A stretch of 64,000 nt of DNA from assembly GCA_963705105.1 (NCBI GenBank), contig CAVPIW010000007.1:96001-160000 (forward strand), in the 5' to 3' direction. The position numbers were made by a program, and so were the translations under genes. The number at the start of each line of letters is the position of its first letter. The stretch's first letter is position 1. The notes beneath the pieces are model-generated. The model saw only the letters and a list, made by a program, of their open reading frames with translations, had not been told where the DNA came from and ran no database searches. Of the stretch, positions 1 through 64,000 are shown piece after piece. This DNA is from an uncultured Nitrospiraceae bacterium. Its GTDB lineage: Bacteria > Nitrospirota > Thermodesulfovibrionia > Thermodesulfovibrionales > Dissulfurispiraceae.

Positions 1-1187
1 ACCATGCCATCCGCGACTACCTTGCGGAGCGCAAGAGCCACTGGAAGGCAATCGTTGCATTCTCCGGCGAGCACCAATACGGTGGTGTGACGGTATCCGA
101 GTCCTCGCTCAACGGCTTTCCGTCCAGTCAGATCGCCGAAAGGATACGGGAGGACCCCTATCGGTTCCTTGTCTGCGCCGACAAGTTTCAGACCGGCTAT
201 GATGAGCCGCTACTGCATACGATGTATGTCGATAAGACCCTCTCCGGCATTAAGGCGGTGCAGACGCTCTCTCGGCTGAACCGGGCGCACCCCCGGAAAC
301 ACGACACCTTCGTGCTCGACTTCATGAACGACGCCGAAACGATCCGCGACGCCTTTGCTGATTACTACAGGACGACAATCCTCTCCGAGGAGACCGATCC
401 GGACAAACTCCACGACTTGAAAGCCGCCCTCGAAGGCTACCAGGTGTATGCGCCCGGCCAGATCGACAAACTGGTAGAGCTATACCTGAGCGGGGCCGAC
501 CGTGACAGGCTCGATCCCATCCTCGACGCCTGTGTGGCGGTTTACAGGGAACGGCTGGACGAGGATGGGCAGGTCGACTTCAAGGGCAAGGCCAAGGCCT
601 TCACCAGGACCTATGGCTTCCTTGCGGCGATCCTGCCCTACACGAATGCCGGATGGGAAAAGCTCTCGATCTTCCTGAACTTCCTCGTGCCTAAACTGCC
701 CGCACCCGTCGAGGAGGACCTCTCGAAGGGAATACTTGAAGCGATTGACATGGACAGCTATCGTGTTGAGAAGCAGGCGGCCATGAAGATCCAACTGCCG
801 GACGCCGATGCTGAGATCGAGCCTGTACCCATGACCGGCGGCGGGCGCAAGCCCGAGCCTGAGCTTGACCTTCTGAGCAACATCATCAAGACTTTTAACG
901 ACCAGTTCGGCAATATTTCCTGGACCGACACCGACCGCGTCCACAGGCTGATTACCGAAGACATTCCGGCCAAGGTCTCAGCCGACAAGGCTTACCAGAA
1001 CGCCAAACAGCACTCCGATAAGCAGAACGCGCGGATCGAGCATGACAAAGCTTTGACGCGGGTCATGACCGCAGTGCTGAAGGACGACACGGAGCTCTTC
1101 AAGCAATTCAGCGACAATCCCTCCTTCCGCAAATGGCTGACGGACGCGATCTTTGCTATGACCTACGCCTCGCCTCCTGCTGCCTGA
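1..1187 (+). CDS. hsdR: Type I restriction-modification system R subunit, C-terminal part (5' end outside window)
   Basis: Frame open from the window edge; helicase-C motifs 'FLVCADKFQTGYDEP', 'TMYVDK', 'AVQTLSRLNR' typical of HsdR. Confidence 0.9.
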   Translation, partial: HAIRDYLAERKSHWKAIVAFSGEHQYGGVTVSESSLNGFPSSQIAERIREDPYRFLVCADKFQTGYDEPLLHTMYVDKTLSGIKAVQTLSRLNRAHPRKHDTFVLDFMNDAETIRDAFADYYRTTILSEETDPDKLHDLKAALEGYQVYAPGQIDKLVELYLSGADRDRLDPILDACVAVYRERLDEDGQVDFKGKAKAFTRTYGFLAAILPYTNAGWEKLSIFLNFLVPKLPAPVEEDLSKGILEAIDMDSYRVEKQAAMKIQLPDADAEIEPVPMTGGGRKPEPELDLLSNIIKTFNDQFGNISWTDTDRVHRLITEDIPAKVSADKAYQNAKQHSDKQNARIEHDKALTRVMTAVLKDDTELFKQFSDNPSFRKWLTDAIFAMTYASPPAA

Positions 1188-1217
1188 TAGCGGGTAACAA
1201 AATTCAGGAAAAACGAT

Positions 1218-1284
1218 CAGTACAAAATCAGCACAATCTGGACGGTAAGCTGAATGGGAGATCGTGGTAAGTTATTGAAAAGAA
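1218..1284. mobile_element. Probable attachment-site arm of an integrative island at the tRNA-Val 3' end
   Basis: Direct repeat CAGTACAA/CAGCACAA (1218-1237) and IHF-like TAAGTTATTGAAA immediately beyond the tRNA CCA end; defence gene adjacent. Confidence 0.55.
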
Positions 1285-1359
1285 TGGTGGGCGATGAGGG
1301 TATCGAACCCACGACCTCTTCCGTGTGAAGGAAGCGCTCTCCCACTGAGCTAATCGCCC
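1285..1359 (-). tRNA. tRNA-Val(CAC)
   Basis: Reverse complement GGGCGATTAGCTCAG...CCTT-CAC-ACGG...GGTTCGATACC...TCGCCCACCA; cloverleaf with encoded CCA. Confidence 0.97.
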
Positions 1360-1487
1360 GAAACACTGTTAAAATATCACCTTACCCCCCATCCTTGTCA
1401 ACCCGAAGTCCCTTGAAACCCGTGATACGTCAAAACCCTCCTGTTCTTTCTTTGCGCTCTTTGCGACTTTGCGTGAGACAATATTTC

Positions 1488-1516
1488 TTGACAGTGAACG
1501 ATCGTTCACCTATAAT
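1488..1516 (+). promoter_or_regulatory. Consensus sigma-70 promoter with an SOS-box-like palindrome in the spacer
   Basis: TTGACA (1488-1493), 17 bp, TATAAT (1511-1516); perfect palindrome GTGAACGATCGTTCAC (1494-1509) containing GAAC-N4-GTTC. Confidence 0.9.
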
Positions 1517-1522
1517 GTACTT

Positions 1523-2116
1523 ATGACTGCGCAGGATAGTGAAGGGAAGCTGAAGTCGAGGGTCGAAGCGATCACCCGGTTTTTTCAGACCCGGGGAAGG
1601 ATGCCGAGCTTCTCGGAGATCGGCGAGATGACGGGTCTCCGCTCGAAAAACGCCGTATCCAAGCTGATCCTCCGTCTTGAAGGGATAGGGGTCCTCAGGA
1701 AGGATGCACGGGGAAGGCTCCTGCCCCTGTCGATGCGTGACAGCCTCAGGATGCTCGGCACTGTCGAGGCGGGCTTTCCGAGCCCCGCCGAAGAGGAGCT
1801 CGTGGACACTATTTCCCTCGACCGGCTGCTCGTGCAGAACCCGAACGCCACGTTCCTCCTGAAGGTGTCGGGCGATTCGATGTCCGGCGCGGGCATACTC
1901 CCCGGAGACATGGTGCTCGTGGACAGGTCCCGGCAGCCGAAAAGCGGCGACATCGTTGTCGCGCAGGTGGACGGCGAGTGGACGATGAAGTATCTGAAGA
2001 AGAGAGGGGATGCGGTCGTCCTCGTCCCGGCGAACCCGGAGTACAAGCCTATCAGGCCGAAGAAAGACCTCACGATCGCCGGCGTCGTCACCGCCGTGGT
2101 ACGGAAATACCTGTAA
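1523..2116 (+). CDS. lexA: LexA-family repressor (N-terminal winged HTH + S24 peptidase, UmuD-like cleavage region)
   Basis: 'MPSFSEIG..GLRSKNAV' HTH; 'VEAGFPSPA' Ala-Gly site; 'VSGDSM' Ser and 'TMK' Lys dyad. ATG 1523 chosen because it follows the promoter. Confidence 0.88.
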   Translation: MTAQDSEGKLKSRVEAITRFFQTRGRMPSFSEIGEMTGLRSKNAVSKLILRLEGIGVLRKDARGRLLPLSMRDSLRMLGTVEAGFPSPAEEELVDTISLDRLLVQNPNATFLLKVSGDSMSGAGILPGDMVLVDRSRQPKSGDIVVAQVDGEWTMKYLKKRGDAVVLVPANPEYKPIRPKKDLTIAGVVTAVVRKYL

Positions 2117-2122
2117 AGGACA

Positions 2123-2216
2123 TTAGTCATTAGTCATGACCTCTGTGTTCTCTGTGATCTCTGTGGCTGAACAGTTTCGTCTTTTCTTTCCGCTCTTTGC
2201 GGCTTTGCGCGAGACA
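2123..2216. repeat. Composite micro-repeat (AGTCATT x2, CTCTGTG-type 9-mer x3, CTTTGCG-type 9-mer)
   Basis: CTCTGTGnnCTCTGTGnnCTCTGTGGCTGAA also at ~10771-10801 and ~42495-42525; CTTTGCG arrays also at 1450, 20608, 21667, 24777, 31449, 33395 and reversed at 32979, 45730. Confidence 0.85.
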
Positions 2217-2224
2217 AACTTACG

Positions 2225-3550
2225 GTGAATATGACTATGGACGGGACGCCACTCACAACACGCTCATGGCCGCGGGCCATTCTCCACATCGACGCCGACG
2301 CCTTCTTCGCGTCATGCGAGCAGGCGATCCATCCCGAGCTGCGGGGAAAGCCCGTCATAACCGGCAAGGAGCGGGGGATCGTTGCTGCCGCCAGCTACGA
2401 GGCGAAGGAACGGGGGATCAAAAGGGGGATGCGTCTTTTCGAGGTGCGGAAGGCCTGCCCTGACGCCGTCATTCTCCCTTCCGATTACGAGACCTACAGC
2501 CTCTTTTCCGTCAGGATGTTCGAGATCCTGAGGCGCTTTTCCCCTGACGTGGAGGAGTATTCCATCGACGAGGCTTTTGTCGACCTGACGGGGCTGAGGA
2601 GAATCTACCACGGACCCTATTCGTCGATAGCCGCCGAGATGCAAAAGACGGTCACCGCGGAGCTGGGTATAACGGTATCTGTCGGGGTGAGCCTCACGAA
2701 GGTGCTCGCGAAGATCGCCTCGAAACACAACAAGCCCCGGGGAATGACGGTGATCCCGGGGCGGGACATCCATCTCTTCCTGGACAGCCTCCCCCTTGAA
2801 AAGGTCTGGGGCATCGGGCCGAATACATATGAATTGTTAAGGAAATTAGGGGTCACGACGGCCCTCCAGTTCGCCCGGAAGGATGAAGCGTTCGTCAAAA
2901 GGCACCTCTCGAAACCCTACCAGGAAGTCTGGCAGGAGCTGAACGGCAGAAGCGTTTATCCGGTCAGCACGGAAAAGAAGAGCGCCTATCAGTCCATCAG
3001 CAAGACAAAGACCTTCACGCCGCCCTCGGACGACGAGACCTTCGTCTATGCCCAGCTCTCAAAGAACCTCGAGAACGCCTGCATCAAGGCGAGGAGATAC
3101 GGTCTCGCGGCGACGAGGCTGATCGTGTTCATGAGGACCCGGGAGTTCAGGGACAGGGGTATCGAGATACGGTTGAGCAGGGCCACGTCCTTTCCCGCCG
3201 TGCTCTTCAAACCCCTGCGGCAGGCCTTTGACAGGCTGTTCAGCCCGCGGTCGTCATACCGTCAGACCGGGGTGGTCCTGGCAGGACTGGTGGAGGAGAG
3301 GAATGTCCAGTACACCCTTTTCGACGATGTCATGAAACTGGAGAAGCTGGAGAGGGTTTACAGCACTGTTGATATGCTGTCGGAGAAATTCGGCAAATAC
3401 GCGGTGCAGCATGGATCGAGCATTCCCACGAAACTGCAGGCCCAGCACGAGGGGGCACGGGGGGATGTCCCGGTGCGGGTGTCGGAGCTCTTCAAAGGGG
3501 AGAACAGGAGACAGCGGCTGGGACTGCCGGTGCTGCATATAAAGGTATAA
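2225..3550 (+). CDS. dinB: Y-family DNA polymerase IV
   Basis: 'ILHIDADAFFASCE', 'AASYEAK', 'YSIDEAF', 'LAKIAS', 'VWGIG' motifs; exact start uncertain. Confidence 0.93.
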   Translation: MNMTMDGTPLTTRSWPRAILHIDADAFFASCEQAIHPELRGKPVITGKERGIVAAASYEAKERGIKRGMRLFEVRKACPDAVILPSDYETYSLFSVRMFEILRRFSPDVEEYSIDEAFVDLTGLRRIYHGPYSSIAAEMQKTVTAELGITVSVGVSLTKVLAKIASKHNKPRGMTVIPGRDIHLFLDSLPLEKVWGIGPNTYELLRKLGVTTALQFARKDEAFVKRHLSKPYQEVWQELNGRSVYPVSTEKKSAYQSISKTKTFTPPSDDETFVYAQLSKNLENACIKARRYGLAATRLIVFMRTREFRDRGIEIRLSRATSFPAVLFKPLRQAFDRLFSPRSSYRQTGVVLAGLVEERNVQYTLFDDVMKLEKLERVYSTVDMLSEKFGKYAVQHGSSIPTKLQAQHEGARGDVPVRVSELFKGENRRQRLGLPVLHIKV

Positions 3551-3554
3551 GTGC

Positions 3555-3861
3555 TATCACTGGAATCCAAAATAATCTGGCACAAGGATAGGGCATGATT
3601 TCTTCGCATAATAAACCCTTATCACCGCAATGAGATCTCAGGAAAGACGGGGCGAATGCGCCGAAAAGCATCGGTGCTGCGAAACCTCTGCCTTCCCGTG
3701 CAGACCATTGCAGACCAACGATCGAACAAAATTAACCTTTTACGGACACTCACACTGACACTGACACTGTTTTTCGGAGCGTTTTGCACCGTCTTTTCGT
3801 GCAAGGCAACCGTGAATTATGCTTCAGAAACCAAGCCCTATCCTCGTTTTCAAAGTCTCGC
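3555..3861 (+). repeat. Modular inverted-repeat element copy A with outer shell (near-identical to 10438-10744)
   Basis: About 300 bp direct duplication at offset 6883; inner ends CCTTATCACCGCA..GGAAAGACGGGGCG / CGTCTTTTCGTGCA; outer inverted repeat AGGATAGGG/CCCTATCCT. Confidence 0.92.
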
Positions 3862-3946
3862 CGCAAACAATTTCCTTATCGTTGCATAGGCGGTATTTGC
3901 CTCCCCGGCGGCAGCGTCGATTATTTTGGATACGAAGGAAGCGCTG

Positions 3947-4420
3947 TTACGCCCTGCTGATCAGCAGGCAGACGGCATGGGCCGCGATCCCCTCGCCCCG
4001 GCCGGTGAACCCCATACCCTCGTTCGTCTTCGCCTTGATGCTGATCCGCGAGGACGGGATGCCCGATGCGGCCATGGCGGCCTTCATCGCCTCGATGTAG
4101 GGCGCAAGCTTCGGTCTTTCGGCGATGACGACGGAGTCGATCCAGGCGACTTCATATCCCGCCGACAGGATGAGCCCGTGGATGTGTTCGAGAAGGAGAA
4201 TGCTCGACGCCCCCTTCCACCTTTCGTCCGTGTCCGGGAAATGTTTGCCGATGTCCCCGAGGCCTGCCGCGCCGATGAGGGCGTCGATGACGGCATGGCA
4301 AAGGACGTCGCCGTCCGAGTGGCCCAGGAGACCCCTGTCAAAGGGCACATCAACGCCGCCGATGACGAGCCTCCTGCCCTCGGCGAGGCGGTGCGAATCG
4401 TATCCGATGCCTATGCGCAT
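3947..4420 (-). CDS. ispF: 2-C-methyl-D-erythritol 2,4-cyclodiphosphate synthase
   Basis: 'MRIGIGYDSH', 'GHSDGDV', 'DIGKHFP', 'KAKTNEG'. Confidence 0.97.
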   Translation of the reverse strand: MRIGIGYDSHRLAEGRRLVIGGVDVPFDRGLLGHSDGDVLCHAVIDALIGAAGLGDIGKHFPDTDERWKGASSILLLEHIHGLILSAGYEVAWIDSVVIAERPKLAPYIEAMKAAMAASGIPSSRISIKAKTNEGMGFTGRGEGIAAHAVCLLISRA

Positions 4421-5115
4421 GACTTCAAAAAGGCCTCGGCGATCAGCACGTCTTCCGGCGTGGTGACCTTGATGTTCCGGTATGAGCCCATGACGATCCT
4501 CACTGTTCCCCCGTACCTTTCCACGAGTGCGGCGTCATCGGTGGCATAGTAGTCGTCGGCCGTTGCCTTCTCATAGGCCGACAGCAGCGTTCCATGCCTG
4601 AAGACCTGCGGCGTCTGGACGGACCAGAGGAGATCGCGGTCCAGTGTCCTTGACACGACGATCTCATCGCCCGACGGACGGGCTTCCTTTATGGTGTCCT
4701 TCACGGGGACGGCTGCAATGGCGCCGTCTGCACCGTCGATGGCGCTGATCAATCTTTTGACGAGATCACCGTCGACAAGAGGCCGTGCGCCGTCGTGGAT
4801 CAGGACGACCGGGAAGGACCTGCCGAGGTGCCTAAGCCCGTTCCGGACGGAATCCTGCCGCTCCTTTCCCCCTGCGATGGCGGGATCGACTCTCGGCACC
4901 GCGTAACGGGCCACGAGTTCATCGGTCAATGCCCGGTCCTCCTCTCTTACAACGGGGATGATTGTGCCGATCTCAGCAACTGATGCGAGGACTTCGAGTG
5001 ACCAGATGAGAAGCGGCTTCCCGAGGAGGCTGTGAAAGGTCTTCCGGGTCCCTGTTCCGAACCGGGTCCCGACTCCCGCTGCGGGGACAATGGCGGCGAC
5101 CCTGTCAGTACTCAT
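4411..5115 (-). CDS. ispD: 2-C-methyl-D-erythritol 4-phosphate cytidylyltransferase
   Basis: 'IVPAAGVGTR', 'GGKERQDSV', 'IHDGARP', 'VQTPQ', 'NIKVTT'. Confidence 0.97.
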   Translation of the reverse strand: MSTDRVAAIVPAAGVGTRFGTGTRKTFHSLLGKPLLIWSLEVLASVAEIGTIIPVVREEDRALTDELVARYAVPRVDPAIAGGKERQDSVRNGLRHLGRSFPVVLIHDGARPLVDGDLVKRLISAIDGADGAIAAVPVKDTIKEARPSGDEIVVSRTLDRDLLWSVQTPQVFRHGTLLSAYEKATADDYYATDDAALVERYGGTVRIVMGSYRNIKVTTPEDVLIAEAFLKSCA

Positions 5116-6082
5116 CCTTCGGCTTCGCGAAGATCATCCTTCCCGCCGTCGTCTGGAGGACGCTCGTGACGACGGCGTCGGTGTTCTTGCCGATGAGTTT
5201 CCGCCCGTTCTCCACAACGACCATGGTGCCGTCGTCGAGATAGGCCACGCCCTGGTTGTATTCCTTGCCCTCCTTGGTGACGAAGAGACTGAGCAATTCG
5301 CCCGGCAGGACGACGGGTTTCAGCACATTGGCGAGCTCGTTGATGTTCAGGACCTGCACGCCCTGAACCTGGGCGACCTTGTTAAGATTGAAATCATTGG
5401 TGATGATCTTTGCGTGCATGAGCCGCGCAACGGCTATGAGCTTCGCGTCCACCTCCCTGATCTTCGGGAAGTCCTCCTCGACGATTCTGACCGTAATGTG
5501 CGACAGCTTCTGCATGCGATGAAGCATATCGAGACCCCGCCTTCCCTTGGTCCTCCGCAGGGGATCGGGCGAATCGGCGATATACTGGAGCTCCTGCAGG
5601 ATGAACTGGGGGACGAGAAATGTGCCCTCCAGAAAACCGACATCGACAATGTCGACGATCCTGCCGTCGATGATGACGCTCGTGTCGAGGAGCTTCAGGT
5701 CCTCCTCGGCCTCCTGTCCCCTGAGCAGTTTTGTCACCGAAGGCACGGTGAGGTTCACACCCCTTGCCAGACCGGCGAAGAACCCCCCGTATCCGAGGAC
5801 GGCGCTCAGCGCGAACGACAGGGGCAGTCGTGCGTCGTCAGGAAGAATGAAACGGAGGGGATAGAGGATGAGACCGGCGCAGACGATGCCGAGGAAGAGA
5901 CCCAGAAGTCCGCCGGAGACGGTACCGAGAGTGAGACTCTTCAGGACCCGTTCAAGGAGGATCGAGAGGATGCCGAGGGCCGCGCCTGCCGCCGCGCCCG
6001 CCGGCGCGTAGCCGTAGCGCATGCCCAGGGCGGTTCCTGAGGCGATGAAGACGATGAAGATTATGATTCTCGCAAAGAACAA
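5105..6082 (-). CDS. Membrane PIN/TRAM domain protein (YacL-like)
   Basis: N-terminal TM helices; 'LLDTSVIIDGRI', 'GVAYLDDGTMVVVE', 'LQTTAGRMIFA'; usual position upstream of ispD. Confidence 0.93.
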   Translation of the reverse strand: MFFARIIIFIVFIASGTALGMRYGYAPAGAAAGAALGILSILLERVLKSLTLGTVSGGLLGLFLGIVCAGLILYPLRFILPDDARLPLSFALSAVLGYGGFFAGLARGVNLTVPSVTKLLRGQEAEEDLKLLDTSVIIDGRIVDIVDVGFLEGTFLVPQFILQELQYIADSPDPLRRTKGRRGLDMLHRMQKLSHITVRIVEEDFPKIREVDAKLIAVARLMHAKIITNDFNLNKVAQVQGVQVLNINELANVLKPVVLPGELLSLFVTKEGKEYNQGVAYLDDGTMVVVENGRKLIGKNTDAVVTSVLQTTAGRMIFAKPKDEY

Positions 6083-6160
6083 TTATCCCCGGTCTCTCTT
6101 ACGAAACGGCGCCATAAAAAGTCATTGAGTCATTATTGATAATATGAACACCTGTACCAC

Positions 6161-6235
6161 TGTCATTGCCGCAAGCGAAGCGCGTCGGCAATCCTTCTGA
6201 ACACCGGAAAGATTCCGGACAAGCCGGAATGACAA
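6161..6235. repeat. GTCATT...AATGAC palindromic REP-like repeat
   Basis: TGTCATTGCCG...GATTCCGGACAAGCCGGAATGACA; relatives at ~16753, ~16899, ~31098-31123, ~38517. Confidence 0.75.
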
Positions 6236-6346
6236 ATCCTGGTGCAGTTCGATTGTTTAAACCAGATGACAATAACAAAGCCCGGAAGGCTTTGCATCAT
6301 ATCTGCCTTCTCGGGAACAGCGATATATGAAGCGTCTCATCAGGTG

Positions 6347-7801
6347 TTATTCCGGTGACAGCGCAATATAGAATTTCTTCCCCGAGCGGTTGACCAGGAG
6401 CGCGATGGTTTTGTCCGCCCTGAGCTGCGCCGTCTTCCTGTTGTATTCGCCGAGGCTGCCGACTCTCTGGCGGTCTATCTCCTGGATGACGTCACCCTTC
6501 TTGATGCCCGCCTCCTCGGCCGATGAGCCGGGTTCGACCCTGATGATGACCACTCCCTTGTCATCGCGGTCGAGGCCGAGCTGTTTCGCGATGGCGGCAT
6601 TGAGATCGATGACGTCCACACCGTCAAGGGAGTTCCGCCCCCCCTTCATCTCGGGCGAGGAGCTCGGCACGAGCTCTCTCTTGTCGGCAGGCAACTGGGT
6701 GATGGTTGCAGTAATGGTCAGCTCCGTGTCCTGCCGCAGGATCTTTATCTTCACCTGGGTCCCGATCTTACTCTGGGCGACCATATTCCGCAGCGTCCCC
6801 ACATCCTTGACCTTCTTGTCGTTGAATTCGAGGATGATGTCACCCCTCTGGATGCCCGCCTTCTGCGCGGGGCTTCCCTTGATCACGTCGCTCACGAGGG
6901 CGCCTTCGGTGACTTTCAGGCCGAAGCTCTGGGCGATGTCGGGGGTGATCTCCTGGATGGTGATGCCGAGCCACCCCCTCGTCACCTTTCCCTCCTTGAT
7001 GAGCTGCTCCATGACAACGCGGACGATGTTGCTCGGAACGGCAAAGCCGATGCCCTGGTACCCTCCTGTTTTCGAGAAGATCGCCGTGTTTATGCCGATA
7101 AGCTCACCCGTAGCGCTGACGAGGGGTCCGCCGGAGTTGCCCGGATTGATCGCCGCGTCGGTCTGTATGAAGTCCTCGTAATCTGCGATGCCCACATCGG
7201 CCCTGCCGACGGCGCTGATGATGCCCATGGTGACGGTGTTGCTCAGGCCGAAGGGGTTGCCGATGGCGAGGACGAACTCGCCGACCTGGAGTTTGTCCGA
7301 ATCGGCCCAGGGGATGACGGGGAGACTCTTTGCGTCGATCTTGATGATCGCGATGTCCGTTTTCGGGTCCGACCCGACGATCTTCGCCCTGAAGCTCTTC
7401 TTGTCGGCGAGAAGCACCTTGATGTCTTCCGACTGCTCGACGACATGATTGTTCGTGACGATGAACCCGTCGGCCGAGACGATCACGCCGGAGCCGAGGC
7501 TCTGCTCCCTGAATTTCCTGGACCGCCCGTCATGGAAAGGATAGAAGAAGTCGAAAAAGTCGTCAAAGGGCGTCGGCTGCCGCCTGACCGTTTTCGTGCT
7601 CGATATGTTTACGACGGCCGGCGAAACGGCCCGGACGATTTCCGAGAAGGCCTTTCCCGTCTCCTCGATATGCTTCGGGACCCGCGGGGCGAACTGCGTG
7701 TATTGGGGCGTCGTGGATTTGCTCAGGAAATAATACGTCACCCCTCCGAGAAGGAAACCCAGGAGGAGCACCGCGGGAATCCAGATGAAACGGTTTTTCA
7801 T
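6347..7801 (-). CDS. degP: Do/DegQ-family periplasmic serine protease with two PDZ domains
   Basis: 'TNNHV', 'TDIA', 'QTDAAINPGNSGGPL' catalytic triad; two PDZ domains. Confidence 0.93.
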   Translation of the reverse strand: MKNRFIWIPAVLLLGFLLGGVTYYFLSKSTTPQYTQFAPRVPKHIEETGKAFSEIVRAVSPAVVNISSTKTVRRQPTPFDDFFDFFYPFHDGRSRKFREQSLGSGVIVSADGFIVTNNHVVEQSEDIKVLLADKKSFRAKIVGSDPKTDIAIIKIDAKSLPVIPWADSDKLQVGEFVLAIGNPFGLSNTVTMGIISAVGRADVGIADYEDFIQTDAAINPGNSGGPLVSATGELIGINTAIFSKTGGYQGIGFAVPSNIVRVVMEQLIKEGKVTRGWLGITIQEITPDIAQSFGLKVTEGALVSDVIKGSPAQKAGIQRGDIILEFNDKKVKDVGTLRNMVAQSKIGTQVKIKILRQDTELTITATITQLPADKRELVPSSSPEMKGGRNSLDGVDVIDLNAAIAKQLGLDRDDKGVVIIRVEPGSSAEEAGIKKGDVIQEIDRQRVGSLGEYNRKTAQLRADKTIALLVNRSGKKFYIALSPE

Positions 7802-7805
7802 GTGT

Positions 7806-9716
7806 TTATTTTAACATGAATTTTCTGACATCCCCAACACGCAGGGTGATCCTGTTCGAGTCGAGGTATTCAAGAAAAGGCAGGGCGTACTTCCGGGAGG
7901 TGTCGAGGAGGTCTCTGAATTCGGCCACGGTCATCTCCGGTTTTCTGGAGAAGAAACCCTTCAGAAGGGAGATGAGCCTGTCGTAATGCTCCTTCGTTAT
8001 GTACAGGGAGTCCTGGATCCTGACGAGCGTGCCTTCCTTCGAGAGGAGACGGAGCAGGTCGTTGACCTCTTTCTCCCCCATGGAAAAACGCTCCTGGAGC
8101 TCTTTCTTCGTCGACGGCTGAAAGGCCTCCTTCCCGAGCAGATCCACGATCTTCGCCTTGAGGTCTTCGTCGCCCTTCGAGAGGGAGACGCGGAATTCGC
8201 CGTGCCTCAGGACCTCCTTGTCGACGACGACGTCTTTGATCAGGGGCAGGAGAACGAAGGCGCCGTCGTCTATTTTCCGCTCCGCCTTCAGCTTTGCCTT
8301 CGCCTCTTCCTTCGGCATCCCCGTCTTCAGGGGGTTCGCCTTGTGGAAAGACAGGAGAAGAGACTTCAGGGCCTCCCGGAAGGCCGAGAAGACGTCGCCG
8401 TGAAAAAAGACATCCTGGGCCTTCACGATCTTCCCCTTTCCGGCGAGCGTGTCGAGGGCGGATCTGATCTCCTGGCGGTCACCCTGGACCCACCCCTCGA
8501 TGTCGGAACAGGTTCGGCCCTGGTATGCCGACATCCTGATCTTCGTTTCGATCTTGTCGATGGGATTTCCCTCATCAAAGAGGACGAGGTCGGCGATGCC
8601 CGACTGCTTTCGTCTCCTTGCCGGCTGCGGATCGAGTATCTGTCCGCCGCCGATCGTTTCAAGAGGTGAAAAGCGCCTGATAATGTACCGGTCACCGGAG
8701 AGGACGACGATAGGTTCTTCCAGCCGGAACTGGCAGAAGCAGGACCCGCCGGCCTTGACGTCATCGGCGTCATAGATGATGATCCTGGCGATCGTTTCTG
8801 CGGTGCCCGAATAAAAGTGGACGAGGCTCCTGCTCTTGACGACGGGGGCGTCGGACAGCATGTCGAGCTTTGCATCGATGGCCTTCGTCGGAACGAACCG
8901 TCCCGGCGTCACGACGACGTCCCCCCTCTTCAGAAGCGCCTTCTCTATGCCCTGGAGGTTCACGCCGATCCTCTGACCCGCCACGGCCCTGTCGACGGCG
9001 GCGCCGTGGCTCTGGAGCCCCCGGACCTTGCTCGTGTAACCCGACGGGAGGATCTCGACGGGGTCGTCAAGGGAGATCGTCCCCGAAAGGGCCGTCCCGG
9101 TGACGACGGTGCCGAAGCCCTTGAGGGTGAATACCCGGTCGATGGGGAGCCTGAAGAGACTGTTGACCAGCTTCGGCTTCACCGTCATGGCGATGTCGTG
9201 GATTTTCTCCTTGAGCATGTCGACACCGTCGCCCGTCCGTGCCGAAACGGGTATGATTTCGGCGCCGTCGAGAAATGTGCCGCTGACGAACCCCCTCACG
9301 TCATCGATGACGAGGGCGAGCCAGTCCTCGTCGACGAGATCGGTCTTTGTGATCGCCACGATGCCCGCCTTTATCTTGAGCAGCTCGCAGATGGCGAGAT
9401 GTTCCCTGCTTTGCGGCATGACCCCTTCATCGGCGGCGATGACCATGAGGACGATGTCGATTCCTCCGGCGCCGGCCAGCATGTTCTTGATGAGGCGCTC
9501 ATGGCCCGGGACGTCGACAATGCCGACGGTGAGGCTGTCGGGGTAAGAGAGGTTGGCAAAACCAAGGTCTATGGTGATGCCCCGCTCCTTCTCCTCCTTG
9601 AGCCGGTCGGGGTCCGTGCCGGTCATCGCCTTGACGAGAGAGCTCTTGCCGTGGTCGATGTGGCCGGCAGTGCCGAGAACGACGTTCCTTACCGTTGACT
9701 GTGCCACACCCGTCAC
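7806..9716 (-). CDS. selB: Selenocysteine-specific elongation factor
   Basis: '[11 protein letters not shown]', '[10 protein letters not shown]', 'DVPGHE', C-terminal '[13 protein letters not shown]'. Confidence 0.97.
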
Positions 9717-10360
9717 CGGGACCTCTTCACGAAGGCGTCGAAGTTCTTCAGGATCTTCAGGCCCAGGTCCTGGCTCTTTTCAGGATGGAACTGCGTGGCG
9801 AAAACGTTGTCCTTCCAAACCATGGAGACGAAATCAACGCCGTAGTCCGTGCGGCCCGCGATGATCGACTCCTCGTCGGGAGAGACGTAATAGGAATGGA
9901 CGAAATAAAAATAGGATTCGTCGGCTATATCATCGAACAGGGGTGGACGGCGGACGAGCCGGACGGTATTCCATCCCATATGAGGCACCTTGAGGTCGCT
10001 TCGGCCGTAGACGCCTGCACCGTCTTCATAAAACCGGAATTTTACCACCCTGCCGGGCAACACGCCGAGGCCCCGGCAGAAGCCGAACTCCTCCGACTCG
10101 GCAAAAAGGATCTGAAGTCCCAGGCAGATGCCGAGATAGGGTTTGCCGCTATCGATCCCTTTGACGATTGCGTCGAGGAGCTTCAGGTCGTCGAGATTTT
10201 TCATGCAATCCTTGAAGGCGCCGACACCAGGCAGGACGATTCCCCTTGCGTCGGCAATCACGGCGGCATCGGACGTGATCCTCACCTCCGCGCCGACCTT
10301 CTGGAACCCCTTCTCGACGCTCCTGATGTTGCCCATCCCGTAATCAACAATCGCGATCAT
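9713..10360 (-). CDS. hisH: Imidazole glycerol phosphate synthase glutamine amidotransferase subunit
   Basis: 'DYGMGN', 'LPGVGAF', 'GICLG', 'VPHMGWN', 'QFHPEKS'. Confidence 0.97.
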
Positions 10361-10376
10361 ATGATTCCCTTGTCTT

Positions 10377-10413
10377 ACCTTGCAGTTTTATGAAAAGGCG
10401 GGCCGAATCGCCT
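10377..10413 (-). repeat. Isolated right-end fragment of the modular element family
   Basis: ACCTTGCAGTTTTATGAAAAGGCGGGCCGAATCGCCT resembles the family right terminus. Confidence 0.6.
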
Positions 10414-10437
10414 CTATGCTTTTGTTAAATTATTAAA

Positions 10438-10744
10438 TATCACCGGTGTCCAAAATAATCCGACACGAGGATAGGGCATGATTTCTTCGCATAATAAACC
10501 CTTATCACCGCAATGAGATCTCAGGAAAGACGGGGCGAATGCGCCGAAAAGCCTCGGTGCTGCGAAACCTCTGCCTTCCCGTGCAGACCATTGCAGACCA
10601 ACGATCGAACAAAATTAACCTTTTACGGACACTCACACTGACACTGACACTGTTTTTCGGAGCGTTTTGCCCCGTCTTTTCGTGCAAGGCAACCGTGAAT
10701 TTTGCTTCAGAAACCACACCCTATCCTCGCTTTCAAGGTCTCGC
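10438..10744 (+). repeat. Modular inverted-repeat element copy B (near-identical to 3555-3861)
   Basis: Direct alignment by eye; about a dozen mismatches. Confidence 0.92.
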
Positions 10745-10944
10745 TGTTAGCTATTCATTTTCCAATCATTCTCTGTGCTCTCTGTGACCTCTGTGGCTGA
10801 ACTGTCGTTTTCTCCTTTTCTTGCGCACTTTGCGTCTCTGTACGGAAAATAGGGTTTTCTTTCTCTCAGCAGCCGGCAATGAGATCAGGGATTGAAGTGA
10901 TTCCTCTCTACTGACTATTGACTACTGTCTACTGCCGTACCATT

Positions 10945-13428
10945 TTACCACAGGACAAACAGTTTTTTTATGTTCTCCCATTCGTCTGCGGGGCTTTCAG
11001 GCCTCTTCATCGCAAAGGCGGCAGCAGTCTTTATCCGCCTGCCTCCGCCAGGCTCTTCGCGGACGATCACGGCGCCGTCCCGGTCGGTCCTGAGGACCTG
11101 TGAGCCCGTCAGGGCCGTGAGGACTTCCTCGTGAGGATGCCCGTACCGGTTTCCGCGGCCGGCGCTGATCACGGCGATGTCGGGAGAGACGGCATGAATG
11201 AATTCCTCCGTAAACGACGACCTGCTGCCGTGGTGAGGCAGCTTCAGTATGTCGCTCTTCAGGTTCGGGCCAAGGTGAATGAGGTCTTCCTGGGCCTCCC
11301 TGCCGATGTCTCCCGTGAAGAGGACCGAGAGGTCCCGGCCCCGGATGCTCAAAACCAGCGAATCGTTGTTCACCTCGTCACTCCGGGACATGGAATAGAA
11401 GCGCTCATGGGGATGGAGCATCGTTATAACATACCCCTCTCCTTTCACTTCGTCCCCCCTCTGCAGCGCCCTGTGCGTGACTCCTTCCGGATATCCCTCG
11501 TATATCAGTCTGCCGTTGTCCCAGATTTCACCGACCCTGAACCTCCTCGTGAGGTACTCGAACCCGCCGGCATGGTCGGACTGGCCATGGGAGATGACAA
11601 GGGCATCGATGGCGCCGATGCCTGAGTATCTGAGCAGACCGGCAACGGCGAGCCCGTTTCTTCCCGTGTCGACGACGACGGTTTTCCCGTCGGGCAGCCT
11701 GATGACAGCCCCGTCGCCGTGTCCGACATCGACGACGGTGACGCTCAGCGACGGTTTCTCGATCAGTTTCATACCGGCATAGATCATGAACAGGACGGTG
11801 GCCGTGCACACGGGAATGAGCCAGGCCCCGCCCGACAGCCTCTGCAGCCGCCCTTTAATCGTTCCCCTCTCCTCCGGCGGATGCAGCCGAACACTGAGGG
11901 CGATGGTCAGGAACAGGCAGGCGTAAAAGACGATCAGCAGGATGAGGGGGTAATGGGGAATCCTCAGGGACGCAAAGCGCCACTGGCCGACCTGATGAAT
12001 CAGGCCGAGCACGCCGGCCGTCATCCCGTCGATGAAGGCGGCGAAGGGAAAGATGCCCGTCACGATGAAGATGAGCGTCGACAGCAGCGTGAGGGGCAGG
12101 AGGACGAAACCGATGAAAGGGGTGATGAAGAGATTCGTCAGGGGTGAGACGATGGAGGCGGCATGGAACGTCAGCGCGATGAGCGGCGCCGTCCCGGCCG
12201 TTGCGGCAATGGAGACGAGTGACGATGCGGCCGTCAGGCGGAGCGCTTTGCGCGCGAGGCCTTCGGCGGGGCGAATATCGTCCTCAAGCCCATCCTGCCC
12301 ATCCGCACTGTGCCCACGCCGCCCTTCCCCACCCTCCCGTGCCCTTTCCGTCACCATGCCGATGCAGAGCACAGCGACGAAGGAGAGCTGAAATGAAAGG
12401 TCCCTGAGAGCACCGGGGTCGGCGAGGACGATGACGACGGCGGCGAAGAGGACCGTGTTGAGCCAGAACCCGCGGCGTTGAACGAGGAGTCCGACGATGA
12501 AGAGGCTGATCATGATGAATGACCTGACCGCCGGGATGCTGGGCGATGCGAGGGCGAGATAGGCCCCGAGAAAGGGAAAGGCAAGCGCAGCAGCGACCTG
12601 CGTGGGCGTCAGGAAGAGGGTGAGCCGCACGAGGATACGCGCCGGCAGCAGCTTCAGGGAGAACCGCAGGAGCCCGAAAAGGACACAGAAGAGGAGGCCG
12701 AAGTGGGTGCCTGAAATGCTAAGGATATGGGCCAGCCCCGTCGCGTTGAAGTCCTCCCTCATGGCGGACGTCACGAAGGAGCGCTCTCCCGTCGTCATCG
12801 CCATGAGGAAAGCGGCCGAGTCATGACTCATGTCGCTTTTCATCCGCCTATTGATGTCTGACCTTAGCGACCCGATCAGGCCCGGACCGCTCCCGGAAAC
12901 CTCCTGCACATCCACGGCAAAGGCAGTGAGGACAGGATCTTCCGTCCATGGGTTCAGGAGAAAGGCGTCTCTGGGCACCTGCGCCGTAATGTGATACGTT
13001 TTGCCCGGCACGAGGGGACTGTTATACAGGAGCCTCACCTCTTCGGGATGGAAGGTCCTTCCCTCTTCATCCCTCACCTCCCTCACATCGAGGGTCTGCG
13101 AAAACAGGACCTGCCTGCGCGATACTTCGACAGGCTCGGTGGCAACGATGCCTTTCAGGGAAATCGTTTTTCCGGCGATCTCCTGCAATGGGATGTCAGG
13201 ACGGGAAAAAGCCTGGGCGTAGAGGAACCCCGCCGCGACCGCCACCGCCACGACAAAGGTCTTCTTTGCGGCTGACACGAAACGGGATGATGTTGGCCCT
13301 GTCCGCAGCGTCGCTGTGACGCCGGAAACGATGATGCCGAGGGCGGCGAGGAGGAGTCCCGTCAGAGGGAAGAGAGTCCTTATAAAGAAGACCGCGCAGC
13401 CGAACAGAAAAGAGGCGAAAAGAATCAT
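10945..13428 (-). CDS. comEC: DNA uptake channel ComEC/Rec2 with C-terminal metallo-beta-lactamase domain
   Basis: 'GLAHILSISGTH', 'SFQLSF', 'DVGHGD', 'ISHGQSDH', 'LPHHGS', 'YGHPH'. Confidence 0.95.
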   Translation of the reverse strand: MILFASFLFGCAVFFIRTLFPLTGLLLAALGIIVSGVTATLRTGPTSSRFVSAAKKTFVVAVAVAAGFLYAQAFSRPDIPLQEIAGKTISLKGIVATEPVEVSRRQVLFSQTLDVREVRDEEGRTFHPEEVRLLYNSPLVPGKTYHITAQVPRDAFLLNPWTEDPVLTAFAVDVQEVSGSGPGLIGSLRSDINRRMKSDMSHDSAAFLMAMTTGERSFVTSAMREDFNATGLAHILSISGTHFGLLFCVLFGLLRFSLKLLPARILVRLTLFLTPTQVAAALAFPFLGAYLALASPSIPAVRSFIMISLFIVGLLVQRRGFWLNTVLFAAVVIVLADPGALRDLSFQLSFVAVLCIGMVTERAREGGEGRRGHSADGQDGLEDDIRPAEGLARKALRLTAASSLVSIAATAGTAPLIALTFHAASIVSPLTNLFITPFIGFVLLPLTLLSTLIFIVTGIFPFAAFIDGMTAGVLGLIHQVGQWRFASLRIPHYPLILLIVFYACLFLTIALSVRLHPPEERGTIKGRLQRLSGGAWLIPVCTATVLFMIYAGMKLIEKPSLSVTVVDVGHGDGAVIRLPDGKTVVVDTGRNGLAVAGLLRYSGIGAIDALVISHGQSDHAGGFEYLTRRFRVGEIWDNGRLIYEGYPEGVTHRALQRGDEVKGEGYVITMLHPHERFYSMSRSDEVNNDSLVLSIRGRDLSVLFTGDIGREAQEDLIHLGPNLKSDILKLPHHGSRSSFTEEFIHAVSPDIAVISAGRGNRYGHPHEEVLTALTGSQVLRTDRDGAVIVREEPGGGRRIKTAAAFAMKRPESPADEWENIKKLFVLW

Positions 13429-13446
13429 CGGCGATGCTGCTCGCTA

Positions 13447-13777
13447 ACCTTATCGCTGCAACAGGACCGCCGGAAAGGCGGGGTGTATGCGCCACCAAAT
13501 AGTAGACAGTAAACAGTAGACAAAAAACGGAACCAATCCGCGAACACCAGACGGGAAGGCTGATGTGGTGAAAAGCCTTTCCTCTAAGATACCTTGTTTA
13601 TCCCCAGACCACCCTTTGCCGTATCTGTTGATACCGGAAGCCCGTCAGGCAGCAGGCGCTGAACACCTCGATATGTCTCATCATCGCATTGGAAAGGCTT
13701 TGAACCATATCTGCCTTCCCGGCGGCACCGTCGCCTTCGGCAAGGCTTTGAGGCGCTTCGCCCCGCCTTTTCATGCA
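13447..13777 (+). repeat. Modular inverted-repeat element copy C
   Basis: ACCTTATCGCTGCA..GGAAAGGCGGGGTG ... CGCCCCGCCTTTTCATGCA; internal modules shared with copies F, H, L. Confidence 0.9.
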
Positions 13778-13786
13778 CCTGAAAGG

Positions 13787-15142
13787 TTACTCCTGCGCCC
13801 CAAGTCGTCTGCCGATCTCGTCTGCGATATCCTGTGCGGCGGACTGCGCCAGGTCATGGCTGTCGCACTCGACCATAACCCGTATCTTCGGCTCCGTCCC
13901 GGAGGCGCGGACGAGCACCCTGCCCCTCTGCCGGAGCCTCTTTTCCGTCTCGTCGATGACCTTTCTGATTTCCGGGACGTCCCTGAAGTTTCTCTTCCCG
14001 GCGACAGGCACATTGATGAGGATCTGCGGGAAGAGCTCGAATCCCCTGAGCAGCTCCGACAGTGACATCCCCTTTTTTCTCATGAGGTAGAGGACCTGGA
14101 GCGCCGTGATCGGGCCGTCGCCCGTCGTGTTGTAATCGAAGAAGATGATGTGCCCCGACTGTTCTCCGCCGATATTGTGCCTGCCCCTGACCATCTCCTC
14201 GACGACGTAGCGGTCGCCGACCTTCGTCCTCACGAGTTTGATGCCCCGGTCTGCCAGGAATCTTTCGAGCCCGAAGTTGCTCATGACCGTCGCGACGACG
14301 CTGTCGCCGTTCAGACGGTCTTCACTCTTCAATTCCGCTGCCCAGATGCCCATGATCATGTCCCCGTCGACCATGGCGCCCCTCTCGTCGACAAAGAGGG
14401 CCCTGTCGGCATCGCCGTCGTGGGCGATCCCGAGATGGGCGCCCGTGTCCTTCACCTGCTGCGCGAGACTCTCCATGTAGAGGGAGCCGCACTGGTCATT
14501 GATGTTGATGCCGTTGGGATGATCGTTCAGGACGATCACCTCGGCGCCCAGCTCCCTGAGGAGCCAGGGGGTGATCCTGTAAGCGGCCCCGTTCGCCGTG
14601 TCGATGACGACCTTGAAACCCTCGAGGTTCACGCCCCTCGGTATGGTCGATTTGATATATTCGATGTACCGGCCGTCGGCGTCTTCAAGCCTGTAGGCCC
14701 TGCCGATCTGCTCTCCCCGCGGTCTCTTGCCGGGAAAGTCATCGCTCAGGACAAGCCTCTCGATCTCCTTCTCCGTCCCGTCGGAGAGCTTGAACCCGTC
14801 GGACGAAAAGATCTTGATGCCGTTGTCGTCGAAGGGATTGTGGGAGGCGGAGATGACAATGCCCGCATCGAGCCTGAGGGTGCGTGTGAGGAAGGCGATT
14901 CCGGGTGTCGGTATGGGACCGACGAGGGTCACGTTCATCCCCATGGAACAGATGCCGGATGTCAATGCGCTCTCTATTACGTAGCCGGAGAGTCTCGTGT
15001 CCTTGCCGATGAGCACCATGTTCCTGCCGTGATTGGTCTTCACGACCGATGCGACGGCCATGCCGATCCTGAGGACCTGCTCGGGAGTCATGGGGGACCT
15101 GTTCGCCCTGCCCCGGATACCGTCAGTGCCGAATAGTTTCAT
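13787..15142 (-). CDS. glmM: Phosphoglucosamine mutase
   Basis: 'FGTDGIRG', 'ISASHNP', 'DGDADR', 'GGEQSGH', 'RASGTEP'. Confidence 0.97.
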   Translation of the reverse strand: MKLFGTDGIRGRANRSPMTPEQVLRIGMAVASVVKTNHGRNMVLIGKDTRLSGYVIESALTSGICSMGMNVTLVGPIPTPGIAFLTRTLRLDAGIVISASHNPFDDNGIKIFSSDGFKLSDGTEKEIERLVLSDDFPGKRPRGEQIGRAYRLEDADGRYIEYIKSTIPRGVNLEGFKVVIDTANGAAYRITPWLLRELGAEVIVLNDHPNGININDQCGSLYMESLAQQVKDTGAHLGIAHDGDADRALFVDERGAMVDGDMIMGIWAAELKSEDRLNGDSVVATVMSNFGLERFLADRGIKLVRTKVGDRYVVEEMVRGRHNIGGEQSGHIIFFDYNTTGDGPITALQVLYLMRKKGMSLSELLRGFELFPQILINVPVAGKRNFRDVPEIRKVIDETEKRLRQRGRVLVRASGTEPKIRVMVECDSHDLAQSAAQDIADEIGRRLGAQE

Positions 15143-15786
15143 TTGCCCGCCCCCTCTATCCTGATTTTCACGTTCACGTCGGAGATCTTTGTCCTGATAT
15201 TCCTGCCGTCCATGTTCAGCCGCACCTCCTGCTCCAGGTTCGCCCGGAGACCCGTTATGTCGATCGGCTCCGTCTTGAGGACGACGACTCTCGCGATTTC
15301 CGTCCTGGCGCCTTCGATCTGGATCACCTGCGGGGTGATCTCGACGGAAAGGACCCGGTAGCCGCGGTCGAGCGTGCCGGAAAGGACCGCCCGGACCGGC
15401 ACCACCTTTGTTATCGACTGATCGAGAGCAACCTTCACGCTTGCGGGGTCTATCCTGAGCACCTTGACGGAGCGGGGAGAAACGACGTTGCCGCTGTCGA
15501 TCATGTATGTGTTTTCCCCGATTTTCGCGTCCGACAGGTCTACGACGACCCTCACGTCCATGGGGCGAAGATTCTTGAGGACCCTCTCATGGGCCTTGAT
15601 GTTCAGGCTCGCCTTCTTGATGCTCTGCTTCAGCAGCTCCGTGCCGACGGGGACATTCTTGAATTCCAGGGAGGCGTCGACGATGATCTCCGATTGCCCG
15701 CGCTGGGTGATGAAGAACCAGAGGGATAGGGCGAGCACGACGGAAAGGACCTTGAACGCGAGGTTGTTGAGCAGTAACTTCTTCAT
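15139..15786 (-). CDS. cdaR: CdaR/YbbR-family protein
   Basis: True start probably ATG 15786 (MKKLLLNN, overlapping the cdaA stop); 'KVLSVVLALSLWFF' anchor; lies between cdaA and glmM. Confidence 0.85.
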   Translation of the reverse strand: MKKLLLNNLAFKVLSVVLALSLWFFITQRGQSEIIVDASLEFKNVPVGTELLKQSIKKASLNIKAHERVLKNLRPMDVRVVVDLSDAKIGENTYMIDSGNVVSPRSVKVLRIDPASVKVALDQSITKVVPVRAVLSGTLDRGYRVLSVEITPQVIQIEGARTEIARVVVLKTEPIDITGLRANLEQEVRLNMDGRNIRTKISDVNVKIRIEGAGK

Positions 15787-16574
15787 CCGACGGCGACGGA
15801 CTGCGCGCTCCTCTCTTTCGGCTTCGCGAAGAGGTCCGTCAGCAGGTCTCTCAGGGAACCCATGTCCATGGGACCATCGATGACGCCGGCGATCGAAACG
15901 GAGACGGTCCCCGTCTCCTCGGAGACGATGATCGCGATGGCATCGGTCTCCTCGCTGATCCCGATCCCCGCCCTGTGACGGGTCCCGAGAGATTTGCTGA
16001 GCTCCGGGCCGAGGGTGATCGGCAGGAAACACCCCGCCGCGACGACCCTGTTGCCGCGGATCACGACGGCGCCGTCATGAATGGGCGATGTCGGATGGAA
16101 GATGGACAGGAGAAGCTCCTTTGTCACACGGGCATCGAGGGACGTGCCGATCTCGACGTATTCATTGAGACTCGTTTCCCGCTCGATGACGATGAGGGCG
16201 CCGATCTTCCTGTTCGCCAGGGCGATGGAGGCGCGCACGATCTCGTCGAGGGACCGCAGCTCCTCGGCGGAGGTCAGGTTCTTCAGGAAGGACGTCTCGC
16301 CCATCTGGGCGAGGGCCTTCCGGATTTCGGGCTGAAAGAGGATGATGATACCGATGACGACCTGGGCGAGAAAGCTCTGAACCATCCATTCCATGGTGTC
16401 GAGCTCGAAGAACTTCGAGACGATCGAGACGACGAGAAGGATACCGAGGCCGGCGATCATCTTGGCGGCCTTCGTGCCCTTGATCAGGAGGAGAAGGCGG
16501 TAAAGGATGATCGACACGAGGACGATGTCGAGCACGTCCTGCCACCGGATCTGGCTAATCAGCTCCCACAACAC
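15783..16574 (-). CDS. cdaA: Diadenylate cyclase CdaA/DacA
   Basis: Three N-terminal TM helices; 'FQPEIR', 'PIHDGAV', 'LGTRHRA'. Confidence 0.95.
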   Translation of the reverse strand: MLWELISQIRWQDVLDIVLVSIILYRLLLLIKGTKAAKMIAGLGILLVVSIVSKFFELDTMEWMVQSFLAQVVIGIIILFQPEIRKALAQMGETSFLKNLTSAEELRSLDEIVRASIALANRKIGALIVIERETSLNEYVEIGTSLDARVTKELLLSIFHPTSPIHDGAVVIRGNRVVAAGCFLPITLGPELSKSLGTRHRAGIGISEETDAIAIIVSEETGTVSVSIAGVIDGPMDMGSLRDLLTDLFAKPKERSAQSVAVG

Positions 16575-16619
16575 CTGCCTGCTCCTTCAGTGTTTTTTGA
16601 TCAATAATTATACCACAGG

Positions 16620-16822
16620 GACAGTAGACAGTAGACAAAAGGCAGAATTCAGAATACAGAAGTCAGAAGTGAGAAAAGCGATCGGTAACGAATCCAGTCC
16701 CCGATTCCTGTTCCCGGATCTCCCATCTCCAATCCCCGATCATCCTCGATGGTGTCATTCCGGCTCGTCCGGAATCCTTCTTTCAATAATCTAATCTCTG
16801 ATCCCTAATCCCTCATCTCTGT
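16620..16822. repeat. Cluster of heptamer micro-repeats
   Basis: GACAGTA x2, CAGAATT/CAGAATA/CAGAAGT, ATCCCC/ATCTCC-type runs. Confidence 0.7.
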
Positions 16823-16834
16823 CTTTTCCCCCTT

Positions 16835-17228
16835 TGTCGGAATCTCTTACATATAGTAGGGAGGCAATGAACCGATAGCTTGTCTGTGCGCCTTCATCTG
16901 TCATTCCCGCAACCCCGTATCTGAAACGGGGGCGTCCGCAATCCTTCTTTCAATCAATAATCCTGTCTCTAATCTCTGCTTTCATATCTCTGCTTTCTCA
17001 TCTTTTCGGAATTCTTTACAGAAAATCGGGTCTAAATCTTATGACACATACACTGTGGACGTTGTTATTCATCTAATTAATTGAATTGCATGAATTTGCA
17101 TAAAAATGACCCTTTGGGGATGGCAAGCATCGTCTTGTCGGATTTTTTTACAAAATGAGACTGAGACGATCAGAGATCGCAGCTTTTCCATATATATCAA
17201 AGCACTTATTTTATAGCATACTTCTTGC
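16835..17228 (+). promoter_or_regulatory. Three TGT-N11-ACA-type enhancer-like sites plus an imperfect sigma-54 promoter
   Basis: TGTCGGAATCTCTTACA 16835-16851, TTTCGGAATTCTTTACA 17004-17020, TGTCGGATTTTTTTACA 17136-17152; TAGCATACTTCTTGC 17214-17228. Confidence 0.55.
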
Positions 17229-17343
17229 AAACTAAAGTGTAGGAGGATTTTTTACGGGATTTAGTCTCGTCAAGACCAGATGCTGTTTGCATTTGACGAA
17301 TTACAAACTGATTTCGGCTGTTGAACGAAAGTGAGGTAGAATT

Positions 17344-20300
17344 ATGAAAAAAGTTTTACTATTCATTTTTTCTGCTGTGGCTTTAACATTGCTGGGTGCA
17401 GCAGTTGCATTCGCTGGTCCAGCGAGCCTCGGCGACTTAGTCTGGGACGACAAGAACTTCAACGGTCAGCAGGACAGTGAGGAGCCGGGGATTCCTGATG
17501 TGATCGTAACGCTGTACAATTGTGACGGTACGGCTGCCAAGGACAACAACGGCAACCCCGTGGATCCGGCGACTACGAATACTTATGGAAACTATCTGTT
17601 CAGCAATCTGACTTCGGACAGAAGCTACTATGTGGTGTTCTCGAACCTACCGTTGGGCTATGTATTCACAACGCAGAACACAGGCTACGACGCGACGGAC
17701 AGCGATGCAAACCGGACGACCGGCAAGTCGGAGCCGTGCGTGACGCTGGGTTCGCGTGAGATTAACCTGACGGTGGACGCCGGTTTAGTTAAGTCCTGCA
17801 ACGGGACCATCGGCGACTTTGTCTGGAACGACGTCAACAGGAACGGCATACAGGAAGCAGGCGAGCCGGGCATTGCCGGTGTCGTGCTAACGCTCAGCAC
17901 AGGTGCTACTGCCACTACTGATGGAAATGGCTACTATCAGTTCACGGGCCTCTGCCCGGGCACCTACACGGTGACAGTCACGACGCCGCCACCGGGCTAT
18001 ACCCCTACCACATGCGAGGCGCCAGGCAGCACCCCAGCGAACGACAGCAACTGCAGTGGTACGACAAATCTGACAACCGCCAATCCCTCAGATCAGACCA
18101 TCGACTTCGGGTATGTATTGCCTTGCACGGGTGAGATCGGGGATTACGCCTGGGTTGACACGAACCGGCAAGGGTGCCAGGATGTCAATGAGCCTGGCCT
18201 TGCGGGTGTGACGGTGAAACTGTACGCGGGCTGCACTGGGAGCCTCACTCCCGTCGCCACGGCCGTCACTGATGAGAATGGATTTTACCACTTCACGGGT
18301 CTGTGCGCCGGAAGCTACCAGGTTGTGTTTGAAACCCCGACAGGTTACGACCCGACCGCGCCCGACCAGTGTCTTGATACAAACCAAAATAATGATGACA
18401 CGAGGGACAGCGACTGTTCGCAGGGCTTGATCTGCGTGAATCTGCCTACTGATAACTCTACGAATCTCACCATCGATTGCGGCTATGTGCCCCCGCCTAA
18501 ATGCGATCTCGTGCTGGAAAAAACCTGCGAGGTGCCTTCGCCGCCGCCGGGGCCTTTCGTCTGCAGCAGCGCAAAGCCGATCGATGCGATTACGATGATC
18601 TGGAACGGAAGCCAGCCTATCAACATCAAAGCCTGGAAGGGCGCCATCGGTAGTACTTTGCTGGCAACGATCAATGGCATAGCGACTGGCAAGGAAGTCA
18701 CGGTCAGCGGGTATGCCGGATCACCGAACGATGTGATCTGGGAGATCTTTGATGCCACGACCGGGGTGAAGATCGGCAATTCGACTTTCCACCTCTCCTG
18801 CTCGGATGTCGACATGAACGGGCCGGAAGACTGCGGGAGGACGGAAGGCGACGGCAAAGCACTTAGCGGTTACATCAACAGCTGGATCTTCGAGGGAATG
18901 GCCGGGAACGGCCAGGCTCTGGATTGCACACCTCAGCCTACGGAGCCTACCAACGAATGTGTAACCCAACTCGGCCCCGTGCCTGATTGCACAACAGCGG
19001 GCAAGCCGACCAGCCTGACCTTCCGCTATACCGGAGGCGGCTGCGCAGCGAGCAGCAATACACAGGCTCCGGACAAGGCCGTCTGTACGGCGACACCGAC
19101 AGGAGGTATTGTGGACGGATCGATTGCCGTGCGGGCTGCAGGAAACTCCAGCCTCACCAGTGATGTTTACGGAGTATCTCCCACGACAGTGGTTGAAGGC
19201 TTTGAGTTCACGCTCACCTTCGGAGGCAGCACATTTAAAGCCGATTCCTATGTGGAAATCAAGGACAACAACGGGGTGAAGGAGCTGAACAGGATTCACA
19301 CCTCCTGCTCGCAGCCTCTGAAGGTGGGGGATGTGTTCGGCAGCCTGGAACTGGTGGCCTTCAACGGCCAGACAGCAGGAAATGAAGTGATCTACACCTA
19401 TACTTTAACGAACAACGGCGATGCCTTGACGAATGTCACATTGTCTGATGACAAGTTGGGCAATGACATCATCGACCCTCCGGCCAATCTTGATTCCGGA
19501 GAAACAAAAACCTTCGAAGTTATCGTTGAACTGACAGGATCGGTCATAAACACTGCAACCGCCACCGGGTATCTGTTTGGCAATCAGGAATGCTCGGCAA
19601 CTGCCTCTGCAACAGTGACCGTTCAAGTGCCCCAGGTTCCATTTGTGTGCTCTGAGGCCAAGCCCATCAACTCGATCTCTATGGTCTGGAGCGGCACGCA
19701 GACTGTCAAGATCAAGGCATGGAAGGGCGCTGTGGGAAGCACGCTGTTGGCGACTATCGATAACATAGCACCTAGTCAGAAGGTCACTGTGACCGGGTAT
19801 GCCGGATCACCCAATGATGTTTATTGGGAAATCTTTGAAGCGGGCACATCCAACAAGATAGGCACATCCACCTTCCACCTGTCCTGCTCCGATGCCGACA
19901 TGAACGGCGCTGAGGACTGCGGCAAGTTCGAGGGTGACGGGAAGGGCAAGATCGGCTTCATCAACGACTGGCTGTTCGCAGGCATGGCAGGCAACGGTCG
20001 CACATTGGACTGCGGACCTGTGACCCCGCCTCCGCCGCCGAACATCAATGTCTTCGGATCTTCGGTTCCCACTGTGGACAAGAACAAGTTCTACTGGAAA
20101 CTCACCAATGATGGACCGGATACGGCATTCATCACCAAGGTGGAAGTGACTCAATGGCCGGCCCAGCAGGGCAAACTGAAGAAGATCAAGCTTGACGGCG
20201 ATGTTGCAGCAGACCCTGCAGACATTCCGTGGCCTGGACCCGCAGTCATCACGATCTTCTCCTCCGATGTGAACAAGAAGCAAATCGCCGCAGGTCAGAC

Positions 20301-20412
20301 CCGGACCTTCAACATCGAATTCGAGAAGGACTACCTGCTGGATACTACCAGCCAGTACAAGTTCACTATCACCTTCGAGGGAGGCAAGACTCTGAGCTGG
20401 AACATGCCTTAG
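17344..20412 (+). CDS. Large exported protein with three SdrD-B-like domains and duplicated Cys-rich domains
   Basis: Signal peptide; three 'GDxVW.D.N.NG.QD..EPG..GV.V.L' repeats; two ~130-aa internal repeats ('AKPI..I.M.W.G...FHLSCSD.DMNG.EDCG'). Confidence 0.88.
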   Translation: MKKVLLFIFSAVALTLLGAAVAFAGPASLGDLVWDDKNFNGQQDSEEPGIPDVIVTLYNCDGTAAKDNNGNPVDPATTNTYGNYLFSNLTSDRSYYVVFSNLPLGYVFTTQNTGYDATDSDANRTTGKSEPCVTLGSREINLTVDAGLVKSCNGTIGDFVWNDVNRNGIQEAGEPGIAGVVLTLSTGATATTDGNGYYQFTGLCPGTYTVTVTTPPPGYTPTTCEAPGSTPANDSNCSGTTNLTTANPSDQTIDFGYVLPCTGEIGDYAWVDTNRQGCQDVNEPGLAGVTVKLYAGCTGSLTPVATAVTDENGFYHFTGLCAGSYQVVFETPTGYDPTAPDQCLDTNQNNDDTRDSDCSQGLICVNLPTDNSTNLTIDCGYVPPPKCDLVLEKTCEVPSPPPGPFVCSSAKPIDAITMIWNGSQPINIKAWKGAIGSTLLATINGIATGKEVTVSGYAGSPNDVIWEIFDATTGVKIGNSTFHLSCSDVDMNGPEDCGRTEGDGKALSGYINSWIFEGMAGNGQALDCTPQPTEPTNECVTQLGPVPDCTTAGKPTSLTFRYTGGGCAASSNTQAPDKAVCTATPTGGIVDGSIAVRAAGNSSLTSDVYGVSPTTVVEGFEFTLTFGGSTFKADSYVEIKDNNGVKELNRIHTSCSQPLKVGDVFGSLELVAFNGQTAGNEVIYTYTLTNNGDALTNVTLSDDKLGNDIIDPPANLDSGETKTFEVIVELTGSVINTATATGYLFGNQECSATASATVTVQVPQVPFVCSEAKPINSISMVWSGTQTVKIKAWKGAVGSTLLATIDNIAPSQKVTVTGYAGSPNDVYWEIFEAGTSNKIGTSTFHLSCSDADMNGAEDCGKFEGDGKGKIGFINDWLFAGMAGNGRTLDCGPVTPPPPPNINVFGSSVPTVDKNKFYWKLTNDGPDTAFITKVEVTQWPAQQGKLKKIKLDGDVAADPADIPWPGPAVITIFSSDVNKKQIAAGQTRTFNIEFEKDYLLDTTSQYKFTITFEGGKTLSWNMP

Positions 20413-20437
20413 CTCGGAGCCGCTTTCCCCGACTCAT

Positions 20438-20466
20438 CGGGCGACCCACAAGGGTCGCCCTTTTTT
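20438..20466 (+). terminator. Intrinsic terminator
   Basis: GGGCGACCC-ACAA-GGGTCGCCC followed by a T run. Confidence 0.9.
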
Positions 20467-20503
20467 ATCTGTCAAAGGAGGTTCCTGTAAAGGTACCGTC
20501 TTT

Positions 20504-20577
20504 GTAGCCGCAGGCTTTAGCCTGCGTTTGCAATGCACTAAAAACACAGAACCCACGCAAACTGAAATTTGCGGCTT
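20504..20577. repeat. REP-like inverted doublet
   Basis: GTAGCCGCAGGCTTTAGCCTGCG ... CGCAAACTGAAATTTGCGGCT; GTAG-headed palindromes. Confidence 0.65.
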
Positions 20578-20607
20578 CATTCTTAAATCAAGATATCTGC
20601 GGGCTCC

Positions 20608-20688
20608 TGCGCGCTTTGCGGCTTTGCGCGAGATGGTCTTTCACAGAGGCAGAACGGTCCGCCCGGGGAGCAGACCCTACATCATCAT
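20608..20688 (+). repeat. ~80-bp composite direct repeat, copy 1 of 3
   Basis: (CTTTGCG)n-GAGATGGTCTTTCACAGAG-AACGGTC..GAGCAGACCCTACAT; other copies at 21667-21750 and 24777-24857. Confidence 0.85.
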
Positions 20689-20758
20689 TACATCCCATTC
20701 AGCAAGCCTTTGAGCGCTTTATCACCTTTCCGAAGGCGTCTGCAATGATAAGGTAAAC

Positions 20759-20798
20759 TTGACATATATGCATAATATGGTCATACTCATGCATATAT
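20759..20798 (+). promoter_or_regulatory. vapBC promoter with overlapping inverted-repeat operator
   Basis: TTGACA, 17 bp, CATACT; inverted repeat ATATATGCAT (20764-20773) / ATGCATATAT (20789-20798). Confidence 0.75.
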
Positions 20799-20819
20799 AT
20801 GTAAGCGTGAGGTGAAGCC

Positions 20820-21011
20820 GTGAGAACAACACTGAACATTGAGGATCACCTGATCGAGAAGGCGTCCAGGATGACCGGGATCAAGGAAAAAACCACGCTG
20901 GTCAAACTCGGACTGGAGGCGTTAATCGCAAGAGAAAGCGGGAAGAGACTCGCAAAGCTGGGAGGAACGGAAAGGCAGCTCAAAGCCATACCACGGAGGA
21001 GAACTCTGTAA
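20820..21011 (+). CDS. vapB: Type II antitoxin, VapB family
   Basis: 'MRTTLNIEDHLIEKA...KEKT.LV..GL.ALI'; 63 aa directly upstream of a PIN toxin. Confidence 0.9.
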   Translation: MRTTLNIEDHLIEKASRMTGIKEKTTLVKLGLEALIARESGKRLAKLGGTERQLKAIPRRRTL

Positions 21012-21012
21012 A

Positions 21013-21384
21013 ATGGTGCTTGTCGATACATCCGTATGGGTCGTTCATCTGCGTGAAACGCATGGCCATCTCGCAGAATTGCTCAATAATGGAGACGTGG
21101 CATGTCATCCGTTCATTATCGGTGAGCTTGCATGCGGAAATCTCAAGAATAGGGCTGTGATACTCTCTCTTCTGCAGGACCTTCCCATGGTGTCCGCGGT
21201 GGAGCACGAAGAAGTGCTGGCGTTTATCGACGGTCATAGGCTTATGGGCAAGGGACTGGGCTACGTAGACGTTCATCTTCTCGCTTCTGCCGTCCTATCG
21301 GGCCTTCCGCTATGGACATTGGACAAGAGACTGAGTCAGGTTGCCGACATGCTGCGGCTCAAATACGACAAGAAATCCGGATAA
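21013..21384 (+). CDS. vapC: PIN-domain toxin, VapC family
   Basis: 'VLVDTSVW', 'IGELACG', 'VDVHLLAS', 'LWTLDK'. Confidence 0.92.
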   Translation: MVLVDTSVWVVHLRETHGHLAELLNNGDVACHPFIIGELACGNLKNRAVILSLLQDLPMVSAVEHEEVLAFIDGHRLMGKGLGYVDVHLLASAVLSGLPLWTLDKRLSQVADMLRLKYDKKSG

Positions 21385-21401
21385 ATATCTGCACCAAATT
21401 A

Positions 21402-21616
21402 ACTTTGTAGTTGCATAGAAAGGCGGGGCGAAGCGCCTCAAAGCCTTGCTGAAGGCGACGATGCGCCTCGTCAGGTTTGTCTTTCAGGATTCCACTCTTC
21501 GTGTGATCGACCATTGGCTTGAAAGGTTGTCTTCTATGAGGGTTGCGGTGTCGCCGCATCAAGGTTTTCGGCGCATACACCCCGCCTTTCCCGGGAGTGT
21601 ATTGCAAAGATAAGGT
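21402..21616 (-). repeat. Modular inverted-repeat element copy D
   Basis: TTGCATAGAAAGGCGGGGCGAAGCGCC ... CCCCGCCTTTCCC..TTGCAAAGATAAGGT; same layout as copy J. Confidence 0.9.
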
Positions 21617-21666
21617 GTTACCCCCTTTCCAAAGGGGGAATAGAATAGGTAGTTGTTTCTATATAT

Positions 21667-21750
21667 CTTTGCGCGCTTTGCGGCTTTTCGCGGGATGGTC
21701 TTTCACAGAGACAAAACGGTCTGCTCCCCGAGCAGACCCTACATCGTCAT
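21667..21750 (+). repeat. ~80-bp composite direct repeat, copy 2 of 3
   Basis: See 20608; hairpin GGTCTGCTC-CCC-GAGCAGACC. Confidence 0.85.
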
Positions 21751-21897
21751 CTAAACGTCATACTCAGCAGGACGCTGAAGCTCTTGCCTTTTTATGCAAA
21801 GACTGGGTTATATTCTTGATACCGATGTCACGCAGCCGCCGGTATGATCCGGTGAGCTGCCCACGGCCGAAAACAGCGATGCGGGGCCCAAAGCACC

Positions 21898-24744
21898 TTG
21901 CAAATTCTCGAATACATTGATCTCGACCGTTCCCGGGTGGCCCGTCAGTATCAAAAGCTGATCGGCTACCTCGAGCAGGATGATTTCAAGTCCGCCGACG
22001 TCAGGAAACTGCAGGAGTATGATCTCTACCGGGCGAAGCTCGATGACAGCAACCGTCTCATATTCAAGATCGTCACGTTCAAAGGGACCAGGTATGCGCT
22101 GATCCTCGATGTAGTGCTCAATCATGCCTATGACAAATCGAAATTCCTCAGAGGCGCCCGCATAGACGAATCGAAAATCCCTCTCCTTGAACAGTCGCAG
22201 CTTGATAAAGAACCACTCCCGGCGGTCATTTACCTCAACCCGTCGGGACCGCGCTTTCACCTCCTCGACAAGGTCATTTCCTTCGATCCGGAGCAGCAGG
22301 GCATCTACATCCACACCCCTCCTGTGATCATCATCGGCCCCGCGGGGAGCGGGAAAACCGCGCTCACCCTCGAAAAGATGAAGCGGTCCCACGGTCAGGT
22401 CCTCTACGTAACACTGTCTCCCTACCTTGCCGACAACGCGAGGAACATTTACTACGCCAACCACTATGAAAACGATGACCAGGAGATTTCGTTCCTGTCT
22501 TTCAGGGAATTCCTCGAGACGATACGCGTGCCTGACGGCAGGGAGATCAAATACAGCGTCTTCGCCAAATGGCTCCTGCGGTTCCCCCGGCAGCAGCGAG
22601 TCGCCGACGCTCATCGCCTGTACGAAGAGTTTCGCGGCGTTATCACCGGCTCGATCGTCGACAGGCCCTGGCTGAGCCGCGAGGAGTACCGGGACCTCGG
22701 CGTCCGCCGGTCCATCTACCTCGCCCAGGAGCGCGACCTCGTCTATACGCTCTTCGAAAAGTACCTCGCCTTTCTGAAGGAGAACGGGTATTACGATCCC
22801 AACATCCTTGCCCACCGGTATCTGGAGCATGCCACGCAGACCTATGACCTGGTCGTCGTCGACGAAGTGCAGGACATCACGAATGTGCAGCTCCAGCTTA
22901 TTCTGAGAAGCCTCCGGAAGGCCGATCAATTCATCCTGTGCGGCGACTCCAACCAGATCGTCCATCCCAATTTCTTCTCCTGGAGCAATCTCAAGTCCAT
23001 GCTCTATAGCGCAGAGTCGCTTAACATCCACAAAGTGATACGGATCCTGCAGTCCAATTTCCGCAATTCACAGGCCGTAACGGACCTTGCGAACAAGCTC
23101 CTCCGGATCAAGCAGAAACGATTCGGGTCCGTCGACAGGGAGAGCACCTATCTCATGAACAGCCTGTCCGAAGAGGCGGGCGAGGTCGTCTTCATGAGGG
23201 ACACGGACAGGGTCAAGAGGGACCTGAACCAGAAGACGCGGCGGTCCACGAAATTTGCGGTGCTGGTGATGCGCGACGAGGAGAAGGAATCGGTGCGCCG
23301 TTTCTTCGACACGCCCCTGCTGTTCAGCATCAAGGAGGCCAAGGGGCTCGAGTATGAGAACGTCATCCTTCTGAACTTCGTCTCCGGCGAGCGGGCCAAC
23401 TTCCGGGAGATCATCAGCGGCGTCACCCCCGATGATATGAAGGGTGACCTGCAGTACATGAGGGCCTCCGACAAGAGCGACAAATCCCTCGAGGTCTATA
23501 AGTTCTTCGTCAACTCCCTCTATGTCGCCGTCACCCGCGCCGTCAGGAATCTCTATCTGATCGAGAGCGATACGGGCCATCCGCTGCTCGATATGCTCGG
23601 GGTACGGAATGCCCGGGAGCAGGTGACCGTCGATGCGAAGCAGTCAAGCATGGAGGACTGGCAGTCCGAGGCCCGCAAGCTGGAGCTGCAGGGAAGGCAG
23701 GAGCAGGCCGATGAGATCAGGCGCGACATCCTGAAGACCCGGCCTGTTCCCTGGGACGTGTGCACGCCCGCCCACATCATCGATCTGATCGCACGGGCAA
23801 AAGACGCGAGGGATGTCTCACAAAAACCGAAAAAGACACTGTTCGAGTATGGACTCTTTTACGATGAGCCGGCGCTGATCGAGCTGCTCAGCGTCCACGG
23901 ATTTGACAAGGCGAAGCAGATCTATTACCTGCGTGAGGGCAGACGGGGGTTTAACCGTTCACTCTACGAACAGCAGAGGGGACACCTCGTTACCCGGTAT
24001 CTGCAGCCCTATGCCGGCAAGTTCTATAAGGACATTATCGATCAGTGCGAGATGTATGGCGCCGATCACCGCGCCGTCTTCAACAAGACGCCCCTGATGA
24101 TCGCCGCCGCCTCAGGAAATGCCCCCCTCATTCAGGAATTGCTACGGGCCGGCGCCGATCCGGAGCTGACGGACAATTGCGGCATCACGGCATGGCAGGG
24201 CGCCCTGCAGCGGGCCGCCCGGGATGAACATTTCGCTGCAGCATCATTCCCGGCAGTGCACGAAATGCTCGTACCGTCAAGCGTGAGCGTAAAGGTCGAC
24301 GACAGGCTGATCAAGATCGATCGCAGTCAGGGAGAATTCCTGCTCTTTCATCTCTTCTTCGTCCTCCTGCGCAGGCGGATCAACCATCAACTGCCCGACG
24401 ACATCCCACTGACAGCCGTAATCCTTTCCGATGTAACAGCAAAGCTACCCGACGGCATCGTCCCCACCTTTAGGAAAAAGCGCACCTATATATCGTCGCT
24501 GCTTTCCAAAAACGAGATCGACAGCACCAATCCATACGGCAGGAAACTGTTCAGCAGAAAAAGGACAGGTCGTTACATTCTGAATCCGGGACTTGCCGTG
24601 CGCCTGAAAGAGGAGTGGGTCGACATATATCGCCTTGCCGGTCTTGAGCTTCTCTCCCATATCGGATCGGAAAGCGGCGGTCGTTTCCGTGCCGGCCTCC
24701 TGTCCCTGATTTCCGTTGATGAACCGCAGGAAAAACACGTGTGA
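21898..24744 (+). CDS. SF1 (UvrD-like) helicase with RelE-like N-terminus and ankyrin repeat
   Basis: 'GPAGSGKT', 'VVDEVQD', 'CGDSNQ', 'SNFRNS', 'AKGLEYE', 'LYVAVTRA'; ankyrin 'TPLMIAAASGN..LIQELLRAGAD'; the N-terminal domain assignment is inference. Confidence 0.85.
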   Translation: MQILEYIDLDRSRVARQYQKLIGYLEQDDFKSADVRKLQEYDLYRAKLDDSNRLIFKIVTFKGTRYALILDVVLNHAYDKSKFLRGARIDESKIPLLEQSQLDKEPLPAVIYLNPSGPRFHLLDKVISFDPEQQGIYIHTPPVIIIGPAGSGKTALTLEKMKRSHGQVLYVTLSPYLADNARNIYYANHYENDDQEISFLSFREFLETIRVPDGREIKYSVFAKWLLRFPRQQRVADAHRLYEEFRGVITGSIVDRPWLSREEYRDLGVRRSIYLAQERDLVYTLFEKYLAFLKENGYYDPNILAHRYLEHATQTYDLVVVDEVQDITNVQLQLILRSLRKADQFILCGDSNQIVHPNFFSWSNLKSMLYSAESLNIHKVIRILQSNFRNSQAVTDLANKLLRIKQKRFGSVDRESTYLMNSLSEEAGEVVFMRDTDRVKRDLNQKTRRSTKFAVLVMRDEEKESVRRFFDTPLLFSIKEAKGLEYENVILLNFVSGERANFREIISGVTPDDMKGDLQYMRASDKSDKSLEVYKFFVNSLYVAVTRAVRNLYLIESDTGHPLLDMLGVRNAREQVTVDAKQSSMEDWQSEARKLELQGRQEQADEIRRDILKTRPVPWDVCTPAHIIDLIARAKDARDVSQKPKKTLFEYGLFYDEPALIELLSVHGFDKAKQIYYLREGRRGFNRSLYEQQRGHLVTRYLQPYAGKFYKDIIDQCEMYGADHRAVFNKTPLMIAAASGNAPLIQELLRAGADPELTDNCGITAWQGALQRAARDEHFAAASFPAVHEMLVPSSVSVKVDDRLIKIDRSQGEFLLFHLFFVLLRRRINHQLPDDIPLTAVILSDVTAKLPDGIVPTFRKKRTYISSLLSKNEIDSTNPYGRKLFSRKRTGRYILNPGLAVRLKEEWVDIYRLAGLELLSHIGSESGGRFRAGLLSLISVDEPQEKHV

Positions 24745-24776
24745 AGATCCTGCAGATGTCTTCTATTTTGTTCTTT

Positions 24777-24857
24777 CTTTGCGCTCTTTGAGGCTTTGCG
24801 CGAGATAGCTTTGCGTGTCTGAGACAGAACGGTCTGCTCGGAGAGCAGACCCTACAT
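24777..24857 (+). repeat. ~80-bp composite direct repeat, copy 3 of 3
   Basis: See 20608; hairpin GGTCTGCTC-GGA-GAGCAGACC. Confidence 0.8.
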
Positions 24858-24884
24858 AAAGATCAAGGATCAGGGATGGGTCGA

Positions 24885-25685
24885 TCAGGCGGGCGGGGAC
24901 TCGCCGGTGAGGACCGGCGCGAAATGCTCGCGGGCACAGTCCGCACACAGGGAATGCACGAGCTTCGGACCTTCATGCTTGTGCAGCGATGACGTGACGA
25001 AATCGAGGAACTTCTGCGTCGTGAACGCCTTGCCGCACTCCGGGCACCGAATGAGGGGCAATGTATTCACGACTTTCCCGTAGAGGTAGACCTTTCTCTC
25101 GTCGCCCTCGTCCTCGACACGGATGACGCCGATGGGGCAGAGGCTTGCGCAGGACCCGCAGCCGATGCAAAATTCAGCGGACATGCCGATGAATTCCGCC
25201 ACCCTGTCCCGGTTCTCACCCGTCGTCCTGAAGGAGAGCGCCGAGGCGCCGATCCTGTCTTTGCAGACCCTCACGCAGAGCCCGCAGAGGACGCAATCGT
25301 CCACCTTGGGCGCCCGGAACGGTGTCGTATCGACGCCGAGTTTGTGCGCGAGATTCATGAGCTTTTCCGTAATGGGCGTGCTGGCGAGAAGGAGCTCGAC
25401 GATCCTCCTCCTGGCTTCCAGGACTGTGGCAGATTCCGTTTCAACGGACAGCCCTTCGAAAACCCGCAGGTTGCAGGACGACAGGATCGCCTTCCCGAAG
25501 GCCGGTCCGACCGCCTCGACGATGCAGAGCCTGCAGACCCCGTAGGGACCGAGGGCTTCGTGGTAGCAGAGGGTCGGGATGTCGATCCCATCCCGCCTTG
25601 CGGCGTCGAGCACCGTCATCCCCTCATCGACCTGTATGTCCTTCCCGTTCAGCCTGATCGTCACCATATCGTTTTCACCTGTCAT
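24885..25685 (-). CDS. NuoG/HoxU-like Fe-S protein ([2Fe-2S] + 2x[4Fe-4S] + extra CxxC pair)
   Basis: 'IPTLC..CRLC..SSC', 'CVLCGLCVRVC', 'CIGCGSCASLCP', 'CPECG...CADC'. Confidence 0.88.
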   Translation of the reverse strand: MTGENDMVTIRLNGKDIQVDEGMTVLDAARRDGIDIPTLCYHEALGPYGVCRLCIVEAVGPAFGKAILSSCNLRVFEGLSVETESATVLEARRRIVELLLASTPITEKLMNLAHKLGVDTTPFRAPKVDDCVLCGLCVRVCKDRIGASALSFRTTGENRDRVAEFIGMSAEFCIGCGSCASLCPIGVIRVEDEGDERKVYLYGKVVNTLPLIRCPECGKAFTTQKFLDFVTSSLHKHEGPKLVHSLCADCAREHFAPVLTGESPPA

Positions 25686-25707
25686 TAAGTCACTGAGTCA
25701 TTCTATA

Positions 25708-25991
25708 ACCTTATCGTTGCAATACACTTCCGGGAAAGGCGGGGCGTATGCGCCGAAAACCTTGCTGCGGCGACACCATAACTCTCACAGAAGACATCCT
25801 TTCAAACCAATGGTCGATGCCACAAAGAATTGACTCCTGTAGGGGCCGTCCCCCGAACCGCCCCTACATTAATGACGCGTCCCATACGGATCATTTCAGG
25901 CAAAGGGCTGAAGAAAATTAACCTTTTACGGACACTCACACTGCCACTGACACTGTTTTTCAGAGCGCTTCGCCACGCCTTTTCACGCAAC
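25708..25991 (+). repeat. Modular inverted-repeat element copy E (contains a GTAGGGGC...GCCCCTAC REP)
   Basis: Family termini; same layout as copy G. Confidence 0.9.
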
Positions 25992-26003
25992 TTTAATTGA
26001 TCT

Positions 26004-26513
26004 CTAATACGGAATATTCTCGGCGATTTCCTTTGCGAACCTCTCGCGCTTCAGCTCCGACGCCTCCGACGCCGAGATCCACCGGAGGGCATGGGCCGTG
26101 CATTTTGTGACGCAGGCCGGCTTCAGGCCCCTGTCGACCCTGTCCTTGCAGTAGTCGCACTTCTTCACCCTGCCGGCGCCGGCCTCCCACTGGGGCACAC
26201 CCCAGGGGCACGCGGTGACGCAGGCCTTGCAGCCGACGCAGAGGTTCTGGTCGACGAAGACGATGCCGTCCTTCGCCCTTTTCTGCATCGCCCCCGTCGG
26301 GCAGGCCGACACGCACCACGGCTTCTCGCAGTGGAAGCAGGGCATGAAGACGAACTGCAGCTTCGGGATCTCCCTCACCATCTTGGGCCCCACCTGGATG
26401 ATCCGGCAGAAACGCGGTCCCGCCGGGAGATCGTTCTTCGATTTGCAGTGGACCTCGCAGGCGTAACAGCCGATGCAGCGTTTCTGGTCCTGATATATGT
26501 AATAGGTGCTCAC
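26004..26513 (-). CDS. 4x[4Fe-4S] subunit of a molybdopterin oxidoreductase (PhsB/PsrB-like)
   Basis: 'CIGCYACEVHC', 'CFHCEKPWCVSACP', 'CVGCKACVTACP', 'KCDYC...PACVTKC'. Confidence 0.92.
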   Translation of the reverse strand: MSTYYIYQDQKRCIGCYACEVHCKSKNDLPAGPRFCRIIQVGPKMVREIPKLQFVFMPCFHCEKPWCVSACPTGAMQKRAKDGIVFVDQNLCVGCKACVTACPWGVPQWEAGAGRVKKCDYCKDRVDRGLKPACVTKCTAHALRWISASEASELKRERFAKEIAENIPY

Positions 26514-26525
26514 GTCTCTTTCCTC

Positions 26526-28604
26526 CTATGCCTTCCTGATCTTGACCATGCATTCGAGGTATGCAACCCCGCCGCCCACGGGATCGACCGTCTCGAGGAG
26601 TCCCACCTCGAAGTTCGTCTCCCGGAGACCCTTCCCGAAGGAGCGTGTCTTGAGGGGGATGTCGCTGCCGAAACCATGGAGCATGAAGACGGCTTCGGGA
26701 TGAATGTACGGTGTCACCCTGGCCCTGATCCTCCCCGCATACTCGTCAGCGCTCACCTCGACTGTGTCACCGTCTTTGATACCGAGCTTAGTGGCCTCGC
26801 CGTCGTTGATCCAGAGGGTGTTCTCCGGGATGATCTCGTTCAGGATGGGATTGTTCTGGGACTGGGCATGAGTGTGAACAGCCGTCCTGCCGAAGGTGAG
26901 CCGGAAGGACCCCTCGTCCGGCTTCCTCGGAGACACATAGGGCCTGAGGGATTCAAAACCGCCTTTTGCGATCATCGACGAGACGATCTCGATCTTTCCT
27001 GAGGGCGTCTTGAATTTCAGGCTTCCCCTGTCCATGAGGATGGGGTTCTTCGCGAGCGTCACGAGGCCCTTTGCGTCGAAGTCCCCGATGCCGACGCCCG
27101 TCCCCTCAAGCTGATAGTTCCAGATCTCCTCGATGCTCGCGTAGGGGAAATACTGACCGGCGCCCATGCGCCCGGCGATGAGGGTGAAGATCTCCCAGGC
27201 CGGCTTGCTGTCATAGCGGGGCGGGACGGCCTGCCGTCTCATGATGAACCCCGGCTTGGCGCCCTTTTGCGTGGCGATGATGTTGGACCGCTCGAGATAG
27301 GTGTTTTCAGGCAGGATGACGTCGGCGAACCAGCCCGTCTGGCTGTAGTTCACGTCGATCGAGACAAGCAGGTCCAGGTTGTCGAGGACCCTCTTCTGGG
27401 CCTCCGGGTCCGGAAGAGAGGCGACGGGGTCGTACCGGTAGGCGAAGAGGGCCTTGACCGGATAGGGCTCGCCCGTCCTGATGGCTTTGTAAAGATTGAC
27501 GACGTGGCCAGTCCCGAGGGTCTTGTTCGGCATGGCCGCATCAACGATCTTGTCCTTCACGTCGGGAATATTTTCTCCGAGGGAGCGGAGGCCCTTGGCC
27601 CCGGCATCCTTCGGTCCTTTGGCGATGATGATGCCCCCCTTCGTCTCGATGCTTCCCATGAGCGCATTGAGCAGGTAGAGCGACCGGCTCGCGTAAAAGG
27701 AGTCGATGTAGCGGGAGAGCATCCAGCCGCCGTGGAAGATCACCTTCGGCTTGGCATCGCTCGTCTCTCTGGCGAGATTGACGATCTCGAAGGCGGGGAT
27801 GCCCGTCTCCTTCTCCGCCCATTCCGGCGTGTAGGGGGTGACGAACTCCTCAAGCTCCCTGAGTCCCGTGACGTAGGCATTGACGAAGTCGGCGTCGTAG
27901 AGTTTCTCCTTCAGGATGACATGGATCAGCGCGAGGATCATGGCATAGTCCGTCCCCGGCCTGATCATGAGGAACTTGTCGGCCTTCGATGCCGTGACGG
28001 TCGCCCTGACATCGATATATGTCATCTTCGCCCCCGCCTCCATGGCGTCGAGGATGAGGTTCACCTCTTTCACCTGGATCGATTCGAAGACGTTTCTTCC
28101 AAAGAGGACGATGTGCTTCGTGTTCGCGAAGTCGTAGCTCATGTCGCCGCGGCCGTAGCCGAAGAGCGACTGGCAGGCCATGTTCACGTTCTTGGCGCAG
28201 GTATCGTCGTGGTCGAAATAGTTCGGCGTGCCCAGGGCCTTGAGGAAGCTCTTGGTGAGATCGGTGAAGGGTCCGCCGCGGTCCGCCAGGGCGATCGCCC
28301 GTGCGCCCTGTTTTTCCCTGACCGCCTTCAGCTTCTCCGTTATGTAATCGAGGGCCTCGTCCCAGCTTGCCTTTCTCCACTGGCCCGATCCCCGGGGACC
28401 GACGCGCAGCAGGGGCGTCTGGGGCCTCTCCGTGTCATATTCGAAGGCTATGCCCGCCGACCCCTTGGCGCAGAGGGCGCCCTCTATGCCCGGCACGTGG
28501 GGGTTTCCCTCGATCCACGTGACGGCGCCGTTTTCCACTTCCACCTTTATGGGACAGCGCACGGCGCACATGCCGCACATGCTGTAGACCTCTTTCACTG
28601 CCAT
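26526..28604 (-). CDS. Mo-bisPGD oxidoreductase catalytic subunit, thiosulfate/polysulfide reductase (PhsA/PsrA)-like, no Tat signal
   Basis: 'CGMCAVRC...LCAKG' FS0 cluster; 'SWDEALD'; 'HDDTC' Cys ligand position; 'ADVILPE.TYLER'; 'TPSGKIEI'; start set at ATG 28604 by GGAGG spacing. Confidence 0.85.
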   Translation of the reverse strand: MAVKEVYSMCGMCAVRCPIKVEVENGAVTWIEGNPHVPGIEGALCAKGSAGIAFEYDTERPQTPLLRVGPRGSGQWRKASWDEALDYITEKLKAVREKQGARAIALADRGGPFTDLTKSFLKALGTPNYFDHDDTCAKNVNMACQSLFGYGRGDMSYDFANTKHIVLFGRNVFESIQVKEVNLILDAMEAGAKMTYIDVRATVTASKADKFLMIRPGTDYAMILALIHVILKEKLYDADFVNAYVTGLRELEEFVTPYTPEWAEKETGIPAFEIVNLARETSDAKPKVIFHGGWMLSRYIDSFYASRSLYLLNALMGSIETKGGIIIAKGPKDAGAKGLRSLGENIPDVKDKIVDAAMPNKTLGTGHVVNLYKAIRTGEPYPVKALFAYRYDPVASLPDPEAQKRVLDNLDLLVSIDVNYSQTGWFADVILPENTYLERSNIIATQKGAKPGFIMRRQAVPPRYDSKPAWEIFTLIAGRMGAGQYFPYASIEEIWNYQLEGTGVGIGDFDAKGLVTLAKNPILMDRGSLKFKTPSGKIEIVSSMIAKGGFESLRPYVSPRKPDEGSFRLTFGRTAVHTHAQSQNNPILNEIIPENTLWINDGEATKLGIKDGDTVEVSADEYAGRIRARVTPYIHPEAVFMLHGFGSDIPLKTRSFGKGLRETNFEVGLLETVDPVGGGVAYLECMVKIRKA

Positions 28605-28629
28605 CTCCATCCTCCCGATGTCTTTCCGC

Positions 28630-28946
28630 AATTGCTACACAGGCCCCCGAAAAGGGCGGGGCGAAGATGCCGCTATAAAAGGCATAGTCATTGGTCGGCA
28701 GTCGCCAGTCGGAACAAGGCCACAAACACCCAGACGTAAAGGCTGATGTGGTGAAAAGCCTTTCCGCTACGATACCTTGTTCATCACCAGACCACACTTT
28801 GCCGTGTCGATTGACACCATAGCCCTTCAGGCTGCAGGCGCTTAACACCGTAGAAATGTCTCATCATCGCATTGGAAAGGCTTTGAACCATATCTGCCTT
28901 CCCGGCGGAGGCGCTTCGCCACGCCTTTTCATTCCAACAACAAGGT
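28630..28946 (+). repeat. Modular inverted-repeat element copy F
   Basis: GAAAAGGGCGGGGCG ... CGCCACGCCTTTTCATTCCAACAACAAGGT; modules shared with C, H, L. Confidence 0.88.
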
Positions 28947-28973
28947 CTCTACGATCCTGCCTATTATAGCCCT

Positions 28974-29363
28974 TTAAAACAGGCCGAGTAAATTAAAGGC
29001 AAGGATAAGCAGTCCGACGACGGCCACCCTCTTGACCACGGTCGGGCTCACCCGCTTTGCGATCTGCGGTGCGATGAAGCCTCCCAGGATCGCGGCGGGG
29101 AACATGATGAGGAAGAAGAGCAGGTCGAAGTTTCCGAACTGGTAGTGGCGCATCGACCCCATGAGTGTGTTGAAGAAGATCGCCAGGAGCGAGCTCCCGA
29201 CGACGACGTACATCGGCAGGCGCAGACCGACGGTCATGAGGGGGACCATGAAGGGTCCTCCGCCGAACCCGAACATGGACGCGACGATGGCGATAACAAA
29301 TCCTCCCAGGCACCCGAGCAGTATATTGACCTTAAATTCCTGACCCCAGAATTCGACTATCAT
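28974..29363 (-). CDS. TSUP/TauE-SafE family transporter, half-size subunit
   Basis: 'SMFGFGGGPFMVP', 'VVGSSL'; about 4 TM helices. Confidence 0.85.
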   Translation of the reverse strand: MIVEFWGQEFKVNILLGCLGGFVIAIVASMFGFGGGPFMVPLMTVGLRLPMYVVVGSSLLAIFFNTLMGSMRHYQFGNFDLLFFLIMFPAAILGGFIAPQIAKRVSPTVVKRVAVVGLLILAFNLLGLF

Positions 29364-29381
29364 TGTTCCTTTCCTCCTTCT

Positions 29382-30665
29382 CTAATTTCCGGCCTTCGCC
29401 TTGGCGGACTCTTCGGCCTTTCTCTTGAATTCCTTGAGAATGGCCTGCTCCTTCTTGTTCTTCGCCAGGTATCCCGGCGTCGTCTGCCAGAACATGAGGG
29501 CAGCCAGGATGACCAGGATCCAGCCGAAGACGAATTTGTACTGATCGAGGGTGATGAGCTCCGTCATCTTGGGCCCGATAAAGCCGCCGACCAGCATGGC
29601 GAGACCGATTGATGCGCCGAGCTTCCAGTTGATGAACTTGATCTTCGAGTAGTTGTAGATGCCGCTTCCCTGGGAGAAGAGCACCGTCGGCATGACCGTT
29701 CCCGCGACGACCGTATGCGGAAGAGGCCAGATCGAGACGAGGAGCGGGTTCAGGATGAAGCCGCCGCCTGCGCCCATGAGGACGCCGAAGATCGATATGG
29801 CCAGGGTGAGGAGGAAAGGCCCGATCAGGTTCAGGCTCGTCCCGGCGTTGCTCATGTAAAGGGTCGGGAAGCTGATCTTGTTTTCGAATGTGGCAGGCTG
29901 GCTCTTGACGTTCTTGTCGACGACGGCGACGATGTTGTATTTGCCGGGCGCAAGGCCCTCGCGGATCGTGATGTCGGCCTTGTACGTGCCGTCGGGGTTC
30001 ACCTGCACGTCGGCGCTCAGCACCTTGTCCACCGAGCGGAAACGGGCCTTGACGAGCTGCATGGACCGTTTCCGGTTTTCCTTCTCGTCCATGGCCGGAA
30101 GGATGTCACCGCGTGATCCGATGATGCTGCCCATAAGGGTGGCCTGGTACCGGTCGAATTTCTTCTTGGCCGGCACGGAATAGGCGATCTCTGCGCCCGT
30201 GTCTTTCAACGCCTTGGAGAAGCTCCACTTGCTTCCTTCCTTCTTGGTCTTGTCAATGGCTTCTTTCTGCTCTTTCGGCGTGAATATCTTGTAATAGGCG
30301 GGCATCTCGTCCGTCATATAAAGGATGTAGGGCCTCTTGCCCGTGTCCTTGTCGACTTCAGAATCGAACCGCGACGCGCGCACCTTCTCGTCGGCCCAGA
30401 CCTCAAGATAGACGGGCTTGCCGATCGGCGCCGTGCCCGTGACACTGATCTTGCCGCCGTTGTCGAGGGCCGTCTTGTCGATCTGGATGGTCGGAGCTCC
30501 CGACTCGTCGGCCTTCTTCTCTTCCTGCTTCGCCTCGGCCTTCTGCTCTGTCTTCGCCTCGGGCTTCGGCGCGTCCTTCGGCTTTTCGGCGAAGGCGCCG
30601 TTCTGGTACAGCATGAATACCGTCGCACAGAGTGCAACGACCAGTGAGAACCAATACTTCTTCAT
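29382..30665 (-). CDS. TSUP/TauE-SafE half transporter fused to a large N-terminal periplasmic domain
   Basis: Signal peptide from ATG 30665 (MKKYWF...AFA); soluble ~250-aa region; 'VLMGAGGGFILNP', 'VAGT' TauE motifs. Confidence 0.83.
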   Translation of the reverse strand: MKKYWFSLVVALCATVFMLYQNGAFAEKPKDAPKPEAKTEQKAEAKQEEKKADESGAPTIQIDKTALDNGGKISVTGTAPIGKPVYLEVWADEKVRASRFDSEVDKDTGKRPYILYMTDEMPAYYKIFTPKEQKEAIDKTKKEGSKWSFSKALKDTGAEIAYSVPAKKKFDRYQATLMGSIIGSRGDILPAMDEKENRKRSMQLVKARFRSVDKVLSADVQVNPDGTYKADITIREGLAPGKYNIVAVVDKNVKSQPATFENKISFPTLYMSNAGTSLNLIGPFLLTLAISIFGVLMGAGGGFILNPLLVSIWPLPHTVVAGTVMPTVLFSQGSGIYNYSKIKFINWKLGASIGLAMLVGGFIGPKMTELITLDQYKFVFGWILVILAALMFWQTTPGYLAKNKKEQAILKEFKRKAEESAKAKAGN

Positions 30666-30761
30666 ATGCATCCCCCTTCTTCTCCTGCGATGAGCACCGG
30701 ACACGGTGCTTTGATTTCTTGTCGCGAGCCGCCCTGCGGGCCGCTCCAAAGAACAAAAGAA

Positions 30762-30777
30762 AGCAAGCCTTATGCCA
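30762..30777 (-). promoter_or_regulatory. Sigma-54 (-24/-12) promoter of the TSUP-Phs operon
   Basis: Minus strand TGGCAT-AAGGC-TTGCT. Confidence 0.88.
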
Positions 30778-30858
30778 CGAAGGGACTTTGAATACGGATT
30801 AATTACTCAGTCATATCAGAGAGATACACGGGATAAGGGCGATTCCGGCAGGTCGTGC

Positions 30859-30906
30859 TGTCCCATTTGGGACAATCAGCATAGACAAACTGTCCCATTT
30901 GGGACA
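30859..30906. promoter_or_regulatory. Two identical palindromic enhancer sites for a sigma-54 activator
   Basis: TGTCCCATTTGGGACA at 30859-30874 and 30891-30906, 32-bp period. Confidence 0.88.
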
Positions 30907-31129
30907 ACATTGATAATGACATTGTCAGTGTGAGTGTCAGTGAAGGGAGGACTTTGATTCGTAATAAGTCGTCATACCCGCGAGACTCGTCCCCCGCGGA
31001 TAGTAAGCGGGGAGCTGGTATTCAGCATACAAGAAACTGCCTAAAAACTGAATGACAAACGAGTGCTGTGCCGGGAATCCTTACTTCACGTCAGAGAAAG
31101 ATGCCGGACAAGCCGGCATGACAGACTTT

Positions 31130-31412
31130 ACCTTTCTGTTGCATGAAAAGGCGGGGCGCAGCGCTCTGAAAAACAGTGTCAGTGACAGTGTGAGTGTCAG
31201 TAAAAGTTCACATTTTTTCAGCCGTCGGCCTGAAATAGCTTCATCGATGTCGGGCGTTCGGGGAACGGCCCCTACACTATTTCATCCTTATGTGTCATCG
31301 ACCATTGGCGTATAGTTCATCTCTCGTTTTGATACAGGTGTCGCCGCATCAGGGTTTTCGGCGCATTCACCCCAGCCCCGCCTTTCCCGGGAGTGTATTG
31401 CAACGATAAGGT
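31130..31412 (-). repeat. Modular inverted-repeat element copy G
   Basis: TTGCATGAAAAGGCGGGGCG ... CCCCGCCTTTCCC..TTGCAACGATAAGGT. Confidence 0.9.
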
Positions 31413-31520
31413 TTGCAGAGCTTTTTCATTGAATAATTCCGGGCTTTTCTTTGCGGGCTTTGCGGCTTTGCGTGAGAATAATATTCCTTTCACTCACACT
31501 CACACTCGTACTCACACTGT

Positions 31521-32903
31521 CTAATCATCTTTATCGTCCGGCAGGAGGCCGTGGTTCTTCATCTTCGTCCGGAGCTGCTTCCTTGTAATCCCGAGCAGGT
31601 CCGCCGCCTTCGTCTGGTTCCAGGACGTCTTTTCAAGGACCCTCAGGAGGAGCCTCTTTTCCGTCTCTACGAGATTGAACTCGCCTTCCCCGCCCCGTGT
31701 GCTCCTCTGCATCTCCCGGATCGCCCTGGGCAGATATCGCATGGTGATGGCATCGGTAGGACAGAGCACGACGGCACGCTCAATAACATTCTCGATCTCC
31801 CGCACATTGCCGGGCCAGTCGTATTCCATGAACGCCTCCATCACGTCGTTCTCGATGGAGCTGATGAACTTATTGTTTTGCCCGTTAAACTTCTTCAGGA
31901 AATGCGACACGAGGAGCGGCACATCCTCCTTTCTGTCCCTGAGAGGGGGTATGTGGATCGAGACCACATTGAGCCGGTAATAGAGGTCCTCACGGAAATG
32001 CCCGGCCCGAATATCCGCGGCGAGGTCGCGGTTCGTGGCGGCGATGATCCGCACATCGACCTTGATCCTGTGCTTGCCGCCGACGCGAAGTATCTCCCTT
32101 TCCTGCAGAAATCGGAGGAACTTCTTCTGCACCCTCGGGGAAAGCTCCCCCACCTCGTCGAGGAAAACCGTGCCGCCGTCGGCGAGCTCCACCTGTCCCA
32201 TCTTCCGGTCATAGGCGCCGGTGAAGGCCCCCCGTTCGTGGCCGAAAAGTTCACTCTCCATGAGGTCCTCCGGCAGGGCCGCGCAGTCGATGGGGATGAA
32301 GGGGCGCTCGGCACGGGCAGACTCGAAATGAACGGCCCGCGCCACGAGCTCCTTTCCCGTGCCGCTCTCGCCTGTGATCAGGACATTGGAATTCGACCGC
32401 GCCACCATCTCAATGAGTTGAAAAACATCCTGCATCGCGGCGCTCTTGCCGGTGATGTTCTTGAAGCTGTTCCTTTCCTTTAACTGGGTTTTCAGATAGA
32501 GGTTTTCTCTGATGAGGCGGTGCTTCTCAACGGCCTCCCGGGTAACGTTCAGGAGCTCATCGGGGTTGACGGGCTTCGACAGGTACGAGAAGGCCCCCCT
32601 CCTCATGGCATCGACGGCCTTTTCGATCGTGCCGTAGGCGGTGAGCATGACGACAGGCATCCTGATGTCCCTGGCCCGGAGGGCATCGAGGAATTCGACG
32701 CCGTTCATGCCGGGCAGCTTATAGTCGGCGATGATCGTGTCGAACTCCGCTTTTGAAACTTTGTCCAACCCCTCCTCGGCCGATTTACACGCCTGCACGT
32801 CATAGCCGTTTTCGCGAAGGATGGCGGACAGCACCCTGAGGATGTTTGCCTCGTCGTCGATGAGGAGTATGCTTCCCCTATTCTGCCTGGCAGGACTCTC
32901 CAT
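31521..32903 (-). CDS. NtrC-family sigma-54-dependent response regulator
   Basis: Receiver 'LLIDDE..ADYKLP..KP'; 'GESGTGKE', 'GAFTGA', 'WPGNVRE'; Fis-type HTH. Confidence 0.97.
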   Translation of the reverse strand: MESPARQNRGSILLIDDEANILRVLSAILRENGYDVQACKSAEEGLDKVSKAEFDTIIADYKLPGMNGVEFLDALRARDIRMPVVMLTAYGTIEKAVDAMRRGAFSYLSKPVNPDELLNVTREAVEKHRLIRENLYLKTQLKERNSFKNITGKSAAMQDVFQLIEMVARSNSNVLITGESGTGKELVARAVHFESARAERPFIPIDCAALPEDLMESELFGHERGAFTGAYDRKMGQVELADGGTVFLDEVGELSPRVQKKFLRFLQEREILRVGGKHRIKVDVRIIAATNRDLAADIRAGHFREDLYYRLNVVSIHIPPLRDRKEDVPLLVSHFLKKFNGQNNKFISSIENDVMEAFMEYDWPGNVREIENVIERAVVLCPTDAITMRYLPRAIREMQRSTRGGEGEFNLVETEKRLLLRVLEKTSWNQTKAADLLGITRKQLRTKMKNHGLLPDDKDD

Positions 32904-33142
32904 ATTCAGCTTGAATCATTATAGCACGGGCATTCCGACAGTCGGCAGTCGGAAGAACAAAAACACAGATAAAGTCAGTCGCGCGCAAAACCGCAAATCG
33001 CGCGAAGAATGACAGAAAATCGAAGCATGATTGTGATAAGTGATGTTAAGTGGGTGTTAATTCTGCCAACCCTGATGGTGGCTATGTAACACCGAATTGG
33101 TAGTCGCAGGCTTTTGCCTCTTTTTAATTGAAAATTGACGAT

Positions 33143-33290
33143 CTCGTAAAAAGTCGTCATACCCGCGAAGCTTGTCCCCGCGGATAGTAAGCGGGGAGCG
33201 GGTATCCAGAGTATAAATAACTACCTGAAAGGACTGGATTCCCGTCTGCACGGGAATGACGGACAAGCCCTTTACGGGACTTTTTACGAG
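33143..33290. repeat. MITE-like element with 13-bp perfect terminal inverted repeats enclosing a GTCAT(A/T)CCCG REP pair
   Basis: CTCGTAAAAAGTC (33143-33155) / GACTTTTTACGAG (33278-33290); related partial copy at ~30960-31025. Confidence 0.75.
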
Positions 33291-33464
33291 GCTGTAAATT
33301 AAGAATACACATAAACGTTAGCTTTATGTGCAAGGCTACAAAAAATAGGATGGAGACACCCCTGTTCAAAATAGTTTGCAGCGAGACCTTTCTTCTTTGC
33401 GTGCTTTGCGGCTTGGCGTGAGACTGCCGCTATTAAAGCGAGGCAAATGGAGCCAATTCATTTG

Positions 33465-33640
33465 AACGTTAAGCAGTGTTAACCACTTAACTTTAGCAGT
33501 GTCGCCTGTGATCAGGGTTTCCTCTTAATACCTTTTCAATTCAATATCATTTCTTCTCTAAACGATGGATCAGAGGCTGGCACAATTCTTTCTATAAAGA
33601 AACTCCGAACGAACTGATCGCACGATGATAGACATAGAAA
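33465..33640 (+). promoter_or_regulatory. Upstream control unit of cytochrome 1: GTTAA/TTAAC array, sigma-54-like promoter, conserved leader motif
   Basis: AACGTTAAGCAGTGTTAACCACTTAAC 33465-33491; TGGCACAATTCTTTCT 33578-33593; ATCGCACGATGATAGACATAGAAA 33617-33640; same arrangement before cytochrome 2. Confidence 0.7.
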
Positions 33641-33663
33641 GCAAGAAAAGGAGGTATCACAGC

Positions 33664-35766
33664 ATGAAGAGATTTTTTGCAATTCTCAGCATCATCTGCC
33701 TGGCGCTGGCTTTTGGGCAGGACGTGAGCTTCGCCGCAAAGCCCGTGTATTACACGGTAATCGTGGCGTCGTCCAGCCCGAACACCGGCGTCGCCATCAC
33801 CGTCAGCCCTAGCGACGCCGATAGGCAAAGCAACGGCACAACACAGTTCACACGCAGTTACAGGAGCGGCACATCGGTGACACTCACCGCGCCCGATACT
33901 GCAAGTGGCAACAGGTTTCAGAAGTGGACCCGGAACGGCACAGATGTAACCCCATCCAACCCCACGGTCACTTTTACGATCAGCACCAACACCGCGATGA
34001 CCGCCGTCTACACGACGACCACCGCGCCTCCCCCTGACACGACGGCGCCTGCCACCTCCGCAAGCCCTGCGGGAGGCACCTACACCAGCGCACAGACGGT
34101 CACCCTGACAAGGAATGAGGCGGGCACGACCTTCTACTGCACAGGCAGCTCCACCTGCACCCCCTCGACCACCTACTCCGCGCCTGTCACCATCAGCGGA
34201 TCCACCACTCTGAGATTCTACTCCAGGGACACCGCCAGCAACACGGAGACCACCAAGACAGCGACCTACACCATAAATGCGGCTCCTCCGGCCACCGATC
34301 ACTCGGGCCTGACCTGGACGGGAAGCTACACAATCTGCCAGCAGTGCCACAGCACTGAAGTGAACGATGTCCTGAACAGCGTTCACTACCAGTGGAAAGG
34401 CAGTGCCGCCGAGATGACCAGTGGCACGACGTCCCAGGGCAAGATCGTCCAGCGCGACGCCAGTGGCAAAATCATCACCGGCGCGAGCGCGATGAACGCA
34501 TACTGCGTCAACGTCCTCGGCAACTGGGCCGGCTGCGGCTCCTGCCACGTCGGTCTCGGCGCAGAGCCGACGGCGACCAACAAAGACAACATCGACTGTC
34601 TCCTCTGCCACCAGAAGGACTACAAGAGGGTAAAGGTAAACGGCGTTTTTCAGCCTGACACGGCGAACATGACCATAACCATGGACCAGGCCCTCCGGAC
34701 TCTTCACAGGCCTGTCAGGGCAAACTGCCTGCAGTGCCATGCCAAGGCCGGCGGCGGAGACGCCGTCAAGCGCGGCGATATGGCCCTTGCCAATGCAACC
34801 ACCACGGACAGGAACTACGATGTGCACATGGCATCCACGGCGAACGGGAACATCGTTTGCCAGCAGTGCCACACCTATACCAATCACAAGGTGGCCGGAA
34901 GAGGCAGCGACATCAGGCCGATCGATTCGACCGTTGCGGTGAGCTGCTCGACCTCAACCTGCCACTCCGGCAAGAGCGGCACGTCCGGTCATTCCACGTC
35001 GGCCGTCAACAGGCACGTGAACCGCGTGGCTTGCCAGACCTGCCACATCCCGACCTATGCGAAAAACGCAGCCGATACCGCCGCCACCGAGGCGACGGAG
35101 ACGCACCGCGACTGGACCGTTCCTGAGTACAATGCCACCGCGAAGAGGTGGGAGCCGACACCGACGAAGGCGAACAACCTGAGGCCCGTGTATGCCCATT
35201 GGAACGGCACGAGCTGGGGCTCCAACCTCAATGATGCTCCGACAGCCGTTAGCGGCGTTTATCTGCTTTCCGAGCCTGAAGGAGGCGTGAACGTCGCCAA
35301 CAGCAAGCTCTATCCGTTCAAATACAAAACGGCAAAACAACCTTATGCGGCGTCGCTGAATGTCCTCATTGCCATCGACACGGCGAAGTACTGGGCATTT
35401 GCCGTCCCTCCGTATGTGCCGACGGCAACCGATGTCGACGCGACAGTGCGTCAGGGCCTGACGAACATGGGCTACGCATCGACCACGGCATACACGTGGG
35501 TCACCACCGCCGAGTATCAGCTCCTGAGCCACCAGGTTTCACCCAGTGCCAATGTGCTGCAGTGCACGAGCTGTCACGTGTCGGGCACGGCGGCGCAGAT
35601 GAACCTCCAGAGCCTCGGCTACGGCCTGAAGAAGCCGACGTCGGATCTCTGCAACGACTGCCACAGTCTAAGGTCTTACTCCAGCAGTTATAGCAACTTC
35701 ACGTCCGTCCACAGCAGGCACACGTCACGGACGAACTGCTCGAGCTGTCACAATTTCTCGAGGTAG
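33664..35766 (+). CDS. Exported decaheme c-type cytochrome (octaheme tetrathionate reductase-like core + 2 extra hemes) with N-terminal Ig-like domains, copy 1
   Basis: 9 CxxCH + 1 CxxxxCH; Sec signal from ATG 33664 after AGGAGG; 'SPAGGTYTSAQTVTL' domain; 'HYQW..GK..NAYC' OTR-like pattern (inference). Confidence 0.88.
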   Translation: MKRFFAILSIICLALAFGQDVSFAAKPVYYTVIVASSSPNTGVAITVSPSDADRQSNGTTQFTRSYRSGTSVTLTAPDTASGNRFQKWTRNGTDVTPSNPTVTFTISTNTAMTAVYTTTTAPPPDTTAPATSASPAGGTYTSAQTVTLTRNEAGTTFYCTGSSTCTPSTTYSAPVTISGSTTLRFYSRDTASNTETTKTATYTINAAPPATDHSGLTWTGSYTICQQCHSTEVNDVLNSVHYQWKGSAAEMTSGTTSQGKIVQRDASGKIITGASAMNAYCVNVLGNWAGCGSCHVGLGAEPTATNKDNIDCLLCHQKDYKRVKVNGVFQPDTANMTITMDQALRTLHRPVRANCLQCHAKAGGGDAVKRGDMALANATTTDRNYDVHMASTANGNIVCQQCHTYTNHKVAGRGSDIRPIDSTVAVSCSTSTCHSGKSGTSGHSTSAVNRHVNRVACQTCHIPTYAKNAADTAATEATETHRDWTVPEYNATAKRWEPTPTKANNLRPVYAHWNGTSWGSNLNDAPTAVSGVYLLSEPEGGVNVANSKLYPFKYKTAKQPYAASLNVLIAIDTAKYWAFAVPPYVPTATDVDATVRQGLTNMGYASTTAYTWVTTAEYQLLSHQVSPSANVLQCTSCHVSGTAAQMNLQSLGYGLKKPTSDLCNDCHSLRSYSSSYSNFTSVHSRHTSRTNCSSCHNFSR

Positions 35767-35796
35767 AGATTTAAATCTCGACACATTATCGGACTT

Positions 35797-35838
35797 AGAG
35801 AGGGGATTGGCCGACCGGCCAATCCCCCTCTCTTTTTT
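35797..35838 (+). terminator. Intrinsic terminator
   Basis: GAGGGGATTGGCCG-AC-CGGCCAATCCCCCTC followed by a T run. Confidence 0.85.
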
Positions 35839-36143
35839 ACGCAATCATGAGAGGCTCTTGAAAAGCACTTCATTATAATCGCTTTTGTGGCAGCAGGCTG
35901 CAGCCTGCTGCTTTTCACGCACTGAATGCATAAAATCGCGTACATGTATCTCCTGCATTTCGGCTTCTTCCTATTAATATCAATATATTCACCATGTTAA
36001 CGATGGTCGGGGCGACAGGCACGAATATTCTTATGATGAAGCTTTGCAAGACGCCCATCGCACGATGACTGACAGGGAGAAGCCTAAAAAGGATGTCATG
36101 CGAAAGAGCACCCGTCCCAATTGGATGGTTTATTATCCATTTT

Positions 36144-36321
36144 AACGTTAATTTTGTTAACTGTTTAACATCACTAAATGCCCTTTTCGAAAACCACCTT
36201 GCAGCATTTCTCATTAATTCAATGATATTTAATACAGAAAGAGAGTCAGGTGACGTTGGCACAATTATTTCATATACATTATTAATAAACGTCGCGCATC
36301 GCACAATGATTGACATAGAAA
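36144..36321 (+). promoter_or_regulatory. Upstream control unit of cytochrome 2
   Basis: AACGTTAATTTTGTTAACTGTTTAAC 36144-36169; TGGCACAATTATTTCA 36257-36272; ATCGCACAATGATTGACATAGAAA 36298-36321. Confidence 0.7.
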
Positions 36322-36343
36322 AACCACTAAGAGGAGGTAATGC

Positions 36344-38419
36344 ATGAAGAGAATTTTGGCAGTTGTCAGCATCATCTGTATGGTGCTGGCCTTCGGACCG
36401 GGCACAAGCTTCGCCGAGGACTACACGCTGACCGTGGCATCCTCGAACCCGAGCAGCGGCGTCTCCATCACCGTAACCCCAAACGACAGAAACGGCAGGG
36501 GGAGCGGCACGACCCAATTCACCCGCACCTACCGGGAAAACACGTCGGTGACACTCACCGCGCCAGCCACTGTTAGCGGGAGGACTTTTCAGAAGTGGAC
36601 CAGGAACGGCTCCGACTATTCGACGAGCCTGGCCACCAGGGTCACAATGAGCAGGGACCGCACGATGACAGCCGTGTACACGACGACGACCAGTGACACC
36701 ACACCACCTGTGACGACTGCAAGCCCGGCGGGAGGCACCTACACCAGTGCACAGACGGTCACCCTGACAAGGAACGAGGCGGGCACGACCTTCTACTGCA
36801 CAGGCAGCTCCACCTGCACCCCCTCGACCACCTACTCCGCGCCTGTCACCATCAGCGGATCCACCACTCTGAGATTCTACTCCAGGGACAGCGCGGGCAA
36901 CACGGAGACCACCAAGTCAGCGACCTACACGATCAACATCCCTCAGGCCACCGATCACTCGGGCCTCACCTGGACGGGAAGCTACACAATCTGCCAGCAG
37001 TGCCACAGCACTGAAGTGAACGATGTCCTGAACAGCGTTCACTACCAGTGGAAAGGCAGTGCCGCCGAGATGACCAGTGGCACGACGTCCCAGGGCAAGA
37101 TCGTCCAGCGCGACGCCAGTGGCAAAATCATCACCGGCGCGAGCGCGATGAACGCATACTGCGTCAACGTCCTCGGCAACTGGGCCGGCTGCGGCTCCTG
37201 CCACGTCGGTCTCGGCGCAGAGCCGACGGCGACCAACAAAGACAACATCGACTGTCTCCTCTGCCACCAGAAGGACTACAAGAGGGTTAAGGTCAATGGC
37301 GTATTCCAACCCGACCCGACGATGACCATCACCATGGACCAGGCCCTCCGGACTCTCCACAGGCCTGTCAGGGCAAACTGCCTGCAGTGCCATGCCAAGG
37401 CCGGCGGCGGAGACGCCGTCAAGCGCGGCGATATGGCCCTTGCCAATGCAACCACCACGGACAGGAACTACGATGTGCACATGGCATCCACGGCGAACGG
37501 GAACATCGTTTGCCAGCAGTGCCACACCTATACCAATCACAAGGTGGCCGGAAGAGGCAGCGACATCAGGCCGATCGATTCGACCGTTGCGGTGAGCTGC
37601 TCGACCTCAACCTGCCACTCCGGCAAGAGCGGCACGTCCGGTCATTCCACGTCGGCCGTCAACAGGCACGTGAACCGCGTGGCCTGCCAGACCTGCCACA
37701 TCCCGACCTATGCGAAAAACGCAGCCGATACCGCCGCCACCGAGGCGACGGAGACGCACCGCGACTGGACCGTTCCTGAGTACAATGCCACCGCGAAGAG
37801 GTGGGAGCCGACACCGACGAAGGCGAACAACCTGAGGCCCGTGTATGCCCATTGGAACGGCACGAGCTGGGGCTCCAACCTCAATGATGCTCCGACAGCC
37901 GTTAGCGGCGTTTATCTGCTTTCCGAGCCTGAAGGAGGCGTGAACGTCGCCAACAGCAAGCTCTATCCGTTCAAATACAAAACGGCAAAACAACCTTATG
38001 CGGCGTCGCTGAATGTCCTCATTGCCATCGACACGGCGAAGTACTGGGCATTTGCCATCCCTCCGTATGTGCCGACGGCAACCGATGTCGACGCGACAGT
38101 GCGTCAGGGCCTGACGAACATGGGCTACGCATCGACCACGGCATACACGTGGGTCACCACCGCCGAGTATCAGCTCCTGAGCCACCAGGTTTCACCCAGT
38201 GCCAATGTGCTGCAGTGCACGAGCTGTCACGTGTCGGGCACGGCAACGCAGATGAACCTTCAGAGTCTCGGCTACGGCCTGAAGAAGCCGACGTCCGATC
38301 TCTGCAACGACTGCCACAGCCTGGAGTCCTATACGAGCAGTTACAACAACTTCACGTCCGTCCACAGCAGGCACACATCACGGACGAACTGCTCAAGCTG
38401 TCACAATTTCTCGAGGTAG
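36344..38419 (+). CDS. Exported decaheme c-type cytochrome, copy 2 (heme region near-identical to copy 1)
   Basis: Same ten heme motifs; diverged first Ig-like domain. Confidence 0.88.
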   Translation: MKRILAVVSIICMVLAFGPGTSFAEDYTLTVASSNPSSGVSITVTPNDRNGRGSGTTQFTRTYRENTSVTLTAPATVSGRTFQKWTRNGSDYSTSLATRVTMSRDRTMTAVYTTTTSDTTPPVTTASPAGGTYTSAQTVTLTRNEAGTTFYCTGSSTCTPSTTYSAPVTISGSTTLRFYSRDSAGNTETTKSATYTINIPQATDHSGLTWTGSYTICQQCHSTEVNDVLNSVHYQWKGSAAEMTSGTTSQGKIVQRDASGKIITGASAMNAYCVNVLGNWAGCGSCHVGLGAEPTATNKDNIDCLLCHQKDYKRVKVNGVFQPDPTMTITMDQALRTLHRPVRANCLQCHAKAGGGDAVKRGDMALANATTTDRNYDVHMASTANGNIVCQQCHTYTNHKVAGRGSDIRPIDSTVAVSCSTSTCHSGKSGTSGHSTSAVNRHVNRVACQTCHIPTYAKNAADTAATEATETHRDWTVPEYNATAKRWEPTPTKANNLRPVYAHWNGTSWGSNLNDAPTAVSGVYLLSEPEGGVNVANSKLYPFKYKTAKQPYAASLNVLIAIDTAKYWAFAIPPYVPTATDVDATVRQGLTNMGYASTTAYTWVTTAEYQLLSHQVSPSANVLQCTSCHVSGTATQMNLQSLGYGLKKPTSDLCNDCHSLESYTSSYNNFTSVHSRHTSRTNCSSCHNFSR

Positions 38420-38456
38420 TAGAGATAGACCTCGAACTGTAATCACACTTTAAAAG

Positions 38457-38498
38457 AAGAGGGGGGTTGGCTGCAAGGCCAACCCCCCTCTTCTTTCT
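38457..38498 (+). terminator. Intrinsic terminator
   Basis: AAGAGGGGGGTTGGC-TGCAAG-GCCAACCCCCCTCTT followed by a T-rich tail. Confidence 0.82.
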
Positions 38499-38543
38499 GC
38501 AACATAACAGCATGCTGTCATTCCGGCTCGTCGGGAATCTTTC

Positions 38544-39132
38544 CCCTATCGTTGCATACGCCCGACCGAAAGGTGGGGCGAAGAGGCCACTGCATGAGTC
38601 ATTAAATCATTTCCAGCAGTCGACAGTCGCAACCAGACCACGAACACCGAGGCGGGGAGGCTGATGTGGCGAAAAGCCTTTCCGCTAAGATACCTTGTTC
38701 ATCCCCGGACCACCCTTTGCCGTGTCCGTCGACGTCAAATGCCCGTCAGGCAGCAGGCGCTGAACACCCTGAGATGGACACGTTGCCTCATACGCCGGAC
38801 CGAAAGGCGGGGTGAAGCACCGAAAAGCATCGGTGCTGCGAAACCGCTGCCGTCCCGTTGAGAGCATGGAAGCACAACTGTTGATAATACAAAGGATGAA
38901 ATCTTTACAACCAATAATAACCAATCATGCTCGCTATCAGCGAGGCTTTGAGGCGCTTTGCCCTGCCTTTCGGTGCACCTGCCGAAATGGTCCTCATCAT
39001 CGCATTGGAAAGGATTTGAACCATATCTGCCTTCCCGGAGGCAGCGGCAGCGGTAGTGACACCGACACTGACACTCACACTGTCACTGTTTTTCAGAGCG
39101 CTTCGCCCCGCCTTTTCATGCAGCGACAAGGT
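38544..39132 (+). repeat. Modular inverted-repeat element copy H, with a second family member nested at ~38770-38991
   Basis: Outer ends CCCTATCGTTGCA / TGCAGCGACAAGGT; inner GAAAGGCGGGGTG ... GCCCTGCCTTTCGGTGCA; ~300 bp near-identical in reverse to 63668-63979. Confidence 0.9.
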
Positions 39133-39138
39133 ATATAT

Positions 39139-40788
39139 TTATTGTCTGCCGACTGACAACTGCCTGCTGTCATCGATGGGCAAGGAAATCAGGAACTCCG
39201 TCCCCTTGCCGGCCCCGCTCGTTACCGTCACATCACCCCTGTGGTCACGGATGATCCGTTCCACGCAGGCAAGGCCGAGGCCGGAACCGCGGGTCTTCGT
39301 CGTGAAGAAGGGCTTGAAGATCTCCGATGTCACCTCCTCGCTGATCCCGGTGCCGGTGTCTTTCACCGAGATCTGTACCCGCGAATCGGCAAGCTCCGTC
39401 GCCACCCTGATCGTATCGCCCTCCTTTGTCGCGTCGAGGGCGTTGACGAGGATGTTCAGAAGGGCCTGTTTGAACTGGTTCGGGTCGAAGGAGAAGGGCG
39501 GAATGCGCTCGTCCAGGGCCGTCACCACCTCGACGTTGTTCTCCGTCGCCTCCTGCCTGATGAGCTCCACCGTCTCCCCTATGACGTCGTTCAGTTCGGC
39601 GACCCGGAGATTGAGAGGAGAGGGTTTCGAAAACCTGAGGTAGCTGGTGACGATCTCGTTCAGCCTCTTCGTCTCCTCTTCGATGATGGACAGGAATTCC
39701 CGGAGCACCTCTCCCTGGAAATTGTTCTGGAGGTATGAAACAGCGCCGCGAATGGCGTTCAGCGGGTTCTTGATCTCATGGGCGACGGTCATGGACATCT
39801 GGCCCAGGGCCGAGAGCTTTTCGAGGCGCGTCTTTTCCCTGTTCGTCTCTTCCAGGTCCTCCATACTCTTTTTCAGCCTTCCCGTCATCTCGTTGAATCC
39901 CTCAATGAGTTCACCGATTTCATCGCCGCAGGATTCACGGTAAACCGAGCACTCCCGGCACAGCGTGATCTTCTCCGCCGTTGCTCCTTGGGCAGCGCCG
40001 AAGCAGAGGGTGTCCGGCACCGTCCAGCACCTTTTCCTGCCATAGGCGGGACATTCGTCACGAACGCAGCCCAGCATTTCGCGGCAGTCGGCGAGGTATT
40101 CGTTGGGCACCTCGACATCGAGATTCCCCTGCTGCACCTGCTCCATCCCGTCTTTCAGGCGATTCATGGGCGTTGTGAGAACCCTCGCGAGCCACAGGGA
40201 CCCCCAGATACCTCCTGCCATGACGAGGGCCGACACGAGAAGGATGTGATTCCTCAGGCCCTTCATCGTGTCCTCGATGACCGCGTCGATGCCCTGCGTC
40301 GAGAAGCCCGCCACAGCCATGCCCATCACCTCATAGCCCACTTTGACGGGGACCCTGATCTCCTTGACGGTATCATCCGGGTTATCAGCGGTGACGTCCT
40401 TTCCCTTCCTGACGATCACAAGAGGTTGCGTGACCGGTCCTCCCGCATCCCGTCCGCCGAGGAGCTTCCGGTTCGTGTGGGCAAGTATCCTCCCCTCCTG
40501 ATCGACGAGAGCGGCATAGAGGCACCCCGGCGTCTGGTCCGTGATCCTGACCAGCTCGTCGAGCCTCAGCGGGTCCGTTGAAATGAGAGGTTCAAGGGCG
40601 TCCTTCGCGAGGTTGTTTACGATGAGGAGATGGTTCCCCTCCATCTCCGACCTCAGGGACATTTTCTGGTGATTGATGATGAGGGTATTGACCGTCACCA
40701 TCATGACGAATATAAGGAAAATGAAGGCGAGGGAGAATTTCTGGACGAGGCTCAGGCCCCTGAAGAAACGTCTGATCCGAGCCGTCAT
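39139..40788 (-). CDS. Membrane sensor histidine kinase with a Cys-rich insert in the HAMP region
   Basis: Two TM helices; 'AHEIKNPL'; 'NILVNA', 'DTGTG', 'FFTTK..GSGLGL'; 7-Cys insert. Confidence 0.95.
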   Translation of the reverse strand: MTARIRRFFRGLSLVQKFSLAFIFLIFVMMVTVNTLIINHQKMSLRSEMEGNHLLIVNNLAKDALEPLISTDPLRLDELVRITDQTPGCLYAALVDQEGRILAHTNRKLLGGRDAGGPVTQPLVIVRKGKDVTADNPDDTVKEIRVPVKVGYEVMGMAVAGFSTQGIDAVIEDTMKGLRNHILLVSALVMAGGIWGSLWLARVLTTPMNRLKDGMEQVQQGNLDVEVPNEYLADCREMLGCVRDECPAYGRKRCWTVPDTLCFGAAQGATAEKITLCRECSVYRESCGDEIGELIEGFNEMTGRLKKSMEDLEETNREKTRLEKLSALGQMSMTVAHEIKNPLNAIRGAVSYLQNNFQGEVLREFLSIIEEETKRLNEIVTSYLRFSKPSPLNLRVAELNDVIGETVELIRQEATENNVEVVTALDERIPPFSFDPNQFKQALLNILVNALDATKEGDTIRVATELADSRVQISVKDTGTGISEEVTSEIFKPFFTTKTRGSGLGLACVERIIRDHRGDVTVTSGAGKGTEFLISLPIDDSRQLSVGRQ

Positions 40789-40790
40789 CG

Positions 40791-42470
40791 TCAGTATCCT
40801 TTCAGGGCCTCGAATTCCCGCTCGTCAGCGGCCCTGAAGGCCCTGATCTTCGCCGCCGCGAGGATCTCGCGGTCCTTCAGCTCGATGAGATGGCGCTTCA
40901 CATCCCTGACGAGAGCGGGCGGGGCGTTTCCCGCAGCAGCAAACGGCCAGTTCGGGAGGGGTTTCGTATAGGCGAGGACACGGATCTTCGTCATGTCGAT
41001 TTCTTCCCGCACCACCTCAAGGGCCGATTCCCGGACGAAGCCGGCGTCGGCCTCGCCCTTGTAGACCCCGAGAATGACCGTCTCCTGCCGTTTCGCATCG
41101 ACGATTCTCATCTCTTTGTCCACATCGATGCCCATCTGCGCGAAAAAGAGCTTCTGCGAAAGGTAGCCGCCTGCCGATTTCCTCGACACGATCATCACCC
41201 GTTTGTTCCTGATGTCCCTCACATTTTTCAGCTTGCTGTCGTCCCTCGTGATGATGACCCCCCTGAAGCTGTCCTGCTGGCCGGGACGGTCTTCGGACTC
41301 GCTCGTGTCATCCACGGTCGTCACAAGCGGCCTGATGTCCACCTCTTTGTCGATGAGGGCGAAGATATAGGGGTTCTGGTATGAGAACTCGGCCTTCCTG
41401 CCCTTGACGACCCGCATGAAGTCCTCGAAATCCTTTGGTATGACCAGCTTGAACTCCCTTCCCGTCCTCTTTGAGAGATATCGCATAAGAGGCTCGTAGC
41501 GGTCATAGATGGTGATCGCCGAATAGAGGGGCAACACGGCGACCCTGACGGACCGGGGCCCGTACTCGAGATAGTCCCTGCCCGTAGTGTTCCTGATCAT
41601 GACCCGCACCACATCGAAGTCCCTGTCTTCCGCTGCGGCAAAACGCTCGATGTCCTTGTCGATGGCAGCCAGAACGGCCTTGTCGCCGAGAGAAACGAGG
41701 GTGCGGGCGATCTCTTTTTTCTGATCATCGCCGAGCCTGTCCGTCGAGCAGAAAAAAAACTGGGGGATCGCCTCGGAGGCCTTGATGATCTTCAGTCCGT
41801 CGGCAAGGTATTTTCTCGCAACCGATTCGCTGATCCCCCCGACGTCGTGATTGCCTATGAGAACGGAGAGGGCGATCCTGTCCTCCTGGTTGAGGTAATC
41901 GACGGCGGCGAAATCTTTCATGCCGATGCCGACGTCGAGCAGGAGTGCGAGGGGAATGAGGTAGCTGAAGGATGAACGCTCATTGCCGAGGGCCAGTTTC
42001 TTTCCCCTGACATCGACGATCTTTTCGATGCCTGAACCGCTTTTCGTCACAAGTACGCTGCGCGATGAGGCCCCGTCACGGCCCAAAGCCTTTACAAGCG
42101 GCTGTATGCGATCCCGGTAGCGGGCCCTCACCTCGCAGTACGTAGCGGGATCGAGGCAGGCGATGTGCACGCGGCCGTTCCCGATATCGGTAATCGCCGT
42201 CTCGTAATCCCGGGCGATCCGCAGCTCGACGGGAACGCCGAGGGCCTTTTCGAGATGGTATTTCAGCGGAAGGAACCGTTCATACATAGCTCCCGAACTC
42301 TCCACAGGCAGGAGCAGGAGCGTCAGCTGCCGGGCAGAGGGCGTCGGAGCAGCCGCTTTGTTTATGTCAGCTGCAGGAGGGGATTGCGGCGACGGTGAGC
42401 CGCCCTGTCCCGTGCAGGCCGCCAGGACGAGAATCACGATGGTGAGTGCGATCGACTTCAAAGTATCCAC
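40791..42470 (-). CDS. Lipoprotein with two PhnD-like (phosphate/phosphonate-type) substrate-binding domains
   Basis: Lipobox 'LAAC'; two domains with 'RSSFSYLIP' / 'KSAGGYLSQ' and 'V..G..D.G..' motifs; directly upstream of the kinase. Confidence 0.82.
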   Translation of the reverse strand: MDTLKSIALTIVILVLAACTGQGGSPSPQSPPAADINKAAAPTPSARQLTLLLLPVESSGAMYERFLPLKYHLEKALGVPVELRIARDYETAITDIGNGRVHIACLDPATYCEVRARYRDRIQPLVKALGRDGASSRSVLVTKSGSGIEKIVDVRGKKLALGNERSSFSYLIPLALLLDVGIGMKDFAAVDYLNQEDRIALSVLIGNHDVGGISESVARKYLADGLKIIKASEAIPQFFFCSTDRLGDDQKKEIARTLVSLGDKAVLAAIDKDIERFAAAEDRDFDVVRVMIRNTTGRDYLEYGPRSVRVAVLPLYSAITIYDRYEPLMRYLSKRTGREFKLVIPKDFEDFMRVVKGRKAEFSYQNPYIFALIDKEVDIRPLVTTVDDTSESEDRPGQQDSFRGVIITRDDSKLKNVRDIRNKRVMIVSRKSAGGYLSQKLFFAQMGIDVDKEMRIVDAKRQETVILGVYKGEADAGFVRESALEVVREEIDMTKIRVLAYTKPLPNWPFAAAGNAPPALVRDVKRHLIELKDREILAAAKIRAFRAADEREFEALKGY

Positions 42471-42548
42471 AATCGGGATTATTTTCCGGACACTCTCTGT
42501 GCTCTCTGTGACCTCTGTGGCTGAATTGCCTTTCTGCCCCTTTATTCC

Positions 42549-43178
42549 TTATCTGAGGAACTGTGCCGAGAACATGTTGAACTTTTTTTCGTGGCCGATC
42601 GTCGTCACCGGCCCATGGCCCGAGAGGACGCGGGTGTCCGCCGGCAGTTCCATGAGCCTCCGGAAGGACTGCCCGATGAGACTCATGCTGCCGCCGTGGA
42701 AATCGGTCCTCCCGATAGACCCCGCAAAGAGGGTGTCACCGGTGATGACAAAGCCTTCCCGGTACAGGCAGATGCCGCCGGGGCTGTGTCCCGGAGATTC
42801 GAACACCTTGAATTCAAGCGATCCCACCGAGATGAGGTCTCCCTCGGCCACAAAAAGGTCCGGGTCGGGCAGCGGGTCGATGTCAAAGCCCCAGAAGGCG
42901 GCCATGTCCCGGGCGGCCTGATAAATCTCCATCTCCTCCCGGTTCAGGACGACCTTGCCTCCCGTCTCCTTCTTGATATCGCTGACTGCGCCCACATGAT
43001 CGAAGTGTCCGTGCGTGCAGACGACATAGTCGACAGTGAAGTCCTTTTCTTTGATGGCATCAAGGATCCTGTCGGGCTCATCGCCGGGATCGATGACCAT
43101 AGATTTCCTGCTCTCCACATCGCCGATGATGTAGCAGTTGACCTGCAGAGGTCCTACGACAAGGCTTTTGATGAACAT
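42549..43178 (-). CDS. MBL-fold hydrolase (glyoxalase II-like)
   Basis: 'THGHFDH', 'PGHSPG', 'GDTLF..SIGRTD', 'SGHG'. Confidence 0.93.
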   Translation of the reverse strand: MFIKSLVVGPLQVNCYIIGDVESRKSMVIDPGDEPDRILDAIKEKDFTVDYVVCTHGHFDHVGAVSDIKKETGGKVVLNREEMEIYQAARDMAAFWGFDIDPLPDPDLFVAEGDLISVGSLEFKVFESPGHSPGGICLYREGFVITGDTLFAGSIGRTDFHGGSMSLIGQSFRRLMELPADTRVLSGHGPVTTIGHEKKFNMFSAQFLR

Positions 43179-43264
43179 GGCAACTCCTTATCTATATGAA
43201 TTTATATGACCGATTTGTCTTACATGTCCTATATTATGACACAACGCAGCAGGGCCGGCATACG

Positions 43265-44866
43265 TCACCTCTTCCTCAGCTTGCCGGCGAGATACCCCAT
43301 CTCTTCGCTCCTGAACAAAAAAGCCGCTGCGCAATAGACACCGACGCAGAGCAAGATCGAGAAGAGGAGATAGGCCGCCTTCCGGATGATCTCTCCCCCT
43401 GACATCCAGAAGGGGCCCGTCACCACAAACCATCCGGCGATGCCCATGACGATCGAGGCGCCGGCGGTCTTTGCGAAGGACGTGAGGATTCTCCCCGTGC
43501 CTATATGCCCGAGTCTCCTGCGCAGGAGGAAGAAGAGCATCGTGAAATTGAAGCATGAGGCGAGGGCCGTCGCAAGGGCGAGTCCGTTATGTTTCAGCGG
43601 TCCCATGAGAACGAGGCTGAGGGCGATGTTGATCATGACGGCGGCGAAGGCGACTTTCACAGGCGTCTTCGTGTCCTGGAGGGAATAGAATCCTGCCGTG
43701 ATGATCCTGACGCCGACGATCGCCCATATCCCGACGGAGTAAAACATCAGGGCATCCGATGTGCCGATCGTCGCCTCGGGACCGAACAGTCCCCGCTGGA
43801 ACAGGGTGCTGACGATGGGGACCCTGAGGGCGATGAGGCCGATCATGGCGGGCACGGTGATGAAGAAGAGCAACCTCAGGGAGAAGGAAAAGTCCTCCTT
43901 CAGCCTGTCGAGATCTCCCTTTGCGGCATGCTCGGAGAGCGCCGGCAGTGCGGCCATGCCCATGGCGACGCCGAAAATACCGATGGGGAACTGGATAAGC
44001 CTCATGGAGTAGTAAAGGTACGTGATGCTCCCTTCGGGGAGATAAGACGCGAGGATCGTGCTGATGAAAATGTTGATCTGGGCCACGGCAAGTCCTGCCG
44101 TGGAAGGGATGATAAGCATGCCGATCCTCCTGACGCCGGGATGGAGAAAGGGCTCGGCATTCTTGCCCGGGATATTCTCCGCCTGTTTTGCATGCCTCCC
44201 CGTTCGAAAAAAACTGAACCCCTCTCTGAAAAAGGCGGGGGTCTGTATGAGGAACTGGACCAGGCCCCCGGCCGTAACGCCGATCGCGACGGCTATGATG
44301 GGATCCGCGAACGAGGAAGACAGGGTGAATATGCTGGCGATGATGACGATATTGAGCAGAGCCGGCGCGAAGGCGGGAACGAAGAACGTCCCTCTCGTGT
44401 TGAGGGCGCCCATGGTCAGGGAGGCCAGGCTGATGAACAGGAGAAAGGGGAACATGATCCGCGTCAGCAGGACCGTCATCGAGAACTTCTCTGTGTCCGG
44501 CAGGAAACCGGGGGCGATAAGAGACACGATGTAGGGAGCGGCGGCAATGCCGAGAAGGCAGATGAAGCCGACGAACAGCACGATCACCCTGAAGGTCGCC
44601 CTCACGAGCCTGTTCGCCTCTTCCCTGCCCTGCTTCGTCTGATACTCTGTCAGGATCGGGATGAAGGCGGACGACATGGAACCCTCGGCGAAGAGTTCCC
44701 TGAGCAGGTTGGGGATCCTGAAGGCGACGAAAAAGACATCGGCAGTGCCCGTGGCGCCGAAGAAACCGGCGAGGATCATGTCCTTGATATACCCCAGGAC
44801 CCTGCTGATGAGCGTGGCGACGGACATCGCCCCCGCCGCCCTCGTGATTTTCCCCTGCGCGCTCAC
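43265..44866 (-). CDS. murJ: Lipid II flippase MurJ
   Basis: 'SRVLGY.KD', 'AFRIPNLLRELFAEG', 'RLIQFPIG', 'DTKTP'. Confidence 0.96.
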   Translation of the reverse strand: MSAQGKITRAAGAMSVATLISRVLGYIKDMILAGFFGATGTADVFFVAFRIPNLLRELFAEGSMSSAFIPILTEYQTKQGREEANRLVRATFRVIVLFVGFICLLGIAAAPYIVSLIAPGFLPDTEKFSMTVLLTRIMFPFLLFISLASLTMGALNTRGTFFVPAFAPALLNIVIIASIFTLSSSFADPIIAVAIGVTAGGLVQFLIQTPAFFREGFSFFRTGRHAKQAENIPGKNAEPFLHPGVRRIGMLIIPSTAGLAVAQINIFISTILASYLPEGSITYLYYSMRLIQFPIGIFGVAMGMAALPALSEHAAKGDLDRLKEDFSFSLRLLFFITVPAMIGLIALRVPIVSTLFQRGLFGPEATIGTSDALMFYSVGIWAIVGVRIITAGFYSLQDTKTPVKVAFAAVMINIALSLVLMGPLKHNGLALATALASCFNFTMLFFLLRRRLGHIGTGRILTSFAKTAGASIVMGIAGWFVVTGPFWMSGGEIIRKAAYLLFSILLCVGVYCAAAFLFRSEEMGYLAGKLRKR

Positions 44867-44874
44867 GCGCGTTC

Positions 44875-45177
44875 ACCTTTCAATTGCATGAAAAAGCGGG
44901 GCGAAGCGCCTCAAAGCCTTGCTGAAGGCGACGGTGAGTATTGTCAGGTTCATCGTTCAGGATTGTACTTTCCAGTTTGAAAAGGCGGGACAAAGTGCCT
45001 CAAAGCCTTGCCGATAGCGAGCATGATCATTTGAAATGGGACATTCGGGATTCCACCCTTTGCGTTATCAACCGTCGGCCTGACATGATCCGTATGGGAA
45101 GGCAAAGGTTTCGCAGCACCAAGGCTTTTCGGCATCTTCGCCCCGCCTTTCCGGATGTCCTATTGCATCGATACGGT
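44875..45177 (-). repeat. Modular inverted-repeat element copy I (two tandem right ends)
   Basis: TTGCATGAAAAAGCGGGGCG at 44884; second GAAAAGGCGGGAC at ~44979; left end CCCCGCCTTTCC..TTGCATCGATACGGT. Confidence 0.88.
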
Positions 45178-45606
45178 TCACTTCGACTGAACGCCGGCTT
45201 TGCTTTTCTCGTCCTCCTGCACGAAGTCTCCGTAATGTTTACGGGCGCATTCCGGGCAGAGGCCGTGGGAAAATTCCGCTGCAGAGTGTTCGGAAATGTA
45301 GCTCTCGATGGGCGTCCATTCGTCGTCGACGCGGATCTTCTTACAGAAGAGACAGACGGGGAGGAAACCCTCGAGGTATTTGATCCTGTTCAGCAGCCGC
45401 CAGGTCAGCAAGACGGTGAAGACACCGAGGACGAGCGTCAGAGAAGCCTCGAAGAAACTCTCCACCCAGTTGATCGGCGTTGCCGGAACGCCGAAGATGT
45501 GATGGGGAAGGTCGAAGACCTCGTCGGCAAAGAGAAAGAGAATCACGATGCCGAAGCCGATTATCTCGTAAAAAATAATCGTTTTCGCTATCCCTTTTTT
45601 TGTCAT
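45178..45606 (-). CDS. Small membrane protein with a Cys-rich tail typical of signalling proteins
   Basis: Two TM helices; 'LEGFLPVCLFCKKIR...W..IESYI....FSHGLCPEC'; AGGAGG before ATG 45606. Confidence 0.85.
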   Translation of the reverse strand: MTKKGIAKTIIFYEIIGFGIVILFLFADEVFDLPHHIFGVPATPINWVESFFEASLTLVLGVFTVLLTWRLLNRIKYLEGFLPVCLFCKKIRVDDEWTPIESYISEHSAAEFSHGLCPECARKHYGDFVQEDEKSKAGVQSK

Positions 45607-45762
45607 GACCTTCCTCCTGCCTCTGTGCTTCAAGCCGCTGATCGCTCAACCGGACAGGCTGCGACGGCGCTCCATATTATACACCTTTCCGGCCTCATGA
45701 CGTATCGCCGGGGTCTTTCTGAAGAGACTGTCTCACGCAAAGCCGCACAGTGCGCAAAGAAG

Positions 45763-45973
45763 ACCTTATCGTTGCATACGCCTTCCGGAAAGGCGGGGTG
45801 TATGCGCTGAAAACCTTGCTGCGGCGACACCTGTATCTCAAGGAAAGGCGAATTATAAACCAATGGTCGATGACACAAAGAGTGGATTCCTGAAACACGA
45901 AGCTGACAATGCGTATCGTCGCCTTCAGCAAGGCTTTGAGGCGCTTTGCCCCGCCTTTTCATACAACAGAAAG
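45763..45973 (+). repeat. Modular inverted-repeat element copy J
   Basis: ACCTTATCGTTGCA..GGAAAGGCGGGGTG ... GCCCCGCCTTTTCATACAAC. Confidence 0.9.
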
Positions 45974-45979
45974 AAAGAT

Positions 45980-46864
45980 TCATGATCCAGCCGTAAAACC
46001 GACGAATATTCTCGGTATGCCGGCGTAATCCTTCCTGACTTCGGCTGACACGAGCCCGGCGCCGAGGGCGATATCCTGCACCTCTGCAGCCTGCCCGTAT
46101 CCGACTTCCATGAGGAGCATTCCCTTTTCTCCGAGGCGTGCCGGCGCCCCGGCGATGATCCTTCGGTAGAACAACAGCCCATCGTCCCCGCCGTCAAGTG
46201 CTTCGGAAGGTTCGAAGTCCCGGATCTCCCGTTGCAGCCCCCCCATGTCCTCTGTCCGTATGTAGGGCGGGTTGGCGGTGATGCAGTCGAAGCGTTCCGG
46301 TCCAAGGGGTTCATACAAATCTCCGAGAAGGAAACGCACATTGTCTGTTCGATTGGAGGCGGCGTTATCGATGGCGTACCGGAGGGCTGCGGCAGAGCTG
46401 TCAATGCCGTAAACGTCCGAGGCGGGGAAAGCCCGGGCAAGGGCGATGGCTATGCAGCCGCTGCCGGTGCAGAGATCGAGCACCCTCAGGCGCTCGCCAG
46501 TCAAGGACCCATCCGGTTCATCCCGGACGCTGCGTTTTTTCTTCAGCTCACTGATCGTTTCCATAACGAGAAGCTCTGTCTCCGGTCTCGGGATGAGCAC
46601 GCCGGGGCCGACATGAATCCGCAACCCGAGGAAATCGATGTGCCCGATGATATACTGGAGAGGCTCCCCCCCCGCGCGACGCGCCGTCCGGGAGTCGATT
46701 TCATGCAGAAGGCTTTCGCTGATATCGGGATCGTCCCTGAAGAATACATCCGCCGTTATGCCGAGTGTTTCGGTTATGAGAGTGAGGGACTCTTTTTCGG
46801 CATCAGGTATGCCGGACTGCCGGAGGATGCGGGAAAGGTCTGACAACTTCTCGGAAGATCTCAC
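45980..46864 (-). CDS. prmC: Release factor glutamine methyltransferase
   Basis: 'EPLQYI', 'VLIPRPETE', 'DLCTGSG', 'NPPY'. Confidence 0.96.
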
Positions 46865-47925
46865 ATCTCCCGGAGCCGCTCCGTCTGATAGTGCGTGCTG
46901 AGGGCGTCAATGATGTCGTCCAGGTCGCCCTCGAGGACCTGCTCGAGCTTATGCAGCGTCAGTCCGACGCGGTGGTCCGTCACCCTGTTCTGGGGATAGT
47001 TGTACGTCCTGATGCGCTCGCTCCTGTCGCCTGTGCCGACCTGTGTCTTTCTATCGGCGGCGCGCTCTTTTTCCTTGCGCTCCATCTCGAACTCCAGGAG
47101 TCGTGACCTGAGCACTTTCATGGCCTTGTCACGGTTCTTTATCTGGGAGCGCTCGTCCTGACACTGGACGACCATGCCCGTAGGGATGTGAGTGATCCGG
47201 ACCGCCGAATAGGTTGTGTTCACGCCCTGCCCGCCGGGACCGGAAGCGCAGAAGGTGTCGACACGGAGGTCCTTTTCATCGACCTTGATGTCCACCTCCT
47301 CCGCCTCAGGAAGGACAGCGACCGTTGCAGCGGATGTGTGGATCCTCCCGGACGCCTCGGTGACAGGCACGCGCTGGACGCGGTGGACACCGCTTTCATA
47401 CTTCAGCCGGCTGTATGCCCCTTTCCCGATGATCGATGCCGTGACCTCCTTGAGTCCGCCGATACCGGTGGGGCTGATATCGATCACCTCGATCTTCCAT
47501 CTCCTCTGTTCGGCATACTTCGAGTACATCCGGAAGAGGGATGCGCCGAACAGGGCCGCCTCTTCGCCTCCCGTCCCGGCCCTGATCTCGAGGATGACGT
47601 TCCGTTCGTCTCTCGGGTCCTTCGGCAGGAGCATGATCCGCAGCTCTTCCTCGATAAGAGGCCTCTTTTGCTTCAGCCCGTCGAGCTCCTCCTGTGCCAG
47701 TTCCCTCATGTCGCCGTCGCCGCCCTTCAGAAGCTCCTCGGCATCATCGATCTCGGCGAGCACCTTCATGTACGTCACGATTTTGTCGACAAGGGGCTGG
47801 AGATCGGACTGTTCCTTGGAATAGCGCTGATACTCCTGGTGGTTCGAGAATACATCAGGGTTGGACAGCTCCTTCGTGATCTCATCATATTTCTCCCGTA
47901 TACCCCTGAGCTTGTCGAGCATCAT
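46861..47925 (-). CDS. prfA: Peptide chain release factor 1
   Basis: 'RVPVTE' (PxT), 'GGQ', 'RSERIRTYN'. Confidence 0.98.
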
Positions 47926-48809
47926 TTCGCCCGTCCCTCCATGGCGAGGACGGCTTCAACGGCCGCCAGGGCGACCTCGATCTGCGCCTCGTCCGGTTCC
48001 CGGACGGTCAGACGCTGAAGGAGGAGGCCCGGAAGAGTGATGAGTCCCATGATGGAGCTGTCTTTCATCTTGGCCGAATACCGCAGGATCTCGTAGGAAA
48101 TACCGGCGATGACGGGCATGAGAACGATCCGCGCCCCCGCTTTCCAGAGGAAGGGCCAGTGCTGGGGGATGAGCGAGAAGATGAGTATGCTGATCACCAT
48201 GACGATGAGGAGGAAACTCGTGCCGCACCGCGGGTGATAGGGCCTGTATTTCCGGGCGTTTTCGACGGTCAGGGCCTCGCCGGCCTCATAGGCGTAGATC
48301 ACCTTGTGCTCTGCGCCGTGGTATTCATAGATCCGTCTCATCTCCCTCCACATGCCGATGGTGAAAACGTACAGGAGAAAGATGCCCACCCTGAGCACAC
48401 CGTCGACGAGATTAAAGAGAAACGATTGCTCAGCCACACCCTGCGATACCATACCGACGAGCTTCGTGAGGTACAGAGGCAGGATGATAAAGAGACCAAC
48501 GGCGAGAAGAAAGGCGGCGCCTATGGAGAAGGCCATGCTGAGAGGGCCGGGGGCCTTCTCGTTTTCCCCCTCGAAAGCGACGGTCCCCGAATATTCGATC
48601 GCCTTGATACCGATATAGAGGGCCTGAAAAAGGGCGATGACCCCCCTGACGAGGCACATTTTGAAGATCTTCGGCGGTTCCTTCGTCTCTACCGTTTTAA
48701 GGTTGATTTCCCCTTTCGGGTTCCTGACGGCCACGCTCCATCCCTTGGGGGACTTCATCATGACCCCCTCGATAACGGCCTGACCGCCTATATTTTTTAC
48801 ATGATTCAT
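47922..48809 (-). CDS. DUF1385-family membrane protein
   Basis: '[12 protein letters not shown]', 'YHGAEHK', 'HPRCGTSF'; rpmE-DUF1385-prfA synteny. Confidence 0.92.
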
Positions 48810-48912
48810 GGTTGAAAAACACTCCTGTCCCGGATTTTTACGGGCGATTGTTCATAAAAAGCATAGGGGCGTATGCCTACGCCCCTGTTGGTAACGGAAC
48901 CGCTGAATACCG

Positions 48913-49113
48913 CTACTTCTTCGCGTATTTCTTCTTGAACTTCTCGACCCTGCCCTCCGTGTCGAGGACCCTCTGCTTGCCCGTAAAAAAGGGATGGCAC
49001 TTGGAGCAGATATCGAGGCGGATGCTCTGCCTCGTCGAACGGGTTTCAAAGGACTCTCCGCAGGCGCACACGATCTTTGTCGCATCATATTTGGGATGAA
49101 TTTTTTCTTTCAC
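48913..49113 (-). CDS. rpmE: 50S ribosomal protein L31 (Zn-binding type)
   Basis: 'IHPKY..CACG...[12 protein letters not shown]'. Confidence 0.98.
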
Positions 49114-49242
49114 GTCACACCCTCCTTACCGAATTAACACTATATTTTATAGAATGGTCCATCGATTTGGCAAGCGTAAAAAGGGGTCTCCCTTGATCCT
49201 TGACATTTCCGCACTTACGCAGAGGCTTTCACGGAAATTGAG

Positions 49243-49325
49243 CATTGTCGCTGCAGAAGCCGTCCGGAAAGGCGGGGCAAATGCGCCGAGGCGCTTCGCC
49301 CCGCCTTTTCATGCAGCAGCAAGGT
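49243..49325 (+). repeat. Empty minimal member (K) of the modular element family
   Basis: CATTGTCGCTGCA..GGAAAGGCGGGGCAAATGCGCC joined directly to GAGGCGCTTCGCCCCGCCTTTTCATGCAGCAGCAAGGT. Confidence 0.88.
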
Positions 49326-49347
49326 AAGGTTGCCCCGGCGTGCTGAC

Positions 49348-49384
49348 GAAAAAAGCCGGCAGGGTGTATCCTGCCGGCTTTTTT
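49348..49384. terminator. Bidirectional intrinsic terminator after hppA
   Basis: AAAAAAGCCGGCAGG-GTGTAT-CCTGCCGGCTTTTTT. Confidence 0.88.
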
Positions 49385-49398
49385 GTAATCAGGTGATA

Positions 49399-51477
49399 TT
49401 ACTTCAGAAGCGGAACGATCAGGAGCGCGACGATGTTGATGACCTTGATCATCGGGTTGATCGCCGGGCCTGCCGTGTCCTTGTAAGGGTCGCCGACGGT
49501 GTCGCCGGTGACGGCGGCCTTGTGGCCGTCGCTGCCCTTCTTGTGCACGACGCCCTTGTCGTCGGTGACGCCGTCTTCAAAGGCCTTCTTGGCGTTGTCC
49601 CAGGCGCCGCCGCCGGACGTCATGGCGATGGCGAGGAAGAGACCGGTCAGGATGCTGCCGATCAGCACGCCGCCCAGGGCCTGCGGCCCGAGGATAAACC
49701 CGACAACGAGAGGCGCCACAACAGGAAGCAGTGCCGGCACCATCATCTCCTTGATGGCCGATTTGGTGACGATATCGACGCACTTGCCGTACTCAGGCTT
49801 TCCCGTGCCTTCCATAATGCCGGGGATCTCACGGAACTGTCTGCGGACTTCCATAACGACACCACCCGCCGCCCTGCCGACTGCAAGCATCAGCTTGCCG
49901 GCGAACAGGTACGGGATAAGACCGCCGATAAAGAGTCCGGCGATAATATTGGGGTCCGAGAGATCGAAGGTGAGACCGACCATGCTCTTGGCGAGTTCAC
50001 GTGAATACTCCGCAAACAGAACGAGTGCCGCGAGGCCGGCCGAACCGATCGCGTATCCTTTCGTGACAGCCTTGGTCGTATTGCCGACCGCATCGAGCGG
50101 ATCGGTGATCGCGCGCACTTCCGGAGGAAGCTCGGCCATCTCGGCGATACCACCCGCATTATCCGTAATCGGGCCGTATGAGTCGATCGCGACGACAATG
50201 CCCGTCATGGAAAGCATCGAGACGGCTGACAGCGCAATCGCAAAGAGTCCTGTTCCCGTATTTCCGGCAAATCCGCCGCCGAGGGCGTAGGAGCCCATAA
50301 TCGCGCCGACTATAACAAGGGCCGGAAGGGCCGTGGCTTCCATGCTCATGGCAAGACCGGCGATGACGTTCGTGCCATGGCCGGTGAGGCTCGCCTGGGC
50401 GATGACCTTAACAGGCCTGTACTCCTTGGCGGTGTAATACTCGGTGATCACGACGATGAGGCCCGTCAGGGCGAGACCGATGAAGGCGCACCCGACGACG
50501 CTCATTGCGGTGAATCCGCCGGTGTCTCCGCCGAGCTGACCCATAAACCACGTCGTCACACCGTAAAAGCCTATTGCCGCAATCACGCCGGCAACGGCGA
50601 GGGCCTTATAGAGGGCGCCCATGATGTACTGGCTTGCGCCCAGCCTGACGAAGTAGGTGCCGATAATGGAGGCGATAATCGAAACGCCGCCCAGCAGGAG
50701 CGGGAACTCGACCCAGAGGCTGTCGGCGCCGAAGACCGACTTCGCCAGCAGCATCGCTGCAACCAGCGTAACTGTATAGGTTTCATACAGGTCCGCAGCC
50801 ATACCTGCGCAGTCGCCCACGTTATCGCCCACGTTGTCGGCGATGACGGCGGGGTTTCTCGGGTCGTCCTCAGGGATGCCCGCCTCGACCTTGCCGACGA
50901 GGTCGGCGCCGACGTCAGCGGCCTTCGTGTAGATACCGCCCGCGATACGGGCAAACACGGACATGAGAGAGCAGCCGAAGCCGAGGCCGATGAGGGCATG
51001 GAATGCTGCCTCTGTTGTCGTTACTGACTTTACGATGTAGTAATAACCCGCCAGCCCGATGATGCCGAGACCGACGACCATGATGCCCGTGACGGAACCG
51101 CCCTTGAACGAAAGCGTAAGAGCTTGCTGCAGTCCCTTCGACGCCGCCTGGGTCGTCCGGACGTTTGCGCGGACCGTCACCCACATGCCGACAAAACCGG
51201 CGAATGCCGAGCCGACCGTCCCTATAATGAAGCCGACGGCAGTCCATAAGCCGAGGCTCGGGACCGCGGCAAGGATGACGACCAGCACCACGGCGACGAC
51301 GGCGACGGTCTTGTACTCACGGGCAAGAAATGCGTAGGCGCCTTCCTTGACTGCGTTCGATATCGCCTGCATACGTTCTGTTCCGGCGTCCTGTTTGGAT
51401 ACCCAGGATGCGGTCACGAGGGCATAAAGCACACCCAGGACACCGCATAACAGGGAAAAAAGAATGATTGTTGACAT
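49399..51477 (-). CDS. hppA: Membrane-bound proton-translocating pyrophosphatase, K+-independent type
   Basis: '[11 protein letters not shown]', 'DNVGDNVGD', 'GNTTKA' (Lys determinant), 'GGAWDNAKK'. Confidence 0.96.
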
Positions 51478-51645
51478 TTCCCTTCTCTCCTCCTTTTACA
51501 TAATTTGATTGCCATGCATTGAGACCAGAAAGATTTCACGTCTTATGACAAAGTCATGCCATTGCTCTACTGCACGTCAATGCCGATTTTTCCGCGCTTT
51601 CACCTCCTTGTCCCAGGGTGTACAATCGATAGCATACCTTTCTCC

Positions 51646-52773
51646 TCAGCTCTTTTCCCTCTGAGCATGGCGCGCGTACACCATGGCCGTCGTCCGGTAG
51701 ACCATGTGCGCCATCTTCGAGAAGGGGGCGTAAGCGAAGAGGAAGAAGACGAATACGAGATGGGCATAGTACATGGGAAAAGCGAGGGCCGCAATATTCG
51801 CAAGCCTCAGGACCTCCGACAGGATGCCCGTCGCCATGATCCCGAAGATGACGATGATGAAGAGCCAGTCGAAATAGCTCCCGCCTCCCGCCTTTTCCTT
51901 GTTCTTCATGCGGTTGTTTATCACCATGGTGATGCCGATGAGCAGGGCCAGGGCGCTCACGTTGCCGATGATCTTCATGGGATCGTACAGCGGATACGGC
52001 GACTCCCTCTTGAGACCGTAGAGGTAAAGGACGCCGATGCCGGTCGTTATGGCAAGACCGATGAAAGCGTAGAAGACCAGGAGGTGAGCCGTCTTGCGTT
52101 CCTTGGTGACGTTGCAGAGCTCGAATTTCTTGTGGGACAGGATGTCCTTGATCGTCTCCGTGAGGCTGGCCGCGACATCTCCCTTTCCGGTCCCGTTCAC
52201 CGCACAGAGGTCGCCCCAATACTTCTTCACGCCCGCGAAGAAGGCAAGGACGGCGAAGAGCGCAATGGGCACGAAAACGGCGTCCACATACAGCACGGGA
52301 ATGAAGTTCGAATAGGACAGCCCTCCATGTTCGCTGGGCGGCACGGCCGAGAAGTTGAAGTGTCCCAGTGACGCGATGATGGCGCCGAAGATGAGAATGG
52401 GCACGGCAAAGAGGAGCAGGAGAGATTTCGAATTGCCCACCATCTGTCCGAGGGCGGCCGGCGTCGCATAGTGCTTGATGGCCACATTCCGGACGGCGCC
52501 GAGCACCTCGCCCGGTTTGGCGCCGCGGGGACAGTGGGCCGTACAATCGCTGCACTGGTGACAGAGCCAGATATCGGGGCTGCCGAGCAGCTTGTCCTTC
52601 AGTCCCCACTGGGCATAGAGCATTTCCTTCCTCGGAAAGGGCTTGTCGTCAGGGGTGACTCCGCAGACGACGGTGCACGTCGAGCACTGGTAACACTTCT
52701 TGAGGTCCTCACCCCCCGAGGCGATGACATCCTTAACGAAACTCAGATCCGGTTTTATGACCTGTTCATCCAT
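51646..52773 (-). CDS. qmoC: QmoC (HdrC-like Fe-S + heme b membrane domain)
   Basis: 'CYQCSTC', 'CHQCSDC..CPRGAKPG', 'PFSKMAH'. Confidence 0.95.
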   Translation of the reverse strand: MDEQVIKPDLSFVKDVIASGGEDLKKCYQCSTCTVVCGVTPDDKPFPRKEMLYAQWGLKDKLLGSPDIWLCHQCSDCTAHCPRGAKPGEVLGAVRNVAIKHYATPAALGQMVGNSKSLLLLFAVPILIFGAIIASLGHFNFSAVPPSEHGGLSYSNFIPVLYVDAVFVPIALFAVLAFFAGVKKYWGDLCAVNGTGKGDVAASLTETIKDILSHKKFELCNVTKERKTAHLLVFYAFIGLAITTGIGVLYLYGLKRESPYPLYDPMKIIGNVSALALLIGITMVINNRMKNKEKAGGGSYFDWLFIIVIFGIMATGILSEVLRLANIAALAFPMYYAHLVFVFFLFAYAPFSKMAHMVYRTTAMVYARHAQREKS

Positions 52774-52791
52774 AATGTATCCCTCCTGCCT

Positions 52792-54927
52792 TTATTTATA
52801 TGGGTTCGGACCGATCTCTTTGACCCTTTCGACGAAATCATGGATCATGCCCGGCACCGTTTGATACTCGTCAATGGCAAGCTGCACCAGCTTGACCCTG
52901 TCGGCTTCGAGCATGAGTCTGTCAAGGGTCTCCTGGACTTTGCCGAGACGGTAACTCGCAAGCTCGCTGCCCTTCGCATAGTGGCACTGATAATTATCAC
53001 CGTATTTGCATCCGAGGAGCAGCATGCCGTCGATGCCCCTTGAGAAGGCATCGGCGATCCAGACGAGGTTGACCGAGCCGAGGCACCTGAGCTGGATGAA
53101 CCGGACTGCCGTGCTTATCTTCTGTTTGCTGAGCGCAACCGTGTCAATGGCCGGGTAGGCGTCGTTCTCGCAGGCAAGGACGATGATGCGCGGTTTTTCC
53201 TCGTCCGAGGGGACGGAAACGCCCTTGAGCATGGAGCCGATCATGTCGACATGGTAGTCCTTGAAGGAGACGATTCTCTCGGGGCAGGCGCCCATGCAGG
53301 TTGCGCACCTGCGGCACCGGCCGATCTTGTAAAAGGGCGTACCCTTTTCATCTTCGTCGATGGCGCCGAAGGGGCACTCCTCAGTGCAGCGTTTGCAGGA
53401 CGTGCACCGTGTCATGAAAGGATCGGGGAAAGTTACATCCCAGGCCCTCGGATGCACGGCAATGCCCGTTGCGACATGCTCGGCCGACTGGATCGCCTTC
53501 AGGGCTGCGCCGGCCGCATCCTCCTGGGCCTCCGACCCGTTCATGGGCTGGCGGATGGCGCCGGCTGCGTACACACCGGTCCTCCGCGTCTCGTACTGGA
53601 AGCAGATGAAATTCGAGTCGGCAAAACCGTTGAAGAGGTCGAGATCGGGCAGCCCCGGTCCCTGACGGTACTGGAGATTCAGGACCGGATCGTCGACCGT
53701 CGCCGGAACGATGCCCGTGGCGAGGACGACGAGGTCCGCCTCGACCTTGACCTTCGCCCCGAGGAGGGAGTTCTCCGTTTCCACGTAGAGGTTCCCGTTC
53801 TCCGCGTCCGCTACACCCGTCACCTCGCACTTGGTGAGCATCACGCCGGGATCGTTCTGGGCTTCTTTATAGTAATATTCCATCCGGCCCGGTGTCCTGA
53901 TATCCTTGTAGAGGATCATGGCCGTGGCATCGGGGTTCTGTCTCACGTATTTCGCCTGTTTGAGAGAGGTGCCGCAGCACATGGCCGAGCAGTATGGGAG
54001 ATGGTCCGGATCGCGCTGGCCTGCGCACTGGATAAAGGCCACCTTCGTCGCTTCTTTTCCGTCTGAAGGCCGGACGATCTTTCCCTGCTTTGCCATGTCT
54101 TCAAATTCGACATTCGTCACGACATCCCTGAATTTCCCGTATCCGAGGTGCTCGAGCTTTGTCGCGTCATAGGGTCTCCATCCCGCGGCGAGGATGACGG
54201 ATCCGATCTTGACGACCTCGGAGCTGCCGTTCGTCGTGATGGTGACATCGAAGGCGCCGGGCATGCCGTCCGTCTTTTCGACCTTGCTCGACTTGTATAC
54301 CTTGATGTTCGGGTGGCCTTCCACCTCGGCGATCGTCGTCTCGATGCCGGTGTCGACGATGAGGGGCTCCGTGTAATGCTGCGTCGTGGGGATCTTTTTG
54401 TACAGCTTGTTGAAGAACCCGCCGAGCTGGTCCTCTTTCTCGACGAGCACGACCTTGTAGCCGGAATTTGCCGCCTGGAGGGCTGCCGTCATGCCGGCGA
54501 TACCGCCGCCGATGACGAGTATGGTCTTCGTCGTCTCCATGAGGTACGGCTCGGGCATATCGCCCTTCTGCGTCCTGACGACGCCCATCTTCATGTAATC
54601 CTCCGCAGCGAGCTGAATATCCGCGGGGGTTTCCTGCGTCCATGCGGCGAGTTCACGGATGGGAACGCGCTCGACGATGCAGCCGGGAAAATCGAATTCC
54701 TCAAATTTTACACGGGGAGAGCAGGCAGCGAGAATAAGGGTGTTCACCCCTTCATTCTGGATGTCCGCCTTGATCATGTCGATGCCTTCCTTGCTGCAGA
54801 GGATGGCGTGGGGCTTTACAATGGGCACCTTGAGGGCGTTCTTTCCAATTGTGGTCAGTTTCTCTATGTTGACGGATTCGCCGATCGAGCAGCCCTGGCA
54901 GATATAAAGAGCATATTTCTTTTCCAT
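52792..54927 (-). CDS. qmoB: QmoB (HdrA-like + MvhD-like domain)
   Basis: 'GGGIAG', 'QCAGQRD..LPYCS.MCC', two ferredoxin motifs, 'CENDAYPA..RCLGS..GCKYGDNYQCH'. Confidence 0.95.
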   Translation of the reverse strand: MEKKYALYICQGCSIGESVNIEKLTTIGKNALKVPIVKPHAILCSKEGIDMIKADIQNEGVNTLILAACSPRVKFEEFDFPGCIVERVPIRELAAWTQETPADIQLAAEDYMKMGVVRTQKGDMPEPYLMETTKTILVIGGGIAGMTAALQAANSGYKVVLVEKEDQLGGFFNKLYKKIPTTQHYTEPLIVDTGIETTIAEVEGHPNIKVYKSSKVEKTDGMPGAFDVTITTNGSSEVVKIGSVILAAGWRPYDATKLEHLGYGKFRDVVTNVEFEDMAKQGKIVRPSDGKEATKVAFIQCAGQRDPDHLPYCSAMCCGTSLKQAKYVRQNPDATAMILYKDIRTPGRMEYYYKEAQNDPGVMLTKCEVTGVADAENGNLYVETENSLLGAKVKVEADLVVLATGIVPATVDDPVLNLQYRQGPGLPDLDLFNGFADSNFICFQYETRRTGVYAAGAIRQPMNGSEAQEDAAGAALKAIQSAEHVATGIAVHPRAWDVTFPDPFMTRCTSCKRCTEECPFGAIDEDEKGTPFYKIGRCRRCATCMGACPERIVSFKDYHVDMIGSMLKGVSVPSDEEKPRIIVLACENDAYPAIDTVALSKQKISTAVRFIQLRCLGSVNLVWIADAFSRGIDGMLLLGCKYGDNYQCHYAKGSELASYRLGKVQETLDRLMLEADRVKLVQLAIDEYQTVPGMIHDFVERVKEIGPNPYK

Positions 54928-54933
54928 GTTCTC

Positions 54934-56193
54934 TTACCTCCTCAGTCCTGTCTGGATTGCCTTGATCACAGCTCCCGTGGCATCCTGAGCCGACTTGGCG
55001 ACATCCAGGGGATTCTTCGAGCAACCCACGGAGAAGATGCCGCCGCCGGGGACCGCAAATCCCTCCTCGCTCATGGTGACGCCGTTGATCTTCCGGGACG
55101 CTCCGGAAGGCTCCATGCCCGTCGCAAGGACGAACATATCGACGGTGGTCCGGATCTTCTCGCCCGTCAGCACGTCCTCCGCCTCGACGACAACGTCATC
55201 GGAACCAGGACTCTGAACGGCGCTTGCCACTTTGCCCTTGATGAAGACGACGTTCGGATCGTCCTTCACCTGCCAGTAGAACTTCTCGTACCGGCCCGGC
55301 GTGCGGATGTCGATATAGAAAATGTAGACCTTGGCATCGGGATACTGCTCGCGGATATAGAGCGTCTGTTTCAGCGTGGCCATGCAGCAGATGTAGGAGC
55401 AAAAGGCAAGGTGGTTTTCGTCCCTGCTCCCGGCGCACTGGCCGAAGGCGATCGTCTCGACCGCCTTGCCGTCGGAGGGCCTGACGATCTTTCCACCCGT
55501 CGGGCCGTTCGGCGAGGCGAGCCGCTCCATCATCATGTTCGTAACCACGTTCTTGACGGAGCCGTACCCGAGGATCTCGATCTTGTTCGCATCGTAAGGG
55601 TTCCATCCAGTCGCAACGATGACGGAGCTCGCCTTGACGGTGATGGTCTCGGCCTTCATCGAAAGGTCGATGGCGTTATAGGTACAGGCGTCGGCGCAGG
55701 TCTTCCCGCATCCGCCCGTGCAGTATTTGTCGTCAATGACGTACTTCATCGGGAAGGCCTGGTTGAAGGGAAGGTACGCCGCCTTCGTCTTGTCGAGGCC
55801 GAAATTGAACTCGTTGGGCCTCTCGGAGGGACATGCCTCCGCGCAGGCGTTGCAGGCCACGCAGTTATCGTTCACGAAGCGGGGCGCCAGTTTGATGGTG
55901 ACTGTGTAATCGCCGGGACCGCCGGTGATGCCTTCCACTTCAGCCATCGTGTGAAAGGTGATGCGGGGGTTTTCCCTGAGACGGCGGAAATTCAGCTCCA
56001 GTCCGCAATTGGGCGGGCAGAGTTTCGGGAAGTACTTGTTGAGCTGCGCAACCCTTCCGCCGAGATAGGGGTTCTTCTCGACGATCGTTACGTGAGCGCC
56101 CGTTTCCGCGGCGTCCACCGCAGCGGTGAGCCCGCTGAACCCGCCGCCGATCACCACTATGTGATTGCCCTGTCCTTTCGTCTGCTCAGGCAT
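54934..56193 (-). CDS. qmoA: QmoA (HdrA-like flavoprotein)
   Basis: 'GGGFSG', 'YFPKLCPPNCG', 'QCAGSRDENH'. Confidence 0.95.
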   Translation of the reverse strand: MPEQTKGQGNHIVVIGGGFSGLTAAVDAAETGAHVTIVEKNPYLGGRVAQLNKYFPKLCPPNCGLELNFRRLRENPRITFHTMAEVEGITGGPGDYTVTIKLAPRFVNDNCVACNACAEACPSERPNEFNFGLDKTKAAYLPFNQAFPMKYVIDDKYCTGGCGKTCADACTYNAIDLSMKAETITVKASSVIVATGWNPYDANKIEILGYGSVKNVVTNMMMERLASPNGPTGGKIVRPSDGKAVETIAFGQCAGSRDENHLAFCSYICCMATLKQTLYIREQYPDAKVYIFYIDIRTPGRYEKFYWQVKDDPNVVFIKGKVASAVQSPGSDDVVVEAEDVLTGEKIRTTVDMFVLATGMEPSGASRKINGVTMSEEGFAVPGGGIFSVGCSKNPLDVAKSAQDATGAVIKAIQTGLRR

Positions 56194-56287
56194 GCTGCTC
56201 CTCCTTTATTGCGCGTGAATAATAAATGCGGAATGCACACTGCACGGTGCGCAAGACGCCTTGCGCATCATGGACTGTGCATTGCCT

Positions 56288-56319
56288 GAAAAAAAGGAGA
56301 GGGGCTTGCGCCCCTCTCC
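56288..56319 (-). terminator. Intrinsic terminator after aprA
   Basis: GGAGAGGGGC-TT-GCGCCCCTCTCC hairpin with an A run on + (T run on -). Confidence 0.8.
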
Positions 56320-56330
56320 GCTGTGGTGAA

Positions 56331-58313
56331 TTAGTCAGGGATGATCTGCACATAGGGAACTTTCTTGATGTCCCATGTGTTGTTCTCGGCATTGTACGTG
56401 GAATTGGTGAAGCACTTCCATTCCTTGTCGTTGATGGCGAGGAAGTCTCCCCTGTAGTAGTAGCCGGGATACCTGGACTCCTGCCTGAAGAGGATATGAC
56501 GGGCATGCGCCTCGACGGAGAGGATCCTGTGATAGTTCTCCCAGCACCTCATGAGCTCGTGGAGGTTGGAGGCCGCCATCTTGTTGGCGTCTTCCTTGAG
56601 CATCTCGAGCTGCTTGAGGCCCTCGTCCAGCATCGTCTTGGAGGTCATGTACCAGGTGCTGATGCCGCCAAAATACTCGTCGGAGATCTTCTGGAGTCTC
56701 GCCTGGAGCATCTTGGGCCTGATGTAGTACGGGTTGGTCAGCGTGTCGGTCGAGTAGGTCTTGTACTTCTCGAAGACCTCGTACGGGAGATACAGCTCGG
56801 CCGCGATCGCGTCTGCCGACTCCTTGACGGACGGAGTATAGCTGGCATTGTCAAGAATGAAGGCGATGGCTGCCTTTGCCGCGATCCTTCCCTCGGCGTG
56901 GGAGCCGGAGGAGAACTTGTGACCCGAGGCGCCGACGACGTCACCGGCCATGAAGAGGCCCTTGACGGTGGACATCCTGTTGTAGCCCCAGGACCACTCG
57001 GCAGGCGTTCCCGGTATGTCGCCGGGGCCGCTGCACCAGAAGCCCGCGCAGCCGGCGTGGGAGCCGAGGATGTAAGGCTCGGTCGGCATGATCTCGGACG
57101 GCTCCTTGTCGGGCTCCACGTTCTTGGAGGCCCAGAGACCGGCCTGGCCGATGCACATATCGAGGAAGTCTTCCCATGCTTCGGCCTCGAGGTGCTTGAT
57201 CCTCTTGGCGTCCATCTTCGTGGCAAGCTCTGCCATCGCGTCGTGGGTCCTCATGAGGATGGGGCCTTTGCCCTTTTTCATGTCGAGCATCATCATGTGG
57301 TTCCTGATGGCGGTGCCGAGCTTCTCGGCATAGGGGCTGTAGAGGGCCTTCGTCTGCTCGAAGTTCTCGCCCGTGCAGTAGTCTTCGCCGAGGGCGTTCG
57401 TTGCTTTCGCCTTGAAGAAGAGGAACCATGCGCCGACAGGGCCGTATCCGTCCTTGAACCGGGCCGGGACGAACCTGTTCTCCATCAGGGTGAGCTCTGC
57501 GCCGGCCTGCATGCCGAGTGCGTACCCGGAACCGGAGTTCCAGACGGGATACCACGCCCTGCCCTGGCCTTCTGCAACCGACCTGGGCCTGAAGGTGTTG
57601 ACGGCGCCGCCCGCTGCGTTGATCATGGCCTTCGCCTTGAAGAGGTAAATCTTGTTCTCCCTGACGCTGAAGCCCGCTGCCGCCGCGACCCTGCTCGGAT
57701 CGTTGGCATCTTTGTAAAGCTTCACGATGAAGATGCGCTCGTAGTGGTTCTGCGCAACGCCGGTGGCCTTCCTGTTGACCTCGAGGGCGGCCTTTGCGGC
57801 TTCCGCCACGACGACCTTGTAGGACTCACCGTTGATCATGATCTGCCACTTTCCGGACCTGACGGGTGTTCCGCCGTCCCTCAGCATGGCCTTGCCCTCG
57901 TCCCTTGCCTGGAAGCCGTCAAGGGAGAAGCCGTCGTCGGCCTTCTTCCAGATGGGGAGTCCCCACTCCTCAAACATATGGACGGAATCGTCGACGTGCC
58001 TGCCGAGGTCATAGACGAGGTCTTCCCTGATGATGCCCATCAGGTCGGCCCTGACGTACTTCACGTAGTCGGCCACCTTGTTCTCGCCGATGTAGGTGTT
58101 GATTGCGGAAAGGCCCATCGCAACGGCGCCGCTTCTGTCCGTGGCGGCCTTGTCGACCATGGTGACCTTCAGGTTCTTCGGGCCGGCCCAGCGGCATGCC
58201 TCGAAGGCTGAGCCGCAGCATGCCATACCGCCGCCGATGAGCAGCAGATCCGTCTCAACCTCTATGATCTCAGGCTTCTGACAAAATGAAAATGTACAGG
58301 TTTCTTTTTCCAT
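56331..58313 (-). CDS. aprA: Adenylyl-sulfate reductase alpha subunit
   Basis: 'GGGMA.CG', 'RSGAVAMGLSAINTY', 'WQIMINGESYK', 'GHKFSSGS'. Confidence 0.98.
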   Translation of the reverse strand: MEKETCTFSFCQKPEIIEVETDLLLIGGGMACCGSAFEACRWAGPKNLKVTMVDKAATDRSGAVAMGLSAINTYIGENKVADYVKYVRADLMGIIREDLVYDLGRHVDDSVHMFEEWGLPIWKKADDGFSLDGFQARDEGKAMLRDGGTPVRSGKWQIMINGESYKVVVAEAAKAALEVNRKATGVAQNHYERIFIVKLYKDANDPSRVAAAAGFSVRENKIYLFKAKAMINAAGGAVNTFRPRSVAEGQGRAWYPVWNSGSGYALGMQAGAELTLMENRFVPARFKDGYGPVGAWFLFFKAKATNALGEDYCTGENFEQTKALYSPYAEKLGTAIRNHMMMLDMKKGKGPILMRTHDAMAELATKMDAKRIKHLEAEAWEDFLDMCIGQAGLWASKNVEPDKEPSEIMPTEPYILGSHAGCAGFWCSGPGDIPGTPAEWSWGYNRMSTVKGLFMAGDVVGASGHKFSSGSHAEGRIAAKAAIAFILDNASYTPSVKESADAIAAELYLPYEVFEKYKTYSTDTLTNPYYIRPKMLQARLQKISDEYFGGISTWYMTSKTMLDEGLKQLEMLKEDANKMAASNLHELMRCWENYHRILSVEAHARHILFRQESRYPGYYYRGDFLAINDKEWKCFTNSTYNAENNTWDIKKVPYVQIIPD

Positions 58314-58330
58314 TCTTCATCCCTCCTAAT

Positions 58331-58750
58331 TTAGTCGGTCCTCGCCGTATAGTTGAAAAAGCCGGGGCCTTTCAACGTGGCGAAATCGGGTTCGGGCTTC
58401 CCTGCGTATGCATCGACAGAACCTTCAGCGGTGAGCCTGATCGGGAATTTGAATCTCTTGAGGGAGCCGTTCCTGAATTTGACCGTCCACATGATGGAGT
58501 CGGTGCCTCTCATCGGGATGACGTTGCCGCCGAGAGGAACGAAGTCCTGATAGCCCCTGACCTCGATGGCCTGCTGCGGGCATATCTTCACGCAGTTGTA
58601 GCACTCCCAGCACTGCTCCGGCTCCTGATTGAACGCCTTCATGAGGTCCCTGTTCAGGGCCATCAGGTCGTTCGGGCAGATGTACTGGCAAGCCGTTTTG
58701 TCCTGGGCCTTGCAGCCGTCACACTTCTCAGTAATAACAAAACTTGGCAT
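58331..58750 (-). CDS. aprB: Adenylyl-sulfate reductase beta subunit
   Basis: 'CDGCK..DKTAC.YICP', 'CWECYNCVKICP', 'KRFKFPIR'. Confidence 0.98.
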   Translation of the reverse strand: MPSFVITEKCDGCKAQDKTACQYICPNDLMALNRDLMKAFNQEPEQCWECYNCVKICPQQAIEVRGYQDFVPLGGNVIPMRGTDSIMWTVKFRNGSLKRFKFPIRLTAEGSVDAYAGKPEPDFATLKGPGFFNYTARTD

Positions 58751-58928
58751 AAACCTAACCTCCTCTTTGGTTGAAATTAGCGAAATTCGCTCATGTGCCT
58801 TGATCGATCAATCCACGGCATAGTGTTTCGGTTGTATCCCCCTCAACACCTCCTTTCGCGAGATATATAAGGTATAAGCATCAGGGAGCAGGGAAACCGG
58901 CACCACGGTCCCCTGCTCTTCTTTCCAA

Positions 58929-60143
58929 TTACACGCCTTCGGAGTACTTGTGGGTCTTGATCTCGACCTTCTCGGTCAGGCCCTGGTAGTACTCTTTCAG
59001 GACCTCCGCCACTTCCGGACGGCTGAACTGGGACGATACCTCTTCACCATCGGAGAGCATCTTCCGCAGCTTCGTCCCGCTCAGGAGCACCCTGTCATCC
59101 TTGCCGTGCGGGCAGGTCTTCATGGAGGCCATGCCGTCGCACTTCTTGCAGTAAAAGGTCCAGTCGATGTTGAGAGGCTTCGTCTCCAGTGCGTCCTTCG
59201 GGATCTCAAGGAAGATCTTCTGGGCGTCGAAGGGACCGTAGTACTCGCCCACGCCGGCGTGGTCGCGGCCGATGATCATGTAGCTGCAGCCGTAGTTCTG
59301 CCTGAAGGTGGCGTGGAGAAGGGCCTCACGCGGTCCGGCATACCGCATGTCGAGCGGGTAGCCGGCCTGGATGCAGGTCTTCGGGACGAAATAGAGTTCG
59401 ACGAGCTTGTTGATCGCCTTAACCCTGACTTCGGCGGGGATGTCGCCGGGTTTGAGTTTACCGAGGAGCTGGTGGATGAGGACGCCGTCGCAGATCTCGA
59501 TGGCGACCTTGGCAAGGAATTCGTGGGAGCGATGCATGGGGTTCCTGAGCTGTAGGGCGGCAACGGTGTTCCAGCCCATATCCGTGAACATCTTCCTCGT
59601 CTCGGCGGGGGTAAGGAAGAGACCGGGATAATCGCGCGGGAACGTGCCCAGGCTCAGGACCTTGACGGGACCGGCAAGGTTGACCTCTGCCTGCTCCATG
59701 ACCATCTTCACGCCGGGATGCTCCGTATCAGTGGTCTTGTAAATGTTCTTGCATTCGAACTCTTTGTCGATCGAGTACTTCTCGGTGACCTTCATGGTCG
59801 CCATGGTTTCTTTGAAATCATCGGAATAGAGAGCGATTTCTTCCCCTATCTTGATGCCGTCGGCGGCCGCCTTGGGCACAGAAACAGTGATCGGAATGGG
59901 CCAGAACGTGCCGTCGGCCATCTTGAAGTCGGCGCAGACTCCCTTCCAGTCGGCCTGGGTCATGAAGCCCGTCAGCGGGGTGAATCCGCCGATGCCCATC
60001 ATGATAAGGTCGCCGGATTCGCGCGATGCGATGTGGACTTTCAGCAGTGACTCAGCCTTTCTTGACTCCTCCGCGAATTCCGCGCCGGTCACAAGGAGAG
60101 GCATTAATTTCTTTGCTTTACCGTGGGGGTTTACCAAAGCCAT
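58929..60143 (-). CDS. sat: Sulfate adenylyltransferase
   Basis: '[11 protein letters not shown]', 'MRYAGPREA', 'GRDHAG'. Confidence 0.98.
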
Positions 60144-60194
60144 AGTCGATCCTCCTCAAATGTATTTTTTTCAAGCCAAAACCATACTGAACCG

Positions 60195-60839
60195 TTAAAC
60201 GCCGAGGGCGCTGCAGACTTTCCCGAAGATATCGTCGATGCTCCCGGTGCCTGCGACGGATTTCAGGATTCCCTTGTTCTTGTAATAATCGAAGAGGGGA
60301 GCCGTCTGGGCGGTGTAGACGTCGAGTCTCTTCTTGATCGTCGCCTCCTTGTCGTCGTCCCTCTGGAAGAGCTCTCCTCCGCACTTGTCACAGACGCCAT
60401 CCTTCTTGGGCGCCGAGAAGTACAGATTATACATCTGTCCGCAGGCCTTGCATGTCCTCCGGCCTGTCAGCCTCTTCATGAGGTCCTCCATGGGGACATC
60501 GACGCTGAGCGCGGCCGTCAACGGCATGCTCAGTCCCGCGAGCATCTTGTCGAGGGCCTCAGCCTGGGCGGTGTTTCTGGGGAAACCATCGAGGATGTAT
60601 CCCTTTTTGCAGTCGTCCTTTTTCAGTCTCTCTTCGACCATACCGAGGACGACGCTGTCCGGCACCAGTTCACCCTTATCCATATAGGACTTCGCTTCTT
60701 TTCCGAGCGCCGTCCCTGCACCCACAGCCGCCCTGAGAAGATCGCCCGTGGATATCTGGGGAATGGGGTACTTATCGACAAGCTTTTTCGCCTGAGTTCC
60801 CTTGCCTGCACCAGGTGCACCGAGAAGGACTAATCTCAT
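60195..60839 (-). CDS. adk: Adenylate kinase (Zn-lid type)
   Basis: 'GAPGAGKGTQ', 'LDGFPR', CxxC...CxxC lid. Confidence 0.98.
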   Translation of the reverse strand: MRLVLLGAPGAGKGTQAKKLVDKYPIPQISTGDLLRAAVGAGTALGKEAKSYMDKGELVPDSVVLGMVEERLKKDDCKKGYILDGFPRNTAQAEALDKMLAGLSMPLTAALSVDVPMEDLMKRLTGRRTCKACGQMYNLYFSAPKKDGVCDKCGGELFQRDDDKEATIKKRLDVYTAQTAPLFDYYKNKGILKSVAGTGSIDDIFGKVCSALGV

Positions 60840-60934
60840 GGAAGAACCTCCAAGTGGAATTATTTTGAGGCATCTATAAATTACTGAAAAGGAAAAATTA
60901 ATGCAATTTTAAAATTTAAATCAGCACATTAAAA

Positions 60935-61540
60935 TTACTTATATTCCTGTTCATGAAGGCCTGTCAGATATTGCTTCAGCTGTTCAAGCGCCATTCTGCG
61001 GTGGCTGAGAGCGTCTTTTTCATCGGGTGACATTTCTGCGAAGGTCCTGGCGTGTCCCCGGGGGAAAAAGACTGGGTCATAACCGAAACCGGACCTGCCC
61101 CGGGACTCACGGGCAATGGTTCCCTCCGCTAAACCCCGGAATAATACAACGTTCCCTTCCGGAAATGCAAGGGCGAGACAACACACGAACCGGGCGCCTC
61201 TTGAGCCGTCTGCGACGCCCTTCATCTCATCAAGGAGTTTGACAATGTTGGCCTCGTCACCGGCGCACTCACCGGCATATCTGGACGAGTAGACACCCGG
61301 AGCGCCTCCCAGGGCATCCACCTCGAGCCCCGAATCGTCGGCGACGGACAGGCGCTGCGAACAAAGTGCCGTCTCGACGGCCTTTTTCGTCGCATTGCCC
61401 TCAAAGGTGTCCCTGTCCTCCGCGACATCGGTGCATGCCGGAAATGCATCGACGGAAAGTACGGTCACATCGACACTGCGGAGCATCCGCTCCAGTTCTT
61501 CTACCTTTTTTCTGTTCCTGGTGGCGAGAACGATGTCCAT
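60935..61540 (-). CDS. rdgB: dITP/XTP pyrophosphatase
   Basis: 'LATRN.KK', 'ADDSGL', 'FGYDP', 'SHR'. Confidence 0.95.
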   Translation of the reverse strand: MDIVLATRNRKKVEELERMLRSVDVTVLSVDAFPACTDVAEDRDTFEGNATKKAVETALCSQRLSVADDSGLEVDALGGAPGVYSSRYAGECAGDEANIVKLLDEMKGVADGSRGARFVCCLALAFPEGNVVLFRGLAEGTIARESRGRSGFGYDPVFFPRGHARTFAEMSPDEKDALSHRRMALEQLKQYLTGLHEQEYK

Positions 61541-61728
61541 GGTCCGTTAGCGGGCACGCATCGGCTCATGCCGGCGAACCGGCGCAGCGCGGAATGGAGA
61601 TTGATGAAACCGGGTTATGGAATAGAGGCCCAGCAAAACGAAGTAAGATAGCATTCCGGGCAGGCAAAATGCAAATCCCGCAAGGCCTGAGTTGACAATC
61701 ACCGGAGGCATTGTTTAAGCTAAACATC

Positions 61729-61805
<77 letters not shown>

Positions 61806-62115
61806 AAGAAAATCAGAGGGTTACCGGTCCGGTAGCCCTTTCTTTTTGGCAGTTCTTTCTAAAGGATTTCTAACGAAGCCGAGAGTTCCTTCCAAGAGAC
61901 CTGCTTGCTGCCTGTCAAATTCCATGTCCTCAAACAGGTGAGAGGTGGTCCCCGAAGATCAGACAGTCGTTATGAAGGTGTAAAATGCGCGTCTGGAGAG
62001 GGCTCACCGAGATGAGCAGGAGTTGCTGCAGACCGGCCGGTCCGACGCAGGCATGGGCGCGATCCGTGTCGTCAGGGCACAGGCGACAATCCCGCGCAGC
62101 GCCGCGACAGAAGTT

Positions 62116-62349
62116 CTACTCTTGCTGTTCGACGTACTCAATCCCGTTTGATCTCAGACAATGTCGATAAATGATCTCATAGACGAACTCATCCCTGTCA
62201 GATCTCTTTTCTGCTTCCGCCGAACACCGCGCTATTACCACTCTCGGGCGGTACTCATACCAGCTAAAGGCTCCGCCCATAACAAGAAGCAGAAGAATAA
62301 CGAGTCCTGCAAATAAACCTTTTGAAGTTCCTGATTTTTGCTTCATCAC
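62116..62349 (-). CDS. Small hypothetical membrane-anchored protein with two Cys
   Basis: One TM helix then 'RC.....Y.HCLR..G'. Confidence 0.6.
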   Translation of the reverse strand: MMKQKSGTSKGLFAGLVILLLLVMGGAFSWYEYRPRVVIARCSAEAEKRSDRDEFVYEIIYRHCLRSNGIEYVEQQE

Positions 62350-62727
62350 AGCCCGGCCGGTCTGGGGCGGGCGCAGACATGCGCGCGGCCGATCTCCGGC
62401 GTCACTGTCTTTTCCGCATAACGGTTCGGGCGTTCTTTGGGAGCATCGATGGTCACCAACTCAAGACCCTCGTCGATTCTATTGCATTGTTTGTGACAAG
62501 ATGAAACAATCCATGAACAGAGGGCCATGAGTTATCTCCTATAGAGGAAGGATTCTGCAGAGGAAGGATTTTGCCGCTTTGTTTTAGTTTAGCACACACC
62601 GCTAATTAACTCACTGCAATAAAAAACCCCGGCCTCCATCTTTCCTGATCATCGACTCCGGACTACCCCGCATCTCTGCTTCGATATGTGGTACCATGAA
62701 ACGAAAGATCACAGACCGGAGGGAAAT

Positions 62728-63597
62728 ATGAGAAGATCATTACTCATACAGGTCTTGTCAGCCGCATTCTTATTTGTCGTGGCCCTTTGTTCATCCGGCG
62801 ATGCAGTATGGTCCGGTGTCACATGGGACCAACCGGCAGGACCAACCGATCATGGCCTGAGAGTTTCGTCATCGGGCACTCCTCTCCATCTTGCGAAAAA
62901 GAGACCTGCGCACACCGAAAACGATATCCCTGAAAGTTCGCAGCCTGCAAAACAGGCAGATGCTCCATCGCAGGATAGGGGTGGGCTTGTCGACCCCCGC
63001 GACGGGGGCCTTGATGTCGCCCTGGGCGAATGGGCCGTTATCCTCGAAGCTGATACGATCCGTCCCGGAACCGTTACCTTTATTGTCCGTAACAGCGGCG
63101 CCCGTGCGCACGGCTTCCGAATCAGGTCGGAAGGGGGGCGCGGCAGGGACCGCTTTGAAGCGCGGACGGAACTCATTCAGCCGGGCGGGTCGTCAAAGCT
63201 GACCGTTGATCTGAAAAGCGGTTCCTACCGGGTGGATTGTTTCGTCGAAGAACCGGGAGTGGGAGACCACGCCGCCCTCGGGATGAGAGGCCTGCTGACG
63301 GTGAGGCCCGATGCCCCTTTCCTGTCGACGAAAGCCCCTGTCGCTGACACGGCCGTATCCATCGAAGGATTTGTCTTCTCCCCGCAGACCCTGAAGATAC
63401 AGGCGGGATCGACAGTCGTCTGGACAAACAGGGACCCCGCTCCGCATACGGTGACGGCGGATGATGGGACCTTCGATTCCGGGATGCTCCAGTCCGGGGC
63501 AACATTCAGAAGGACCTTCGAAAAAGCCGGCACCTTCCGCTACACGTGCACGATCCATCCTTCCATGAAGGGCGTTGTGGAAGTCGCAGCGCCATAG
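62728..63597 (+). CDS. Exported protein with two cupredoxin (type-1 Cu) domains
   Basis: Signal peptide after GGAGG; 'AHGF...CFVEEPGVGDHAALGM' and 'PHTV...CTIHPSM' ligand sets. Confidence 0.85.
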   Translation: MRRSLLIQVLSAAFLFVVALCSSGDAVWSGVTWDQPAGPTDHGLRVSSSGTPLHLAKKRPAHTENDIPESSQPAKQADAPSQDRGGLVDPRDGGLDVALGEWAVILEADTIRPGTVTFIVRNSGARAHGFRIRSEGGRGRDRFEARTELIQPGGSSKLTVDLKSGSYRVDCFVEEPGVGDHAALGMRGLLTVRPDAPFLSTKAPVADTAVSIEGFVFSPQTLKIQAGSTVVWTNRDPAPHTVTADDGTFDSGMLQSGATFRRTFEKAGTFRYTCTIHPSMKGVVEVAAP

Positions 63598-63624
63598 AGC
63601 GCGAGCCCTCCCTCTGCGGGCCGA

Positions 63625-64000
63625 ACTTGCGGAAAAGGCGGGGCGAAGCACTTCAAGACCTTGCTGAAGGCTACGATGCCTCGGGAAAGGCAAATATGGT
63701 TCAAAGCCTTTCCAATGCGATGATGAGGACCATTTCGGCAGGTGCACCGAAAGGCAGGGCAAAGCGCCTCAAAGCCTCGCTGATAGCGAGCATGATTGGT
63801 TATTATTGGTTGTGAAGATTTCATCCTTTGTATTATCAACAGTTGTGCTTCCATGCTCTCAACGGGACGGCAGCGGTTTCGCAGCACCGATGCTTTTCGG
63901 TGCTTCACCCCGCCTTTCGGTCCGGCGTATGAGGCAACGTGTCCATCTCAGGGTGTTCAGCGCCTGCTGCCTGACGGGCTTTTGGTATCAATCGACACGG
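63625..64000 (-). repeat. Modular inverted-repeat element copy L (nested type, runs off the window)
   Basis: GAAAAGGCGGGGCGAAGC right end; interior is the reverse complement of 38741-39035. Confidence 0.9.

Follow-up and report, generated by a model that had tools for sequence, protein, structure and literature searches.

A family of recombining MITEs with IS1380-type ends and a hairpin core in the genome of a Nitrospirota bacterium

The repeats described here are non-coding, non-autonomous MITEs, and they duplicate 4 bp of their target. Our preferred and, we think, probable reading is that they form a recombining family whose members were likely mobilized in trans by the transposase from one IS1380 subgroup, and that their arms make up a hairpin core of ~175 nt whose folded single-stranded form is the likely target of selection. 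This reading draws on copy number, target duplications, empty sites, the match of the ends to IS1380, the homology of the arms, nesting, recombination between copies and covariation of the core across genera.

Copies in the window and in the genome

The window, i.e., the whole 64,000-nt stretch of DNA that was analyzed, contains twelve copies (Table 1). All of them had been listed by the sequence-only reading, and profile HMMs found them at the same positions and reproduced the order of modules in each. The boundaries needed a small correction: the element itself starts with CC and ends with GG, and the A and T outside these are part of the target duplication. The m1-m6 layout of copies A and B stood, but these copies proved to be passengers within a second MITE family. 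Copy F has the m3-m4 layout described, but its left end is not detectable; copy I has the order m1..m7-m5, but also holds a second, inner right end; and copy L starts at 63625 as described, but runs ~190 bp past the window edge. Additional fragments of the family lie in the window at 6286, 10377, 20725, 30917 and 31473. As had been noted, the window contains no transposase: none of the 42 ORFs scanned, of 152 listed, matches a transposase family.

Table 1. Copies of the repeat family in the window (L, left end; R, right end)
Feature	Position	Strand	Description
Copy A	3558..3854, inner part 3616-3809	+	Arms m1-m6, decayed IS1380-type ends, flanked by the ends of another MITE family ("family B"), which makes 9-bp duplications
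Copy B	10441..10737, inner part 10499-10692	+	Composite identical in build to copy A
Copy C	13448..13786	+	Left end, lead-in of heptamer repeats, core made of m3-m4, short arm m5, right end
Copy C hairpin core, m3/m4 version	13548..13724	+	104 bits; belongs to the training set of the model
Copy D	21402..21616	-	L-m2-m5-R, the most frequent layout; core 21418-21591, 47 bits
Copy E	25708..25992	+	L-m2-m8-m6-R chimera with REP-like palindrome (25839-25863) and hexamer repeats
Copy F	28630..28946	+	m3-m4 core 28731-28907 and right end; left end decayed
Copy G	31130..31412	-	L-m2-m8-m6-R
Copy H	38544..39132	+	m3/m4 element whose loop holds a nested m1/m7 element (inner core 38800-38972); m6 and right end follow
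Copy I	44876..45176	-	L-m1-m7-R, then m5-R; exact 4-bp duplication at flanks; core 44979-45152
Copy J	45763..45973	+	L-m2-m5-R; core 45787-45959
Copy K	49243..49325	+	Ends alone (internal deletion form)
Copy L	63625..64000	-	Nested composite as in H, but m5-R at end; inner core 63748-63920; runs beyond the window edge

The source organism is a sulfate-reducing, Dissulfurispiraceae-like Nitrospirota bacterium, whose assembly is 99% complete in 19 contigs. Two proteins of the window fall in 90%-identity clusters named after Nitrospirota and Dissulfurispiraceae, and a Chloroflexota host was rejected on these grounds. An HMM scan of this whole genome identified 703 clusters of the repeat family, which occupy 151.5 kb (3.6% of the genome) and include matches to 612 left and 653 right ends. 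A 12-mer of the core that is common to the copies occurs 567 times (4 expected under a Markov model), and a weight matrix found 901 sites in the genome and 2 in the reversed genome. The clusters show 234 distinct layouts with median lengths of ~70-370 bp, and 91 of the 703 contain two left or two right ends. None of the 361 full copies is overlapped over more than half its length by a gene predicted with our own gene finder. Among intergenic gaps longer than 150 bp, 638 of 1529 hold a copy, with no bias in orientation relative to transcription (126 vs 132). The elements are thus short, non-coding and multicopy, as MITEs are, and also have terminal inverted repeats, in the form of imperfect 13-bp ends and inner arms of ~45 bp.

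Matches to the right-end patterns in 390 genomes of the class were confined to the source genome itself; a collection of genome contigs yielded four loci from one relative, metagenome contigs one ordinary copy, and viral contigs none. The exact left-end pattern had no match in the genome-contig and metagenome-contig collections, from which records close to the source genome may be excluded, and a plasmid search gave no match better than E 2. In Rfam searches, only two tRNAs in the window exceeded the gathering threshold, and eight loci of relatives gave nothing at gathering score.

Target sites and the link to IS1380

An exact 4-bp target duplication flanks 105 of 183 paired copies (shuffled mean 11.9, maximum 20) and is missing from the other 78; duplications of 5 bp were found in four copies and of 6 bp in none. 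The TA target of the ERIC/Correia type was rejected, as 2-bp duplications occur at chance level (18 vs 18.6 expected). Empty sites were found in related strains. A 1308-bp contig of run X2 precisely skips 305 bp, equal to copy I and one duplicate, and runs X3, X5 and X6 skip 343 bp, equal to copy C plus 4, at a site where the flanking 4-mers agree in only two of four letters. Empty alleles for copies E and F are imprecise. The duplications and the empty sites of copies I and C bear out the earlier suggestion of a mobile element.

Both 13-bp ends match, polarity included, the ends of one IS1380 subgroup. IS1380 is the family used as outgroup for piggyBac. The matching subgroup, whose transposase passes NF033539, was found in 10 of 390 class genomes and not in the source genome. 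On the MITE end matrices (null 99th percentile, 11.1 bits), 20 of 23 scored flanks of this subgroup reached 12 bits, four of the scored copies being from one genome; the corresponding number for 24 other IS1380 loci was 1 of 47 flanks. The MITE right end scores higher upstream of the transposase gene in 9 of 10 cases and the left end downstream of it in 12 of 13. Complete copies of the subgroup carry an exact 4-bp duplication in six of nine cases, i.e., the MITE and the IS share duplication length and an AT-rich target, and two genomes holding the IS also contain elements of ~190-210 bp with the same ends. The sequence-only reading had found no obvious match among its nearest analogues; for the termini there is a known counterpart in this IS1380 subgroup.

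It had also named, as an outcome that would speak against it, termini of a catalogued IS enclosing nested deletion derivatives of one parent. The first half of this turned out to be the case, but the interiors are not derived by deletion from the IS copies tested. Module HMMs did not match six full IS copies (best E 0.22), and among 60 loci, of which most were IS loci, the core model had no match at E<0.01. Beyond its terminus, one IS left end, picked after inspection, agrees with the m7 arm at 26 of 40 positions, and the likeness is confined to the first ~53 bp. No IS1380 gene was found in the 99% complete source genome, although an unassembled copy is possible because the assembly comprises 19 contigs. 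The collections searched yielded no autonomous element that has these exact long arms, and plasmids and viral contigs gave no close relatives of the subgroup transposase.

Several candidate parents were rejected: the IS1380 gene of the relative G004 has other ends, and a motif match beside an IS1380 remnant in genome G051 lies outside that IS. None of the four-helix-bundle or PF01797 genes is enclosed by both ends, and PF13366 was not found.

Modules, recombination and the hairpin core

The modules m1/m7, m2/m5 and m3/m4 are pairs of a left and a right arm, and each pair belongs to one of three paralogous versions of a single ~175-nt hairpin core; m1 and m2 are colinear homologues, as are m5 and m7. 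The four observed two-arm layouts occur 108, 71, 43 and 22 times, and plain L-m1-m5-R and L-m2-m7-R layouts do not occur. The remaining modules, m6 and m8, are captured host repeats: m6 lies away from the termini in 98 of 436 matches, and m8 in 27 of 80, the other 53 being with ends. The picture of freely combined cassettes in the sequence-only reading gives way to homologous arms with two pairings absent. The m2 segment could not be clustered into usable subtypes. REPINs and BIMEs are paired REP palindromes beside a RAYT gene; RAYT-associated palindrome pairs do not describe this family, in which m8 is a minor passenger. None of the four PF01797 genes has an m8 cluster within 2.5 kb.

The mosaics come from nesting and from recombination between copies. 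In copy H, joints that skip the nested part were found in related-strain data. Twenty-three family-B composites share both outer flanks, yet carry either m6 (14) or m7 (9), and swaps cluster at a mid-element motif common to the copies. Across 108 copies, r2 drops with distance from 0.31 to 0.03-0.05. The Spearman coefficient (-0.32) and the four-gamete failure (0.95) both lie outside 60 clonal simulations (-0.17 to 0.11 and 0.55-0.83, respectively), which supports the earlier proposal that the copies recombine.

The core was found in 71 of 151 class genomes and not found in 80. A model built on m3/m4 cores alone also recovers m1/m7 and m2/m5 copies. Compensatory base pairs occur across species, as in structured non-coding RNA: both partners have changed in 20 of 35 pairs (114 cells vs 41 shuffled and 17-37 slid), in 30 sequences from 13 genomes that are related to one another, with relatedness uncorrected. 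In 37 loci, mismatches of the G·U type outnumber those of the A·C type (66 vs 27) in an alignment fitted to the structure; G·U exceeds A·C in 25 vs 5 sequences in that alignment and in 21 vs 7 in an unfitted one, and the strand bias per column is weak (19 vs 9, p 0.09). A tandem-GA loop is kept on one strand in 22 of the 37 loci, and loop length is 81-99 nt in 32 of them. The structured character proposed earlier is supported by pairing across genera, the G·U excess and the tandem GA; the signs that one particular strand is the folded one are mixed, since the counts per sequence favor it and the count per column and the similar folding of both strands do not. By a reading by eye, distant cores appear to sit under several IS1380 end types; we rely on the eye here because only 1 of 26 distant cores (shuffled mean 0.5) passed an automated search for a surrounding end repeat and duplication. 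Two further end types were seen.

Mechanism, alternatives and related elements

In the mechanism that we propose, the transposase would recognize the 13-bp ends and insert copies into AT-rich 4-mers in gene gaps, and the parent IS would have been lost after a burst. Copies landing in or beside each other, or other repeats, would generate new layouts, which may then recombine at stem motifs common to the copies or move via the ends of two different copies. Chimera formation fits, because IS1380 enzymes are reported, in the available text of PMC9330008 and PMC3281130, to accept end-like sites and capture adjacent DNA. The fold-back stem might favor the spread of the element itself or its tolerance inside transcripts, rather than serve as a host regulator; this step is the weaker one. 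A tentative and rather doubtful extension is that the ~175-nt hairpin is itself the selected unit, a structured single-stranded (RNA/DNA) module that persists class-wide via the ends of successive IS1380 subgroups, its fold joining the ends or recruiting the transposase. If so, it would act as a portable enhancer of transposition that parasitizes at a level beneath that of ordinary MITEs, and it would offer a way into the question of how IS1380 finds its ends.

The same IS1380-type MITE could also carry a stem that is only a long, imperfect inverted repeat made of protein-binding sites in double-stranded DNA, whose symmetry is maintained by arm-to-arm copying, with no fold selected. Both strands of one core do fold alike (-62.2 and -61.1 kcal/mol), and rare variants are not depleted in the stem (2.1-2.5 per site in unanchored stem parts vs 2.0 in the loop). 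The lack of orientation bias and the likeness of one IS left end to the m7 arm point the same way, and strand-biased mutation could also yield a G·U excess. Arm-to-arm copying would, however, erase a 2x2 mismatch, yet the tandem GA is kept, the loop length is steady and the G·U excess persists in the unfitted alignment; we consider this explanation unlikely. A host-domesticated regulatory RNA that spread by benefiting the host, e.g., a stability or RNase III element located between the genes of operons, would account for the occupied gaps and the covariation and has precedents in Correia and ERIC, which guide cleavage by RNase III or RNase E (PMC10969869, PMC3049150, in part). It is very improbable, given copies without orientation bias, insertions that differ between close strains and the many class genomes in which the core was not found.

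Two further explanations concern movement and seem to us extremely improbable. The number of layouts, the swaps at a common motif and the internal swap within family-B composites would suit a dedicated site-specific system that exchanges interchangeable cassettes between fixed ends, but two of six two-arm pairings are missing, linkage decays gradually, m6 and m8 behave as free host repeats and 91 clusters have two ends of one kind. Equally hard to credit is a resident transposase of another family: the genome has several multicopy IS and 15 PF01609 matches, but no matching ends among the multicopy IS listed, whereas the IS1380 subgroup matches both ends, polarity and target.

Known bacterial MITEs (Correia/NEMIS, ERIC, RUP, Nezha, Chunjie, MITEPsy1, MITEPye1) are likewise <500 bp, intergenic and without transposase, with terminal inverted repeats, target duplication and a stem-loop, and their parent IS is likewise inferred from end similarity; a load of 3.6% resembles the top values reported for them (711 ERIC copies in Photorhabdus, "up to 2%" of a genome) and at the same time sets the present family apart; and the available text of these sources does not name IS1380 as a MITE parent (PMC10969869, PMC3184786, PMC3049150, PMC3189936, PMC11578231). 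Its target is a variable 4-mer, not the TA given as a feature of the Correia/ERIC/YPAL class in parts of PMC2759123 and PMC9330008, and its core is common to genera and families, but according to a passage in PMC3184786 MITE cores are not similar between different bacteria. IS1380-family IS and transposable modules (ISEcp1, ISPme1, IS1247), as described in part in PMC9330008 and PMC3281130, share 13-bp ends and a short duplication; unlike them, the present elements lack a transposase gene as well as any trace of IS coding sequence. Pneumococcal BOX, BIME/NIME and Porphyromonas BrickBuilt are composite repeats of variable length with reused blocks and tandem repeats inside a MITE, but here the blocks are mostly paralogous hairpin arms and nested elements, not tandem units, and ends and target differ (PMC3049150, PMC4596501, in part). 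By description, Geobacter multicopy intergenic sequences are also alike, being families of palindromic and 6-8-mer repeats that fill many gene gaps, often several per gap (PMC2700814, PMC2996986, in part).

The study links a specific transposase subgroup to an orphan repeat that makes up 3.6% of a genome, and because of this link the repeat is testable in a laboratory strain. It also documents, with measurements, recombination among hundreds of MITE copies within one bacterial chromosome. The structure of the core is conserved between genera whose elements have different ends, counter to the common view that nothing but the ends matters. Should mobility depend on the fold, this would bear on the little-understood mechanism of IS1380; if not, the family is an unusually well-resolved ordinary MITE burst.

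Copies and transposition of the main repeat family

The genome under study (4.23 Mb, 99% complete, encoding sulfate-reduction genes) contains 567 occurrences of the core 12-mer against 4 expected. The window occupies C7:96001-160000 of this genome. Of five 90%-identity protein clusters, two gave a lineage: those of AprB and Sat bear Nitrospirota and Dissulfurispiraceae names. HMMs built for each module detected 612 left and 653 right ends genome-wide, in 703 clusters that total 151.5 kb (3.6% of the genome), and all twelve copies (A-L) claimed for the window in the sequence-only reading were found as described. With a self-trained gene finder, none of 361 full copies overlapped a predicted gene by more than half, and 638 of 1529 gene gaps longer than 150 bp held a copy. 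Gene gaps of the window also hold eight copies of a separate 34-bp repeat, and the window encodes tandem, near-identical multiheme cytochromes of ~700 aa with CHB_HEX_C domains (see table).

The main repeat family is a transposed element. A pattern search for its ends found 402 left and 427 right, forming 183 pairs, of which 105 had an exact 4-bp direct repeat outside the CC...GG termini (shuffled mean 11.9, maximum 20); the duplication has the consensus T-W-W-A. Empty sites, proposed earlier as a check, were found in sequencing runs of related strains. In run X2 a 1308-bp contig passes straight from window position 44870 to 45176; the 301+4 bp that it precisely lacks are copy I and one duplicate. 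Copy C is absent from X3, X5 and X6, runs of three studies, in which 13442 is joined to 13786 with loss of the copy plus 4 bp; the 4-mers flanking copy C agree in only two letters. Relatives' alleles at E and F also lack the copy, but not with exact boundaries. In its testable properties the family is a MITE, and it is not a member of the TA-duplicating Correia/ERIC class.

Copies A and B lie within a second MITE, family B (~245 bp), which has 66 right ends in this genome, 36 of them with its own interior. Its pairs show 9-bp duplications in 11 of 29 cases, whereas lengths of 5-8 and 10-13 give 0-1 in this unshuffled comparison. By eye, family B ends look like those of a resident DDE element; this element has two copies, which together make up a composite that shows a 9-bp duplication.

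Coordinates of family B composites and neighboring or additional features
Feature	Location	Remark
Family B composite	window 3558-3854	around copy A
Family B composite	window 10441-10737	around copy B
34-bp repeat family	window 1445, 2181, 10814, 20600, 21662, 24772, 31444, 33390	gene gaps
ComEC-type competence gene	window 10945-13428	adjoins copy C
Multiheme cytochrome gene	window 33625-35766	
Multiheme cytochrome gene	window 36344-38419	
DDE element	C12:145183-146456	
PF01797 gene	C6, near 957998-958324	
378-aa gene (L090)	C5:53825-55377	within palindromic repeat
378-aa gene (L091)	C5:59225-60778	within palindromic repeat
PF05635 gene (L093)	C9:319600-320700	between hexamer repeats
PF05635 gene (L092)	C6:827900-829600	between hexamer repeats; directly adjoins partial m2-m5-R copy

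The likely transposase

No matching ends occurred among the listed multicopy IS of the genome, and no IS1380 gene was found in it. PF13701 matches were present in 112 of 390 class genomes; among 26 loci read of the 30 matches listed, L057 alone resembled the MITE ends. Its protein passes the NCBIfam IS1380 model, and close relatives, here the IS1380 subgroup, occur in 10 of the 390. The 105 duplicated copies supplied 13-bp scoring matrices, on which 20 of 23 flanks of the subgroup reached at least 12 bits; among 24 other IS1380 loci one flank in 47 did so, and it belongs to a separate insert beside the IS (null, n=300: 99th percentile 11.1, maximum 15.0). The IS end that lies upstream of the transposase gene matched the MITE right end (9/10), and the downstream one matched the left end (12/13). 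Six of nine complete subgroup copies, four of the nine from one genome, had an exact 4-bp duplication, and two carriers of the IS (G110 and G165) also have elements of ~190-210 bp bearing these same ends. A transposase of this subgroup likely moved the MITE in trans. The MITE behaves like IS1380 derivatives, yet no cognate transposase was found in its host and its interior does not come from the IS copies tested.

Other elements were noted elsewhere in the genome. A 378-aa gene, presumably IS110-like, is present in two copies, and upstream of the PF01797 gene is what we take to be a group II intron 5' fragment-like sequence behind an attC-like palindrome.

A conserved hairpin core

Modules m2/m5, m1/m7 and m3/m4 are inverted partners, consensus L-m2-m5-R and L-m1-m7-R (L and R, element ends) are colinear homologues, and a covariance model from m3/m4-type cores alone recovers D, J and I as well as the inner parts of H and L, at 35-50 bits on the left-to-right strand. 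One ~175-nt core therefore exists as three paralogous versions. Four of the modules nearly always accompany an end (m1 173/175, m2 323/327, m5 185/189, m7 157/162), and free interchange was not borne out, m1-m5 and m2-m7 layouts numbering 0. The REP-like palindrome m8 also stands alone in 23 clusters. Hexamer repeat m6 is present too around a four-helix-bundle (PF05635) gene on contig C9, where the L093 repeats match it.

Other genera hold the core pattern in multiple copies (G013 33, G072 24, G004 19, G070 10; reversed control 0-1), single matches elsewhere often being chance. The public record of G004 (loci L026-L029), titled Chloroflexota, is probably mislabeled: this genome falls in the family of the Nitrospirota-like host. 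Matches to the core model occur in 71 of 151 genomes of the class, spread over 10 of the 21 families listed, and in 10 of 141 genomes of the phylum, two of which lie outside the class; at E<0.01 the model matched none of 60 loci, mostly IS loci, and no Rfam family fits. In 30 cores from 13 genomes, 86% of cells are paired and 20 of 35 pairs changed on both sides, with 114 such cells versus 41 shuffled and 17-37 with slid partners, counts that ignore kinship.

From 53 hits, 37 loci were kept after opposite-strand and second hits were left out; in them G·U-type mismatches outnumbered A·C-type ones 66 to 27, and 22 have GA/GA as the 2x2 inner loop, both in an alignment fitted to the structure; an unfitted alignment gave 99 to 61 (21 versus 7 sequences; columns 19 versus 9, p 0.09). 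Three results speak against a functional RNA: one core folds in much the same way on either strand, the unanchored parts of the stem show no depletion of rare variants, and copies have no orientation bias to transcription (126 with, 132 against between co-directional genes; self-trained gene finder).

By eye, the core lies within IS1380-subgroup ends (L210, L215, G004 copies), L033-type IS1380-like ends (L217, L206, L211), L054-type-like ends (L199) and two further end types. Provisionally, then, the same core is carried under several end types, provisionally because an automated caller recovered both end repeat and duplication for just 1 core in 26.

Origin of the mosaics

The copies recombine, as had been supposed: linkage decays, and the signal exceeds clonal simulations. 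Between sites 1-5 nt apart, r2 is 0.31 in 108 copies of L-m2-m5-R; past 80 nt it has dropped to 0.03-0.05. None of 60 clonal simulations on the fitted tree gave values as extreme as those observed for Spearman (-0.32) and four-gamete failure (0.95); in 39 L-m1-m7-R copies the signal is weaker (-0.10, p 0.02). Two left or two right ends occur in 91 of 703 clusters, and run contigs carry an m3/m4 element without the insert of copy H. Family B composites with common outer flanks on both sides hold m6 in 14 cases and m7 in 9, suggesting an internal exchange.

Among the titles and abstract openings listed, with ISfinder outside the search, no description of an IS1380-derived MITE or of this repeat family was found. 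Comparisons drew on parts of PMC3049150, PMC2700814, PMC2996986, PMC11578231, PMC3281130 and PMC9330008, and of PMC2759123, PMC3189936, PMC10969869, PMC10813416, PMC3184786, PMC11602168 and PMC4596501; the MITE census of PMC11602168 may include the main family.

The mobile element is accounted for. A plausible second route to mosaics is that an IS1380 enzyme would use end-like sites and capture adjacent DNA; such enzymes are said to accept these sites and take along adjacent DNA (PMC9330008). DNA uptake via the ComEC-type gene could putatively feed recombination between copies.
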